Positions 1 through 53,366 of a stretch of 53,366 nucleotides of DNA are shown here, in pieces. This DNA comes from Pseudomonadota bacterium (lineage in GTDB: Bacteria > Desulfobacterota > Desulfobacteria > Desulfobacterales > RPRI01). The notes beneath the pieces were generated by a model. It searched no databases. It saw only the letters and a list, made by a program, of their open reading frames with translations, and was not told the DNA's origin. The DNA is taken from contig JBDRRF010000095.1 of NCBI GenBank assembly GCA_043825875.1, forward strand, positions 1 through 53,366, given 5' to 3'. How positions within the stretch are numbered: position 1 is the first letter of the stretch; each line of letters opens with the position of its first letter. Position numbers and translations under genes: made by a program.

Positions 1-371
1 AATCCGGAGTTCAGTGATGGTAAGTGTCGCCCGTTTAATAGCAAGTTTCTTGGCTACAGTGAAGACAGGTGCGACACGTTATTTTGCATTGAAGGAATAA
101 AACCGAATATACCCGACTGGAACTGGTGGTGATTTAATAGCAGCTTCATGGCCTTCATAAGTAAATAGTCTGGCGTCCCGATGATCGCCAACGCCATGGC
201 TGTTTCAGGTCGTCGGCCCTCTCGTCTGTGGGTAGTATTAGGGAACGTATTCAACTTATAAACTTATTTATAGAAAAGAAGACATTAATACTTTTTCAAT
301 CGAATCTTCCGACCACCTTGATTAATCGGATAAACCCCACGCTATGGGGCGGCGAGGAATGAGCCGGTTAA

Positions 372-836
372 TTAATCGATCTTGGGCATCAACGCCCATT
401 TGATATTCCAGCCAGTAATATCGCCTGTGTGTTGTTCCATGCAGACAATCCCGGAATTCTGGAATTTAAAAACAATGTATTCTTCTGAACCTGTTGTAAG
501 GTAAGAGGCCAGCTTTTCCATAAAAGGAAGATGTCCTACATACATAATATCAGACTTGGGTTTAAGCATTTGAGTAAAAATTTTCACATCATCCATTGGT
601 GCGATTCCATCTTGCTTTCCTATCGCTTTTTCGGGTTCTAAATGCTCATGGAAAATCATTGCTGTCTGTTCAGCTCTTTTTTTACCGCTGTGCAGAATCT
701 GGGAAACATTAATTTTATACATCTTTGCAACCTGAGCAATTCTTATTGAATCTTCTTTTCCCTGATCGGATATTCCCTTTTGGGGGTCTTGATCCTTTGA
801 TAGGCTTATGCCATGTTGGACAAGATATATGGACAT
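372..836 (-). CDS. sixA: Phosphohistidine phosphatase SixA (histidine phosphatase superfamily)
   Basis: IYLVQHG, HSGKKRAEQTA and VGHLPFM motifs; start moved to ATG at 836 (MSIYLVQHG), which follows an AAAGGAG RBS. Confidence 0.85.
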   Translation of the reverse strand: MSIYLVQHGISLSKDQDPQKGISDQGKEDSIRIAQVAKMYKINVSQILHSGKKRAEQTAMIFHEHLEPEKAIGKQDGIAPMDDVKIFTQMLKPKSDIMYVGHLPFMEKLASYLTTGSEEYIVFKFQNSGIVCMEQHTGDITGWNIKWALMPKID

Positions 837-1071
837 AAAAAATCTCCTTTGAAACCAAAATGTAAAATTAAAAATATTTGTTTGCATCTCTGGTGAAGTA
901 ATGGGCACGTTCATTTTATTATGCATTTCTCGCCTACAAACTCAAACAGATTTTAACTCTCGTAATTAGTGTCACATTTTGACGAACCCTTTAATGGGTG
1001 ACCCCAATCCTTCTCTGCATCACTTCAATAAGCCATTGCAACATGTAAAACTGATTAAGATTTTGGACTTT

Positions 1072-2625
1072 TCAAACAGCACCTTTCCGTCCGAAGGGGA
1101 TGCCAAGCTTTCGCATTTTTGCCCGGAGAGTTGAAGGATTTAATTTCAGAAGTTTTGCAGCACCCTTTTCCCCACCCACACGTCCGCCGGACATCTCAAG
1201 AGCCTTTATAATCATTTGTGAGGTTGCTTGTTCAAAACTAAGAGCGTTTCCCGCATCTGTTGCGGGGATCATGATATTTGAGTGAGGTATGGTATAATCT
1301 GAATTATCAAAGACAAGCGGTTTTTCCCTGTTTAAGATAAGTGCGCGCTCCACGGAGTTCTGTAGTTCCCTGACATTACCCGGCCATTCGTATTGCATCA
1401 GTTTGTCTATAGCTCCTGGGGCTAAGGATGGAATTTCCATAAATCCCAGCTCTCTGGTCTTTTTCATCATGAAATATTGCACCAGGGCGGGAATATCAGC
1501 GCGTCGGTCACGTAGCGGCGGAATCACAATGGGAAAAACCCGGAGACGAAAATATAGGTCCTCACGGAACTTACCCTCCGCCAGCATGACCTCCAGATTA
1601 CGGTGAGTAGCGGCAATGACACGAATATCAACCTTGATGGTTTCTGTTCCGCCAACCCGTTCAAATTCCTTTTCCTGTATTACTCGTAAAAGCCTGATCT
1701 GTGCCCCCGGTGTTAACTCGCCGATCTCATCGAGAAAGATAGTGCCCCCCTGGGCGCGTTCAAATCGGCCGCGTTTCTGAAAAAAAGCGCCTGTAAATGC
1801 GCCCTTCTCATGGCCGAAAAGCTCGCTATCCATAAGGGATTCCGGAATAGCGCCACAGTTTACCTTAATAAAAGGACCGTTTCTCCGCGGTGACAGATTA
1901 TGAATAGCCGTGGCTATAAGCTCTTTTCCGGTTCCCGTTTCTCCCAGCAACAGGACAGGGCTAGCCAGGGGAGCAACCCGGCCGACCATTTCCATTACCT
2001 GCTTCAAGCCGAATTGAGCACCCACAATTTCTTCACCCGCTTGTTGCCGCAATTCTTCCTGCAAATACCGGTTGTCATCTGTCAGAATCTCCTTGAGTCG
2101 CATAACCTCCCTATAACGCAGGTAATTACTGAGGGATATGGCAAAGGGTTCGTGTAAAAGCGAAAATAGCCGAGCATGCTTCTCGAAGTACTTTTCTCCT
2201 CCATTATTACCAATAAGTATACCACCAAAAAAATCCCATTCCGGCTTTGTTCCGATCGCCATAAAGGCAGCATTGGGATCGCCTATAATTTCCGACAAAT
2301 ATCCCATAATCGGATGATCGCAAATTCGATCGGCCACAAATACTTTTGGTCTTATCTGAGGATTTATCTTCATTTCCTCGATAAGTTGTTTCGTATTTGT
2401 CGGGGCGATCGTTTTGACAGAGCTAATTTTTCCTCCACTTAAATCTGCCTTTGCAATGATTTCACCAATTCCTGTCACTGTATCATAAACAACGATGAGC
2501 ATTATATCTGCTGGGATATAGTCGCGGATGTACATAAAGCAATCCCAAAGCGCGCTCTCAATTTCTAGACTACCGCAAATCCTTAGTGTGGCTTCCCGGA
2601 AAAAATAATTTTCGTTTATCGGCAT
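1072..2625 (-). CDS. Sigma-54-dependent transcriptional activator (GAF-like input domain, AAA+, Fis-type HTH)
   Basis: GETGTGKE Walker [32 protein letters not shown]-terminal [25 protein letters not shown]. Confidence 0.95.
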
Positions 2626-2635
2626 TAATGGCTCC

Positions 2636-2735
2636 TGTTAAATATAATGTGTCTTATTTAGCATGTTAATGAAGCAGGTGTCAAATATAACATGTAACAG
2701 TATCAAATATAACACAATAAACGTTAAATCAGATA
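2636..2735. promoter_or_regulatory. Putative upstream activator sites for the divergent sigma-54 activator
   Basis: TGTCAAATATAACA (2679-2692) and TATCAAATATAACA (2701-2714) are 22 bp apart; degenerate copies at 2636-2649 and 2722-2735. Confidence 0.55.
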
Positions 2736-2787
2736 TTAATAGCGGCTGTGTTTGTTTAAATATTTGCAATTATTAGCATAAACATTT

Positions 2788-2803
2788 TGGCGTGATTTAT
2801 GCT
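2788..2803 (+). promoter_or_regulatory. Sigma-54 (-24/-12) promoter
   Basis: TGGCGTGATTTATGCT: GG (2789-2790) and GC (2801-2802) are separated by exactly 10 nt; divergent from a sigma-54 activator. Confidence 0.8.
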
Positions 2804-2874
2804 TCAATTAATACCTTAACATTTTGAAACTGGCTCAAACGATAACGAAGAAAAATGAGATTAAAGGAGTAAAA

Positions 2875-3786
2875 ATGGAAATGAAACAATTTAGATATTT
2901 AAGATGTTTAAAATGGTATTTATTTTTCATTCCACTTTTTTATTGTGGTCTTGTACAGGCTGAAGAAATGCCTGATTACGGGAATCTCTTTCCACTGCAA
3001 GTTAATCAAATAGCACCTGACTTCATACAAAAGTACCAGCTTATCTGGACATCAGTAATTCTATTAGTTGTTATCGCTTATGCGGTATATAGATTAATAC
3101 GCCATAAGGATTCGATACTTCTTTCTACAATGGGCGCTGGGGTTATTGCCTTTTTTAATGAGGGGAACCTTGAAGTACTTGTCCATGTTACACAGCCGGC
3201 TAATGCAATGATGCCTGTATTTTGGAACTATGGAATGCCTATGGGGCTGGGGCTAGGCATCGGATATGTTGCCATATTTCCGGTCGTTTCTTACATTGCC
3301 TACCGTTATCTGAAAAAAGGATTGAATACCAAGGGGTTTATCATTCTATGGGCTGCGATTGCCATGAGCAACATGGCGATGGAGATTCCGGGCATCGCCA
3401 TGGGGGAGCAGTACGTGTATCAACCGCCTCAAATGCTCACAATCATGGGTTTCCCGTTGTATAATGTCTGGATCAATGCAACTTCATGGCTCTTTGGTGG
3501 TGTTCTAATGTACTTTTTTGTACCAGTGCTTACGGGCTGGAAGCGGCCACTCATTTCCCTGTTACCTTTCTTTGCATTTGCTGCCGGGTGGGGCATAATG
3601 GATGTTCCGATAGTTTGTGCACTGAACATCGCCGGGATGCCCGCGTGGGGTCAGTGGGCGCTATGGTTTGTCTCGCTCGGGCTTAGCATCCTCATACTTA
3701 TCACTCTACATAATATAGTTACTATTACTTCCAAGTATAGATGGAAATTACCGTGGGCAACATCGGATTCTGAAGTAGCGAAGTAA
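2875..3786 (+). CDS. Polytopic membrane protein of unknown function, possibly distantly AveC-like
   Basis: Start ATG 2875 after AAAGGAG; signal-peptide-like N-terminus (VQA-EE) then about 7 hydrophobic segments with embedded Glu residues (FFNEG, AMEIPG). Confidence 0.8.
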   Translation: MEMKQFRYLRCLKWYLFFIPLFYCGLVQAEEMPDYGNLFPLQVNQIAPDFIQKYQLIWTSVILLVVIAYAVYRLIRHKDSILLSTMGAGVIAFFNEGNLEVLVHVTQPANAMMPVFWNYGMPMGLGLGIGYVAIFPVVSYIAYRYLKKGLNTKGFIILWAAIAMSNMAMEIPGIAMGEQYVYQPPQMLTIMGFPLYNVWINATSWLFGGVLMYFFVPVLTGWKRPLISLLPFFAFAAGWGIMDVPIVCALNIAGMPAWGQWALWFVSLGLSILILITLHNIVTITSKYRWKLPWATSDSEVAK

Positions 3787-4032
3787 AGCACACATATCTG
3801 CGCAAGTACAGGCCGGTTGACCTGAGATACTTTGTACGTAAGGCTATCCTAAAAATGCAATTCGAAGTATTTTTTGCTGATAAGTATTCTGTGTTTTAAC
3901 TAATGTATTATCTAAATAACTAGTAAGAGGAGTGGTCGGCATTCTACTTTTACAAGAAAGGAGGGTAACTTATAAGACCGAAAAAAGCATAGAGAGTAAA
4001 TGGGGTTAAAGTTTGTAAGCTTGTTATTTTGA

Positions 4033-4186
4033 ACATTACTTACAGAAAAAGAATACAAGGACGCCAGTGAGAAAAACGCCGGAAAATTCGAAGTCGATGC
4101 CACTGGGCATTTAATAGATAAGAAGACGGGGAAAATTCCATTTTACAATATCTATGGCCGGCCCTTCCCCCATCTTGATCCCAAAC
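4033..4186 (+). pseudogene. Fragment of a DUF1329-family (LolA-like) protein
   Basis: Startless frame EYKDASEKNAGKFEVDATGHLIDKKTGKIPFYNIYGRPFPHLDPK resembles the DUF1329 'GxPFPxIDP' segment. Confidence 0.55.
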
Positions 4187-4187
4187 A

Positions 4188-5150
4188 TTTCTGTTTTGCA
4201 CAATTGCCTATCGGACATTCTGGGGTGCGCTGGTCTTGTTTATTCCTCTTGTTGTATCGCAGGTCTTAAGTGATCTTTTGATGCTTGGGCTGGGGATTGG
4301 CCTGAATATTAATTCCCTGCCTGCGGCTTTGGTAGGTGTGGGAATAGGTGTGGACTACGGTATCTATATTTTGAGCCGCCTGTCGGAAGAATACCCGTTC
4401 AGCTACGGTGATTACAGAAAGGCCCGTTACATGGCGATTATTTTTACGGCCTTAACCCTGGTTATTTCAGTTATTTTCTTTGTATTCGCAGATTTCATAT
4501 TTCAAAGCGGCCTTTCTTTTGCTTCGTCCGCAAAGCAAGGGTTCAAGGATAGCATGTATTCATTATGTTTTGTTAATGAGAAAGAAGGTTGGGCTGTGGG
4601 CGCCCGGGGAAATATCCGGCATACCTTAGACGGAGGTTTGAACTGGGAGGATCAGGATGCCGGTACGAGAATGATGCTTTTATCTTTTTCCTTTTGTAAT
4701 CCCAAGGTGGGATGGATTGTAGGGAAAGGTAGTACTATTCTTCATACAACTGATGGCGGCAAGACCTGGAACAAGCAGACTGCACCTGAAAGAAAGCGCC
4801 TGTTTACGGCAAAAGCCCTGAGCCCGGATAAATGTGTGACCACAGGCGATTGGGGAGCAATATTCTATACGGAAGACGGCGGCATAACCTGGGAAACGAT
4901 AACCATAGCACCTGATGATAAAGGGGAGTTGCCAACATTTTACGAAGTTATAATGCAGGGTGATTTTTGTATCGCAGCAGGAGACCGTGGGGCGATTATG
5001 ACTAGCCAAGACGGTGGAAAAACCTGGCAGCAAACAGAAACCTCTATTGATATAAAACTATCCTGGTTCAGCGGACTTGAGTTTTTAGGTGAGAAAAAAG
5101 CAATCATTGTTGGCGCACGTTCAATGACCATAATAACCGAGAACGACTAG
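4188..5150 (+). pseudogene. Chimeric relic: C-terminal RND/MMPL transporter fragment fused in frame to a shortened YCF48/BNR-repeat beta-propeller protein
   Basis: IGLNINSLPAALVGVGIGVDYGIYILSR (RND/MMPL TM motif) to about 4505, then GWAVG and TxDGGxxW repeats (TLDGGLNW, TTDGGKTW, TEDGGITW, SQDGGKTW). Confidence 0.7.
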
Positions 5151-5220
5151 GTAAAGCTTATGGGCTATTTGCCTAATGTCCAATAGAACTGAAAGCAGGC
5201 CAAAACCGAAAGGAAGCAGA

Positions 5221-5260
5221 CGCTTTCAGCGCAACAACCGGCTGGGCTGAAAGCGCTTTT
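5221..5260 (+). terminator. Possible intrinsic terminator or hairpin after the sigma-54 unit
   Basis: CGCTTTCAGC (5221-5230) / GCTGAAAGCG (5246-5255) perfect 10-bp inverted repeat followed by CTTTT. Confidence 0.4.
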
Positions 5261-5447
5261 AACATAGAAGATCGTAAATAGCACAGAAGAAGTGATCAGA
5301 ACCAGAAAACTTACTACCGCGAACCCTATTTTAATTTAAACTTCAGATTTGTTTGGTCAATATTCTTTTTCATTTCAGGTTTTAATCCTCTATCAACACA
5401 ACGAATTATACAGCAAGGGTCAAGAGTAGACTGGACCCATTTTTATC

Positions 5448-5565
5448 GACTTTTTACTCGGCGGGAAAGGGTTTCACCTCTCAAGCCACTTGAAATAAAT
5501 TCAAGTGGTTCCACCCTCACCCCAGGCCGGAGCTTACCCGCTCTCGGCCTGCTGACGGACTTTTT
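5448..5565. repeat. Multi-hairpin non-coding element (IS/MITE end or structured RNA)
   Basis: CCACTTGAA/TTCAAGTGG (5486-5508) and CAGGCCG/CGGCCTG (5523-5551) stems bracketed by GACTTTTT direct repeats. Confidence 0.35.
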
Positions 5566-5814
5566 GCAATTCGATTCGTTCGCAAATTCGAAAATGCTTT
5601 GTGTTATATGTTTAGTTTTGATACAATTATTTTAGGGTGATATTTGTTTATAGCCGCTGGCAGTTAACGCGATAAAGTTCTCTGCAGAATAAATAGTACA
5701 AGTGTTGAGGCTAAAATTTTGCAATTGGATACCCATTTCTATTAAGGAGAGCTGTTACATCCGGGAGATTTGGAACACGCAGCAAGACGGTGCAGCATCT
5801 ATCGCCAGGGTGTG

Positions 5815-5993
5815 GTTCCGACCCGGGACAGCCCTTTGACCCCCTGCGGTATCCCCACCCGGACATCACCCTGGATATAGCCGACCGGCCGGTGGGCGGT
5901 CTTGGAATTCTGCTGGCCAAAGAGATGGGCAGCGACATGGCCTATTGCCGCAGCAATGACCGGAATGTCCTGGATATCTATTCCCATATATAG
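5815..5993 (+). pseudogene. C-terminal half of an RsbW-like anti-sigma factor kinase (HATPase_c)
   Basis: DPGQPFDP...RPVGGLGILLAKEMGSDMAYCRSNDRNVL matches G1/G2 boxes and C-terminus; N-terminal half with the N-box is absent. Confidence 0.75.
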
Positions 5994-6107
5994 AATATAG
6001 AATGGGGAACATTCTATAGCGCGAGAACCTACAACAAGACAGACCAAAGGGCAACTGCGCTTCTTGTTCTTTTAACAAAAATTGAACGCCAATATGGTTG
6101 GAAAAAC

Positions 6108-9100
6108 ATGAAAAACATCACCAAGCATTTATGGCTGGTCATCACTCTTATTCTGGCAACATCCTTAATTCTTTTAATGTCGGACCGGCCCCAGCGGTTT
6201 ACGCATGGGAACCCAGGCGCACAGGCCTACCCTTCCATCGCTGTGATGCAAATCGCTTCAACCGGGTTGTTGGATGCCTTTGTGACCGGCATGATCAGCC
6301 GGTTGGAAGAGAAGGGATACCGTGCGCCGGACGGAAAAAATATCCGTCTGTATAACCCCCAGGGAGATTACGGCACCGCAAATGCCATGGCCCGGGATAT
6401 CGTCAACACGCCCTATGACATGGTCATTACGGCCAGCACGATGGCCCTGCAGGTGGTTTCCAAAGCCAACCTGTCGACCCAAAAGACCCATGTGTTCGGT
6501 GCAGTCACCGATCCTTACGGCACGGGGGTGGGCATTACCGGGCCGGAACCCGACCAGCATCCGCCTTATATGGCCGGTGTGGGCACCTTTCAACCGGTGA
6601 AAAGCGCCATCCGCCTGGCCCATGACATGAATCCCGGGCTCAAGCGTTTGGGCGTTGTCTGGAATTCCGGAGAACAATGCTCGGAAGCCTGTCTCAAGGA
6701 AGCCAGGGCGATCTGTCAAGAACTTGGGATTGAACTCGTTGAAGCCATTGCGGTCAACACATCCGAGGTTTCCGACGCCGCACGGTCGCTCATCGCAAAA
6801 AATGTGGATGCGATCTGGGTCGGGGGCGATACCGTGGCCACGGCATCCATTGGTCTCATTGTGAGTCTGGCAAAACAGGCGGACATTCCCGTTTTTACCA
6901 ATGACCCCACAGATGCGGAAAAGGGTGCTCTTTTTGGACTGGGCGCGAATTATCATACGGTGGGACGATACACGGCCGATATGGCCGTGGCCATTCTGGA
7001 CGGACAACCGCCGTCTGCGTTTCGTATCGACAATATGATTCCGGAGCAACTGGGTTTGAACCAAGATGTGCTCGCAGGACTCAAGGGCCAATGGAAGATG
7101 TGTGCATCGGTTGAGGCCTTGCTGGACCAGCAGCAAATCGAACCGGTCAAAAAGCCGTTGGCGCCGGAACCGGGCAGAACCTACCGGGTGGGCCTGAGTT
7201 ATATTGTGCCAGCCCCAATCTTTGATATCGCCATACGCGGGTTTAAAGAAGGATTGGCGGATCTGGGATTTATTGAAAATGAGAATCTGGAACTCATAAC
7301 CCAGCATGCCAATGGGGACATGTCTTTTCTGCCCCAGGCTACAGCAAACCTGCTACAACAGCACCCGGATATTCTGGTGATCATGTCCACGCCCAGCCTG
7401 AGCAGCGCCATTGCTAACTCAGACGGCCTGAACATTGCGTTCGGAATTGTCTCCGCCCCTTTGCAGGCGGGTGCGGGTAAACGCTTTGACGACCATCTGC
7501 CGTATGTGACCGGTATCGTCCAGCTCATTCCCACGGAAGAGCTCTTTGACTGGACCCGAAAACTTTTTCCCCAGGCCAAACGGATCGGAGCACTGTACAA
7601 TCCTTCCGAAGCCAATTCCATCAAAGAGATCCAGGACCTGCAAAAGATCCTGGATCTGCAGGGCATCGAACTGGTTAAAACGGCGGTTTACAGCACCAGC
7701 GAAGTACCGGAAAGCATCCGAGCGCTATTGGCTAAAAATGTGGATCTGGTCTTTTCCATGGGAGACAACACTGTGGCCAACGGCATGCCGACAATGGTCA
7801 AGGCCTGCGAACAGCAAGGGGTTCCCATTATTGCCGAGGATATTGCCCTCATGGGAACAGGTGCCGTCATTTCCTGCGCGCCCGGCCCATACAGTGACGG
7901 ACGTGACCTTGCAAAACTGACAGCCCGCATCCTTTTAGGAGAATCGCCTGCGGATATTCCCATTGTTCCCGGCAAAAAGAATGAGCTGACCATTGATGCT
8001 TTGGCCCTGAAAAATGCCGGCATCACCGCGCCGGTAGAACTTTTGAAACGAGCGGATGTTTTTTTCAATCTCCGGTCGAAAAGCCAGGGCCCGGCCAAAA
8101 TCGTCTTGGTCAACCTGGTTGAAAATGCCTCACTGCTTCAGGCCATTAGTGGTGTGGAAACGGCATTGTCCGAAATGGGATTGAAACAAGGCACGGACTT
8201 TATCATGAAAAAATTCTGTGCCCAGGGGGATATGTCCCAGCTCTCCCAGATTCTGGCCCAGGTTGCCGCGGAAAAACCCGACGTCCTGATTACCGTTTCC
8301 ACACCCGTATTGATGGCTGCTGTGAAAAAGGACTTCGACTTTCCTTTGGTTTTTACCGTGGCCAGCGATCCGGGAAAATTGGGAATCTTTAAAGCGGGGC
8401 GTCCGAAAAATGTGTGCGGGATTCATGATGACCCACCCGTAGATCAGGTGCTTGAAATGGCGAAAAAATTTGATCCCGCCCTAACGGCGGTGGGGATCAT
8501 CTATGATGCCTCCCAAATGAACGCACTCATATCCGTGGAAAAACTCCGCAAGGCGGGGGGCGATCAGCATGTGAAAATCCTGGAAGCCACGGCCACCACT
8601 GTCTCTGATCTTCCCATGGCTGCCCAGGCATTGATCCAGCGCGGGGCCCAGGCCGTCATTCTCTCTGCCGACAACCTGGTGGTGACCGGTTTTTCCACCA
8701 TTCACAAGGTCACCAAGAGTGCCGGCATTCCCATTTATGTGACCGACGTGGATCTCATGGAAATGGGGGCTGATGGCGCCATCGGGGACAGTTATTTTGA
8801 CTGGGGACGGCAATCCGGTCGACTGGTGGCAAAAGTCCTGGCCGGGGTACCCCCTGACCAACTGCCTGTCATGCCCACGCAGGTCCATCATCGAATCGAA
8901 CCCAAACGCAAAGCGCTTTTTCTACCGGCCGAACCCTTTAAACTGCGTATGGTCCTTTACAGCGAAACGGAATTTGCCGAACGGTGCCAAGACGGACTTT
9001 TGGATGGCCTTCAGAAGGCCGGATTACAGGAAGACAGGGATTATACCCTGCGAATTTTCAATGCCCAGGGCGATATGTCCACCCTGTCGAGTATCATGAC

Positions 9101-9836
9101 GTCGGTTAAATCCGACCGGGTGGATCTGCTCATGGTGATTTCCACCCCAACGCTTCAGGCGGCTTTACGCCAGGCCGGTGAACATACAAAGATCGTTTTT
9201 ACCGGCGTGGGCGACGGGGTGAAGGCAGGTGCCGGCAAAAGCGAAAAAAACCATCTGCCGAACGTCACCGGCATTAGCACCCGTTCACCCTTTGGGGGCA
9301 TGGCGCAAATTATTAAAGAAACCCTACCCAATGCCCGGCGCGTGGGTACCCTTTTTACCCCGGGCGAAATCAACAGTGTCCTTTACAAGGACTGGTTCAA
9401 AGAGGCCCTTGCAGAGCAAGGCCTGGAGCTCATTGCCGTACCGGTCGGTTCCAGCGCCGATGTGGCCCAAGCCGCCATTGAACTATGCCAAAAGGATATT
9501 CATGCGGTGGCGCAGATAGTGGATAATCTGACCCGCCCGGGATTCGCACTGATTGCCCGCAAGGCTTCGGAGAAGAATTTGCCGGTCTATGTTTTCGACA
9601 GTGATCAGATGAAACACGGTGGCGTCATTTGCCTGGCCAGGGATTATTATGACGCCGGGTTGGAAGCGGCCGTAAAGGCTGTGCGGATCTTGCGGGGCGA
9701 AAATCCAAAAATGATCCCTTTTAATAATACCAGATCCGAAAAACTGATTCTGAATCCCGAACTGGCACAACAGTATAACCTCCGGATTTCAGACGAATTG
9801 AAGCAACGCGCCACCCTTTACGCACCTGAAAAGTAA
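6108..9836 (+). CDS. ABC transporter substrate-binding protein with four tandem ABC_sub_bind (TrpX-like, type I periplasmic) domains
   Basis: N-terminal membrane anchor; four ~300-aa repeats carrying NPQGD / HANGD / CAQGD / NAQGD and the corresponding G(V/A/I/T)xY/W/F and 'A.(I/V)L.G..P..(I/L/F)' motifs. Confidence 0.9.
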   Translation: MKNITKHLWLVITLILATSLILLMSDRPQRFTHGNPGAQAYPSIAVMQIASTGLLDAFVTGMISRLEEKGYRAPDGKNIRLYNPQGDYGTANAMARDIVNTPYDMVITASTMALQVVSKANLSTQKTHVFGAVTDPYGTGVGITGPEPDQHPPYMAGVGTFQPVKSAIRLAHDMNPGLKRLGVVWNSGEQCSEACLKEARAICQELGIELVEAIAVNTSEVSDAARSLIAKNVDAIWVGGDTVATASIGLIVSLAKQADIPVFTNDPTDAEKGALFGLGANYHTVGRYTADMAVAILDGQPPSAFRIDNMIPEQLGLNQDVLAGLKGQWKMCASVEALLDQQQIEPVKKPLAPEPGRTYRVGLSYIVPAPIFDIAIRGFKEGLADLGFIENENLELITQHANGDMSFLPQATANLLQQHPDILVIMSTPSLSSAIANSDGLNIAFGIVSAPLQAGAGKRFDDHLPYVTGIVQLIPTEELFDWTRKLFPQAKRIGALYNPSEANSIKEIQDLQKILDLQGIELVKTAVYSTSEVPESIRALLAKNVDLVFSMGDNTVANGMPTMVKACEQQGVPIIAEDIALMGTGAVISCAPGPYSDGRDLAKLTARILLGESPADIPIVPGKKNELTIDALALKNAGITAPVELLKRADVFFNLRSKSQGPAKIVLVNLVENASLLQAISGVETALSEMGLKQGTDFIMKKFCAQGDMSQLSQILAQVAAEKPDVLITVSTPVLMAAVKKDFDFPLVFTVASDPGKLGIFKAGRPKNVCGIHDDPPVDQVLEMAKKFDPALTAVGIIYDASQMNALISVEKLRKAGGDQHVKILEATATTVSDLPMAAQALIQRGAQAVILSADNLVVTGFSTIHKVTKSAGIPIYVTDVDLMEMGADGAIGDSYFDWGRQSGRLVAKVLAGVPPDQLPVMPTQVHHRIEPKRKALFLPAEPFKLRMVLYSETEFAERCQDGLLDGLQKAGLQEDRDYTLRIFNAQGDMSTLSSIMTSVKSDRVDLLMVISTPTLQAALRQAGEHTKIVFTGVGDGVKAGAGKSEKNHLPNVTGISTRSPFGGMAQIIKETLPNARRVGTLFTPGEINSVLYKDWFKEALAEQGLELIAVPVGSSADVAQAAIELCQKDIHAVAQIVDNLTRPGFALIARKASEKNLPVYVFDSDQMKHGGVICLARDYYDAGLEAAVKAVRILRGENPKMIPFNNTRSEKLILNPELAQQYNLRISDELKQRATLYAPEK

Positions 9837-9848
9837 ATAGGATATGTC

Positions 9849-11063
9849 ATGCAGATTGAATTTGAACAACGGGGAAAATACATGCTCCTGCGGGCCAAGG
9901 GTCGACTGGATGCAGTCTGGGCCGAATATTTTGCCGACACCCTTTTACAGCAGGTCCGGGAAGGTCGGCATCACCTGATCATGGATGCTGCGGAGATGAT
10001 TTTTCTCAGTTCCGCCGGGATCCGTTCACTACTAAAGGTCTATAAAGAGCTGCGCACGGTCAACGGCCGCTTTATCATTGTGAATGCCACCGACTTTGTG
10101 AATAAAACCTTGAGCACATCCGGACTTCAGATGCTGCTGGCCGAGGCGCTCCCAAAAGATATGCCGGCCGCCGGATCAACCGATGATGTGGATGAGGGCA
10201 AAGGTTCCGGTATTCAACATTTTATTTTAAATGAGAACTCCACATTAACATTTTCAGAACCAGCCGGCTGGCGTCCCTGGCAGGTGGTCGAAAAAAGCAG
10301 GGTCCAGGCGCTCCCCTTTTCCCAGGACATCTATGCTTTGGGCATCGCAAGTGCTGCCGACACCTTTGATCATGCCCGGAATCAATTTGGGGAATTTCTT
10401 GCGGTGGCCGGCCATGTGGTCTATCAGCCGCCCAATGAACAGGGCCCGCCGGATTATCTGATCGCTGAAAAGCAATTTATTCCCCAAATGCAGTGTATTC
10501 AGGTGTTGCGTTGCAACGGGGGTATGGGGCGCCTGATCCGTTTTGCAGCCACGGATAAAACACCTTTTTTTCCTGTTTCAACTTTATTGAGAAACCTGCT
10601 GGATCAAACGGGCGGAAAAGCCGCGGGCTTTGTCATGCTGGGCGAAATTGAAGGATTGGTGGGAACCGCCCTGATCCGCTCCCCCGGACAGATCCGCGAA
10701 GAACAGGAGATTGTCTTCCCTGAGATCCGGGAGTGGCTCACCTACTGCGGTGAGCGAGCTTATGCCCATCAGCAGGCTCTGTTGATGGGGGTGGTCTCCC
10801 CTACAAGCTCCCCCCTGCTTTTGCCCATGCCGTCGGTACCGGATATGGCCACCCATATTCATGGGGCGGTTTTTCCCTACCAACCCTTGCAGAACGGAAA
10901 GATCGAACTCCAAGGGGCCATTGAGAAGTTTTTTAACGGACCGCCGCCTTTGGCCGTCATGCATCTGGCCGATGATATCCGTCCCGTCATTGGATTGGGA
11001 GAGACAGCCCTGCTTCGGGGCGCCTGCTGGTTCAGCCCCCTGCAAAATCCGGAGGTGTTATAA
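9849..11063 (+). CDS. STAS (anti-anti-sigma) domain fused to a ~290-aa unknown C-terminal domain
   Basis: KGRLDA...MIFLSSAGIRSLL STAS motif with the phospho-acceptor Ser; acidic linker, then unrecognised domain. Confidence 0.8.
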   Translation: MQIEFEQRGKYMLLRAKGRLDAVWAEYFADTLLQQVREGRHHLIMDAAEMIFLSSAGIRSLLKVYKELRTVNGRFIIVNATDFVNKTLSTSGLQMLLAEALPKDMPAAGSTDDVDEGKGSGIQHFILNENSTLTFSEPAGWRPWQVVEKSRVQALPFSQDIYALGIASAADTFDHARNQFGEFLAVAGHVVYQPPNEQGPPDYLIAEKQFIPQMQCIQVLRCNGGMGRLIRFAATDKTPFFPVSTLLRNLLDQTGGKAAGFVMLGEIEGLVGTALIRSPGQIREEQEIVFPEIREWLTYCGERAYAHQQALLMGVVSPTSSPLLLPMPSVPDMATHIHGAVFPYQPLQNGKIELQGAIEKFFNGPPPLAVMHLADDIRPVIGLGETALLRGACWFSPLQNPEVL

Positions 11064-12010
11064 TGAGTCTGGTCATTGGTGCGTTTACCATGGGTCTGAT
11101 TCTTTCGCTGTTGTCTCTGGGCATGCTTATCAGTTTTCGGATGATCCGGTTTACCGATATCACCGTTGACGGCTCCATCACCCTGGGCGCCGCCATATCC
11201 GCCCTGCTGATTTCCCAGGGATATTCTCCCTGGCTGGCGGCACTGACATCCATCATAGCAGGCGCCCTGGCAGGCTCCATCACCGGCATTCTTTACACCC
11301 GGTTTAAAATCCAGGAGATTCTGTCCGGGATTCTGATGATGACGGCGCTCTATTCAATTAATTTGCGGGTCATGGGACGAAGCAATATTCCGTTGTTGGA
11401 CGTTAAAAGCGTATCATCCGGCACGGAAGGAATTTTGTCCGGCATTACGGCCGGCGCGTCACGGATAGAGATCCTGGGATGGCAGGTGCCCACGGGTGAT
11501 TTGGCGGTGTTTATCACCAGCGGCATCATCGTTATCCTGATCGGCCTGCTCCTGCGCTATTTTCTACTCACCCACTACGGCACAGCCTTGAGAGCAGCGG
11601 GGAACAATCCCCAGATGGTGCGGGCCCAAGGTGTCAACAACAACACCATGGTGGTTTTCGGCCTGGCCCTGTCCAACGGACTGGTGGCCTTATCCGGTTC
11701 GCTTCTGGCACAGTATCAGGGATTTGCAGACGTTCAAATGGGGATCGGCATGATGGTCTGGGGACTGGCCAGCATTATCATCGGCGATGCGCTGGTGGGC
11801 CGGGTCGGCATTGGTCTGACCATTGTGGGTGTCATTTTGGGGACCATCCTGTTCCGGCTCCTCATTGCCATTGCCCTGCGGTGGGGGCTGAATCCCAATG
11901 ATCTCAAATTGGTCACTGCTTTCTTTGTTTTTGCCGCACTGGTGGCTCCCGGCGGATTGCGTGCTTTAAGCCACAAGATCAGAGGAGGGCTTGGCCATGC
12001 TGCACATTGA
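11063..12010 (+). CDS. ABC transporter permease (BPD_transp_2 type, partner of TrpX-like binding proteins)
   Basis: DITVDGSITLGAA, ILSGILMMTALYSINLRVMGRSN, QYQGFADVQMGIG. Confidence 0.92.
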   Translation: MSLVIGAFTMGLILSLLSLGMLISFRMIRFTDITVDGSITLGAAISALLISQGYSPWLAALTSIIAGALAGSITGILYTRFKIQEILSGILMMTALYSINLRVMGRSNIPLLDVKSVSSGTEGILSGITAGASRIEILGWQVPTGDLAVFITSGIIVILIGLLLRYFLLTHYGTALRAAGNNPQMVRAQGVNNNTMVVFGLALSNGLVALSGSLLAQYQGFADVQMGIGMMVWGLASIIIGDALVGRVGIGLTIVGVILGTILFRLLIAIALRWGLNPNDLKLVTAFFVFAALVAPGGLRALSHKIRGGLGHAAH

Positions 12011-12809
12011 ATCCATCTCTAAAACCTTCCATGCCCACACGGCCAATGAAGTCCGGGCCCTTACGGGGGTCTCTCTCGCCCTGGAAAAGGGAAGCTTTAC
12101 CGGCATCATCGGCACCAATGGTTCAGGAAAAAGCACGCTGTTGAATGCGGTGGCCGGCACATTCGCACCGGATGCGGGCAGCATTCATCTGGCTGGGCAC
12201 GACATCACCTGCTGGCCGGAATACAAACGTGCCGCCCTGATCGGGCGCGTCTTCCAGGATCCCTTTGCAGGCACTGCGCCGGACATGACCATTGTGGAAA
12301 ATATCGTCATTGCCACCCGACGGGGGGAACGCAGGTCCTTGCGTTTGGCCGTGACCCGGGCGTTTCGCGACAGTGTGGCCGACCGGGTCCGGACCCTGAA
12401 AATGGGACTTGAAGACCGGTTAGACAACCCCATGGGGACCCTCTCCGGCGGCCAACGCCAGGCCTTGACCCTGCTCATGGCCGCCTGGACACGACCGAAC
12501 CTGCTTCTTTTGGATGAACATACCGCGGCGCTGGATCCCAAAAGCGCTGCCAAGATTGCGGAACTGACGAAAATCATCATTGAACAGGAAAAACTCACCG
12601 CCCTCATGGTCACCCACTCCATGCAACAGGCCGTGGAACTCCCGGACCGCATTATCATGATGCACCGGGGAAACATTGTAGAAGACTATCAACATGAACG
12701 CAAACAGCGGGTCCGCGTCCCCGACCTGATGGCCACCTTTGACCGGGTTCAGAAACGGGAACTCTTTGACGAATCCGTTGCCGGGGTGCTGAAAGGACAG
12801 TATCGCTGA
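11997..12809 (+). CDS. ABC transporter ATP-binding protein
   Basis: GTNGSGKST, LSGGQRQ, LLLDEHTAALDP; ATG 11997 after GAGGAGG. Confidence 0.93.
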   Translation: MLHIESISKTFHAHTANEVRALTGVSLALEKGSFTGIIGTNGSGKSTLLNAVAGTFAPDAGSIHLAGHDITCWPEYKRAALIGRVFQDPFAGTAPDMTIVENIVIATRRGERRSLRLAVTRAFRDSVADRVRTLKMGLEDRLDNPMGTLSGGQRQALTLLMAAWTRPNLLLLDEHTAALDPKSAAKIAELTKIIIEQEKLTALMVTHSMQQAVELPDRIIMMHRGNIVEDYQHERKQRVRVPDLMATFDRVQKRELFDESVAGVLKGQYR

Positions 12810-12866
12810 TGCCCCTGTCACGTAAAATTGAAATTTTAACAACTATTTAAAAAAGGGAGTTAAACG

Positions 12867-13652
12867 ATGACAAAAAAAATCACCCATGTCTTCTTGATAT
12901 TAGGCGTCGCAACGCTATTCATAACCGCGGTTGGATGCAGTGAAAGAAGCAAAATAACAAACCTTTCCCAGTTAAAAGGAAAGGAATTTGCCGTTCCTAC
13001 CGGCACGATTGCCGATGCATTGGTATTATCAAAAATACCGGATGCCAAATTCAAATACTTCAACAGTGTTCTTGATGCATGCCTGGCCGTAAAGGGCGGC
13101 AAGGCCGACGCCGCTGCTTACGATGAGCCCATATTAAAAAATATTGCCGCTAAAAATTCCGGCTTGAGGGTTCTTCCCCAGATGATTACGACAGATAACT
13201 ACGGCTTTGCCGTGCGGATGGAAGACAAAGCGCTCAAAAATGCAATTGACAATGTTCTCTCGCAATTAAAATCAAGCGGCGGATATGATTCAATGCTCAA
13301 ACGCTGGCTGCCGGAGCATGGCGCGCCTAAAGCGATGCCGGTTATCGAAACGGGAACGGATGGCGTGCTTAAATTCGGCACCTCGGCAATTACCGAACCG
13401 TTTTCGTTTGTCGATGGATCACAACAAATTGTGGGAATAGATATTGAAATCGCCTCACTGGTTGCCAAAAAAATGAACAAGAAGCTCAAAATCATAAATA
13501 TGGATTTTGGTGCGATGATTCCGGCTCTGGTAGCGCAAAAAGTGGATATGATCGGCGCATGTATCACCATAACGGAAGAACGCTCAAAGAAGGTACTCTT
13601 TTCAGAACCGTATTATACGGGTGGCATTGCTGCACTCGTTAAAGCGCAATAG
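12867..13652 (+). CDS. Polar amino-acid ABC substrate-binding lipoprotein (SBP_bac_3), circularly permuted
   Basis: Lipobox AVGC; LKGKEFAVPTGT lobe precedes the PFSF...GIDIEIA...ITITEER...FSEPYY lobe. Confidence 0.88.
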   Translation: MTKKITHVFLILGVATLFITAVGCSERSKITNLSQLKGKEFAVPTGTIADALVLSKIPDAKFKYFNSVLDACLAVKGGKADAAAYDEPILKNIAAKNSGLRVLPQMITTDNYGFAVRMEDKALKNAIDNVLSQLKSSGGYDSMLKRWLPEHGAPKAMPVIETGTDGVLKFGTSAITEPFSFVDGSQQIVGIDIEIASLVAKKMNKKLKIINMDFGAMIPALVAQKVDMIGACITITEERSKKVLFSEPYYTGGIAALVKAQ

Positions 13653-13658
13653 GTTTGT

Positions 13659-14543
13659 ATGAACTCTCTTTTTCGACATTCAGTGCTGTTTCTGGTTTTC
13701 TTTTTTTGTTTCACAACTATCGCTTTTGCGCTGCCACGGGAACAAGCCGATATCATAAAACCCTTATCATTAACAATAGGTAAGCTCAACGCCTTTGGCG
13801 TTGATTTTACGGCAGGTATCACTGCGCTGATTTCGAGCAAAGCAAGATCAATTACAGACGGTATAGCTGAAAGCTTTTACAGTAACATCCTCCAGGAGAG
13901 ACGTTATTTATTAATCCTCGATGGCCTGAAGGCCACCATGGTTATATCGGTGTTGGCAACCCTTTTAGGGACGCTGCTGGGCGGAATAATATGCTTTATG
14001 CGAATGTCGGGTAAAAAACTACTACAGGTGCCGGCAAAAATATACATCTCGATCTTAAGGGGTACGCCGGTACTGGTGGTTTTAATGCTCATATTTTACG
14101 TCGTCTTTGCTTCGGTGGATATTGACCCTTTGTTTGTTGCTGTCATTGCATTTGGATTGAACTTTGCTGCTTATGTTTCCGAAATGTTTCGAACCGGTAT
14201 CGAAGGCATCGACAGCGGGCAGACCGAGGCGGGTATCGCCCTGGGCTTTACAAGGGTAAAAACGTTTATATACATCGTCATGCCCCAGGCAGTACGCAGG
14301 ATACTGCCGGTTTACAAAGGAGAGATGATCTCCCTGGTGAAGATGACTTCCATTGTCGGTTATATCGCCGTGCAGGATTTAACCAAAGCCAGCGATATCA
14401 TCCGAAGCCGTACCTTTGATGCTTTTTTCCCGTTAATTATGGTGGCCGTCCTGTACTACCTGATCTGCTGGCTACTGATGTTCTCGTTGGAATATGTGGA
14501 ACAGATAATCAATCCAAAACGTAAAACAACCCAGGCATCCTGA
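13659..14543 (+). CDS. Polar amino-acid ABC permease (HisM/GlnP type) with N-terminal extension
   Basis: [34 protein letters not shown] (EAA loop), [17 protein letters not shown]. Confidence 0.92.
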
Positions 14544-14545
14544 AG

Positions 14546-15634
14546 ATGATAAGCGTTGAACATTTAGAAAAAAAATTTGGGGACCTCACGGTTTTAAAAG
14601 ATATAAACGTTGAAATCAGAAAGGGTGAGGTCATTTCGATCATCGGTCCTTCCGGAACAGGTAAAAGTACCTTTCTGCGCTGCCTTAACCTGCTTGATAC
14701 GCCCACTGGCGGGAAAATATGTATAGACGGTACAGATATTCTGGATAAGAAGATCAATGTACCCAGGATGCGTCAAAAAATGGGGATGGTTTTCCAGTCG
14801 TTTAATCTTTTTAATCACTTTTCCGCTCTTGAGAACTTAACCATCGGCCCCATTAAATTGCTCGGGAAAAAAAAGGAACAGGCGGACAAACGGGCCATGG
14901 AACTTCTAAACATGGTTGGGCTTGCGGAAAAAGCGAACAGTTTTGCAGATGAACTGTCGGGAGGCCAGAAGCAAAGGATCGCCATCGCAAGATGTCTTTC
15001 CATGGAACCGGAAATTATCCTTTTTGATGAACCGACTTCCGCGCTTGATCCAACAATGGTTAGCGAAGTGCTTGCCGTTATCCGGCGCCTTGCAAGAGAA
15101 GGCATGACACTGGTCATCGTCACTCACGAAATGGATTTTGCGCGCGATGTATCCCATCGGGTTTTTTATATGGACGAGGGGTATATCTACGAAGAGGGCC
15201 CGCCGGAGCAGATATTTGAAAACCCGCGGAAAGAAAAGACCGGCGCCTTTATCAACAGGGTTCGGAGTTTTAACTATTGCATCGATAGCCCGCAGTTCGA
15301 TTTGTATAAGATGAACGCCGAGATAGAGCGGTTTTGCGAAAAACATGTTTTTTCACGAAAATTGATGAACGATATTTTGCTCATTGTTGAAGAACTTTTG
15401 ATTTTGCATAAAGCCCAATCAACACTATTTGATGTTGATTTGAAGATCGCCTACTCGGAAAAATTCAATAACATTGAAATTATTTTTGAATATACCGGTG
15501 AACATGGAAATATGCTCGAAAAAGCCGAACCCGATGACTTCGGTGTCAATATCATCAAAAACAAAGTTGAAAAAATAGTATTTCAACACGCTAACCAAAG
15601 AAACAAATTGCGTATGTTTGTAAAGATGAGCTGA
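14546..15634 (+). CDS. Polar amino-acid ABC ATPase (GlnQ-like) with a C-terminal RsbW/HATPase-like extension
   Basis: [32 protein letters not shown]; extra ~120 aa after the usual GlnQ end. Confidence 0.92.
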
Positions 15635-15699
15635 ACAATTCGCACAGAACACGGGACCCAGCATGGAATCAATATGCCATTTAATAATTTTGAGAAACA

Positions 15700-15987
15700 C
15701 CCAAACCGTCATGCCGGACTTGATAAGCCTGCCCCGGCAAGCTTGAAGCCGGGGGTATCCAGAACCCAATGGAATTACTGGTTAGCGCTGAAGCTTCACT
15801 GCGTGCCCGGCCTTCGAGACTGTGTCGCAATTCATTTTTGTGTCATTTCAAATCGAAGCGAGAAATCTTGGTTTTAATAAATTCAGAACGTTAAGATTCA
15901 TCACATAAGTTCGGAATGACATTTTTTCTAATTACGACACAGTCTGTTCGCCGGAATGACAAATGTGGAGTTTTCCAGCTTTTTACA
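15700..15987. repeat. GTCATGCCGG...CCGGAATGAC REP/MITE-type palindromic element carrying nested insertions
   Basis: CGTCATGCCGGACTTGAT...CCGGAATGACAAA..GGAGTTTT.CAGCTTTT; the right end recurs at 29532-29567. Confidence 0.65.
15816..15946. mobile_element. MITE nested in the REP element
   Basis: TIRs AGACTGTGTCGCAATT (15817-15832) / AATTACGACACAGTCT (15930-15945), 1 mismatch; TTC duplicated on both flanks. Confidence 0.7.
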
Positions 15988-16046
15988 TGTCTATGTAATC
16001 CAAATGCGGTTACCCTGCGTCAAAATTGTATTTTTATTTCTTTTCA

Positions 16047-16069
16047 AGTATGATATAAGTTATCATACT
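16047..16069. promoter_or_regulatory. Putative operator palindrome upstream of the 16.1-28.5 kb operon
   Basis: AGTATGATA-taagt-TATCATACT, perfect 9-bp inverted repeat. Confidence 0.45.
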
Positions 16070-16144
16070 GAGTAGATCAATAATAGACATCAGGGAATGT
16101 TGTTCCTTTTCATTTGTTGTAATTGGGGAGCTATCAGGCAGCAT

Positions 16145-16342
16145 ATGAAAATCATCTAAGACAAATATCCATCAGACATTTGAACTGGCCTTGTCGGCAA
16201 TAAAACAAGGCAACCATCCTTTCGGCAATAACAGGCTTTATAATACTTTTCCATCAAGAGATTTTTTCCGTCCGGGACCGGAATTGAAATTGTCGGGCCA
16301 CTGTTGGAGGAAGAAGCAGCATAGGCAGTATGGAAATATAAA
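16145..16342 (+). pseudogene. Relic of a nucleoside/nucleobase deaminase (cytidine-deaminase fold, GuaD/TadA-like)
   Basis: IHQTFELALSAIKQGNHPFG (N-terminal motif) and, in another frame, IEIVGPLLEEEAA (C-terminal motif); the HAE and PCxxC core is deleted; stops and frameshifts present. Confidence 0.6.
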
Positions 16343-16390
16343 CACCGTCAGCAAGAACGGGCAGTATCTGAATAGATATCGGAGGTGTTG

Positions 16391-17707
16391 ATGTTGAGAA
16401 AACCTGACAAAAAGCTTCTTATAAAAATCCCTGTTGAAGGCGCTTTTATTCCCCTGGCTGTGTCCTTCGTTGAACTTGCGGCGAAGGGACTGGGACTGGA
16501 TGAGGAAGCAGCGCAAGAGTTATCATTGGCTGCAGAAGAAGTTATTGCCTATCTGACCGGTATTGGTATCAGCGGACAGGATGTTGTAATTCAATGCTCG
16601 GCCGGGAGTCATTTTATCAAAACCGAGTTTTCACTTCCTGTTCAAAATATACAGTTGCATGCCTTCAATATGACTGCCAAGGTGAGTACCGAAGACGAGG
16701 CTTGCCTCGATCAGATGGGACTATTAATTGCCTCCAGAATGACCGATCGTTTTCGAATTTCCCGTCCGGCTGATGGTAATCTGGAGTTGACCCTTGTCAA
16801 ATTATTGCGCTATCCCGAGATCAAAGAAGAGACTGATATCCAGACCCCCAAAGCCCTGACAACTTTCAGTATTCAAACACCGGATTCGGCACAAATCAAA
16901 TGGTTTGTCCGCATGGTGAACCAATTCTATCCGGCAAAGCTTTTCCCTGTGGATTTAAGATATCCGGGAAGAGTTGTTGATATGGCTGCTGCCGGAGATT
17001 ACCATATCCTCCTGGCCAACGGGTCTACCGGTGAGATTGGTGGCGGTTTGGCCTGGAAATGGGAAGGTTCCAAGACCATCGAAGTTTTCGGCCCTTACAT
17101 TTTTAACACAAACAGTCATCCGGAAATGGCCCGGGAACTTATGGAAACTTGCATTGGAAACATTGCGAAAACCCCGGCATTAGCCCTTATCAGCCGAATG
17201 CCGACACCGCAGCTTCCTGAAGGATACCTTGAGATTCTGGGTAGCCTGAATGCCTTAGGGCCGGATGGTGGCGCACCCTTAACCGCTCTTTTCAGGTTGA
17301 TGCATGAAGATTCCGGCTCAGTGGTATGGGCTCATCCCGATCTGGTCGGATTTCTTCAAAGCGAATACCGTCGTTTGGTCTTTCTCCGTGAAATTCAGAC
17401 AGTCTTATCAGATGGCGAGGCAGAAGAACCTTTTTCCGTTTTAAGTGCCGAAACAGATCGCCACCTTGCTGTTACAACATTAAGACCGATATGGTACGGA
17501 AAGGATTGTGAGAAGATCCTGGCGGATCATGTTAAATTACTGCGGCAGGAATCGATGAGTGCTATCTTCTTCGAAATGGATTTAGGGCTTTCATGGCAGA
17601 CCGGTTTCACCCCGGGGTTGCTTAAGCTCGGGTTTATACCCCGCATGATTATCCCTTATGCCGGAAAGGCAGACCTTGTAATTTTTGAGCTGGAAGGCGA
17701 ATCATGA
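16391..17707 (+). CDS. Degenerate RsbW/HATPase-like domain fused to a GNAT-like region
   Basis: LGLDEEAAQELSLAAEEV...QMGLLIASRMTDRF...LTLVK N-terminal domain; C-terminal part resembles the GNAT-like protein at 23760; ATG 16391 after GGAGG. Confidence 0.7.
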   Translation: MLRKPDKKLLIKIPVEGAFIPLAVSFVELAAKGLGLDEEAAQELSLAAEEVIAYLTGIGISGQDVVIQCSAGSHFIKTEFSLPVQNIQLHAFNMTAKVSTEDEACLDQMGLLIASRMTDRFRISRPADGNLELTLVKLLRYPEIKEETDIQTPKALTTFSIQTPDSAQIKWFVRMVNQFYPAKLFPVDLRYPGRVVDMAAAGDYHILLANGSTGEIGGGLAWKWEGSKTIEVFGPYIFNTNSHPEMARELMETCIGNIAKTPALALISRMPTPQLPEGYLEILGSLNALGPDGGAPLTALFRLMHEDSGSVVWAHPDLVGFLQSEYRRLVFLREIQTVLSDGEAEEPFSVLSAETDRHLAVTTLRPIWYGKDCEKILADHVKLLRQESMSAIFFEMDLGLSWQTGFTPGLLKLGFIPRMIIPYAGKADLVIFELEGES

Positions 17708-18837
17708 AGCATTGCGACTTGATGAAAAATACGCACATTGAACGTCTGGTGCCGGACCATATAAAACGCTTTGAAGCCTATATCCCCAGCAAGCCCGATG
17801 ATGTGCTGATGAAAATGGCAGGATGCTCCCGGCTTATTCGCCTTAATAATAATGAAAACCCTCTGGGGCCGCCGCTGGCCGCCCGCAGAATCATTGAAGC
17901 CTATCCTTCCCTCAGGGCATCGGTTTATCCCAGCGGTGATGCCTACCATCTGCGATGTAAGCTTGGTGATCTTTTCGGCCTTCATCCGGACCAGATTCTT
18001 GTGGGAAACGGCGCCAACGAGGTTATCGGCTTTGTCATCAAGGCTTTTTGTCAGGAAGGAGACAATATCATCACTGCCGACAAAACCTTTGCGGTCTATG
18101 AATGGGTGGCGAGCTTTTCCGGTTTTGAGGCCCGGCTTGTACCGTTAAAAGATTTTACCTTTGATGATGAGGGTATGCTAAGCCTTATGGATGAGCGAAC
18201 CAAGATATTTTTTGTTTGCAATCCCAATAACCCCACCGGTACTTACTGGTCGGAAGAGCGGCTTCGCAGGTTTCTGGATCGGGTGGCCGGCAGACAAATC
18301 GTGGTTGTGGACGAGGCATATTGCGAGTTTGTGGAGCAAGCGGACTTTCCGGACAGTATGCGCCTTATCGCCGAATACCCCAATCTTGTTATCTTCAGAA
18401 CCTTTTCAAAAATGTATGCACTGGCCGGGCTTCGTATAGGGTATCTGGCCGGAAATCGGGAGGTTGTGGATATAATTCGGCGAACTTGTGTCGTTTACTC
18501 GGTAAACGGTCTGGCTCAGGAAGCGGCATATGTTGCAATAGAAGATAAAGAGCATGTCCTTGCAACGCGGACTTTGGTTCGAAATGCCAAGGCCTTGCTT
18601 ACCCGTGAGCTTGATAATCTTGGACTGACCTATGTCTCGGGTGAGGGTAATTTTCTGATGGTGAGACTTCCCATGAGCGATAGCCTGGCATACCGGAAAC
18701 TGATGACACACGGTGTGATGGTGCGCAGTATGGCCGGATTTCGCTTTCCCAACTGGATCCGTATTACGATTGCGTTGCCAGAGGCCATGAACGCCCTCAT
18801 GGAGGCGCTTTTTGAGGTGGTGAAGCATGACCGATAA
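17704..18837 (+). CDS. hisC: Histidinol-phosphate aminotransferase-like PLP enzyme (class I/II)
   Basis: LNNNENPLG, GNGANE, CNPNNPTG, VDEAYCEF, RTFSKMYALAGLRIGY (PLP lysine); context is not a his operon, so the substrate may differ. Confidence 0.8.
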   Translation: MKHCDLMKNTHIERLVPDHIKRFEAYIPSKPDDVLMKMAGCSRLIRLNNNENPLGPPLAARRIIEAYPSLRASVYPSGDAYHLRCKLGDLFGLHPDQILVGNGANEVIGFVIKAFCQEGDNIITADKTFAVYEWVASFSGFEARLVPLKDFTFDDEGMLSLMDERTKIFFVCNPNNPTGTYWSEERLRRFLDRVAGRQIVVVDEAYCEFVEQADFPDSMRLIAEYPNLVIFRTFSKMYALAGLRIGYLAGNREVVDIIRRTCVVYSVNGLAQEAAYVAIEDKEHVLATRTLVRNAKALLTRELDNLGLTYVSGEGNFLMVRLPMSDSLAYRKLMTHGVMVRSMAGFRFPNWIRITIALPEAMNALMEALFEVVKHDR

Positions 18838-21133
18838 TAACCGGGTTTTTCAAATAGGCGAGTCTATGTTCAGGCCGGATGCCCTTACCAAGGTTACCGG
18901 TGCTGAGAAGTTCGCTGTGGATAACTACGGCTCTGATTTCTTGTGGGCAGGCGTAAAACGTGCCGGAATTGCCCATGCCCGGATTCAAAACATAAACATA
19001 CAGGCGGCGCTTAAAATTTCTGGTGTTAAGGCCGTTTTAACAGCTGCAGACGTGAGAGGCAGCAACCGCCAGGGAGTTATCCGAAAAGACCAGCCGGTGC
19101 TGGCCGATGACCGGGTGCGCCATTGCGGGGACCCGGTAGCGTTGGTAGTTGCGGAAAATACGGCTGCTCTTGAATCGGCTATAGAGAGCATTGTCGTTGA
19201 TTATGAGGCCCTTGATGCAGTTTTTGATCCTGAGGAGGCCTTAAAAGAAAACGCGCCGCTGATTCATCCGGAACATCCGGGCGGAAACGCTTTGTTTACA
19301 ACAAAAATTATTGTCGGGGAAGGCGAAGATGCTTTTGCCGGCTGTGATGAAACAGTTGAAGCCTGTTTCGATCTGCCCCGCCAGGCACATGTTTTTCTGG
19401 AGACGGAAAACGGATGGGCAATTGCAGGAGAAGACGGCAGTCTTGAAATGACCGTTTCTACCCAGACCCCTTTTCGGGATCGCCTTGAAGTTGCTGAAGC
19501 CCTGGGGCTGGAGATAGATAGCATTCGGATTATAGCACCATACTGCGGAGGAGCTTTCGGCGGAAAGGACGGGATCACCGTCCAGAGTTTATTGGCACTG
19601 GCTGCCCTGCAATGTCCGGGAAAACCGGTCAAGATGTGGTGGAGCCGTGAGGAAAGTTTTCTGGCAGGCGCCAAGCGTCATCCGGCTAAACTCTATTACA
19701 AACTGGGGGCTTTAAGTGACGGAACGCTGAAAGCTTTATCCGCAAGGATATATTTTGACACCGGCCCATATGATCATCTGGGCGGAGTGGTTGCCGCTCT
19801 TGGCCTTGAGCATGCCGGAGGTCCATACCGGATAGCAAATACCCATATCCAAGTGTGGGCTGTATATACGAACAATCCCGTTTCCGGGGCATTTCGGGGT
19901 TTTGGCGTGCCCCAGGTTGCTGCCGCTATGGAATCCGTGATGGATATGATGGCTTGTCGTCTGAAAATATCCCCGCTGAAATTGCGTATGCATAATGCCC
20001 TCGTACGCGGAGACCGGTGTCCCGCCGGTGCAACGCGCCAGGGATCCATCGGCCTTACACAATGTCTGAAAATGGTCCAGTCCTATCCCTTGTGGAAAGA
20101 GTGTGCCGACTGGCAGGCATCGGCAAGTCCATATCATAAAAGGGGTACTGGTATTGCATGTGTGTCACATGGTATGGGCTATGGTCCGGTTGTGCCTGAC
20201 TCTGCAACGGCCGGAATCGAGCTTACCGGTGGAGGCCGGTTTAGAATTTTTGCCGGTGTGGTGGAAATGGGCCAGGGAAATACGGCCAGCTATCTTCATA
20301 TGGCAGGAGACATTCTTTCCCAGCCTCCGGAGAACATGGAACTGGTACTTCCGGATACGTCGCGGACCTTTCCGGGCGGTTCGGCTTCGGCCAGCCGTAC
20401 TACCTATACATTCGGTAATGCACTGGTAGCCGCAGCTGAAGATATGAAAAAGCGATTGATAGCCAAAGCTTCAGATTTATTTATGATTACGGATGTATCG
20501 GAATTGGTGCTGATTCCGGGCAGCATCCGGCATTTGCCTACGGGAAGGGATTTGCCGCTGGCCCGGATGAGCCGTATGCTAAACGCTGCTGAGCGTTTTA
20601 TTACCCGGCATTTCAGGGCGCCGGTTTCAAAAGAAAGGCCCACAACTGATGCTAACTTGCAGTTGCACGGCTTTCCCCACGCAATTTTTTCCTATTCGGT
20701 GCACCTGGCCCGTGTGGATGTGGATGAACTGACCGGACGTGTTTTGGTAACCGATTATCTTACTGTAACTGACTGCGGACAGGTAATTAATCCCTGTCTC
20801 TTTGAGGGCCAGCAGGAAGGGGCAGTGGTCCAGGGTCTGGGATACGCTCTCCGGGAGGATGTTATTGCCGAAAACGGTCGCATGAAGACAACTGATCTGA
20901 CCACATATATCATCCCAACAGCGTCGGACATGCCGGAGATGGAAACCATTGCGGTTCCCGTGGCTGAGCACACAGGCCCATTCGGCCTGAAAGGAGCCGG
21001 AGAAATCGGTATCGATGCACCTGCACCTGCTGTTGCCAATGCAGTATACGATGCCTGCGGCCTGCGGCTATTTCGATTTCCTTTAACCGCTGAGCGAGTT
21101 CTTGCGGCCATATCAAAAAACGGAGAGAGATGA
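18827..21133 (+). CDS. Xanthine dehydrogenase-family molybdopterin-binding subunit
   Basis: KVTG, GGAFGGK, AFRGFGVPQ, EMGQG, GLKGAGE (catalytic Glu retained). Confidence 0.93.
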   Translation: MTDNNRVFQIGESMFRPDALTKVTGAEKFAVDNYGSDFLWAGVKRAGIAHARIQNINIQAALKISGVKAVLTAADVRGSNRQGVIRKDQPVLADDRVRHCGDPVALVVAENTAALESAIESIVVDYEALDAVFDPEEALKENAPLIHPEHPGGNALFTTKIIVGEGEDAFAGCDETVEACFDLPRQAHVFLETENGWAIAGEDGSLEMTVSTQTPFRDRLEVAEALGLEIDSIRIIAPYCGGAFGGKDGITVQSLLALAALQCPGKPVKMWWSREESFLAGAKRHPAKLYYKLGALSDGTLKALSARIYFDTGPYDHLGGVVAALGLEHAGGPYRIANTHIQVWAVYTNNPVSGAFRGFGVPQVAAAMESVMDMMACRLKISPLKLRMHNALVRGDRCPAGATRQGSIGLTQCLKMVQSYPLWKECADWQASASPYHKRGTGIACVSHGMGYGPVVPDSATAGIELTGGGRFRIFAGVVEMGQGNTASYLHMAGDILSQPPENMELVLPDTSRTFPGGSASASRTTYTFGNALVAAAEDMKKRLIAKASDLFMITDVSELVLIPGSIRHLPTGRDLPLARMSRMLNAAERFITRHFRAPVSKERPTTDANLQLHGFPHAIFSYSVHLARVDVDELTGRVLVTDYLTVTDCGQVINPCLFEGQQEGAVVQGLGYALREDVIAENGRMKTTDLTTYIIPTASDMPEMETIAVPVAEHTGPFGLKGAGEIGIDAPAPAVANAVYDACGLRLFRFPLTAERVLAAISKNGER

Positions 21134-22509
21134 AAATCGAATTCGAGTTAAACGGCAAAGCAATCTGCCTGGATGTACCCGGTGCTTTGAGAGTGGTGGA
21201 CCTTTTGCGGGAGGATATGGGCCTGACAGGAACCAAGGAAGGCTGCGGGACCGGTGAATGCGGGGCATGTACTATTCTGGTGGACGGGCGCAGTCGGTTG
21301 TCCTGTCTGATGCTTGCGGCCCAACTGGCAGGCCGCAGGGTAATCACTATAGAGGGTTTGGCACAGCAAGAACATCTGCATCCGGTTCAGGCATCCTTTG
21401 TTGAAAAAGGGGCTGTGCAATGCGGATTCTGTACGCCCGGCATGGTTCTGACAACGGTGGATCTTCTGTCGCGCCATCCCCACCCCGGGCGCAAGGAAAT
21501 TGCCCGGGCCATCAGCGGAAATCTATGCCGCTGTACCGGCTATAAAAAGATTATTGATGCAGTTGAAAGCGTTGAACAAAAACCTCTAAACAACTGGCAT
21601 ACCTCCAAAATGCCGGAAGATATTCTTTCAGATGTTTCAGTTGGTTTAAAAGGAAGAAATAAACGCCAAATATTTCTTCCGCAATCTTTAGACGAACTGT
21701 GGCAAATTTTTGCCGAATATCCGGGAGCGAAAGTTTTTGGAGGCGGAACCGATCTTTTTGTATGGATGCGAAGCCGGCGTATTGACCCGGAGACCATAAT
21801 CGGTCTTGAACGCATTGATGAGCTTTGCGGCGTTTATGAAACCGCAGACGGATTCCGCATAGGCGCAGCCACTACTCATGAGATCATGCTGGAAAACCCT
21901 GTTATCAAAAGTATGTTTCCGGTTTTGACTCAGGCATTAAAAACACTGGGTTCCCCCCATATACGTCATGTTGCAACTATTGGCGGCAATATAATGACCG
22001 CCTCTCCAGCCGGAGACACATTGCCGCCTTTGTATGTGCTGGGCGCAAAAGTTGAGTTGCTGTCGGCTCAAGGCCTGCGCTGTCTGCCTCTGGATGCCTT
22101 TATCCGGGCGCCGGGACAAACTGTTTTGGAGACTGGTGAAATTCTTTCTGCCGTGATTATCTCCAGACCCCGTGAAATCACTTTCCAGTATTTTGAAAAA
22201 GTAGGGCTCAGAGATGCTATGGCTTGTGCCGTGGCAAGCCTGGCGGCAGTGATCGGGTTTTTGGAATCCGGCAGGATCGGATCAGCTCGTTTTGCCTGGG
22301 GAAGTGTGGGTCCAACTGTTATGCGGTTGCCTGAGATAGAATCAGTTCTGGTCGGGCAACCCCTGGACAAACAGCATATGAAAGCACTGATACCTCTGGT
22401 TCGGGAACGGCTTTTCCCCATTTCCGATATAAGAGCCGGAGCCGATTACCGCAGGCTGGTTGCAGGTAACCTGCTGCTGCGTCTGCCGGAAGTAGCCGCA
22501 TCATCATAA
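21130..22509 (+). CDS. Fused 2x[2Fe-2S] and FAD-binding subunits of a xanthine dehydrogenase-family enzyme
   Basis: GTKEGCGTGECGACT, QCGFCTPG, GNLCRCTGY, then GGGTDL, IRHVATIGGNI, ASPAGD, PISDIRAGADYR. Confidence 0.93.
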   Translation: MKIEFELNGKAICLDVPGALRVVDLLREDMGLTGTKEGCGTGECGACTILVDGRSRLSCLMLAAQLAGRRVITIEGLAQQEHLHPVQASFVEKGAVQCGFCTPGMVLTTVDLLSRHPHPGRKEIARAISGNLCRCTGYKKIIDAVESVEQKPLNNWHTSKMPEDILSDVSVGLKGRNKRQIFLPQSLDELWQIFAEYPGAKVFGGGTDLFVWMRSRRIDPETIIGLERIDELCGVYETADGFRIGAATTHEIMLENPVIKSMFPVLTQALKTLGSPHIRHVATIGGNIMTASPAGDTLPPLYVLGAKVELLSAQGLRCLPLDAFIRAPGQTVLETGEILSAVIISRPREITFQYFEKVGLRDAMACAVASLAAVIGFLESGRIGSARFAWGSVGPTVMRLPEIESVLVGQPLDKQHMKALIPLVRERLFPISDIRAGADYRRLVAGNLLLRLPEVAASS

Positions 22510-22543
22510 TCTAATATTGCCGATAGTTTGCGGAGGACGGAAG

Positions 22544-23788
22544 TTGACTAAACCGAAAACTTTACCCATGACAGCAAAAAGTCCGGATAACCCGGATATA
22601 TCCATTCATGAGCTGCTTTTGTCCCGAAAATTTATTTGTCTGATGACAGCAGCCTTTTTAGCCTATGCGAACATATCCGTTTTTTTCGGTTTCGTTGATC
22701 ATCTTCACACCTTGCCCGTTGATCCAGCGGATTATGGCTTACTTATAGGTGCTTTAGCCGCCGTATCCCTGATTGTCCGTCCGTTGATCAGTCCATTTTT
22801 CCATTCCGGAAACGCCCAAAAACTTCTTTTTATCGGCACCATCCTTGCGGCCTGCTCTTTAGCCGCTTATACTGTGGCCGTCGATTATTGGAGTATGCTT
22901 CTGGTGCGTATTTTTCACGGGATTGCCTTTGCCGTTTTGGGAACGGCCCTTATGACCCTGGTTGTGGATGTTATTCCTAAGGAAAAAAGCGCACAGTTTT
23001 TCGGATATCTGGCAGTGGCCACCCTTTTGCCGAATACCCTGATCCCCCCGCTTCTTCCTTTTCTGGATACCAGCCTGGGTGGATTTAACCGGATTTTGTT
23101 GTTGTTTGCCGCTTTGACGCTTCTAATGTTTCCTCTGGTATTTGCTGTGGCGGATAAGGAACAAAAAAAATCAACAAATAAAGATTCATCCGCACTATCC
23201 GTTAAAGAAGTCATGGAAAATCTGACGAATGTCCATGTGCTTCGAATTCTGGCAGCCATGCTGCTTTTATATTGCGGGCATGCCATGGTCTTTTTTTTCC
23301 TGGACGGATATGGCAAATCTATTCAAATTGCCTATGTCGGAATATTTTTGACTTTTTCCACAGTTGGAGAAATCGGAATTCGTGTTGCCGCCGGTTCTTT
23401 TTTCGACCGGATAAATAAGGGACGTCTGGCCTCCTGGAGTCTGCTGGGATTGTGTTTGGCCTATGTCTTGCTGGCCTATGTTCCGGATAAATGGATTTTC
23501 TTTTCTCTGGGTTTGATCTTTGGGTTGGGTTGGGGTGTAGCCATGCCGGTGTTCAACGGATTGATGTTTGATGTATCCAAACCGCGGTTCAGGGCTTTTA
23601 ATATAAATCTTGGCCTGCAGATGTTTCAGGCGGGCTTTTTTTTTGGTCCATTGATAGGCGCACCCTTGCTTGCCGGTTGGGGGTACAGGGAGCTATACCT
23701 TTTTTGCGCCGGAACAAGTCTTTTGGCAGCAGTTTTGATGTTTACGAAAGGAGCTGAAAATGACAGCCGAAACGATAACAACACCTGA
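22544..23788 (+). CDS. MFS transporter
   Basis: About 12 TM segments, LLVRIFHGIAF and GSFFDRINK motifs; probable TTG start at 22544 after GGAGG (ATG 22568 is an alternative). Confidence 0.88.
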   Translation: MTKPKTLPMTAKSPDNPDISIHELLLSRKFICLMTAAFLAYANISVFFGFVDHLHTLPVDPADYGLLIGALAAVSLIVRPLISPFFHSGNAQKLLFIGTILAACSLAAYTVAVDYWSMLLVRIFHGIAFAVLGTALMTLVVDVIPKEKSAQFFGYLAVATLLPNTLIPPLLPFLDTSLGGFNRILLLFAALTLLMFPLVFAVADKEQKKSTNKDSSALSVKEVMENLTNVHVLRILAAMLLLYCGHAMVFFFLDGYGKSIQIAYVGIFLTFSTVGEIGIRVAAGSFFDRINKGRLASWSLLGLCLAYVLLAYVPDKWIFFSLGLIFGLGWGVAMPVFNGLMFDVSKPRFRAFNINLGLQMFQAGFFFGPLIGAPLLAGWGYRELYLFCAGTSLLAAVLMFTKGAENDSRNDNNT

Positions 23789-24809
23789 TATTGAACCCGG
23801 ACAGTCCTACGAAATATGCCGTTTTCAACCCGGAGATGCCGAAGGGGTTGCCAGGCTCTTTTACTCGGTTTATGGCAGCGGATATCCGGTACGAACCTAC
23901 TTGGAAGCGGAGCTTTTAATCAAGGAAAACGAGGCCCAGCGGATCATTTCGAGTGTAGCCAGAACCCGGCGGGGAGACATTGTCGGCCACACTGCATTGT
24001 TTAACAGCGCACCGCATCCGGGAACCTATGAAGTTGGAGCCGGTTTGGTTCATACGGCCTATCGTGGCGGGAAAAAAATATTTACTCAGCTTGCGATCCA
24101 TAGTCGCGATCTTGCCGCCACACTGCCGGGGGTGGATGCCGCGTTTGGTGAACCGGTCTGCAATCATCCATTCAGCCAGAAGCTGATGGAAAACTTGGGG
24201 TTTCTTCCCAGTTCATTGGAGGTGGACCTTATGCCGGCTGAAGCCTATGTGAAAGAGGCCAGCGCAAGTGGTCGGGTAGCCGCATTTCTAAATTTCAAAA
24301 CCTACCAAAAAAACCCCCATACGGTCTATTTACCCCGTATTTACGCAAAAGAGTTGCCATTTTTCTACGAAGGTTTAGACGACGAGAGGGATTTTCTTAT
24401 AGCGGAAAATGAAACATGTACCGAAAATGATACCGATCTGAAACTTCAGATATTTGACTTTGCCGGCGTGGCCCGTGTCGCAATCCATGCTGTGGGCAGG
24501 GATTTTTTGGCACGGATAGAAGCACTGGAAAAGGAATTGCAGGAAAAAAATGTACTGGTGATTCAGATCTGGCTCAATTTTGCCGACACATGTATCGGCA
24601 AGGCTGTTGAAATATTGCGGATGCGCGGCTATTTTCTTGGTGGCATACTTTTGCGCTGGTTTGATACAGACGGACTATTAATGCAAAAAATACGCAAACA
24701 TCCCGACTGGGATGGAATTTACACTCATACGGATCGATACGGACAAATTCTAAAAATGGTCCGAAGCGACTGGGAACGCTCGATTAAGGAGAAACATGAT
24801 GGATATTGA
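23760..24809 (+). CDS. GNAT-like N-acyltransferase
   Basis: RFQPGDAEGVARLFYSVYG, GDIVGHTAL, EVGAGLVHTAYRGG (motif A-like), SQKLMENLGF. Confidence 0.75.
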   Translation: MTAETITTPDIEPGQSYEICRFQPGDAEGVARLFYSVYGSGYPVRTYLEAELLIKENEAQRIISSVARTRRGDIVGHTALFNSAPHPGTYEVGAGLVHTAYRGGKKIFTQLAIHSRDLAATLPGVDAAFGEPVCNHPFSQKLMENLGFLPSSLEVDLMPAEAYVKEASASGRVAAFLNFKTYQKNPHTVYLPRIYAKELPFFYEGLDDERDFLIAENETCTENDTDLKLQIFDFAGVARVAIHAVGRDFLARIEALEKELQEKNVLVIQIWLNFADTCIGKAVEILRMRGYFLGGILLRWFDTDGLLMQKIRKHPDWDGIYTHTDRYGQILKMVRSDWERSIKEKHDGY

Positions 24810-25131
24810 CTTTCAGATGAAAGGAAACGCCCTGGTTGCATCAGTGCATGGAAGGGTGGATACGGGTAACGCTTCTGTGTTTGAGAAGAAACTTGTCGAA
24901 GAGTTGAACCAGGAAGAGAAGTGGCTGGTGTTCGATCTTTCAGGGTTGGAATACATCAGCAGCGCAGGCTTGCGTGTTTTATTGAGCACGGCTAAAATTA
25001 TGAAGTCTAAAGGGGGAGACATCCGGTTGGCTGCAACCCAGGGACCAGTTAAAAAAGTATTCCAGATATCAGGGTTTTTTTCCCTCTTCAAGCATTTTGA
25101 TACCACGGATGCAGCGCTTGAAAATCTCTAA
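24796..25131 (+). CDS. Anti-sigma factor antagonist (STAS, RsbV/SpoIIAA-like)
   Basis: GRVDTGNA, DLSGLEYISSAGLRVLL, VKKVFQISGF. Confidence 0.93.
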   Translation: MMDIDFQMKGNALVASVHGRVDTGNASVFEKKLVEELNQEEKWLVFDLSGLEYISSAGLRVLLSTAKIMKSKGGDIRLAATQGPVKKVFQISGFFSLFKHFDTTDAALENL

Positions 25132-25567
25132 GACACAAGTAGTCCCGGTTTCCGTTTCATTACCGTCCCGGATCGAGAATCTGCCGCACTTTATTACTCC
25201 GGTGCTTGCCGCAGCGCGTGCCCTTTTCATTGATGAAGACAGATGCAATGATCTGGAGCTTGCGATAGAAGAAAGCATAGTCAACATAATAAGCTATGCC
25301 TATCCGGACAAGGAAGGTATAGTGCGAATCGACTGCCGGAGAGAAGAAGATTGCCTGGTTGTTTGCATTGAAGATGAAGGGATTGAATTCGACATAACTG
25401 CAGCCGATGCCCCTGATTTGTCTTCCGACGTTTCATCGCGCAAAATAGGCGGGTTGGGAATTTATCTTGTGCGGAATCTGATGGACGATGTCCGCTACCG
25501 GCGGGAGGGCAACAGGAACCTTTTGGAACTGGTGATCTTCTTGCACCCTAAGGAGATGAAAGAATGA
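25109..25567 (+). CDS. Anti-sigma factor / Ser kinase (RsbW-like HATPase_c)
   Basis: LELAIEESIVNIISYAY (N-box), EDEGIEFD, GGLGIYLVRNLMDDVRYRREGNRNLL; exact start uncertain (25097-25118). Confidence 0.92.
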   Translation: MQRLKISKTQVVPVSVSLPSRIENLPHFITPVLAAARALFIDEDRCNDLELAIEESIVNIISYAYPDKEGIVRIDCRREEDCLVVCIEDEGIEFDITAADAPDLSSDVSSRKIGGLGIYLVRNLMDDVRYRREGNRNLLELVIFLHPKEMKE

Positions 25568-26568
25568 TCCGGACACAACGAAACGTATTCTGGCTTACAA
25601 TTACCGTTTGGATGATTCTATGCGGTTCCTTATGGGCAACAACTGAATCACCGGGTTTGAAAAAGCTGACTTTTCTTCCCCAATGGCTGCCACAGGCGCA
25701 GTTTGCCGGATATTATGTGGCTCTTAACAAGGGTTATTATCGCCGTCACGGCATTGATCTGACCATCATTCCGGGTGGTCCCGACCATTCACCTGCGGCA
25801 TACATAAGAGAAAAAAAAGCGGATATTGTAACGCTCTGGCTTTCTTCGGCCCTTCAGCTGGCTGACCAGGGTGTGGAAGTGGTCAATGTGGGACAGATTA
25901 TTCAGCGCTCGGCATTGGTGCTTGCCGCCAAAAAGAGTTCGGGTATTAAAAGCCCGGCAGATATGGACGGAAAAAAAATCGCACTTTGGCCGTCCGATTT
26001 TCAAATCCAGCCCAGGGCGTTTTTCGATAAGTTTGACCTTAAGGTGCAGGTAGTGACAACCAATAGTCCGATCAATCTCTTTCTTCGCGACGGAGTCCAG
26101 GTTTCTTCGCTTATGTGGTACAATGAGTATCATGCACTGATCAATTCAGGACTTGACCCGGATGAGATAACGCTTTTTTTCTTTGATGACGTGAATCTTA
26201 ATTTCCCGGAAGACGGTATATATCTTCGTAAGGAGACTTTAGATAATGATCCTGAAGCTGCCTGTGCCTTTGTAAACGCATCGGTAGAGGGATGGCAATA
26301 CGCCTTCGCACATCCCGAAGAGGCGATAGATATTATGATTTCGATCATGGAAGCGGCCCATATTCCGGCAAACAGGGTGCATCAGCGATGGATGCTTGAT
26401 CGGATGCGTGATTTAACGGTATCCGGGCCGAAAGGTGAGCGAATGTGGGAGCTTAAATTTGATGATTACCGGAAAGTTGGTGATATTCTGGTTTCAAACG
26501 GGCTGATTCGGGCTGTACCACCTTATGAATTATTTTTCAGAAAGTGTTTTTGCCATGATAAAGAATAG
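25564..26568 (+). CDS. NMT1/THI5-like periplasmic substrate-binding protein
   Basis: QWLPQAQFAGYYVALNKGYY, GIKSPADMDGKKI, MWYNE, FVNASVEGWQYAFAHPEEA; signal peptide. Confidence 0.9.
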   Translation: MIRTQRNVFWLTITVWMILCGSLWATTESPGLKKLTFLPQWLPQAQFAGYYVALNKGYYRRHGIDLTIIPGGPDHSPAAYIREKKADIVTLWLSSALQLADQGVEVVNVGQIIQRSALVLAAKKSSGIKSPADMDGKKIALWPSDFQIQPRAFFDKFDLKVQVVTTNSPINLFLRDGVQVSSLMWYNEYHALINSGLDPDEITLFFFDDVNLNFPEDGIYLRKETLDNDPEAACAFVNASVEGWQYAFAHPEEAIDIMISIMEAAHIPANRVHQRWMLDRMRDLTVSGPKGERMWELKFDDYRKVGDILVSNGLIRAVPPYELFFRKCFCHDKE

Positions 26569-28504
26569 AGGCATTGCCTTCAGGCTGGGGGCGCCGATCC
26601 TGGCAGGAGCCGCCCTGATATTTATGGTTGTTTTTGCCTTCGGATACTTCTTTTCAAGGGAAGCGATTCTTAGGAATGTGGAGAATAATGCGCAAAATAT
26701 TGCCAAACAGACTGCCCACCGTATCGAATCCGTGCTTGCGCCAGTGCAAAAACTGCCGGTCAATCTCACTGCGGCAATCGAAACGCTTGATCTAAGCGAA
26801 ACGGAAATGATAGATGTTCTTGGTAAAACACTAAGCAAGAACCCCGAAATCTTCGGTGCTGCAATTGCCTTTGAACCCTATGCCTTCAAATCAGACAGAC
26901 TGTATTTCTGCCCTTATCTGTTCCGCAAGGGAAAAGGACTTCAGCATACATATCTTGACGGAAAACATTATCACTATTTCTATCAGGACTGGTATCAAAT
27001 TCCAAGGGAAACCCTTCAGGAATACTGGAGCGAGCCATATTTCGACGAAGGTGGAGGCGACATTCTCATGGAAACATTTTCGTGCCCTTTTTTCAAAAAA
27101 AAGGAAGGAAAACGTCTTTTTGCCGGTGTAATCACGGCCGATATCTCTCTGGAATGGCTTAAAAAGTTTGTTTCGGAAATACGGATTCTTAAAACCGGCT
27201 ATGGATTCATCCTCTCTCGAAACGGTGCTTTTGTTGCTCATCCGGAAAAGCGCTGGGTAATGAACGAGACAATTTTCAGTATAGCCGAGGCAAGGGGTGA
27301 TGCAAAACTTCGAAATATCGGAAGGCAAATGATTGCAGGGGAATCAGGCTTTGTTTCTTTTACCGGCTATGATTTAAAAAAAGCCGGTTTTCTCTACTTT
27401 GCTCCGGTTAAATTCAGCAAATGGTCTTTGGGTATTTTTTTCCCAAAAGACGAACTGATGGCCGACCTGGACGAAATTAATAAAAAAGGAATCTATCTGG
27501 CGGTTTGCGGATTGATAGTACTGTTTCTGGTGGTTTGGCTGGTTTCAAAAACCATCACTCGACCTTTGAGAACCCTTTCCGTTGTAGCCCGTGAAATGGC
27601 TACGGGCAATCTGGAAATAGTAGTGCCGAACCAAAAAAGCGGAGGAGAGGTGGGGCTTCTGGCCGAATCTTTTAATTTCATGAAAGATTCTCTTAAAATT
27701 CACATTCAGGATTTGCTGGAAGCCACTGCTGCCAAAAAGAGTTTCGAAAGCGAGCTCAATATAGCCCGCGATATTCAGATGGGATTTCTGCCCAAAAATT
27801 TTAATCCCTTTCCGGATATTCCGGAGTTTGATCTTTACGCATTTATCAAACCGGCAAAGGAAGTGGGTGGAGATCTTTATGACTTCTACAGAATTGATGA
27901 TGAGCGCATCTGCTTTGTTTTGGGAGATGTATCCGGCAAAGGTGTTCCGGCATCCCTGTTCATGGCAGTAACCATGACCCTTATTAAAATGACTGCTGCG
28001 AAGGGACTAAGCCCGGATCGCATTTTGCAGGAAGTCAATTCCCAACTAAGCCGGGACAATGAAGCCAACATGTTCGTGACACTGTTTTGCGGTATATTAA
28101 ATATCCGTACCGGAGAGCTATGGTATGCAAACGGCGGACATAATCCGCCGGTGTTGTTGCAAAAAAACGGAGAAGCTGTTTTTCTGGAAGGAACAGACGG
28201 GGTTTTGCTTGGCGCTATGGACGGTATTGAATACGAAATGAAAAAAATCCGGTTAGATGCCGGAGAGGGCTTGTTTATCTATTCGGACGGCATCACCGAG
28301 GCTATGGATGAAAAGGAAAATCTATACTCCGAAGAGCGCCTGCTTGAACTTTTTAAGAGTATGAAACCACTGCCGTCGTCCCAGGTGGTGGATGTGGTTA
28401 TTAGCAGTGTTCTATCCTTTGCAGGCCAGGCTCCGCAAACCGACGACATTACAGTGATGATGCTGCGATTTTGGGGCAATGAAAATAAATTAATGCAAGG
28501 CTGA
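26555..28504 (+). CDS. Membrane sensor PP2C phosphatase (dCache-HAMP-SpoIIE, RsbU-like)
   Basis: Two TMs flanking QDWYQIP/WSEPYFDEGGG Cache motifs; HAMP (ITRPL...EVGLLAESFNFM); PAKEVGGDLYD, GDVSGKGVPA, YSDGITEA, DDITV; start ATG 26555. Confidence 0.95.
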   Translation: MIKNRGIAFRLGAPILAGAALIFMVVFAFGYFFSREAILRNVENNAQNIAKQTAHRIESVLAPVQKLPVNLTAAIETLDLSETEMIDVLGKTLSKNPEIFGAAIAFEPYAFKSDRLYFCPYLFRKGKGLQHTYLDGKHYHYFYQDWYQIPRETLQEYWSEPYFDEGGGDILMETFSCPFFKKKEGKRLFAGVITADISLEWLKKFVSEIRILKTGYGFILSRNGAFVAHPEKRWVMNETIFSIAEARGDAKLRNIGRQMIAGESGFVSFTGYDLKKAGFLYFAPVKFSKWSLGIFFPKDELMADLDEINKKGIYLAVCGLIVLFLVVWLVSKTITRPLRTLSVVAREMATGNLEIVVPNQKSGGEVGLLAESFNFMKDSLKIHIQDLLEATAAKKSFESELNIARDIQMGFLPKNFNPFPDIPEFDLYAFIKPAKEVGGDLYDFYRIDDERICFVLGDVSGKGVPASLFMAVTMTLIKMTAAKGLSPDRILQEVNSQLSRDNEANMFVTLFCGILNIRTGELWYANGGHNPPVLLQKNGEAVFLEGTDGVLLGAMDGIEYEMKKIRLDAGEGLFIYSDGITEAMDEKENLYSEERLLELFKSMKPLPSSQVVDVVISSVLSFAGQAPQTDDITVMMLRFWGNENKLMQG

Positions 28505-28751
28505 CAAGGGAATTAAAATGGTATTAACAGCACAATCGCTCAAAATGCAATGGAATTAGCCGTCTGGGTTAAGCGCCTGGTTCTGCAATTTTATTGATTG
28601 CGTTGAAAATATATCCTTAAAATGGTTTTCAAGAACCTCACCATTATAATATATAAAGAGGATTACTAAGATTGCGAATAGATAAAAAGAAATGTCTTAT
28701 TTTATTAAAGGGAGATAATAGAAGCTCCTATGATTGATATTTTTCTGCTGG

Positions 28752-29015
28752 CTATTCATAATGAGTCCACATACGAATAATTTTGACAGTTTTATCATCA
28801 TCCATGACCTGGTAAACGACCCTGTGCTGAATATTGATTCGTCTTGAGTAAGCGCCCGCTAAATCACCTAGGAGCTTTTCATAAGGAGGGGGTGTTTGGT
28901 ATGGATTATTGCGAAGGACTGCAATTACTGTTTCAGCTCTTGCCCTGAGTCCGGAGGCAGATAGCTTCTTTGCATCTTTTTGAGCTTGCTTCGTAAAAAC
29001 AATTCGCCAGCTCAC
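28752..29015 (-). CDS. yoeB: Txe/YoeB family toxin
   Basis: PPYEKLLGDLAGAYSRRINIQHRVVY...MWTHYE; GTG start overlaps the antitoxin stop (GTGA). Confidence 0.92.
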   Translation of the reverse strand: MSWRIVFTKQAQKDAKKLSASGLRARAETVIAVLRNNPYQTPPPYEKLLGDLAGAYSRRINIQHRVVYQVMDDDKTVKIIRMWTHYE

Positions 29016-29254
29016 CAATCGAGTTCCTCGTTGCAATCCTCTATGGGTGTTTCCAAACCTTCGCGAATAGATTCGCGCATACCCGGAAGGTTTAAAAGAT
29101 ACATGGTTTCTTGAATGGACCGCCAGTCATCCTCAGATATAAGAACGGCATTTCCTCTTTTGCCCGTAATAACAATAGGCTCATGCGATAATGATGTTTG
29201 GTCAATAAGGCGGTACAGTTTAGTTCGTGCTTCAGTAGCTGATAATGTGGGCAT
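29012..29254 (-). CDS. yefM: Phd/YefM family antitoxin
   Basis: MPTLSATEARTKLYRLID...PIVITGKRGNAVLISEDDWRSIQETMYL; GAGG RBS. Confidence 0.92.
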   Translation of the reverse strand: MPTLSATEARTKLYRLIDQTSLSHEPIVITGKRGNAVLISEDDWRSIQETMYLLNLPGMRESIREGLETPIEDCNEELDW

Positions 29255-29282
29255 GTTACACCTCAATTTGCAGTTTTTATTT

Positions 29283-29311
29283 AGGGTACGCCATAGCGTA
29301 CGCAATGTCAA
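29283..29311 (-). promoter_or_regulatory. Sigma-70 promoter and autorepression operator of yefM-yoeB
   Basis: TTGACA (29311-29306), 17 nt, TACCCT (29288-29283); overlapping palindrome GTACGC-cata-GCGTAC with GTAC cores 12 bp apart. Confidence 0.75.
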
Positions 29312-29510
29312 GTTTTATTGAGTTTACAGCTGGCTTATAGAATATCATAGCGAAAAAATAACTATAGTTTCCATTAACCATATGGATTCTCTATCTGATT
29401 GTTGCAAATCCTGCTTTAGTGAATATCTTAAAAGATAAGAGAAATCATAAATTGTAATTTATGTAAAATTTGTGTAGAAATATGTAAGAAATGCAGAAAC
29501 TTCAAGTTTA

Positions 29511-29570
29511 TACTGGGTTGCCGGATCATGTCCGGAATGACAAACCCGGGAGTTTTCAGCTTTTCGCGAA
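29511..29570. repeat. Partial copy (right end) of the CCGGAATGAC REP-like element
   Basis: CCGGATCATGTCCGGAATGACAAACCCGGGAGTTTTCAGCTTTT matches 15951-15987. Confidence 0.6.
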
Positions 29571-29615
29571 TCTATTAGATGATATTATTAACTTTAATTT
29601 GCTGTGGGTAATAAA

Positions 29616-30833
29616 ATGGAAATAGTCTCAATAGCATCAAGCAGGAAAAAAGGTACAAGAAAAACCTGTATAACGGAAGCCGAACTGATAGCAGACCATG
29701 GCTTAGATGGTGATGCCCATGCAGGCAAATGGCACAGGCAGGTCAGTTTTCTTGCAGCGGAAAGTATTGAGGATGCCAAAAACAGAGGGCTTACTGTAAC
29801 ATTTGGCGATTTTGCGGAAAATATTGCTACAACGGGAATCGACTGGAAAAATATGCCAGTTGGTTCAAAGTTAAGGCTTGGCGCAAAAGCTCTTGTGGAA
29901 GTCACTCAGATAGGAAAAGAGTGCAAGAAAAAATGCGCTATTTTTTATCAGGCAGGAGATTGTATAATGCCAAGAGAAGGTATTTTTGCAAAAGTATTGG
30001 AAGGTGGCATAATACGATGCGGCGATAAAATACAAATCATTTCTTCCCACACTAAAGTTATTCACTGGAAAGAAGAAAGTTTTGTGACAGTAAGCCAGAA
30101 TCTTATTGGAGAAGAACCTTTATCCATACGCATACAAGGAAAGCCCTATTCAGTAGTAATGCGGACTCCAGGTGAGGAAATACCTCATGTTGCAGGTTTT
30201 TGCCTTGGAGAAGGAATAGTAGATGCCCCTGAAGATTTTGCATCTCTTGCTTTTTGTGACGGAACTGACACTAATGTTGTTACTGCTACACTTACTGCTG
30301 CAAGAAAAGAATTAGTATCCGATCTTCTTGAAAGACGTGGTTTTGTAAGCCAGACAAGCTGTGGTTTATGCGGCAAGGAGCTTATTCAAGACCTTTACCA
30401 GGACATTAAGCCTATGGCAGATGGTTTAGTAGTAGATATAAATAAAGCAGCACATTGCCTCCAGTCTCTTTCCGATCACCAGCCCTTAAAAAAAGAAACA
30501 CATGCTTCCCATGCTTCTGCCATTTATAACAAAGACTACCAACTGTTAAGTGTTTCAGAAGATGTTGGACGCCATAATGGTTTAGATAAGGCTATAGGAA
30601 AATTGTTTCTTGATAAAAAGCTTTCGGACGCAGCTTTTCTGGTCCTATCATCAAGGATAAGTTTTGAGCTTGTTCAAAAGGCCGCAAGAGCAAAAATTGC
30701 GATAATTCTTGCATTTTCCCGTCCCACAGAACTTGCAGTAAAACTTGCCAAAGAACTTGATATGACAATAGCATGTCTTTCAAAAGATAACGGGCTTTTT
30801 ATATACTGTGGTGAAAAACGGCTAAAAAGATAA
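29616..30833 (+). CDS. fdhD: MOSC domain fused to formate dehydrogenase accessory sulfurtransferase FdhD
   Basis: N-terminal GDAHAGKWHRQVSFL, GDFAENI, TQIGKEC, GDCIMPREGIFA (MOSC); C-terminal EEPLSI, MRTPG, SCGLCG, EDVGRHNGLDKAIG, SSRISFELVQKA (FdhD). Confidence 0.88.
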   Translation: MEIVSIASSRKKGTRKTCITEAELIADHGLDGDAHAGKWHRQVSFLAAESIEDAKNRGLTVTFGDFAENIATTGIDWKNMPVGSKLRLGAKALVEVTQIGKECKKKCAIFYQAGDCIMPREGIFAKVLEGGIIRCGDKIQIISSHTKVIHWKEESFVTVSQNLIGEEPLSIRIQGKPYSVVMRTPGEEIPHVAGFCLGEGIVDAPEDFASLAFCDGTDTNVVTATLTAARKELVSDLLERRGFVSQTSCGLCGKELIQDLYQDIKPMADGLVVDINKAAHCLQSLSDHQPLKKETHASHASAIYNKDYQLLSVSEDVGRHNGLDKAIGKLFLDKKLSDAAFLVLSSRISFELVQKAARAKIAIILAFSRPTELAVKLAKELDMTIACLSKDNGLFIYCGEKRLKR

Positions 30834-30968
30834 TACTAACCTACATTGACGCCATCGTCATAGATTACAAGCTTGTCATATTTACCTTCCGGTGTTCCAG
30901 TTTTAAACACATTTATAACTTTCTGGATAAGATCTTTTTTTCTGAAATAGTTATAAGTGTCTCCTTTG

Positions 30969-32723
30969 TTATAGTGATAAATCCGGATTTAAGCTGTTTT
31001 TAAGCTTTTTTATTGTTTTTAAAGAAAGAATAATTACACCGAATGCCAGCACAATAAGCAGTATATCAGTTGTTATCAGCATATAGTTTTCTTTTGGAAG
31101 ATATTTGTCAATCAACAAACGCCACAGCGAATAAATCGTGGTAGCCATCATAAATATTGCAGGGATAATGGAAAACAATGCTTTCTTCCCGCGCTTTATT
31201 AACCAAACGGAGATAACAATTAACGCAAGAGAAGCAAGAAGCTGATTTGCAGATCCAAAAAGAGGCCAGATGACTAAAAACGCATTGTAGTATGCCAGCA
31301 CAAACATCATGATAACACAGATTAATGCATTAAAAATATATGTCTTAAAAAGCCTTGGAACATTTTTGAAAATAAACTGCCACAATTCTTCAAGCAAATA
31401 ACGATTCAGGCGTACAGCAGTATCTAAGGTTGTTACTACAAAACCTTCAACAAGTAAAATGCCAAATATTGTTCCAAATGCTGCCTGAATTCCTAAGCTG
31501 TTATGCAAAAGCAGCCCCATACTAAGAGCAAATGCCAGAATTGGATTTGATCTGACACCGGGTGTCTGAGGAAAAACAATATTAGTATAGTCACTAAAAT
31601 TAAGAGCGCTTCCTATGGCAATAAGTACGCACATGGCAAAGATACCTTCAATAATCATGCCTCCGTAGGCTATACGCCTCCCATCCGATTCTTTTCGTAA
31701 TTGTTTTGAGGTAGTTCCTCCGCATACCAGACAATGAAAACCGGAAATTGCACCGCATGCAACAGTAATAAACAGAAACGGCCATACCGGGCCGACCTTC
31801 GTGCTTGCCTCTTTAAGATTCCATGCAGGAGCCTGCATGGTGGCTCCTTGGAATCCGGCGATTATACCCGCTACAAGCAAAACACAAATGCCTCCGTAAA
31901 GCAGAAATGAATTGGTAAAATCACGGGGCTGTAAAACAAACCACACAGGAAGTCCTGCCGCAAATATTGTGTATATCGAGATAATGATCATCCAGTGAGT
32001 CGGATCAAGCGTAACCGGATATTTCAAACCGATTGTAACGGAAACAATGGCAATGGTTATCGCAATTAAAGATGCTAAATAAGGATTTATCTCACGTTTA
32101 TAAAGAAGATATCCCAAAAAAGGAGAGCAGAAAGTAATTACGATTACTGACATTGAGGCAATGCCACCAATCTGCACATTAACTATGCCATCAATAACTG
32201 CTGTTTTTAAAAGTGTCTGAGACGGATCAAGATTAAGAGATTCAAGGGGTACTTTTGATGTAAGAGAAGTTGCGGTAAGACCCAGAAAAGCACTGGTAAC
32301 CGTCAGAAGCATAATTATAGTAAATGCGATAAAAAGAAAAAATCCCGTCCTGCCAAGCGAGGTGTTTGCTATCTCGGCAATGGATTTTCCTTTTTCACGA
32401 ATACTGGCATAAAGAGTTGCAAGGTCATGTGCCGCACCGATGAATATCGAACCTATAACTAGCCATAACCAAACCGGAACATAACCGAAAAGAACCGCAA
32501 CCGCTGGCCCGATTATTGGCCCTCCGCCGGCTATGCTGGAAAAATGATGTCCGAATAAAACGACAGGGTTTGTAGGCACATAATCAATATTGTCTTTGAA
32601 GGCAACTGCCGGTGTCTTATTGGAGTCATCTTCGTCAAACAACCGTGCTATCATCTTGCTGTAAAACGCATATCCCAGGTAAAAAAGCGGAAGCGCCAGA
32701 ATCAGCAAAACTGCAACGTTCAT
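30969..32723 (-). CDS. cstA: Carbon starvation protein A family transporter
   Basis: DYVPTNPVVLFGHHFSSIAGGGPIIGP, FLFITVACGAISGFH, TTLDTAVRL, IWPLFGSANQLLA. Confidence 0.93.
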   Translation of the reverse strand: MNVAVLLILALPLFYLGYAFYSKMIARLFDEDDSNKTPAVAFKDNIDYVPTNPVVLFGHHFSSIAGGGPIIGPAVAVLFGYVPVWLWLVIGSIFIGAAHDLATLYASIREKGKSIAEIANTSLGRTGFFLFIAFTIIMLLTVTSAFLGLTATSLTSKVPLESLNLDPSQTLLKTAVIDGIVNVQIGGIASMSVIVITFCSPFLGYLLYKREINPYLASLIAITIAIVSVTIGLKYPVTLDPTHWMIIISIYTIFAAGLPVWFVLQPRDFTNSFLLYGGICVLLVAGIIAGFQGATMQAPAWNLKEASTKVGPVWPFLFITVACGAISGFHCLVCGGTTSKQLRKESDGRRIAYGGMIIEGIFAMCVLIAIGSALNFSDYTNIVFPQTPGVRSNPILAFALSMGLLLHNSLGIQAAFGTIFGILLVEGFVVTTLDTAVRLNRYLLEELWQFIFKNVPRLFKTYIFNALICVIMMFVLAYYNAFLVIWPLFGSANQLLASLALIVISVWLIKRGKKALFSIIPAIFMMATTIYSLWRLLIDKYLPKENYMLITTDILLIVLAFGVIILSLKTIKKLKNSLNPDLSL

Positions 32724-32919
32724 AATTTATCCTCCTAATCTAAAACAATAAAATATAGATTTCCCACAGTATTGCTTAAGCGAACAAACTATAATTTGGT
32801 TAGAAATGATTGTAAAGGCTTAATATATCATTTGTGGTATTGGCAATATCATTTCGTTTGTGTTAGATTGCGCAATCGGCTCATTTTGAGCTATTTTTTT
32901 ATAAAGGGTTAAATAAAAT

Positions 32920-34314
32920 ATGGGATTAAAAAAAGGCGAAATTATTGAACTTGAAATAACCGGCATGGCCTTTGGCGGGAAAGCAATAGCCAAAGTTGAC
33001 GGGTTTGCGGTTTTTGTAGATAAAGCTGTTCCGTTAGACCGGGTTAGAGCACGCATAGTAAAAAAGAAAAAGAGTTTTGCAGAAGCTGCTATGGTAGAAA
33101 TAATTGAAGCATCACCTTACAGAATAAATCCGCCGTGTGAATACAGCGGTTATTGTGGTGGTTGTAAGTGGCAGTTCATAGAATATGAACGTCAGCTTTA
33201 TTACAAGCAGCAGCATGTGAAAGAAGCATTGGAACATATCGGGTTTTTAAAAGATATTACAATACATCCTGTAATTCCATCGCAATCGATCTTTGGATAC
33301 AGGAACAAGATGGAATTTTCCTGTTCAGACAAAAAATGGCTAATGCCTTCAGATTTTACTGCCGGAGAAAAAAACGCAGGTTTTGCACTGGGGCTTCATG
33401 TGCCAGGGACTTTTGATAAAGTACTTGATATAAAAGCCTGTTTATTGCAGCCGGAAAAAGGAAATTTAATTTTAAATGATGTAAAAGAGTTTATGCAAAA
33501 TTCCGGTGCCCCACCCTATGGCCTTAGATCCCATGAAGGTTTCTGGCGCTTTCTTATGCTTCGAAATTCGGGAGCATACGGCAGTTGGATGGTAAATATT
33601 ATTACTTCTGCCGAAGATAATAAAGTGGTCAAGCCTCTTTCCGATATGCTTGTACAAAAGTACTTAGATATAGTATCTGTAATAAACAATATTACTTCAA
33701 GCAAAGCTGGTGTTGCTGTGGGAGAATATGAGAAAGTTCTTGCAGGGTCTTCTTATATAAAAGATAAAATTGGAGCTTTTGAATTTAAAATATCGGCAAA
33801 TTCTTTTTTCCAGACAAATACAAAAGGGGCACAAATTCTATATAACAAAGTAAAGGAGTTTGCTCAACTTTCCGGTAAAGAAACGGTGATAGATTTATAC
33901 AGCGGAACAGGCACCATACCAATATATCTGTCCGCAGATGCCGGTGAAATTACAGGGATTGAGATTTCTGAAAGTGCTGTATCAGATGCTAAAAACAATT
34001 GCATAATAAATGGCATATCAAACTGCACTTTTATAACCGGAGATATTAAAAACAGCCTTTCAAAGATTGAAAAACAGCCTGATGTTCTTATTATTGATCC
34101 GCCAAGAGTGGGGATGCACAAAGATGTAGTAAAGCAGGTTATTGATATGGCTCCTGAAAGAATTGTTTATGTCTCCTGCAACCCGGCTACCCTTGCAAGA
34201 GATCTTTTTATATTAAAGGATTATTTTGATGTAATACAAGTACAGCCGGTTGATATGTTTCCACATACTTTCCATATTGAATCTGTGGCAAAGCTTGAAA
34301 AAAAGCGTTTTTGA
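32920..34314 (+). CDS. rlmD: 23S rRNA (uracil-1939-C5)-methyltransferase
   Basis: TRAM domain, CxxxxxCGGC Fe-S motif, YRNKMEF, SFFQTN, DPPRVG, YVSCNPATLARD, DMFPHTFHIE. Confidence 0.95.
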   Translation: MGLKKGEIIELEITGMAFGGKAIAKVDGFAVFVDKAVPLDRVRARIVKKKKSFAEAAMVEIIEASPYRINPPCEYSGYCGGCKWQFIEYERQLYYKQQHVKEALEHIGFLKDITIHPVIPSQSIFGYRNKMEFSCSDKKWLMPSDFTAGEKNAGFALGLHVPGTFDKVLDIKACLLQPEKGNLILNDVKEFMQNSGAPPYGLRSHEGFWRFLMLRNSGAYGSWMVNIITSAEDNKVVKPLSDMLVQKYLDIVSVINNITSSKAGVAVGEYEKVLAGSSYIKDKIGAFEFKISANSFFQTNTKGAQILYNKVKEFAQLSGKETVIDLYSGTGTIPIYLSADAGEITGIEISESAVSDAKNNCIINGISNCTFITGDIKNSLSKIEKQPDVLIIDPPRVGMHKDVVKQVIDMAPERIVYVSCNPATLARDLFILKDYFDVIQVQPVDMFPHTFHIESVAKLEKKRF

Positions 34315-34398
34315 TTGAGTTGTTTGAAAAAATATGTATAATATTAAGGGTATAAAATGTATATAGTCGCATGGGTTATTTTAATTACGGTTTGAGAG

Positions 34399-35037
34399 AT
34401 GCTTAAAAATACTTTTATAAAAAAATCAGCATTGGTTGGTATTTATTTTATCATGGTTTTGTTTGCTTGCGGCTGTGTGACTTTAGCCTTTGCTGATATC
34501 TATAAGTATATTGATGAAAACGGTGTGATGCATTTTACTAATGTTCCTACAAAACCATCATATAATTATCAACTTTTTATTAAAGATATCCCAAGAAAAA
34601 CAAAGAATAAAGGTTTGCCATTTTATTCATCGAATAAATATGATCATATGATTTCGGAAGCTTCAAAGAAGCACGGGATTTCGTTTCCTTTGCTGAAAGC
34701 AGTGATAAAGGCTGAGTCTGATTTTGACCCAAAAGCTGTATCAAGAGCCGGAGCACTCGGATTAATGCAGATAATGCCTCAAAATGTAAAAGCTTTTAAA
34801 ATGAAGGACCCTTTTGATCCAAAAGAAAATATTTTAACAGGAACGTGGTATTTCAAAAAACTACTTAACAGGTTTGATGGAAAGCTTCATCTGGCGTTAG
34901 CTGCATATAATGCCGGACCAAAAGCTGTTGTTTTTTATAAGGGCATTCCTCCCATAAGAGAAACTGAAGACTATGTTGAAAAAGTTATGAAGTACTTTCA
35001 TTATTTTAAACAAAACAGCCCCGGCATTTCGCATTGA
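34399..35037 (+). CDS. Lytic transglycosylase (SLT domain) with an N-terminal DUF4124-like domain
   Basis: ADIYKYIDENGVMHFTNVP; AESDFDPKAVSRAGALGLMQIMP; LALAAYNAGP; ETEDYV. Confidence 0.92.
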   Translation: MLKNTFIKKSALVGIYFIMVLFACGCVTLAFADIYKYIDENGVMHFTNVPTKPSYNYQLFIKDIPRKTKNKGLPFYSSNKYDHMISEASKKHGISFPLLKAVIKAESDFDPKAVSRAGALGLMQIMPQNVKAFKMKDPFDPKENILTGTWYFKKLLNRFDGKLHLALAAYNAGPKAVVFYKGIPPIRETEDYVEKVMKYFHYFKQNSPGISH

Positions 35038-35087
35038 ACCATAGAGTAGAAAAAGCCTGATAGCTATATGCTGTATGCCACCATCCA

Positions 35088-37097
35088 TTATTCATTATAC
35101 TTCAATACTATTCCTGTACGTGTAGGAAGATAAAGGCTGATAAACTGACGCTTTGAGTCCTTTGCTTCATCGCGAATTGTTTTATGATCATGATCAGGAA
35201 TGAGCCGGTTATGACCTCCATATTCGGGCGAATCGCTGTCAAAAATCATTTGATAGGTTCCCGGAGGTGCATCAAAGCAGTAATTTGTAAAAGATGAAGT
35301 AGGGTGAAAATTGAAAACAAATAAAAGGCCGGCACGCCTGAAGGCAATAACCTTGTCAGAAGTATTTTCGTATAACATCATCGGAGAAGAAGATTCTAAA
35401 ATATGAAATTGCTTTGCCAGAGCAATCATGTCGCGGTCATAGTTTGCAAGAAAATGATATTTTAATAAAGGGTCATCGACAAGATGCCATTGGCGCCTGG
35501 CATAATGATATGACCAGTTGTTGCCTTGCCTGGGAAAGTCTATCCATTCGGGATGTCCGAATTCATTTCCCATGAAGTTTAAGTATCCGTTTCCTGCAGT
35601 AGTTAAAGTTATCAGTCTTATTAATTTATGTAAGGCAATTCCTCTGTCAACCCTGAAATTATCATCGTTAATAGCCATATGATCGTACATATCGGTGCCT
35701 ATCAGTCTGAAAATAAGGGATTGATCTCCTACAAGAGCCTGATCATGTGATTCGCAATAGCTTATTGATTTTTCTTCTATGCGCCTGTTGTTAAGTTCAT
35801 ACCAAAGATGCCCGGTAGGCCAGTCTTCATCATAAGAATCCTTAACAAGCTGTATCCAGAAATCTGGTATTCCCATCGAAAAACGGTAATCAAAGCCGAA
35901 GCCACCTTCCGATAAGGGAGCTGCGAGTCCGGGCATTCCGCTTATATCTTCTGCTATAGTTATTGCATCCGGCCTGATATCGTGTATCAGTTTATTTGCA
36001 AGGGCGAGATAAGTCAAAGCATCTTCATCAACCTCATCACTAAAATAGTCATTATATGAAGTAAATGGTTTTCCCAGGCCGTGGTGTAGATATAACATGC
36101 TTGTGATACCATCAAATCTGAATCCGTCAAAACGAAATTCTTCCAACCAGTATCTGCAATTTGAGAGCAGAAAATTGAGCACTTCCTTTTTATTATAATC
36201 AAAACATCTGGAATCCCATGCGCTATGTATTCCACGTGGCCCATCATGAAAATACTGGTACAATGTGCCGTCAAATCTGCTTATGCCCTCGACTTCATTG
36301 GAAACAGCATGGGAATGAATTATATCCATAATAACGACTATGCCTGCCGAATGTGCGGAATCAATAAGTTCTTTTAAATCTTCAGGAGTTCCGAAGCGTG
36401 ATGAAGGTGCAAAAAAATTAGAAACCTGATATCCGAAAGATCCGTAATACGGGTGTTCCTGGATTGCCATAAGCTGTATCATATTATAACCGGAAGATAC
36501 GATACGTGGGAGTATTTTTTCTGTAAATTCTTTATAAGTACCTATCTTATTTTCTTCCTGAGCCATACCTATATGGGCTTCATAAATCAAAGGAGCTTCT
36601 TTGCTACATTTAAAATCGGGAAAACGCCATTTGTATGGATATGCAGGATGCCAGACTTGCGCATTAAAAATAAGAGTATGCGGATCCTGAACTACACGGT
36701 TTGCATAAGATGGTACTCTGTCTCCTTTACCACCTGGCCAGTGGAGTCTTAATCTGTATAGATCTTTATGCTTCAGGGTTTTTTCAGGAAGTACTATTTC
36801 CCACACACCTGTGTTGGTGATTCTGTTTAAAGAATATTTATCATTTTCCTGCCAGTTTGTAATCTCTCCAATCAAAAATACAGATTCGGCATTAGGCGCC
36901 CATTCTCTAAATATCCACTGGTTGTTGGAAAAATGAAGACCGAAGTAATTATGGCCGGAAGCAAAGTTGGCAAGATTGTTCTTGCCTTTAGTAAGAAAAA
37001 TATCTTTCTCAATTATATTTGTTATCCGGTTTTCAATAGCATCCTGGTAAAGTTTCAGGAAAGGGTCATTTATGTAAAATCTTTCTTTATTTGTCAT
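35088..37097 (-). CDS. glgB: 1,4-alpha-glucan branching enzyme (GH13, GH13_8-like)
   Basis: FREWAPNA, YEAHIGMA, QEHPYYGSFGYQVSNFFAPSSRFGTP, GFRFDGITSMLY, AEDISGMP, YCESHDQALVGD, LNFMGNEFGHPEWIDFPR. Confidence 0.93.
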   Translation of the reverse strand: MTNKERFYINDPFLKLYQDAIENRITNIIEKDIFLTKGKNNLANFASGHNYFGLHFSNNQWIFREWAPNAESVFLIGEITNWQENDKYSLNRITNTGVWEIVLPEKTLKHKDLYRLRLHWPGGKGDRVPSYANRVVQDPHTLIFNAQVWHPAYPYKWRFPDFKCSKEAPLIYEAHIGMAQEENKIGTYKEFTEKILPRIVSSGYNMIQLMAIQEHPYYGSFGYQVSNFFAPSSRFGTPEDLKELIDSAHSAGIVVIMDIIHSHAVSNEVEGISRFDGTLYQYFHDGPRGIHSAWDSRCFDYNKKEVLNFLLSNCRYWLEEFRFDGFRFDGITSMLYLHHGLGKPFTSYNDYFSDEVDEDALTYLALANKLIHDIRPDAITIAEDISGMPGLAAPLSEGGFGFDYRFSMGIPDFWIQLVKDSYDEDWPTGHLWYELNNRRIEEKSISYCESHDQALVGDQSLIFRLIGTDMYDHMAINDDNFRVDRGIALHKLIRLITLTTAGNGYLNFMGNEFGHPEWIDFPRQGNNWSYHYARRQWHLVDDPLLKYHFLANYDRDMIALAKQFHILESSSPMMLYENTSDKVIAFRRAGLLFVFNFHPTSSFTNYCFDAPPGTYQMIFDSDSPEYGGHNRLIPDHDHKTIRDEAKDSKRQFISLYLPTRTGIVLKYNE

Positions 37098-37121
37098 CGT
37101 TACTTCCAATCGGAGTATTTA

Positions 37122-38642
37122 TCAAGAAGTAGTAATAAGCGGACGTTGTAACATTTTCTCATAAAGGTTTATATAGTGTTTTGCCGTAACGGAATGATTG
37201 AAGCTGCCAATGCTTTGTTGCATGATTCTTTTTATTTGTTTTTGTTTTACATTTGAGGGTAATTTATAAAATTTTATTGCCTGGCTGATAGCCCAAAACA
37301 ACCCCTGTGTACCGTAATGATCGAATAAAAATCCATTTCCTGTTTCTTTTGTTACATCAAGGTCTGTTACTGTGTCGTGCAATCCGCCCGTGTTATGGGC
37401 AATCGGTAAAGAACCGTATATTGCTCCTATCATCTGCGGCAATCCGCAAGGTTCAAAACGAGAGGGCATAAGTACAAAATCCGAGGCGGCATATGCCATG
37501 CGCTCAAGTCTTTCATCGAAATTGCACACAGCAACCCTGTTATTGAAACGGTGAAAATCAACAATGTTTTTAAAGTGCTGCTGATATTCTCCATTTGCCA
37601 CAAAAACGATTTGAAGATTTAAATCCCAGTATGAAGATATTACATTATACAAAATATCCGCAAGAAGTTCGGACCCTTTCTGAATTGAATCCAGCCTGGA
37701 AGGCCAGAAAAGTAAAGGGGCCTTATCATCTTTTATCAGCCCCAGCATTTTTTGGAATGCTTGTTTATTTTTTAATTTTCCGTTTTTAAAATTATCAGTG
37801 TCATATTTGAAAAAAATTTCACTATCTTTGGCCGGATTGAAAGTTGGATCAGGAGCATTAAGAATTCCGGTTGCGCATTCTGAATGCCATTTATTTGATA
37901 ATTGCTGCTTGAGATAAGGCTCGACAAAATGATGCCTTCCCTCAATTATTTCGTTCAAAAAAGTAGGGCTTACAGTGTTTACATAATGGGCAGCAAAAAC
38001 TCCGCTTGTAAGAAGATCAACAGGATTTGATTCGCGTGTTCCCCAGTAATCATATGCCATTTGCTCATAATAAAGATTTTGCCAGAAGGAAGCCGCGTCA
38101 ATTCCGGCATCTTCAATATTTGACAGAAAAGTTTTAGTTGTATGAATATTGTGTATGGTAAACAGGCAGGGTATTCCCATTTTTCTTGCCATAGCCGGTA
38201 TAAGGCCGGTCATCCAGTCATTGCAATGAATCAAATCCGGTCTTACCTCCGGAACTATATGATTTATTACTTCACGCTGGAAGGATAAGGCAATTTTCAG
38301 GTTTTCCCATCCGTAGCTGGAATAAACATGATTTAGGTAGTAAAACACTTTGTCTTCGGCAAGATGAATTCTTTCATCAGGCATTTTTTGACGGATTAAA
38401 TCCAATTCTTTACCAAAAATACGGGCGAGTTGGGAATTAAAAATTTCTCTGTAATCAGGCAGAGCGACATGCACATCTGCCCCATGTTCAAACAGGGCGC
38501 TTATCAATGCAGCTGAAACATCGGCAAGGCCCCCGGCTTTTGCAGTAAAATAATTACTGATATTTCCCATTCCTTCAGGGAGATGAGTTACTTCAGGTGT
38601 TACAATAAGTATGCGTGGATTTTTTACCGAAGCGGCAGACAT
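37122..38642 (-). CDS. glgA: Glycogen synthase (GT5)
   Basis: KAGGLADV, HCNDWMTG, FTIHN, MPSRFEPCGLPQM, TGGLHDTV. Confidence 0.93.
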   Translation of the reverse strand: MSAASVKNPRILIVTPEVTHLPEGMGNISNYFTAKAGGLADVSAALISALFEHGADVHVALPDYREIFNSQLARIFGKELDLIRQKMPDERIHLAEDKVFYYLNHVYSSYGWENLKIALSFQREVINHIVPEVRPDLIHCNDWMTGLIPAMARKMGIPCLFTIHNIHTTKTFLSNIEDAGIDAASFWQNLYYEQMAYDYWGTRESNPVDLLTSGVFAAHYVNTVSPTFLNEIIEGRHHFVEPYLKQQLSNKWHSECATGILNAPDPTFNPAKDSEIFFKYDTDNFKNGKLKNKQAFQKMLGLIKDDKAPLLFWPSRLDSIQKGSELLADILYNVISSYWDLNLQIVFVANGEYQQHFKNIVDFHRFNNRVAVCNFDERLERMAYAASDFVLMPSRFEPCGLPQMIGAIYGSLPIAHNTGGLHDTVTDLDVTKETGNGFLFDHYGTQGLFWAISQAIKFYKLPSNVKQKQIKRIMQQSIGSFNHSVTAKHYINLYEKMLQRPLITTS

Positions 38643-38667
38643 TATGCGATCCTTTTATTTTACTATA

Positions 38668-41217
38668 TCATGACCAGGTTAAAAATTCCTGGGTGCTTTT
38701 TATCCAGTCGTCACCTTTTGGTATTATTCTGGCTGTCAATCCGAATCTGCCGGTATCACAACAGGTTACTGCACAACTATAAATATAGCGGCCATTTCCG
38801 AGATTTTCTTCAACAGTCATAACAGCTGCTTTACCTTCAGTAACTGAATCAACGGATTGTATCTTACCGTAGTATATCTGAACATCTACTTCTTCGGGAA
38901 GAATTTCACCAAGAAAGACTTCTGTTGAGACATTAACGGTATCGCCAACACGAAAAGGGCCTTGATTTTGCCTTTTGGGCGGTTCTATCGTAATAAGTTT
39001 CCATAGCGAACTAAGGCGTTCCCGTTGCAATGAAAGTGCTCTTGCTTCTGCGCTGTTGTCTGATAAAAGACTTTTGTTGTTTTTAGCAGACGAAACATAA
39101 AATTTCTTTGTGTAATTTGAGACCATGACATGGCTGCAAAAATATTGCATTGCCATTTTCATGGATTCCTTCATTTTACTCACCCAAACCTGCGAATAAG
39201 TATTGTTTTTTCTGTCATAATAACAAGGAATAACTTCATCTGTTAAAAGATTATATAATGCTTGACTCTCAACATTATCCTGATATTCCGAGTCAAAATA
39301 TTCTTCTCCATTTCCGATTCGCCAGCCTCTTTCTTCAGAGTACCCTTCACACCACCATCCGTCAAGTATGCCGACATTGAGACCTCCGTTTATAGCAGAT
39401 TTCATTCCGGAAGTGCCGCATGCTTCAAAGGGACGCCTGGGAGTATTCAGCCAGACATCAGCTCCCTGCACCAGTATTTTGGCAATACTGATATCATAAT
39501 CTTCCAGAAAAATCAGGCGATGCCTTAACTCATGCTTTTGCGCAAAGCGTATTACATATTTTATAAGATCTTTTCCTTCCTGGTCTTTTGGGTGGGCTTT
39601 TCCTGCAAAAATGATTTGCACAGGATGTGTTTTGGAAGTCAGAATCGATTCAAGGCGATCAGGGTCCATAAATAAAAGATGAGATCTTTTATATGTTGCA
39701 AACCTGCGGGCAAATACAATTGTTAAAGCATCCTGGTCTAGTACCGATTCCACATCGCTCATAATCGATTTGGGAGTATTGCGTTTCCCATACTGTTTTA
39801 CCATAAGTTCCCGGCATTTACGGATAAGTCTGGTACGGTTCATTTCATGAATATGCCAGAGTTCTTCATCATAAATTCCATCAATGCGGTTCATAATTAC
39901 AGGATCCCACGGGTGTTTATTCCATCCGTGACCAAGATACCTGTCTAAGAGGAGGGCTATTTCATATGATATCCATGAGGGCACATGAACACCATTAGTG
40001 ATATGTGTTATTGGTATTTCATCAACCGGCCTGCCCGGCCAGGCATGCGCCCACATTTTACGGGCAACAGAGCCGTGAAGTTTGCTGACGCCATTACAAT
40101 ATTGAGCCATTTTAAGGCCAAGTATAAACATGGAAAACTGGCCTTCACCATCTTTCCATGCAGGTTTGGCCCATGATAAAATTTCCTTTTCAGTTGCTCC
40201 CAGTTTTTCTTTATAGGTTTCGATGTATGGTTTTACAATGTCTACAGGAAATACATCATGGCCTGCAATAACAGGAGTATGAGTTGTAAATACTGTAGAA
40301 CGGGGCACTATTTCAAGCGCTGTTTTTAAATCAATATTGTGTTTTGAAATAATCTGAGAAATACGTTCAATGCTTGCAAAAGTACAATGGCCTTCATTCA
40401 GATGAACTACATTGGGAAATATCCCCATGGCAGCTAAAGCGCGCATGCCGCCTATTCCCAAAAGCACTTCCTGGGCTAAGCGTTTATTCTGGTTGGCCGG
40501 GTATAAATTAGCTGTGATGTCCCTTACTTCAGGAGGGTTATCAGACAGATTGGTATCAAGTAAATAAAGCGCAATACGTCCGATATTTAACTTCCAGACA
40601 CGTGCACGAATATTGCCGTTTGGCCTGTCTATCGTTATGTATAATTCCTTTCCTGATAGATCGAGCGCTTTTTCAACCGGAATTTTATACAGGTCAGTTT
40701 CGGGATACTCCTCCTGTTGCATTCCGTCCTGGCTTAAGAATTGACGGAAGTATCCGTGTTTGTATAAAAGTCCGACCCCGGTCATAGGAAGCTTAAGATC
40801 AGAAGCAGCCTTCAGGTGGTCTCCGGCTAGAACTCCGAGACCGCCTGCAAAAAGAGGAATACACTCATGAATGCCGAATTCCATTGAAAAATATGCGATA
40901 TTATCATCATGTTGAAATATGGATCCCTGCATATCCGGTTTTGAAAGAACAGAGTTTTTGAAATTTTCTTCAATTCGTTTTTGATGAACGAGAAAACTCC
41001 CATCTTCGGCAAGTTCTTCAAGCCGTTCTTTTGGCGTATTGGTTAAAAATACTATCGGATTATGTTCTGATTTTTCCCAGAGCTTTGGGTCTATTCTTTT
41101 ATAAAGCTCTTTTGCATCGCTTTGCCAGCTCCACCATAGGTTTCGGGATAATGTATCCAAAAAAGACAGGGGTTCCGGTATGATGGGAAAAACCTGAAAA
41201 GGCTGTATATTTTTCAT
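38668..41217 (-). CDS. glgP: Alpha-glucan phosphorylase (GT35)
   Basis: YFSMEFG, AGGLGVLAGDHLK, HLNEGH, TNGVH, ARRFATYKR, EACGTSGMK (PLP lysine), LDGWWCEG. Confidence 0.96.
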   Translation of the reverse strand: MKNIQPFQVFPIIPEPLSFLDTLSRNLWWSWQSDAKELYKRIDPKLWEKSEHNPIVFLTNTPKERLEELAEDGSFLVHQKRIEENFKNSVLSKPDMQGSIFQHDDNIAYFSMEFGIHECIPLFAGGLGVLAGDHLKAASDLKLPMTGVGLLYKHGYFRQFLSQDGMQQEEYPETDLYKIPVEKALDLSGKELYITIDRPNGNIRARVWKLNIGRIALYLLDTNLSDNPPEVRDITANLYPANQNKRLAQEVLLGIGGMRALAAMGIFPNVVHLNEGHCTFASIERISQIISKHNIDLKTALEIVPRSTVFTTHTPVIAGHDVFPVDIVKPYIETYKEKLGATEKEILSWAKPAWKDGEGQFSMFILGLKMAQYCNGVSKLHGSVARKMWAHAWPGRPVDEIPITHITNGVHVPSWISYEIALLLDRYLGHGWNKHPWDPVIMNRIDGIYDEELWHIHEMNRTRLIRKCRELMVKQYGKRNTPKSIMSDVESVLDQDALTIVFARRFATYKRSHLLFMDPDRLESILTSKTHPVQIIFAGKAHPKDQEGKDLIKYVIRFAQKHELRHRLIFLEDYDISIAKILVQGADVWLNTPRRPFEACGTSGMKSAINGGLNVGILDGWWCEGYSEERGWRIGNGEEYFDSEYQDNVESQALYNLLTDEVIPCYYDRKNNTYSQVWVSKMKESMKMAMQYFCSHVMVSNYTKKFYVSSAKNNKSLLSDNSAEARALSLQRERLSSLWKLITIEPPKRQNQGPFRVGDTVNVSTEVFLGEILPEEVDVQIYYGKIQSVDSVTEGKAAVMTVEENLGNGRYIYSCAVTCCDTGRFGLTARIIPKGDDWIKSTQEFLTWS

Positions 41218-41242
41218 AATTCAAAATCCTCTATAAAAAAAA

Positions 41243-41370
41243 GGGTTCAAGGATTCGAGGATTCCAGAGTTCAAGGGTTGGTGCTCTTTCGCATCGTTAA
41301 GCAATATCAATATGAAGAAAGATGGCCTACCTTCACTTGACCCCTTGAATCCTTGACCCCTTGAATCCTT
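41243..41370. repeat. Inverted pair of 8-bp tandem repeat arrays
   Basis: GGGTTCAA GGATTCGA GGATTCCA GAGTTCAA (41243-41274) facing CTTGACCC CTTGAATC CTTGACCC CTTGAATC (41336-41367). Confidence 0.75.
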
Positions 41371-41379
41371 ATAAGTTTT

Positions 41380-44300
41380 TCATTTTAACAGTTTTAACCA
41401 TACACGCAAAAGTTCACTTGCGCCCCACGCCTGCGCATCGCATCCTCTTGCTTTGTGCGGATAATCTCCGTCAATAATTTCCGGCACATGCCCGGTACAC
41501 CCGTACATTATAAGTTGGGTTGAAGAAGAAAGCAAAGATAAAGCGCTGTATTTAGCTTTATCACCGTATGTCATGGCCCAGGCTTCACAAAAAGAAGGGA
41601 AAAGCCATGTCCATGCTGTGCCGTTATGATAAGCCGGCTTTCGTTTGGTATCTTCATCTCCTTCATAACTTCCCTTATATGGATTCAAAGGATCATTAAG
41701 AGCTGTGCCGTAATGTTTTATCTCAAGCGGTCTGTTTACCCGCCTGTCGGCAAGACTTCTGATAGCACCCGGAACAAGAAGTTCATCACAGGCAGAAAGA
41801 ATTTTTTCACACAAGGAAAAATCTGAAACAGCGCCAAGAGTTATTGCAAGAAGCTGGTTTGGTCTCAATGCATCGTCTTTCTCGGCTTTTCGTGCCGGTA
41901 TTCCTGATGAAGCATAAAGGCAGTCTGAAAGATAACCCCCTTCAAGCGGAAAGAGTTCATAAATGGATTGTTGTATTTTTGTTGCAAGGGTGCTCCATTT
42001 GTCTGATGAACCGGAATCAATTTGTGAAAGAAGCAAAAGCGCTTTGTACCACAGAGCCTGAATTTCAATGGGATAACCTTCCCGCGGAGTACAAGCAGGG
42101 TAGTTGGTATCCATCCATGTAAAATGTGCCGGGCTGAATAATAATCCTGAGTCATTATCCATGTAAATCCCATTGGGAGTACCTGATATCAAACGGTTTG
42201 CAGTAGAAATCAGTATAGAGCCGATATCTCTGTCATCCAGTTTTTGCTTTAGAAAAGAATCTTCACCTTTGGCGACTACCAAGTCGGAACAGGCGACAAA
42301 AAGCCATAAAGGTGCATCGGAAGTGTCTCTGTTTGCGGCATCATGCCCACTTATCATATTCGGAATTGTTCCGTCTTTTTCAAATCTTGCAAACTGTTTT
42401 ATTACAAGTTCTGAATCCTTATACTTGCCGGCAGCAATCATTCCTCTTGTAAATATAAGAGAATCGCGCCCCCAGTCAAGAAACCAGGGGTATCCGGCTA
42501 TTATTGATTTATAAGATCCCCTGCTTACTATATAGTTATCAAGAGCCAGCTTAAGTGCGTCTTCAATTTTTATGCTGGTAATCCGTTTTTCAGATAATGA
42601 ATCGGTCTTTTCTAAAGGATGTGGAATTACTGGTTTATGCTTTGTTATATTACCGACGTCGGCAGATAAAACACATTCTTCTCCACCGTTTAGTAATGTA
42701 TGGAAATACCCCGGGCTAAACAGGTCCGAATCCGGATCAAGACCCCTTTGTGCTTCTATCTGTCTATGGATCATATACTGCCATTGGGGTTCTGAAACAA
42801 AATCACCTTTTGAAATATTGACCGAAAGAGCATTTTCTCTTTCGGGCGCAAATACAAATCCGGAAGACTTTGCCGAAACAGCGTTCGGCCAAAAATTTTC
42901 GGGGCCTTTGAATGCCTTTGTTGTTTCATGAAAACTGCGGTATTCAATATCCGGTCTTAATATAAGCCGTATGGCTTTAGCATCGGATAAAGTTCTATCC
43001 TGCTTATTTGAATGCAAACGGGTAAAAGTAATGCGGACTGAGTTTTTATCATTAACCATTTGAAGCTTAATATTAAGATGAATGTGTTCGCCCTGGCTTG
43101 TAGGTATGCGGTAACGCCAGAGCCCGCCCTCTTTATAATCAAATTCAAATAAGTCAAAGCAATCCGAGCAGATATCCTGAGAAAAACCCTGATATACTAC
43201 CCATGCCCGGCATCTTGAAAATACAACAAGCCTGTCAACAGGATATTCGGAATTGGTATTTGCTGCAAGTATTGCATCGTATTTGCTGTTTAATGTTCCC
43301 CAGAAAACAGGGACATGAAGCATTGCACCACGTCCGTTCGTATCAAGCATCACAGTATGGTTTTTAAGCAATTGAGAACGGGTGAACACCCTTTTGATTC
43401 TGGTATCAACTGGCTCAGATAAATAAAGAAGAGGCGCTTTTGTATGTTTTGCAAGGCCGTACTCATAAACTGTAAGTTTAAGAGTCAGTTGCCGGTGCTT
43501 TATAGGTTTTTGAAGAGGAGAAAAAAGGGCAAAAAACAAACCATCAAAACGAGGCAGGCTTTCTTCATTGGATAAAACATAATTCCCATCAGTTATTTGA
43601 GCCTGAAAAGGTTTGTCTGCAACTGCCATCAGAAAATGTGAGGGCGGAACCATTACTTCCCGCTTTGCATCATTAGGCCAGTTCCATATTTTTACTCTTG
43701 TTTCACCGGAAAACGAATTAAAACTCCGGCAAAACTCTTCCGGGTTATCAGCAAGGGACTTTGATGCATTTTCAATATCAAAGTCTCCTATGTCTTTATT
43801 TCCCTTATACAGCAACAGAATCTCAAGCGCTTTTGCATTCATTTTCTGTTTTGCAACTTTATCAGGTACAATAAAATCTTTGTCAGATTTAATATTTATA
43901 AGCTCAAGATCATTTTCATCGTTTGTCAGACACAGTACCATACCCGGATTAAGCAGATATGAATTATAATTGTCATTTGATTCCACATGAATTTTTCTTG
44001 ATGTAATAAGGTCAATGTATGTTGTATCTTTCATCCCGGATTTTTTAGCATTCCAGGAAGCATGCGTTTGATTGTAATCATCAAGATTTGCAACTATAAG
44101 CAGTTTTTTGCCACTTAAAATGTTATTACGAAGAAGGGCAATATAATTTCCTTCTCCATGCTGGATTAAACTCAATTGGGTTTTATTAAAAAATGCCGGG
44201 TGAGCTTTAAGAATATTTGAAAGTGTTTTTATATGATCGACCTGGTTGTCTTCTGCTCCCCAGTTAAGAGAAGATGCGCCATGTACATTGATTTTTTCTG

Positions 44301-45672
44301 TAGCAAACCATTCAACCCCATTTGCAAAACCAAAAGATCCTTCACAAGATAACAGAGCGCAAAGTGCGGTTCGCATTTTCGCATATATTTTGGAACGGGA
44401 AGCAAGCCTTTTATTATCATGGGTTTCGGCAAAATGGAGAAGAATACCATCTTCGGAAGATATAGCATTTGCGCCGGGAAGGTAATTTTCCAACTGGCCC
44501 CGATCGTAATTTTGAAACAATTCGGAATAAGCCATATTGAAATTACCACTGCTTAAAATATCACGCGTAGCGGATATTTTGCCTCCCAGTCCTTCCAGAA
44601 AGAAAATAGTATCCGGGAATTGATCTCTAACTATTGATACGATAAAGCGCCATGCAGAAAGGGGAATCATATAACCGGCGTCGCAGCGGAATCCGTCAAC
44701 ACCTCTGCGGCACCACGTAAGAAATATATTGGCCATATAATCCCACATATCTTTCTTTGAGTAATCTAACTTTGTAAGATCTTCCCAGCGCATACCCCAT
44801 GCCCCCGGAACTTGAATATGACCGTCTTCGCTGCGTACAAGCCACTCAGGGTTGGTTTCATGCAGAGATGCCGCCCATCCGGTATGATTAATTGCTATGT
44901 CTATTAAAATTTTTGCGCTGCGGGCGTGAATGGCATCGACCAGCTCAATAAACTGTTCAAGCGGGGTTGCTTTGGTATCAAATTCTGCTAAAGCGGAATC
45001 AACTGCTGTAAAGCTTAATGCTGCATATGGACTGCCGAAACGGCCCATTCTGGCATATGTTGTAGGGGTAGGGTTGATAGGGAGAAGCTGAATAGCTCTG
45101 CATCCTAGTTTGCCTATAATAAAATCAAGTTCACGGATAAGATCACGAAATTTGCCCGACGGAGGTATTACCGTATAACCTTTTGTATCAAGGTTTTGTA
45201 TCCAGTTTTCTTCTGTTTGATTTGCACCCCCCCTGCCTTCCTTGTTAGGTCCGAATTGTCGTATAAAAGCATTGTAGATTATATTTGCGCAACATGTTGC
45301 GGCAGGTTCAACATTTATTACAGTATTTTGGCCGTCCGGCCAGATCGGATCAATATCATCTTTTTTTAAAAAGAAACATTTGGCTTCAAAATGCCCGACT
45401 TCGCAAAGAGGTACGGTAATAACAAAAGTCAGGTCATCAGTTTTTATCATTGGAAGATCAAACCAGTCTCTTCCTAAAGGCGGTTCATCGTAAAATACTT
45501 CTCTTATGATTTCGTTTCTTGTAGTTTTTGCCTGGCCCAAATTTGTGCGAAGCCATGCATTTCCTTTAAGAGGAGTTGAGAGAGTTAGAGTAAAAGTCTG
45601 CGAATCGCCCCGAAACATCAGGATATGAGTTCCGGGGAAGGGATTCTGGGATACCCGGACTATGTTTCCCAT
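41380..45672 (-). CDS. Glycogen debranching enzyme (GH13-like N-terminal domain plus amylo-alpha-1,6-glucosidase GH133-like C-terminal domain)
   Basis: GSPYA, DIAINHT, GVDGFRCDAGY, HFAETHD (GH13); IIAGYPWFLDWGRD, HFTWMDT, LRPNQL, AYHNGTAWTWL, GCDAQAWG. Confidence 0.9.
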   Translation of the reverse strand: MGNIVRVSQNPFPGTHILMFRGDSQTFTLTLSTPLKGNAWLRTNLGQAKTTRNEIIREVFYDEPPLGRDWFDLPMIKTDDLTFVITVPLCEVGHFEAKCFFLKKDDIDPIWPDGQNTVINVEPAATCCANIIYNAFIRQFGPNKEGRGGANQTEENWIQNLDTKGYTVIPPSGKFRDLIRELDFIIGKLGCRAIQLLPINPTPTTYARMGRFGSPYAALSFTAVDSALAEFDTKATPLEQFIELVDAIHARSAKILIDIAINHTGWAASLHETNPEWLVRSEDGHIQVPGAWGMRWEDLTKLDYSKKDMWDYMANIFLTWCRRGVDGFRCDAGYMIPLSAWRFIVSIVRDQFPDTIFFLEGLGGKISATRDILSSGNFNMAYSELFQNYDRGQLENYLPGANAISSEDGILLHFAETHDNKRLASRSKIYAKMRTALCALLSCEGSFGFANGVEWFATEKINVHGASSLNWGAEDNQVDHIKTLSNILKAHPAFFNKTQLSLIQHGEGNYIALLRNNILSGKKLLIVANLDDYNQTHASWNAKKSGMKDTTYIDLITSRKIHVESNDNYNSYLLNPGMVLCLTNDENDLELINIKSDKDFIVPDKVAKQKMNAKALEILLLYKGNKDIGDFDIENASKSLADNPEEFCRSFNSFSGETRVKIWNWPNDAKREVMVPPSHFLMAVADKPFQAQITDGNYVLSNEESLPRFDGLFFALFSPLQKPIKHRQLTLKLTVYEYGLAKHTKAPLLYLSEPVDTRIKRVFTRSQLLKNHTVMLDTNGRGAMLHVPVFWGTLNSKYDAILAANTNSEYPVDRLVVFSRCRAWVVYQGFSQDICSDCFDLFEFDYKEGGLWRYRIPTSQGEHIHLNIKLQMVNDKNSVRITFTRLHSNKQDRTLSDAKAIRLILRPDIEYRSFHETTKAFKGPENFWPNAVSAKSSGFVFAPERENALSVNISKGDFVSEPQWQYMIHRQIEAQRGLDPDSDLFSPGYFHTLLNGGEECVLSADVGNITKHKPVIPHPLEKTDSLSEKRITSIKIEDALKLALDNYIVSRGSYKSIIAGYPWFLDWGRDSLIFTRGMIAAGKYKDSELVIKQFARFEKDGTIPNMISGHDAANRDTSDAPLWLFVACSDLVVAKGEDSFLKQKLDDRDIGSILISTANRLISGTPNGIYMDNDSGLLFSPAHFTWMDTNYPACTPREGYPIEIQALWYKALLLLSQIDSGSSDKWSTLATKIQQSIYELFPLEGGYLSDCLYASSGIPARKAEKDDALRPNQLLAITLGAVSDFSLCEKILSACDELLVPGAIRSLADRRVNRPLEIKHYGTALNDPLNPYKGSYEGDEDTKRKPAYHNGTAWTWLFPSFCEAWAMTYGDKAKYSALSLLSSSTQLIMYGCTGHVPEIIDGDYPHKARGCDAQAWGASELLRVWLKLLK

Positions 45673-45678
45673 GGAGCG

Positions 45679-46185
45679 TTATCCTTCCAGAATATGTTTT
45701 GCAAGATGCCCCAGTTCAGGAAAAATCAAGGCTTTGCAAGCAAGTTTACAGGCTTTCAAGCTTCCCGGCATACAAAAAACAATTGCATTTCCTATAATTC
45801 CTGCTGTGGCTCGGGATAACAGTGCCGCTGAATCTATTTCCTCAAAACTAAGCTGGCTGAAAATAGGCCCAAAAGCTGTAAGTTCCTTTTCAAACAATGG
45901 ACGAACCGCTTCAATTGTAACATCTTTACTGCTTATCCCGGTGCCTCCGGTCAATAAAAGAGCCTGAACTCTTTGCTCGTGAATTGCTTCAATGATAGTC
46001 TCTGTTATTTTATATATATCATCAGGTACGACCTGATAGAATATTACTTCATGCCCTTCTTTAATTGCCAGTTTATTTATCCAGGCACCGCTCTCATCGT
46101 TTTTTTCCGTTCTTGTTGATGATACGGAAATAATGCCCATTCTGATTCTTTTAGGGGCATGTGCTTTGTGTTCATTAACGCTCAT
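45679..46185 (-). CDS. moaB: MogA/MoaB family molybdenum cofactor biosynthesis protein
   Basis: DESG, VVPDD, TGGTGISSKDVTIEA, LSRATAG, MPGS. Confidence 0.88.
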   Translation of the reverse strand: MSVNEHKAHAPKRIRMGIISVSSTRTEKNDESGAWINKLAIKEGHEVIFYQVVPDDIYKITETIIEAIHEQRVQALLLTGGTGISSKDVTIEAVRPLFEKELTAFGPIFSQLSFEEIDSAALLSRATAGIIGNAIVFCMPGSLKACKLACKALIFPELGHLAKHILEG

Positions 46186-46724
46186 TATTTACCTTTTTCC
46201 AGAACAACTTTGTCTATACCGTCATGCTCGGATACAAGAACATTTACGGTTTCTGTCAAGCCTGTTGAAATATGCTTGCCGACATAATTTGCTTGAATAG
46301 GAAGTTCCCTGTGTCCCCTGTCTACAAGTACGGCAAGCTCGATACGATCCGGTCTTCCGTAATCCATGATTGCATCCATAGCAGCCCTTATAGTCCTTCC
46401 GGTAAAGAGAACATCATCCACCAGTACAATCTGTTTTTCATCTATTGAAAAGAAAATATCGGTTGCCTGAACTACAGGATTATTAGTTATTTTTGTCCAG
46501 TCATCGCGATAAAGCGTAATATCAATAATTCCAGCCGGTATTTCAATACCCTCGATTTTTTTTATTAATGCCTGTATTCTTTTGGCCAGAAAAACACCGC
46601 GGGTTTGAATTCCTATAAGTGAAAGGTTTTTTGTGCCCTTATGAACTTCAAGAATTTCATGGGTAATTCTTGTGACAATACGTTCTATATCTGCTGCATC
46701 CAGTATGGGCTGTATATTTTCCAT
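46185..46724 (-). CDS. pyrR: Bifunctional pyr regulator / uracil phosphoribosyltransferase
   Basis: RITHEILE, GIQTRG, DITLYRDD, LVDDVLFTGRTIRAAMDA, VDRGHRELPI. Confidence 0.96.
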   Translation of the reverse strand: MENIQPILDAADIERIVTRITHEILEVHKGTKNLSLIGIQTRGVFLAKRIQALIKKIEGIEIPAGIIDITLYRDDWTKITNNPVVQATDIFFSIDEKQIVLVDDVLFTGRTIRAAMDAIMDYGRPDRIELAVLVDRGHRELPIQANYVGKHISTGLTETVNVLVSEHDGIDKVVLEKGK

Positions 46725-46847
46725 GGTTTCCTCTGGTTATGTATATGCTTGATATGTTTAATCATCTTATTTTAACCAAATTAACATAACAAATATGGGC
46801 AATTATAACATGCATACTGTTTTGTTCAAGAAATAAATATTTTGATT

Positions 46848-47099
46848 ATGGAAATATCCGATTTGATAAGCCATATGGTTAAAGACAGAACAAACAATCT
46901 GCTTTTGGCTGCCGAAAAAAAATCCGAAAGATTTATTGATGATTTTGCACTGGAAGATCTTTTCGTTATTGATATGGAAACAGAAACTGTGGAAGAAATT
47001 ACTTCCGCTTATATCCCGGCAAAGAAAAAACAAGAGAACAAACCGGAAAAGAAACCTGCTGTTTTGCCTAAAACCAAAACAACTACAAATCTCAAATAA
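46848..47099 (+). CDS. Small hypothetical protein
   Basis: Plausible ORF divergent from pyrR, acidic core and Lys/Pro-rich tail; no recognisable motif. Confidence 0.5.
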   Translation: MEISDLISHMVKDRTNNLLLAAEKKSERFIDDFALEDLFVIDMETETVEEITSAYIPAKKKQENKPEKKPAVLPKTKTTTNLK

Positions 47100-47134
47100 T
47101 TTCCGATTAGAGGTCAAATATAAACCTTGTTATT

Positions 47135-47335
47135 CTATCTGTCAAAACGTAGCGGTACCCCAAGTTTATTTAATATTTCGGACATCACAGTATCAGGAAT
47201 TTTGTCATAGAATTCTGTATTTCTTATTTTCCAGTCAAGACTTTTAACCTGGTCGGATAAAGCAGCACCAGTTACTTTTAGACATGGAGTAATAATGACT
47301 TCAAAAGGATAACCTTTTATTTGATTAGTTACCGG
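47135..47335 (-). pseudogene. mazF: C-terminal half of a MazF/PemK toxin
   Basis: Startless frame PVTNQIKGYPFEV...TGAALSDQVKSLDWKIR closely resembles E. coli MazF (KGYPFEV, LADQVKSIAW); N-terminus and antitoxin absent. Confidence 0.8.
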
Positions 47336-47846
47336 TTTGATAACATTACAGTATTGCCTTTTACTGACTTCTTAAAAGCCCTTTTTGCCGGAGGTGTGTA
47401 TTAAATATAAAGAGAAAACTGTCTGTTACAATTAGTTCCTTCTTTGCTAATATATGACATTTGTGTTATGGGCATATTAATTCTGTTTTTTGAATCGCAC
47501 AGCGAGCACATTTGTCGTTACCTACAGTTGGGAGCTTCAATCAAAAAAGATTTAAAAGAAAAGAGCTAAAGCTTGAAATTGTTTTTCAGATATTTTTAGC
47601 ATTTGGATTTATCCTGTTAATAGTGTAGTTAATCGCTTTTGATTGATATGCTGCTCAATTATGGTGGCAGTATTATTGAACGTGTTTAAAAAGCAGTTAC
47701 AGTTAGGAAATTAGGGCAAGAGATTCAAACTTTAAAAGAAAAAGTAATTAATGGTCAAATATAGTCATTGTATTTGAAATAAAAGTACTTTAATTCTAAC
47801 ACTGCTTGAAAGTGTTAGAAGGACTCAAGTTGATGTGGGAGGTTTT

Positions 47847-48626
47847 ATGGATGCGTCTCAGGTTTCTATCATACACCTTGCCGGTGAAGGTGTGCTGCAA
47901 AAGGAGCTCACCCATCTTGGCATTTTAATAGTGCTAATAATTTTTGCAATAATTTGGACACGTCGGCATAGCTATCTTAGCATTCCGACGCTATTAGGTA
48001 TTGGTGGATTTAGCGTTTTTTGGCAGGAATTTTATGCCGATTGGGGTGCTTATTTACTATGGAGCGATAAATATCACGTATTCCCATTTTGGGGTCCCAC
48101 AATGTGGACCACTCCGATAAAACCGATAGATGTTCTGTCGGCTTATCCGGTGTTCTTTGTCGTGGCGTTCTCGCCGATGCTCGCGCTGACCCGACGCGCG
48201 GTTGCTAAATTTAAAAATACGTCTCCGCTGCTTGTCTGTTTATTAACAGCCGGCCCCCTTCTTGCCTTCATAAACTTAGGGCTTGAATATGTTTCTGTTG
48301 TAAAAGCTGGCCAATGGACGTATGTGGAAGTTCTTGGCCCCGCAATCACCACGATCAAGGGGCAGCAGCCCTTAATTACCCAAAATATTCCGTTCGGAAT
48401 TTTTGGAGCGGTACTCTGCTACCTGATTCTGAAGCTGGATGATCAAGGAAAGCCGACTTTCGAAAGGATAACCCATCCAGAGCGGGCATCCACCGTATGG
48501 GGACGTGAAGGGCGTCGCGCTTTTGCATGGATGATAGTTTGGAACCTGTGCTACTGGTTTCTGTTGTGTACCCCGCTGATCGCAATACGCTTAATGTTCG
48601 GCCCCCCTAGCGCGCTTGTACCATAG
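47847..48626 (+). CDS. Spirocyclase AveC-like integral membrane protein
   Basis: FWQEFYADW...W...P.KP....AY, LE......G.WTY, QQPL, LDDQGKPTFER pattern as in AveC-like proteins; ATG 47847 after GGAGG. Confidence 0.65.
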   Translation: MDASQVSIIHLAGEGVLQKELTHLGILIVLIIFAIIWTRRHSYLSIPTLLGIGGFSVFWQEFYADWGAYLLWSDKYHVFPFWGPTMWTTPIKPIDVLSAYPVFFVVAFSPMLALTRRAVAKFKNTSPLLVCLLTAGPLLAFINLGLEYVSVVKAGQWTYVEVLGPAITTIKGQQPLITQNIPFGIFGAVLCYLILKLDDQGKPTFERITHPERASTVWGREGRRAFAWMIVWNLCYWFLLCTPLIAIRLMFGPPSALVP

Positions 48627-48916
48627 CGAATCATGAAGACATCGGGGTCGGTCTATCTATTTACTATTCATACCGCAGGGGAAGATGGACCTTTCTTTAT
48701 CAGGCGTAAGTTTATCGGTGAAACGTGACGAAAAAATAGTGGATGAGGCCGGTTATTGTCACATTGAAAAATAACAAATATAGAACTAAAGGGCGTACCC
48801 ACACTGACCCTGGTCGATATGACACCAAAATTATGAAATGGAGTACTTAGCGCCAGTGAGCCCAACGTCTTCTACTGAGAAACACTAAGTTATTTTATCA
48901 AGTTTTGCTCATAAAA

Positions 48917-48951
48917 ATTGAATATCGAATATTGAACAAGAAATTTCGAAT
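48917..48951. repeat. Short heptamer tandem repeat
   Basis: ATTGAAT ATCGAAT ATTGAAC AAGAAAT TTCGAAT. Confidence 0.45.
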
Positions 48952-49043
48952 TAAGAAATTTTTCAATTCTTAATCTTTGCAGTTTTAATGCCTGTAACAA
49001 CAAATATTGATAGCAGTACCACTAAGAAAGCAGGATATTGATT

Positions 49044-49751
49044 TTACACCTGAGAAGGGCGGGTGCCGCATAAGATTGAAATCGTGCCGAACATGAATTT
49101 GCGAAAGCTTATGTTTTCCAGCCCAGCCTCTTTCATTATCAAAGATAGTTCTTCGGGTGATTTAAAAGCTTGGGTGCTTGAGGTCAGATACTTATAAGCA
49201 TTTTTATCCCCGGCAAAAATAAGACCAAGAAGAGGAATTATAAGTTTTAAATAAAGCAAAATGAAAGGACGAAGGAGATTGTGAGGTGGGGGGGATGTAT
49301 CAAGGCAAACAACTTTTCCACCCGGTTTTGCTATACGCATCTGCTCTGCAAATGCGCGATGAATATCTGTGACATTTCTGATTAAATAGCCTGATGTGAT
49401 GGCATCAAAAACAGAATCAGGGAAGGGAAGGTTTAAGGCATCAGCACAGCACCATGAAATATTATCATTCTGCTCTTTTCCGCAAAGCATCATTTCTAAA
49501 GTAAAATCAACTCCGAATGCTTTAATGCCTTTATTTGATAAAAGAGCTTCGTGCAGAATCTTACCGGTTCCGGTGCCTACATCAAGAATAAGTGCATTTG
49601 GCTTAAGAGATGCTTCTTTTACAACATATTTTCTCCATGATTTGTCCCTGCCAAAAGTCATAATAGTATTTAACAGATCATAGCGGCCGGAAATATTTTT
49701 AAACATTGTACGAATATTGCCGGCTTTATTTTTATCTGAATTATCTGCCAT
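49044..49751 (-). CDS. ubiE: Ubiquinone/menaquinone biosynthesis C-methyltransferase (UbiE/MenG)
   Basis: MFKNISGRYDLLNTIMTFGRDKSWR, LDVGTGTG, ADALNLPFPDSVFD, RNVTD, AYKYLTSS. Confidence 0.9.
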   Translation of the reverse strand: MADNSDKNKAGNIRTMFKNISGRYDLLNTIMTFGRDKSWRKYVVKEASLKPNALILDVGTGTGKILHEALLSNKGIKAFGVDFTLEMMLCGKEQNDNISWCCADALNLPFPDSVFDAITSGYLIRNVTDIHRAFAEQMRIAKPGGKVVCLDTSPPPHNLLRPFILLYLKLIIPLLGLIFAGDKNAYKYLTSSTQAFKSPEELSLIMKEAGLENISFRKFMFGTISILCGTRPSQV

Positions 49752-49758
49752 GATTGTA

Positions 49759-51345
49759 TCAATCCTGCTCTCTTGTTTTTAAGAATGAGATATCTGGCCA
49801 TTGTTTCATTTCATAATCCAAAGCCCATTCATTGCGGGCAAGAAATGTCAGGTGGCCTCCGGCATCAATAGCAAGGTTGTTTTTGTTTTCTATTTCAAAT
49901 TGTTCAAGCTTTTTTCTATCATCACACTCAATCCAGCGGGCTCTTTTGTAATCAATGGGTTCTGTTATCGCATCAGCCCCGTATTCGTCTTTTAAACGGG
50001 CCATTGTAACATCAAATTGCAGTACTCCTACCGCTCCAAGAATATATCCGGTTCCTGTAAGAGGCTTGAAATACTGAACGGCTCCTTCTTCAGAGAGCTG
50101 GGTCAGTCCTTTTTGAAGCTGTTTGTTTTTTATGGGGTTTAACAGGCGCACACGCCGGAAAAATTCAGGAGCGAAATTTGGGATGCCGGTAAATTTAAGA
50201 GGCTCTTTTTCAGTCAAAGTATCTCCGATTTTTATTTTACCGTGATTATGCAAGCCTATTATATCGCCCGGATATGCTTCTTCGACATTGGCCCTGTCTT
50301 GTGCCATGAATATGGTAGCATTTGACAGAGTCATTTCCTTGCCTGAATGGTGGTGGATTACCTTCATTCCGCGTGCAAACTTTCCTGAACATATTCTGAC
50401 AAAAGCGATACGATCTCTATGGGCAGGGTCCATGTTTGCCTGAATTTTAAATACAAACCCAGCAAAAGATTCTTCGTAAGGCGAGACGGTTCGCGAAAGA
50501 GTATTTCTTGGTTGTGGAGCTGGTGCCATTTCTACAAATGCATCAAGAAGTTCTTTTACACCAAAATTATTTACAGCGCTTCCAAAAAAAACGGGGCTTT
50601 GGTTAGCCTTCAGATAATGTTCATAATCAAAAGGCGTGGATGCTACATTTAACAGATCAATATCTTCTCTTAGTCTGTTTGCATCACTTCCAAGCATTTT
50701 ATCAAGCCTTGGGTCAAGGAGGTCTGTTATTGTGATTCCTTCCGTATTTCTGGTGGTTTTTCCGGGTGTGAAAAGGTTAAGTTCTTTTTTGAGTATATTA
50801 TATACTCCCTTAAAATTTTTCCCCATACCTATAGGCCATGATAAAGGGGCGCATTCGATCTGGAGTCTGTCTTCAATATCTGCGAGAAGATCAAGGGGTG
50901 TAAGACCGTCTCTGTCTAGCTTATTTATGAAAGTAATTATGGGAGTGTTGCGCATTCTGCATACTTCCATCAGCTTTATTGTCTGAGGTTCAACTCCCTT
51001 TCCACTGTCAATAACCATAAGAGCGCTGTCTACAGCCGTAAGTACTCTGTATGTATCTTCGGAGAAATCCTGGTGTCCGGGTGTATCAAGCAGATTGATT
51101 TCAAAATCATTATAGTTAAACTTCATAACAGAAGTTGTTACTGATATGCCCCTGTCTTTTTCGATAGACATCCAGTCGCTTGTAGCATGACGGGATGCTT
51201 TGCGTGCTTTTACTGCTCCGGCAAGTTGTATTGCGCCTCCGAAAAGGAGGAGCTTTTCGGTAAGTGTTGTTTTCCCGGCATCCGGATGACTTATAATGCC
51301 AAAAGTGCGCCGCTTATCTACTTCTTTTTTATGCTGTTTGTTCAT
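49759..51345 (-). CDS. prfC: Peptide chain release factor 3
   Basis: [59 protein letters not shown]. Confidence 0.98.
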
Positions 51346-51470
51346 AAAAATTATTTTATAACCTTATAAAGCCGTTTAAATTGTTGTCAAACATGCTGGA
51401 TGGAAGGCTTTTTAATATTTATAGCAGGATTATATACCTTGAATATGGTTTATTATAGGATAAACAAATA

Positions 51471-51752
51471 AAAAAGGCATCTCATTCTTAGTTGTTGCAT
51501 GTGGACATTTGAATAAACTTAAAAACCAATTTTGCCAGGTTACCAAGGAATCCACATTTATTGACGTGTTGCAGCCGAATTTTGAACGCAAATAATCATC
51601 AGCACAAAAAATAACTTTTTTTGAAACACTGATAAGATATATTTCTGCGATTGAAAGATACGACTGAGGCGAACGCCTTATGTGTACCCGGGCAAGTTTG
51701 GATGTTTTTCAAAGGTCCCGTTTGAACACTGCAACCTTACGAGATGCCCTTT
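51471..51752 (-). terminator. Cold-shock gene terminator whose two arms are separated by an insertion
   Basis: Minus strand: AAAGGGCATCTC (51752-51741) and GAGATGCCTTTTT (51483-51471) with a T tract, 257 nt apart. Confidence 0.6.
51502..51719. mobile_element. Degenerate MITE
   Basis: Imperfect TIRs TGGACATTTGAATAAAC (51502-) / GTTTTTCAAAGGTCCC (-51719); non-coding interior. Confidence 0.55.
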
Positions 51753-51767
51753 ACTTTTTTTAACTAA

Positions 51768-51968
51768 CTATAGCTTCGTTACATTGACAGCCGCTGGGCC
51801 TTTTTCCCCTTGTTCGATATCAAAGGTAACTTTTTCCCCTTCGGCAAGAGTTTTAAAACCGGTTCCATTTATTGCAGAATGATGAACAAATACATCTTCG
51901 CCATTTTCCTGTTCAATAAATCCATAACCTTTTTTGTTGCTGAACCATTTTACTATTCCGTTTGCCAA
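51768..51968 (-). CDS. Cold-shock protein (CspA family)
   Basis: [15 protein letters not shown] (RNP1), DVFVHHSAI (RNP2), [11 protein letters not shown] start after AAGGAG. Confidence 0.96.
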
Positions 51969-52455
51969 AATTCGTTTCTCCTTAAAAAATTTTACAAAAT
52001 TCCGGCTTAAGACAGACGCCTTAAAAGGACCCGTTCCTTAAAGAGCAATGCTACTATACTGACTGCGGCCGTAAAAATCATCGTGAATGATAATATCTGT
52101 TTTATAAAACGTCAAGTGAAAATTGTTATTTTGTATTTCAATTTAAATAGGTATCAATTGTTATAATTCCACAGGTTTGTCTGATAGATTATCTTTATCC
52201 GGATTGTAAACAACAATATGCTTAAGTTATAGCCTGCTATAATACAAATATATCATGTAATTAGATGTATATATTGAAAATACCAGTAGTGGGTTTATGG
52301 CTGGCCGGTTCTAATTATCACAAGCATGTATGCTTTTTCTGTTATGCTCCCGGTTTTTAAGAATAATTAAAAGTGACGAATTTTCTGGATGTACAGGTTT
52401 ACCTCGTGTCCGTTTTGTTTGCTAATCTATAACAATAGATTTAAATAAACTAAAT

Positions 52456-52597
52456 GAGCCACTTTCAAAACGTTCCAGTTTGGTCAAGGTCAAGGCGGGG
52501 GTCAATTTTAACCGCAGGAATACATGGAGTATTTCGAGGATTAAAATTTTCACCCAATACAGAGATCGGCCAAAATAGGGCGTTTTGAAACTGGCTC
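52456..52597 (+). mobile_element. 142-bp MITE, copy 1
   Basis: TIRs GAGCCACTTTCAAAACG / CGTTTTGAAACTGGCTC; internal GGAATAC...GTATTTC hairpin; diverged inverted copy at 53226. Confidence 0.8.
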
Positions 52598-52680
52598 CTT
52601 CGAATTGCCTTTTCTTTACTTCAATATCTATTTAAAATCAAATAATTGTGTTATAGCTATTAGTTATGGTGGTTTTATTA

Positions 52681-53037
52681 TTATTTGTCTTGCAGTATAA
52701 GCTCTTTTGCTTTTTCTATTTTGGCACAGAATTCCACTCTCGAATTAGATTCTATGGCGAGGCGGGTAAATGATTTAAGAACCGGGTCGTTTATACTTTT
52801 TGGAAGATATGATAAGGATTTATGGGAAAGAATGTTTTTGTCCAAAGTTTTTGACATTGTCATGCATCTGCTTATGTTCGTTTCTTCATACAATTTAGGA
52901 CCGAAGATTCCAAATCTTGAGCGTTTTATAAGAACTCCTACCTGGGCAATGCTTATAAAGACATATTCCCTGCGATTTAATGCAACACGGGCAAGGCATG
53001 CTTTTGCGTCATCAAGAAATTTAATCAGTTTTCCCAT
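52681..53037 (-). CDS. Hypothetical protein between two inverted MITEs
   Basis: Open frame with ATG at 53037 (MGKLIKFLDD); no recognisable motif. Confidence 0.55.
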   Translation of the reverse strand: MGKLIKFLDDAKACLARVALNRREYVFISIAQVGVLIKRSRFGIFGPKLYEETNISRCMTMSKTLDKNILSHKSLSYLPKSINDPVLKSFTRLAIESNSRVEFCAKIEKAKELILQDK

Positions 53038-53176
53038 AGTTCCTATCTCACGAGCCAGTTTCAATTAAGTTAAAAATGAATAACCGGCATCAGCCAGTTA
53101 AACGTGCTACTTATATTTTAACTTAATTTAGCATGTCAACACTAAAATATCGCAGGCCAAGAGATGGGGTGTTTTG

Positions 53177-53217
53177 ATACCGGCTGGCTTAAAGCTCATG
53201 GAAACGCCAGCCGGTAT
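53177..53217. other. GC-rich hairpin
   Basis: ATACCGGCTGGC (53177-53188) / GCCAGCCGGTAT (53206-53217), perfect 12-bp inverted repeat. Confidence 0.5.
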
Positions 53218-53225
53218 AGATAAAA

Positions 53226-53366
53226 GAGCCAGTTTCAAAACGCCCCATTTTGGCCGATCTCTGCGTTGGGCTCAAATTTCAATCCTCGAAATACTCAATG
53301 TATTCCTGTGGTTGAAATTTTCTCCCGCCTTGAGCTTGACCAAACTGAAACGTTTTGAAAGTGGCT
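53226..53366 (-). mobile_element. MITE copy 2 (inverted relative to copy 1; cut by the window end)
   Basis: Reverse complement aligns end to end with 52456-52597. Confidence 0.8.

Follow-up and report, generated by a model that had tools for sequence, protein, structure and literature searches.

We analyzed a 53,366-nucleotide stretch of Desulfobacterales DNA (contig JBDRRF010000095.1), hereafter called the window. Its genes of interest, named here by their first coordinates, are all co-oriented on the forward strand and span 6108-28504 (Table 1). The inventory of the original prediction was largely recovered, with the full phosphatase/STAS/kinase triad (26525, 24796 and 25097), a second STAS domain in the form of a fusion (9849), three kinds of binding protein (TrpX-like, fourfold; SBP_bac_3; NMT1/THI5), and the HisC-like, Xdh-family and MFS genes all confirmed. 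Two features had been overlooked: a second GNAT gene (23760), which is related to 16385, and the fold of the C-terminal domain of 9849.

Table 1. Features of the co-oriented gene set, with window coordinates.
Module	Feature	Coordinates	Strand	Basis
	rsbW-like kinase gene, 3' fragment (relic)	~5817..5993	+	PF13581 positions 72-125; local RsbW profile
A	Four-domain TrpX-like (ABC_sub_bind x4) binding protein	6108..9836	+	PF04392, 4 stretches; NF041285 above cut-off
A	STAS + acetolactate-decarboxylase/PTD012-fold fusion	9849..11063	+	Model, Foldseek, VIA
A	ABC permease (11063-12010) and ATPase (11991-12809)	11063..12809	+	PF02653, PF00005
B	SBP_bac_3 binding protein (12867-13652) and polar amino-acid permease (13659-14543)	12867..14543	+	Family profiles
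B	GlnQ-like ATPase with putative C-terminal degenerate RsbW-like domain (aa 240-362)	14546..15634	+	HHalign
C, core	Dead RsbW-fold (aa 7-144) + GNAT-fold (aa 159-309) + third alpha/beta domain	16385..17707	+	Model, profiles
C, core	HisC-like PLP transaminase, separate clade	17704..18837	+	TIGR01141 303.6 > 276.55
C	Xdh-family Mo enzyme, large subunit (18827-21133) and fused FeS-FAD subunit (21130-22509)	18827..22509	+	Profiles, E726
C	MFS transporter	22517..23788	+	PF07690; 50/80 loci
C	Second GNAT protein, architecture as 16385 C-terminal part	23760..24809	+	Profiles, Atlas structure matches
C	STAS anti-anti-sigma-type protein, phospho-acceptor S56	24796..25131	+	TIGR00377 above cut-off
C	RsbW-type Ser kinase, N/G1/G2 boxes intact	25097..25567	+	PF13581 91.6 bits; ATG probably 25109
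C	NMT1/THI5-like periplasmic binding protein, accessory	25564..26568	+	Family profile; 15/80 loci
C	dCache-HAMP-PP2C phosphatase	26525..28504	+	PF07228 177.6 bits; ATG probably 26555

The 23-kb block is made up of three modules, A (6108-12809), B (12867-15634) and C (16385-28504), rather than the single unit originally proposed. A 756-nt gap holding a multicopy repeat (15634-16391) divides B from C, and GC3 is 0.59-0.69 in A, 0.48-0.52 in B and 0.46-0.54 in C, against a genome mean of 0.35. In a sister genome (G008) and another locus (L001), a 97% match to module C extends as far as window position 16370, beyond which both run on at 78-79% match to window 5572-5053, with A and B absent. Neither module was found beside module C in any of 80 homologous loci, 44 of which have at least 9 kb upstream. 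The linkage of the triad to the HisC, Xdh, GNAT and MFS genes is the part of the predicted synteny that is conserved; because A and B are absent beside C in 80/80 loci and in the sister genome, the proposed wiring of the circuit into the two ABC importers is unsupported. Modules A and B are separate acquisitions, each with its own partner-switch remnants, upstream of C.

The RsbW-like sequence noted at 5815 is real, but it is a gene fragment and not a domain, covering only positions 88-143 of the 148 in the local RsbW profile (the last 56; E 1e-21). No N-terminal half was found in any forward frame, which rules out a working domain; the relic probably came in with module A. The STAS part of the 9849 fusion carries S54-S55. 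In the structure model of 9849 (pLDDT 92), the C-terminal domain matched acetolactate decarboxylase/PTD012 folds (Foldseek 1xcr, E 2.5e-6; VIA 6inb, Z 17.2, rmsd 2.9, 198 aligned) at 8-13% identity, with both the fold and the three-His site present. H336, H338 and H372 are invariant in 91/91 sequences and likely form a Zn site. The domain had no Pfam match, and a plasmid search with it found nothing. The permease and ATPase genes flank the STAS fusion in loci L085-L091, and at L087 module A has its own triad. Among seven other STAS-fusion genomes, five carry 16385 on other contigs, versus 46/400 overall (few cases, some of them kin), a co-occurrence partly in favour of cross-talk between modules.

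In module B, the tail of the 14546 ATPase matches a degenerate RsbW-like domain, as originally predicted: HHalign related it to the local RsbW family at 98.0% over 105 columns, versus 0.4% for a STAS control, and PF13581 was detected in 2/76 homologs of the ATPase. E282-E283 are kept in 75/75 sequences, the N-box Asn is replaced by Leu, Ile, Val or Met at position 287 in all 75, and no Asp is conserved at 316. At locus L095, module B has its own phosphatase, and 16385 is also carried by two of three ATPase-fusion genomes.

Module C is a conserved, mobile operon, present in 47 of 401 genomes of the phylum, in Syntrophomonas and, as an entire set, on a plasmid of the gammaproteobacterium Thiodictyon. 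Its constant core is 16385 plus the HisC-like transaminase. In 79 of 80 GTDB loci the HisC-like gene comes after 16385, and the remaining locus breaks off within 16385; the reverse search found the transaminase clade in 44 phylum genomes, all with 16385 and 43 with it adjacent. Xdh, MFS and the second GNAT are each dispensable; locus L051 holds only the 16385/HisC-like pair, the THI5-like gene and the triad. At least one triad gene was present in 34 of the 48 loci with at least 9.5 kb downstream. The other 14 had none inside the fetched span, and among five triad-less genomes tested, a close Cache homolog was found elsewhere in three and in two there was none; therefore, the pair may be functional even where the switch is missing. 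In eight loci, STAS and phosphatase genes occur with no RsbW match in the fetched span (some end early), so the kinase may act in trans. A metagenome scan with a single protein returned one near-identical locus only.

The prediction of a switch without a sigma factor was supported. The window has no sigma70 gene, and the genome's five region-2 matches, all on other contigs, comprise an RpoD-sized protein, RpoH, FliA and two ECF-like proteins, with no SigB/F-type among them. The homologous clusters gave the same picture: the 80 loci (1.25 Mb) yielded no sigma match in a search that is weak for ECF factors, and there was none among 91 recurring gene clusters. We detected no sigma70 promoter in 15600-16420, no excess of sigma54 motifs (1/74; shuffle, 0.5) and no shared upstream 8-mer. 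All RsbW-family matches of the genome, by the local profile, fall within the window.

The triad of module C retains the residues of a partner switch. S55-S56 of the STAS protein are kept in 37/37 sequences, E59, N63, D93, G118, G119 and G121 of the kinase in 23/23, and the phosphatase has four metal-binding Asp motifs at 448, 466, 586 and 640. The best PDB match of the full-length phosphatase was 3LIB from M. mazei, a tested amine sensor of the dCache_1AM type according to the accessible text of 10.1101/2023.04.06.535858, which also lists Ser/Thr phosphatases among the dCache_1AM carriers and describes single mismatches that abolished binding. From the same text we took the amine motif, of which six positions align with 3LIB and the first aromatic was placed by spacing to the McpX/PctD numbers. 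The pocket (Y131, W156, Y157, Y172, M182, T184 and D206) is complete in 29 of 31 Cache sequences, and its residues are of the amine, not the purine, type. Thus, 26525 resembles the dCache_1AM sensors at all seven pocket positions; unlike in those sensors, the Arg-Asp pair above the pocket is not clearly kept (E117 25/31, R100 17/31, R/K134 27/31), with no conserved Arg at the expected place. The Cache phosphatase is a likely amine sensor.

The N-terminal domain of 16385 (ATG start probably 16391; residues are counted from 16385) has the GHKL/RsbW fold, in agreement with the RsbW-like/GNAT fusion first noted: Foldseek matched 6m37 (E 3.5e-7), VIA 1l0o (Z 15.4, rmsd 3.4, 135 aligned) and HHalign gave 98.3%. 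Of the two domains predicted to share this fold, the 14546 tail is linked to it by profile homology. In 81/81 sequences the N-box Asn is replaced by Tyr, His or Phe at position 56, and no G1 Asp-x-Gly is conserved; judging from these sequences, the domain should be unable to bind ATP. E52 is kept in all 81, and the Glu-Glu pair and G112-L113...R118 are invariant. Residues 160-307 adopt a GNAT fold (VIA 3ld2, Z 14.6, rmsd 2.6, 143 aligned). GNATs bind the acetyl-CoA pyrophosphate through a loop of the form R/Q-x-x-G-x-G; the corresponding loop of 16385 (241-247) is unconserved among the 81 sequences, and no conserved catalytic motif was recognised. A PDB sequence search with the 16385 profile gave only matches with E>0.3, and no repeat homology was found between the second and third domains. 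The protein is likely an adaptor built of two degenerate enzyme domains.

The partner suggested by gene order, 17704, keeps the PLP-site residues Y26, K236, R244, R341 and R353 in 64 sequences, and its clade has an invariant basic/hydrophobic surface helix (326-335). It is not the genome's housekeeping HisC, since another hisC, on contig C54, scores higher (373 bits) and is 34% identical to it. The 16385-17704 complex model scored 0.71, versus 0.00 for the best of three controls; the mark for such scores is reached by 116/157 solved and 2/215 mismatched pairs, counts that are only roughly valid for this pair. The runs share at least 92% of contacts, and partner pLDDT is at least 82. In the modelled interface, the invariant R331, R341, R347 and Y330 pair with E283, R304, E308, D309 and R335. 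Polar residues of 16385 that lie at the interface show higher conservation than those elsewhere in the protein (p 0.011). Only 8 of 25 interface positions of 17704 are matched by the housekeeping HisC. Conservation over the interface as a whole showed no significant rise (p 0.17 and 0.19), and the search for covariation between the two proteins detected none. We predict from the model that 16385 binds or clamps the transaminase. An acyltransferase had been named as the switched output; because the CoA motif is missing from 16385 and binding to the HisC-like enzyme is predicted, the likely target is the transaminase and not an acyltransferase activity of 16385.

Among the other pathway genes, the Mo large subunit keeps catalytic E726 in 46/46 sequences and has D248 and L325, also in 46/46, at positions that we take to be the substrate-binding Glu and Arg of xanthine dehydrogenases. 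It scored under every xanthine dehydrogenase cut-off, excluding a standard xanthine dehydrogenase, and its best PDB match was nicotinate dehydrogenase. In five loci an adenosine-deaminase-family gene stands in for Xdh (TIGR01430 above cut-off for L093), a replacement that fits amino-heterocycles better than simple amines. The best NCBIfam matches of the MFS protein are exporters, all under cut-off. The 23760 family largely keeps acyl-CoA motif A (R102 47/47; G106 41/47, Lys in this copy); its relationship to 16385 rests on Atlas structure matches, and residues 155-440 of 16385 align colinearly but weakly with 23760 in a profile comparison (260 columns, 11%, E 0.003). A Salmonella plasmid GNAT match was dismissed as weak and of unrelated context. 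The best structural matches of 25564 are the binding proteins 4nmy and 3ix1, and it resembles ThiY. Aligned to 4h6d, it has Leu and Ser at what are presumably the PLP-binding Lys and substrate His sites of THI5 HMP-P synthase, and we rejected a thiamine synthase. MATE, GDSL hydrolase and AMP-binding genes are present in some loci; no precursor-supply genes recur.

We propose that module C is a post-translational switch without a sigma factor, running from an amine-sensing phosphatase through STAS and the dead RsbW domain of 16385 to the transaminase, a reading that we regard as evenly poised. An outside amine would enter the dCache pocket, optionally assisted by the THI5-like protein, and the PP2C domain and the kinase, both with the motifs of their families, would set the state of STAS S56. 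Unphosphorylated STAS would then bind 16385 at its degenerate RsbW domain, and the GNAT-fold part of 16385, predicted to grip the transaminase at its small domain and N-terminal lid, may alter the activity of the enzyme. The transaminase would most likely make an aldehyde from a primary amine, which the Mo enzyme would oxidise to the acid; acylation by GNAT 23760, the MFS transporter and, in some genomes, the adenosine-deaminase-family enzyme may provide accessory steps. More tentatively, and somewhat short of an even chance, free STAS would relay amine sensing to a PLP transaminase via a dedicated double pseudo-enzyme that serves as a regulatory subunit, the dead RsbW domain being a portable STAS receptor found also on ABC ATPases. 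Sigma-less partner switches would then have a general way of producing their output that is so far undescribed, found in about one in nine of the phylum's genomes.

The triad might instead act in trans on an unlinked sigma or anti-sigma factor, such as FliA or FlgM, the RsbW fold of 16385 serving only for dimerisation or as a scaffold, with 16385 and the HisC-like enzyme in a constitutive complex. The kinase is an intact RsbW, FliA is present, Pseudomonas PA3347 binds FlgM, Synechocystis Slr1861/Ssr1600 controls SigC as far as the accessible account goes, sigma-less clusters can control an unlinked sigma factor (PMC12329169), and 14 of the 48 long loci have no triad gene nearby. We nevertheless consider this unlikely: a scaffold would not need the invariant Glu-Glu pair and G112-L113...R118, the genome has no SigB/F-type sigma, eight loci retain STAS and phosphatase without a detected RsbW, and even on a gammaproteobacterial plasmid the triad accompanies the operon. 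A channelled biosynthetic pair of 16385 and the HisC-like enzyme, using a non-CoA donor, is quite unlikely; its amine or amino-heterocycle product would be exported by the MFS protein and sensed by the operon's own Cache domain in an autoinduction loop. Some GNAT folds do use ACP or tRNA donors, the predicted contact adjoins the transaminase lid, and the exporter-like MFS matches and the MATE, GDSL and AMP-binding genes would suit such a pair, but 16385 has no recognised conserved catalytic motif, the Mo hydroxylase and deaminase look degradative, and precursor-supply genes do not recur.

The unified 23-kb circuit of the original prediction, with every RsbW-like domain a docking site for both STAS domains and with the importers and the acyltransferase as the switched targets, has become very unlikely, given that neither module A nor the B ATPase tail is near in any of the 80 loci, that the sister genome lacks both modules, that the GC3 tiers differ and that A and B elsewhere have their own triad or phosphatase. 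It would account for the confinement of the RsbW-family matches to the window, the conserved Glu-Glu pair of the ATPase tail and the presence of 16385 in STAS-fusion (5/7) and ATPase-fusion (2/3) genomes, and in MlaFB, by its accessible description (PMC7367683), an ABC ATPase is likewise under the control of a STAS protein. A further reading concerns the substrate alone and is compatible with the proposed switch: module C may salvage or detoxify purines or other amino-heterocycles, the amine motif reflecting an aminomethyl-heterocycle ligand. The deaminase gene in five loci without Xdh, the ThiY resemblance and the nicotinate dehydrogenase match point that way; against it, the Mo subunit falls under the xanthine dehydrogenase cut-offs, with Asp/Leu for the presumed Glu/Arg, and the Cache residues are those for amines and not purines, making it improbable.

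The closest precedent of module C is HenR/Alr3423/All4160 of Anabaena, in which, according to the accessible part of PMC13555669, a SpoIIE phosphatase and an RsbW-type kinase control a metabolic enzyme directly via STAS, without a sigma factor. There the STAS domain is fused to the enzyme, a layout shared by the 9849 fusion of module A, and the input is a receiver domain; module C has a stand-alone STAS protein and a Cache input, and STAS is proposed to act on the dead RsbW domain of a separate pseudo-GNAT protein predicted to bind a PLP enzyme. The triad and its motifs resemble those of the Bacillus RsbU-RsbV-RsbW-sigmaB and SpoIIE-SpoIIAA-SpoIIAB-sigmaF switches (PMC8256260, in its accessible sections; PDB 6M37, 1L0O), as does the N-terminal fold of 16385; module C differs from these switches in having no cognate sigma at the locus, extra ATP-less RsbW domains and embedded metabolic genes. 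The same sections of PMC8256260 describe switches of Gram-negative bacteria (Chlamydia RsbU/V1/W, Vibrio SypE/SypA, Bordetella BtrUVW, Pseudomonas SiaABC) in which the phosphatase senses metabolites or the output, in part unknown, is not a sigma factor, and contain no dead RsbW-GNAT adaptor or transaminase target for them. In MlaFB of E. coli, which is relevant to module B, a STAS protein acts on an ABC ATPase; in the accessible text of PMC7367683 MlaB binds the nucleotide-binding domain itself, whereas the module B ATPase is fused to a putative dead RsbW domain and the module includes no STAS gene at this locus. The match to the SiaA profile NF038263 was below cut-off. A literature search outside which most subscription papers lay found nothing relevant on the architecture of module C. 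PanZ (PanM) is a GNAT-fold protein that senses acetyl-CoA and regulates the pyruvoyl decarboxylase PanD by binding. 16385 would likewise be a GNAT-fold binding regulator of an amino-acid-metabolising enzyme, here by prediction; unlike PanZ, it has an RsbW-fold domain and no CoA motif.

On the proposed reading, module C is a new form of sigma-less partner switching. Several such STAS switches, including SypA, HmpV and RbaV, still have no known target in the accessible sections of PMC8256260, and module C offers a concrete candidate output in four small soluble proteins, namely STAS, the kinase, the dead-RsbW adaptor and the transaminase. If the proposal is true, direct enzyme control by partner switching would reach past the cyanobacterial STAS-glycosyltransferase fusions. 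A widespread family of hypothetical proteins would gain a function, and the operon would point to a pathway for amines, so far unrecognised, in sulfate-reducing and syntrophic bacteria.

The genes listed in the original prediction are present according to the ORF map and family scans; residue numbers of 16385, 24796, 25097 and 26525 are counted from the longest ORFs, and the ATG starts proposed earlier (16391, 25109 and 26555) are plausible. The prediction joined them into a single co-oriented block including ABC transport, and the gaps between genes are indeed at most 57 nt, save for 756 nt ahead of 16391, which contain a repeat with many copies across the genome. This repeat is palindromic and REP-like, and the sister genome G008 also has many copies of it. 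To compare loci, we took the best 80 of 216 stretches related to 16385 from an alignment-driven GTDB scan, with an upstream reach of at least 9 kb in 44/80. The TrpX-like protein, the STAS fusion 9849 and permease A of the first importer (module A), as well as the RsbW-tailed ATPase 14546 of the second (module B), occur beside 16385 in 0 of the best 80 loci; L080 and L083 carry polar amino-acid ABC genes close by, without the RsbW tail. In G008, which lacks the STAS fusion, and in locus L001, a 97% match ends at window position 16370 and resumes as a 78−79% match to 5572−5053. The GC3 values of the modules are tiered, every tier exceeding the genome mean of 0.35, and 16385 is present in 1/16 same-genus genomes. 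The system is real and conserved, yet smaller than reported: it is module C (16385−28504), comprising 16385, the HisC-like transaminase 17704, an Xdh-family Mo enzyme, an MFS, a second GNAT protein (23760), the THI5-like 25564 and the triad of phosphatase 26525, STAS 24796 and RsbW kinase 25097. Decayed MMPL/YCF48-like genes stand directly upstream of the inserted ABC block; the operon is followed by a two-gene antitoxin-toxin pair, seen from translations and presumably YefM/YoeB-like, and the window also holds a MOSC domain fused to FdhD, common to G008.

Module A occurs by itself in 7/400 phylum genomes, once (L087) beside its own RsbU-RsbW-STAS genes, and the module B tail in 3/400, once (L095) near its own Cache-SpoIIE gene. 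However, 16385 lies on other contigs in 5/7 of the module A genomes and 2/3 of the module B-tail genomes, versus 46/400 overall (small numbers, some genomes being kin), and two pairs of A- and B-type metagenome proteins share equal contig sizes (25058 and 42185; again small numbers), which together argue against full independence. In 9849 (278 homologs), a phosphorylatable STAS domain is joined to a C-domain without a Pfam family but with an acetolactate decarboxylase/PTD012 fold and three invariant His; such fusions sit inside TrpX-type ABC importer operons in the 7 other genomes examined. The RsbW-like relic that the prediction placed at 5815 covers only profile positions 88−143 of 148, and 9849 is probably under the control of a triad that left this relic as one of its remains. 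Dead RsbW tails on GlnQ-type ATPases are also seen in records of Geobacter, Ignavibacteria, Bacteroidota and Aminicenantes, and the tail of 14546 is matched by 82 representatives at 50% clustering.

Features of the window and of homologous loci
Feature	Window	Other loci	Strand
Decayed MMPL/YCF48-like genes	3786-5150
rsbW-like relic	~5817-5993
STAS fusion 9849	9849-11063	L085-L091
GlnQ-type ATPase with RsbW tail	14546-15634	L094-L096
REP-like repeat	~15680-15985
Antitoxin-toxin pair	28752-29311		-
MOSC-FdhD fusion	29604-30833
Module C set, Thiodictyon plasmid		L102:13890-26803 (NZ_CP020371.1)
Alpha-acetolactate decarboxylase gene		L054:569-1348	opposite
Alpha-acetolactate decarboxylase gene		L057:9024-9884	opposite
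Alpha-acetolactate decarboxylase gene		L063:1774-2631	opposite
Alpha-acetolactate decarboxylase gene		L064:9028-9912	opposite
Alpha-acetolactate decarboxylase gene		L067:9028-10155	opposite

The predicted co-occurrence elsewhere holds for module C, not for the importers beside it: 16385 was found in 47/401 phylum genomes. The transaminase clade occurs in 44 phylum genomes, all within these 47 and in 43 cases adjacent; the three without it are partial matches. Record titles among 16385 relatives include Desulfobacterales, Syntrophales, Syntrophomonas and an Acidobacteriota MAG, and a Ca. Thiodictyon syntrophicum plasmid carries the whole set, mostly annotated as hypothetical, with the Xdh large subunit fragmented and next to IS607 transposase genes. 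Among the hosts of the core genes, Desulfofustis glycolicus DSM 9705 (L013) is in culture. Gene order is shuffled, the triad lying upstream, downstream or inverted, and the transaminase always comes next after 16385. In the best 80 loci, many of them truncated, we counted HisC-like 79, Xdh 59, MFS 50, GNAT2 45, STAS 36, RsbU 33, RsbW 21 and THI5 15; a triad gene is present in 34/48 loci reaching at least 9.5 kb downstream. STAS and Cache-phosphatase genes without a detected RsbW in the span retrieved were seen in L017, L019, L027, L032, L044, L048, L056 and L066, some of which are truncated. A true alpha-acetolactate decarboxylase gene is found upstream of module C in 5/80 loci, four from maybe related genomes. 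The search of homologous loci for a sigma factor, weak for ECF factors, found none. The window also lacks one, as predicted: all five sigma70 region-2 matches in the host genome (4.77 Mb, 39% GC), a 617-aa RpoD-sized frame, RpoH, FliA in a flagellar locus and two ECF-like factors, lie outside it, and the only full RsbW and the only full SpoIIE are inside.

The model of 16385 (pLDDT 91) has an RsbW/SpoIIAB fold in the N-domain and a GNAT fold in the middle domain, in agreement with the predicted parts, and the Atlas ties 16385 and 23760 to a ~490-aa family with HATPase_c_2 and GNAT domains. In the N-domain, Y/H/F replaces the N-box Asn and the G1 Asp is absent; both are kept in the kinase 25097 family (23/23). 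Because these residues are missing and the pyrophosphate loop is not conserved in the GNAT domain, 16385 is without a recognisable catalytic site. The tail of the module B ATPase is degenerate in the same manner, bearing out by sequence the proposed catalytic degeneracy of both. E51 (80/81) and E52 (81/81) are kept in 16385; this Glu-Glu region may form the STAS-binding face, as in SpoIIAB-SpoIIAA structures.

Of all genes in the operon, that of the transaminase is conserved best (mean identity 69% versus 38−56% for the others). Its sequence scores above the TIGR01141 cut-off; an assignment as the housekeeping hisC was rejected, since that is another gene. A complex predicted from two transaminase copies (aa 12−370) and 16385 aa 158−438 scored 0.71 (best control 0.00), with at least 92% of contacts agreeing between runs and a partner pLDDT of at least 82. 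The score mark was reached by 116/157 solved complexes and 2/215 mismatched pairs, rates that are only rough for this prediction. The model supports binding of 16385 to the transaminase. The predicted interface comprises transaminase residues 24−39 and 323−350 (Y330, R331, R341, R347 and P349, 76/76) and the acidic/basic invariants E283, R304, E308, D309 and R335 of 16385; the housekeeping HisC agrees at 8/25 interface positions. Within 16385, conservation is higher for polar residues at the interface than for polar residues elsewhere (p 0.011), the remaining three comparisons of interface conservation were not significant, and covariation between the two proteins gave no signal. No HisC-GNAT complex was seen among the PDB titles of the structural matches listed, which are not exhaustive.

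On the input side, phosphatase 26525 finds its best PDB matches in three sensor domains, 3LIB, 3LI8 and 3LIC. Binding of methylamines has been demonstrated for 3LIB, which serves to define the dCache_1AM motif (10.1101/2023.04.06.535858). The seven amine-pocket positions are complete in 29/31 Cache sequences, including the window and the near-identical L001, and the upper Arg above the pocket is not clearly kept. The purine motif requires an aromatic residue and Asp at two Cache positions (10.1101/2023.10.26.564149); Met and Thr/Ser occupy them in this family. The THI5-like 25564 is similar to binding proteins and does not have the residues needed for THI5 catalysis. The Mo enzyme scores below every named cut-off; it has retained the catalytic Glu but not the two residues that bind xanthine. 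Given an amine sensor, the simplest reading is that the transaminase and then the Mo enzyme would convert amine to aldehyde to acid. An adenosine-deaminase-family gene replaces Xdh in five loci, which hints at amino-heterocycles as substrates.

Canonical partner switches control sigma factors, and the outputs of SypA, BtrV, RbaV and HmpV are unknown or non-sigma (PMC8256260; PMC12826045). Direct enzyme control was shown for Anabaena HenR/Alr3423/All4160 (PMC13555669), an RsbW-type kinase can reach an unlinked sigma factor in the case of Synechocystis Slr1861 (PMC12329169), and an ABC ATPase has MlaB as a STAS subunit (PMC7367683). In layout, 9849 is like All4160, a STAS-glycosyltransferase. 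Our literature search found no account of the module C architecture. We give an even chance to the full mechanism, in which an amine sensed by the Cache phosphatase would act through STAS and the dead RsbW domain of 16385 on the transaminase. Module C is a new form of sigma-less partner switching, and its predicted enzyme target is directly testable.
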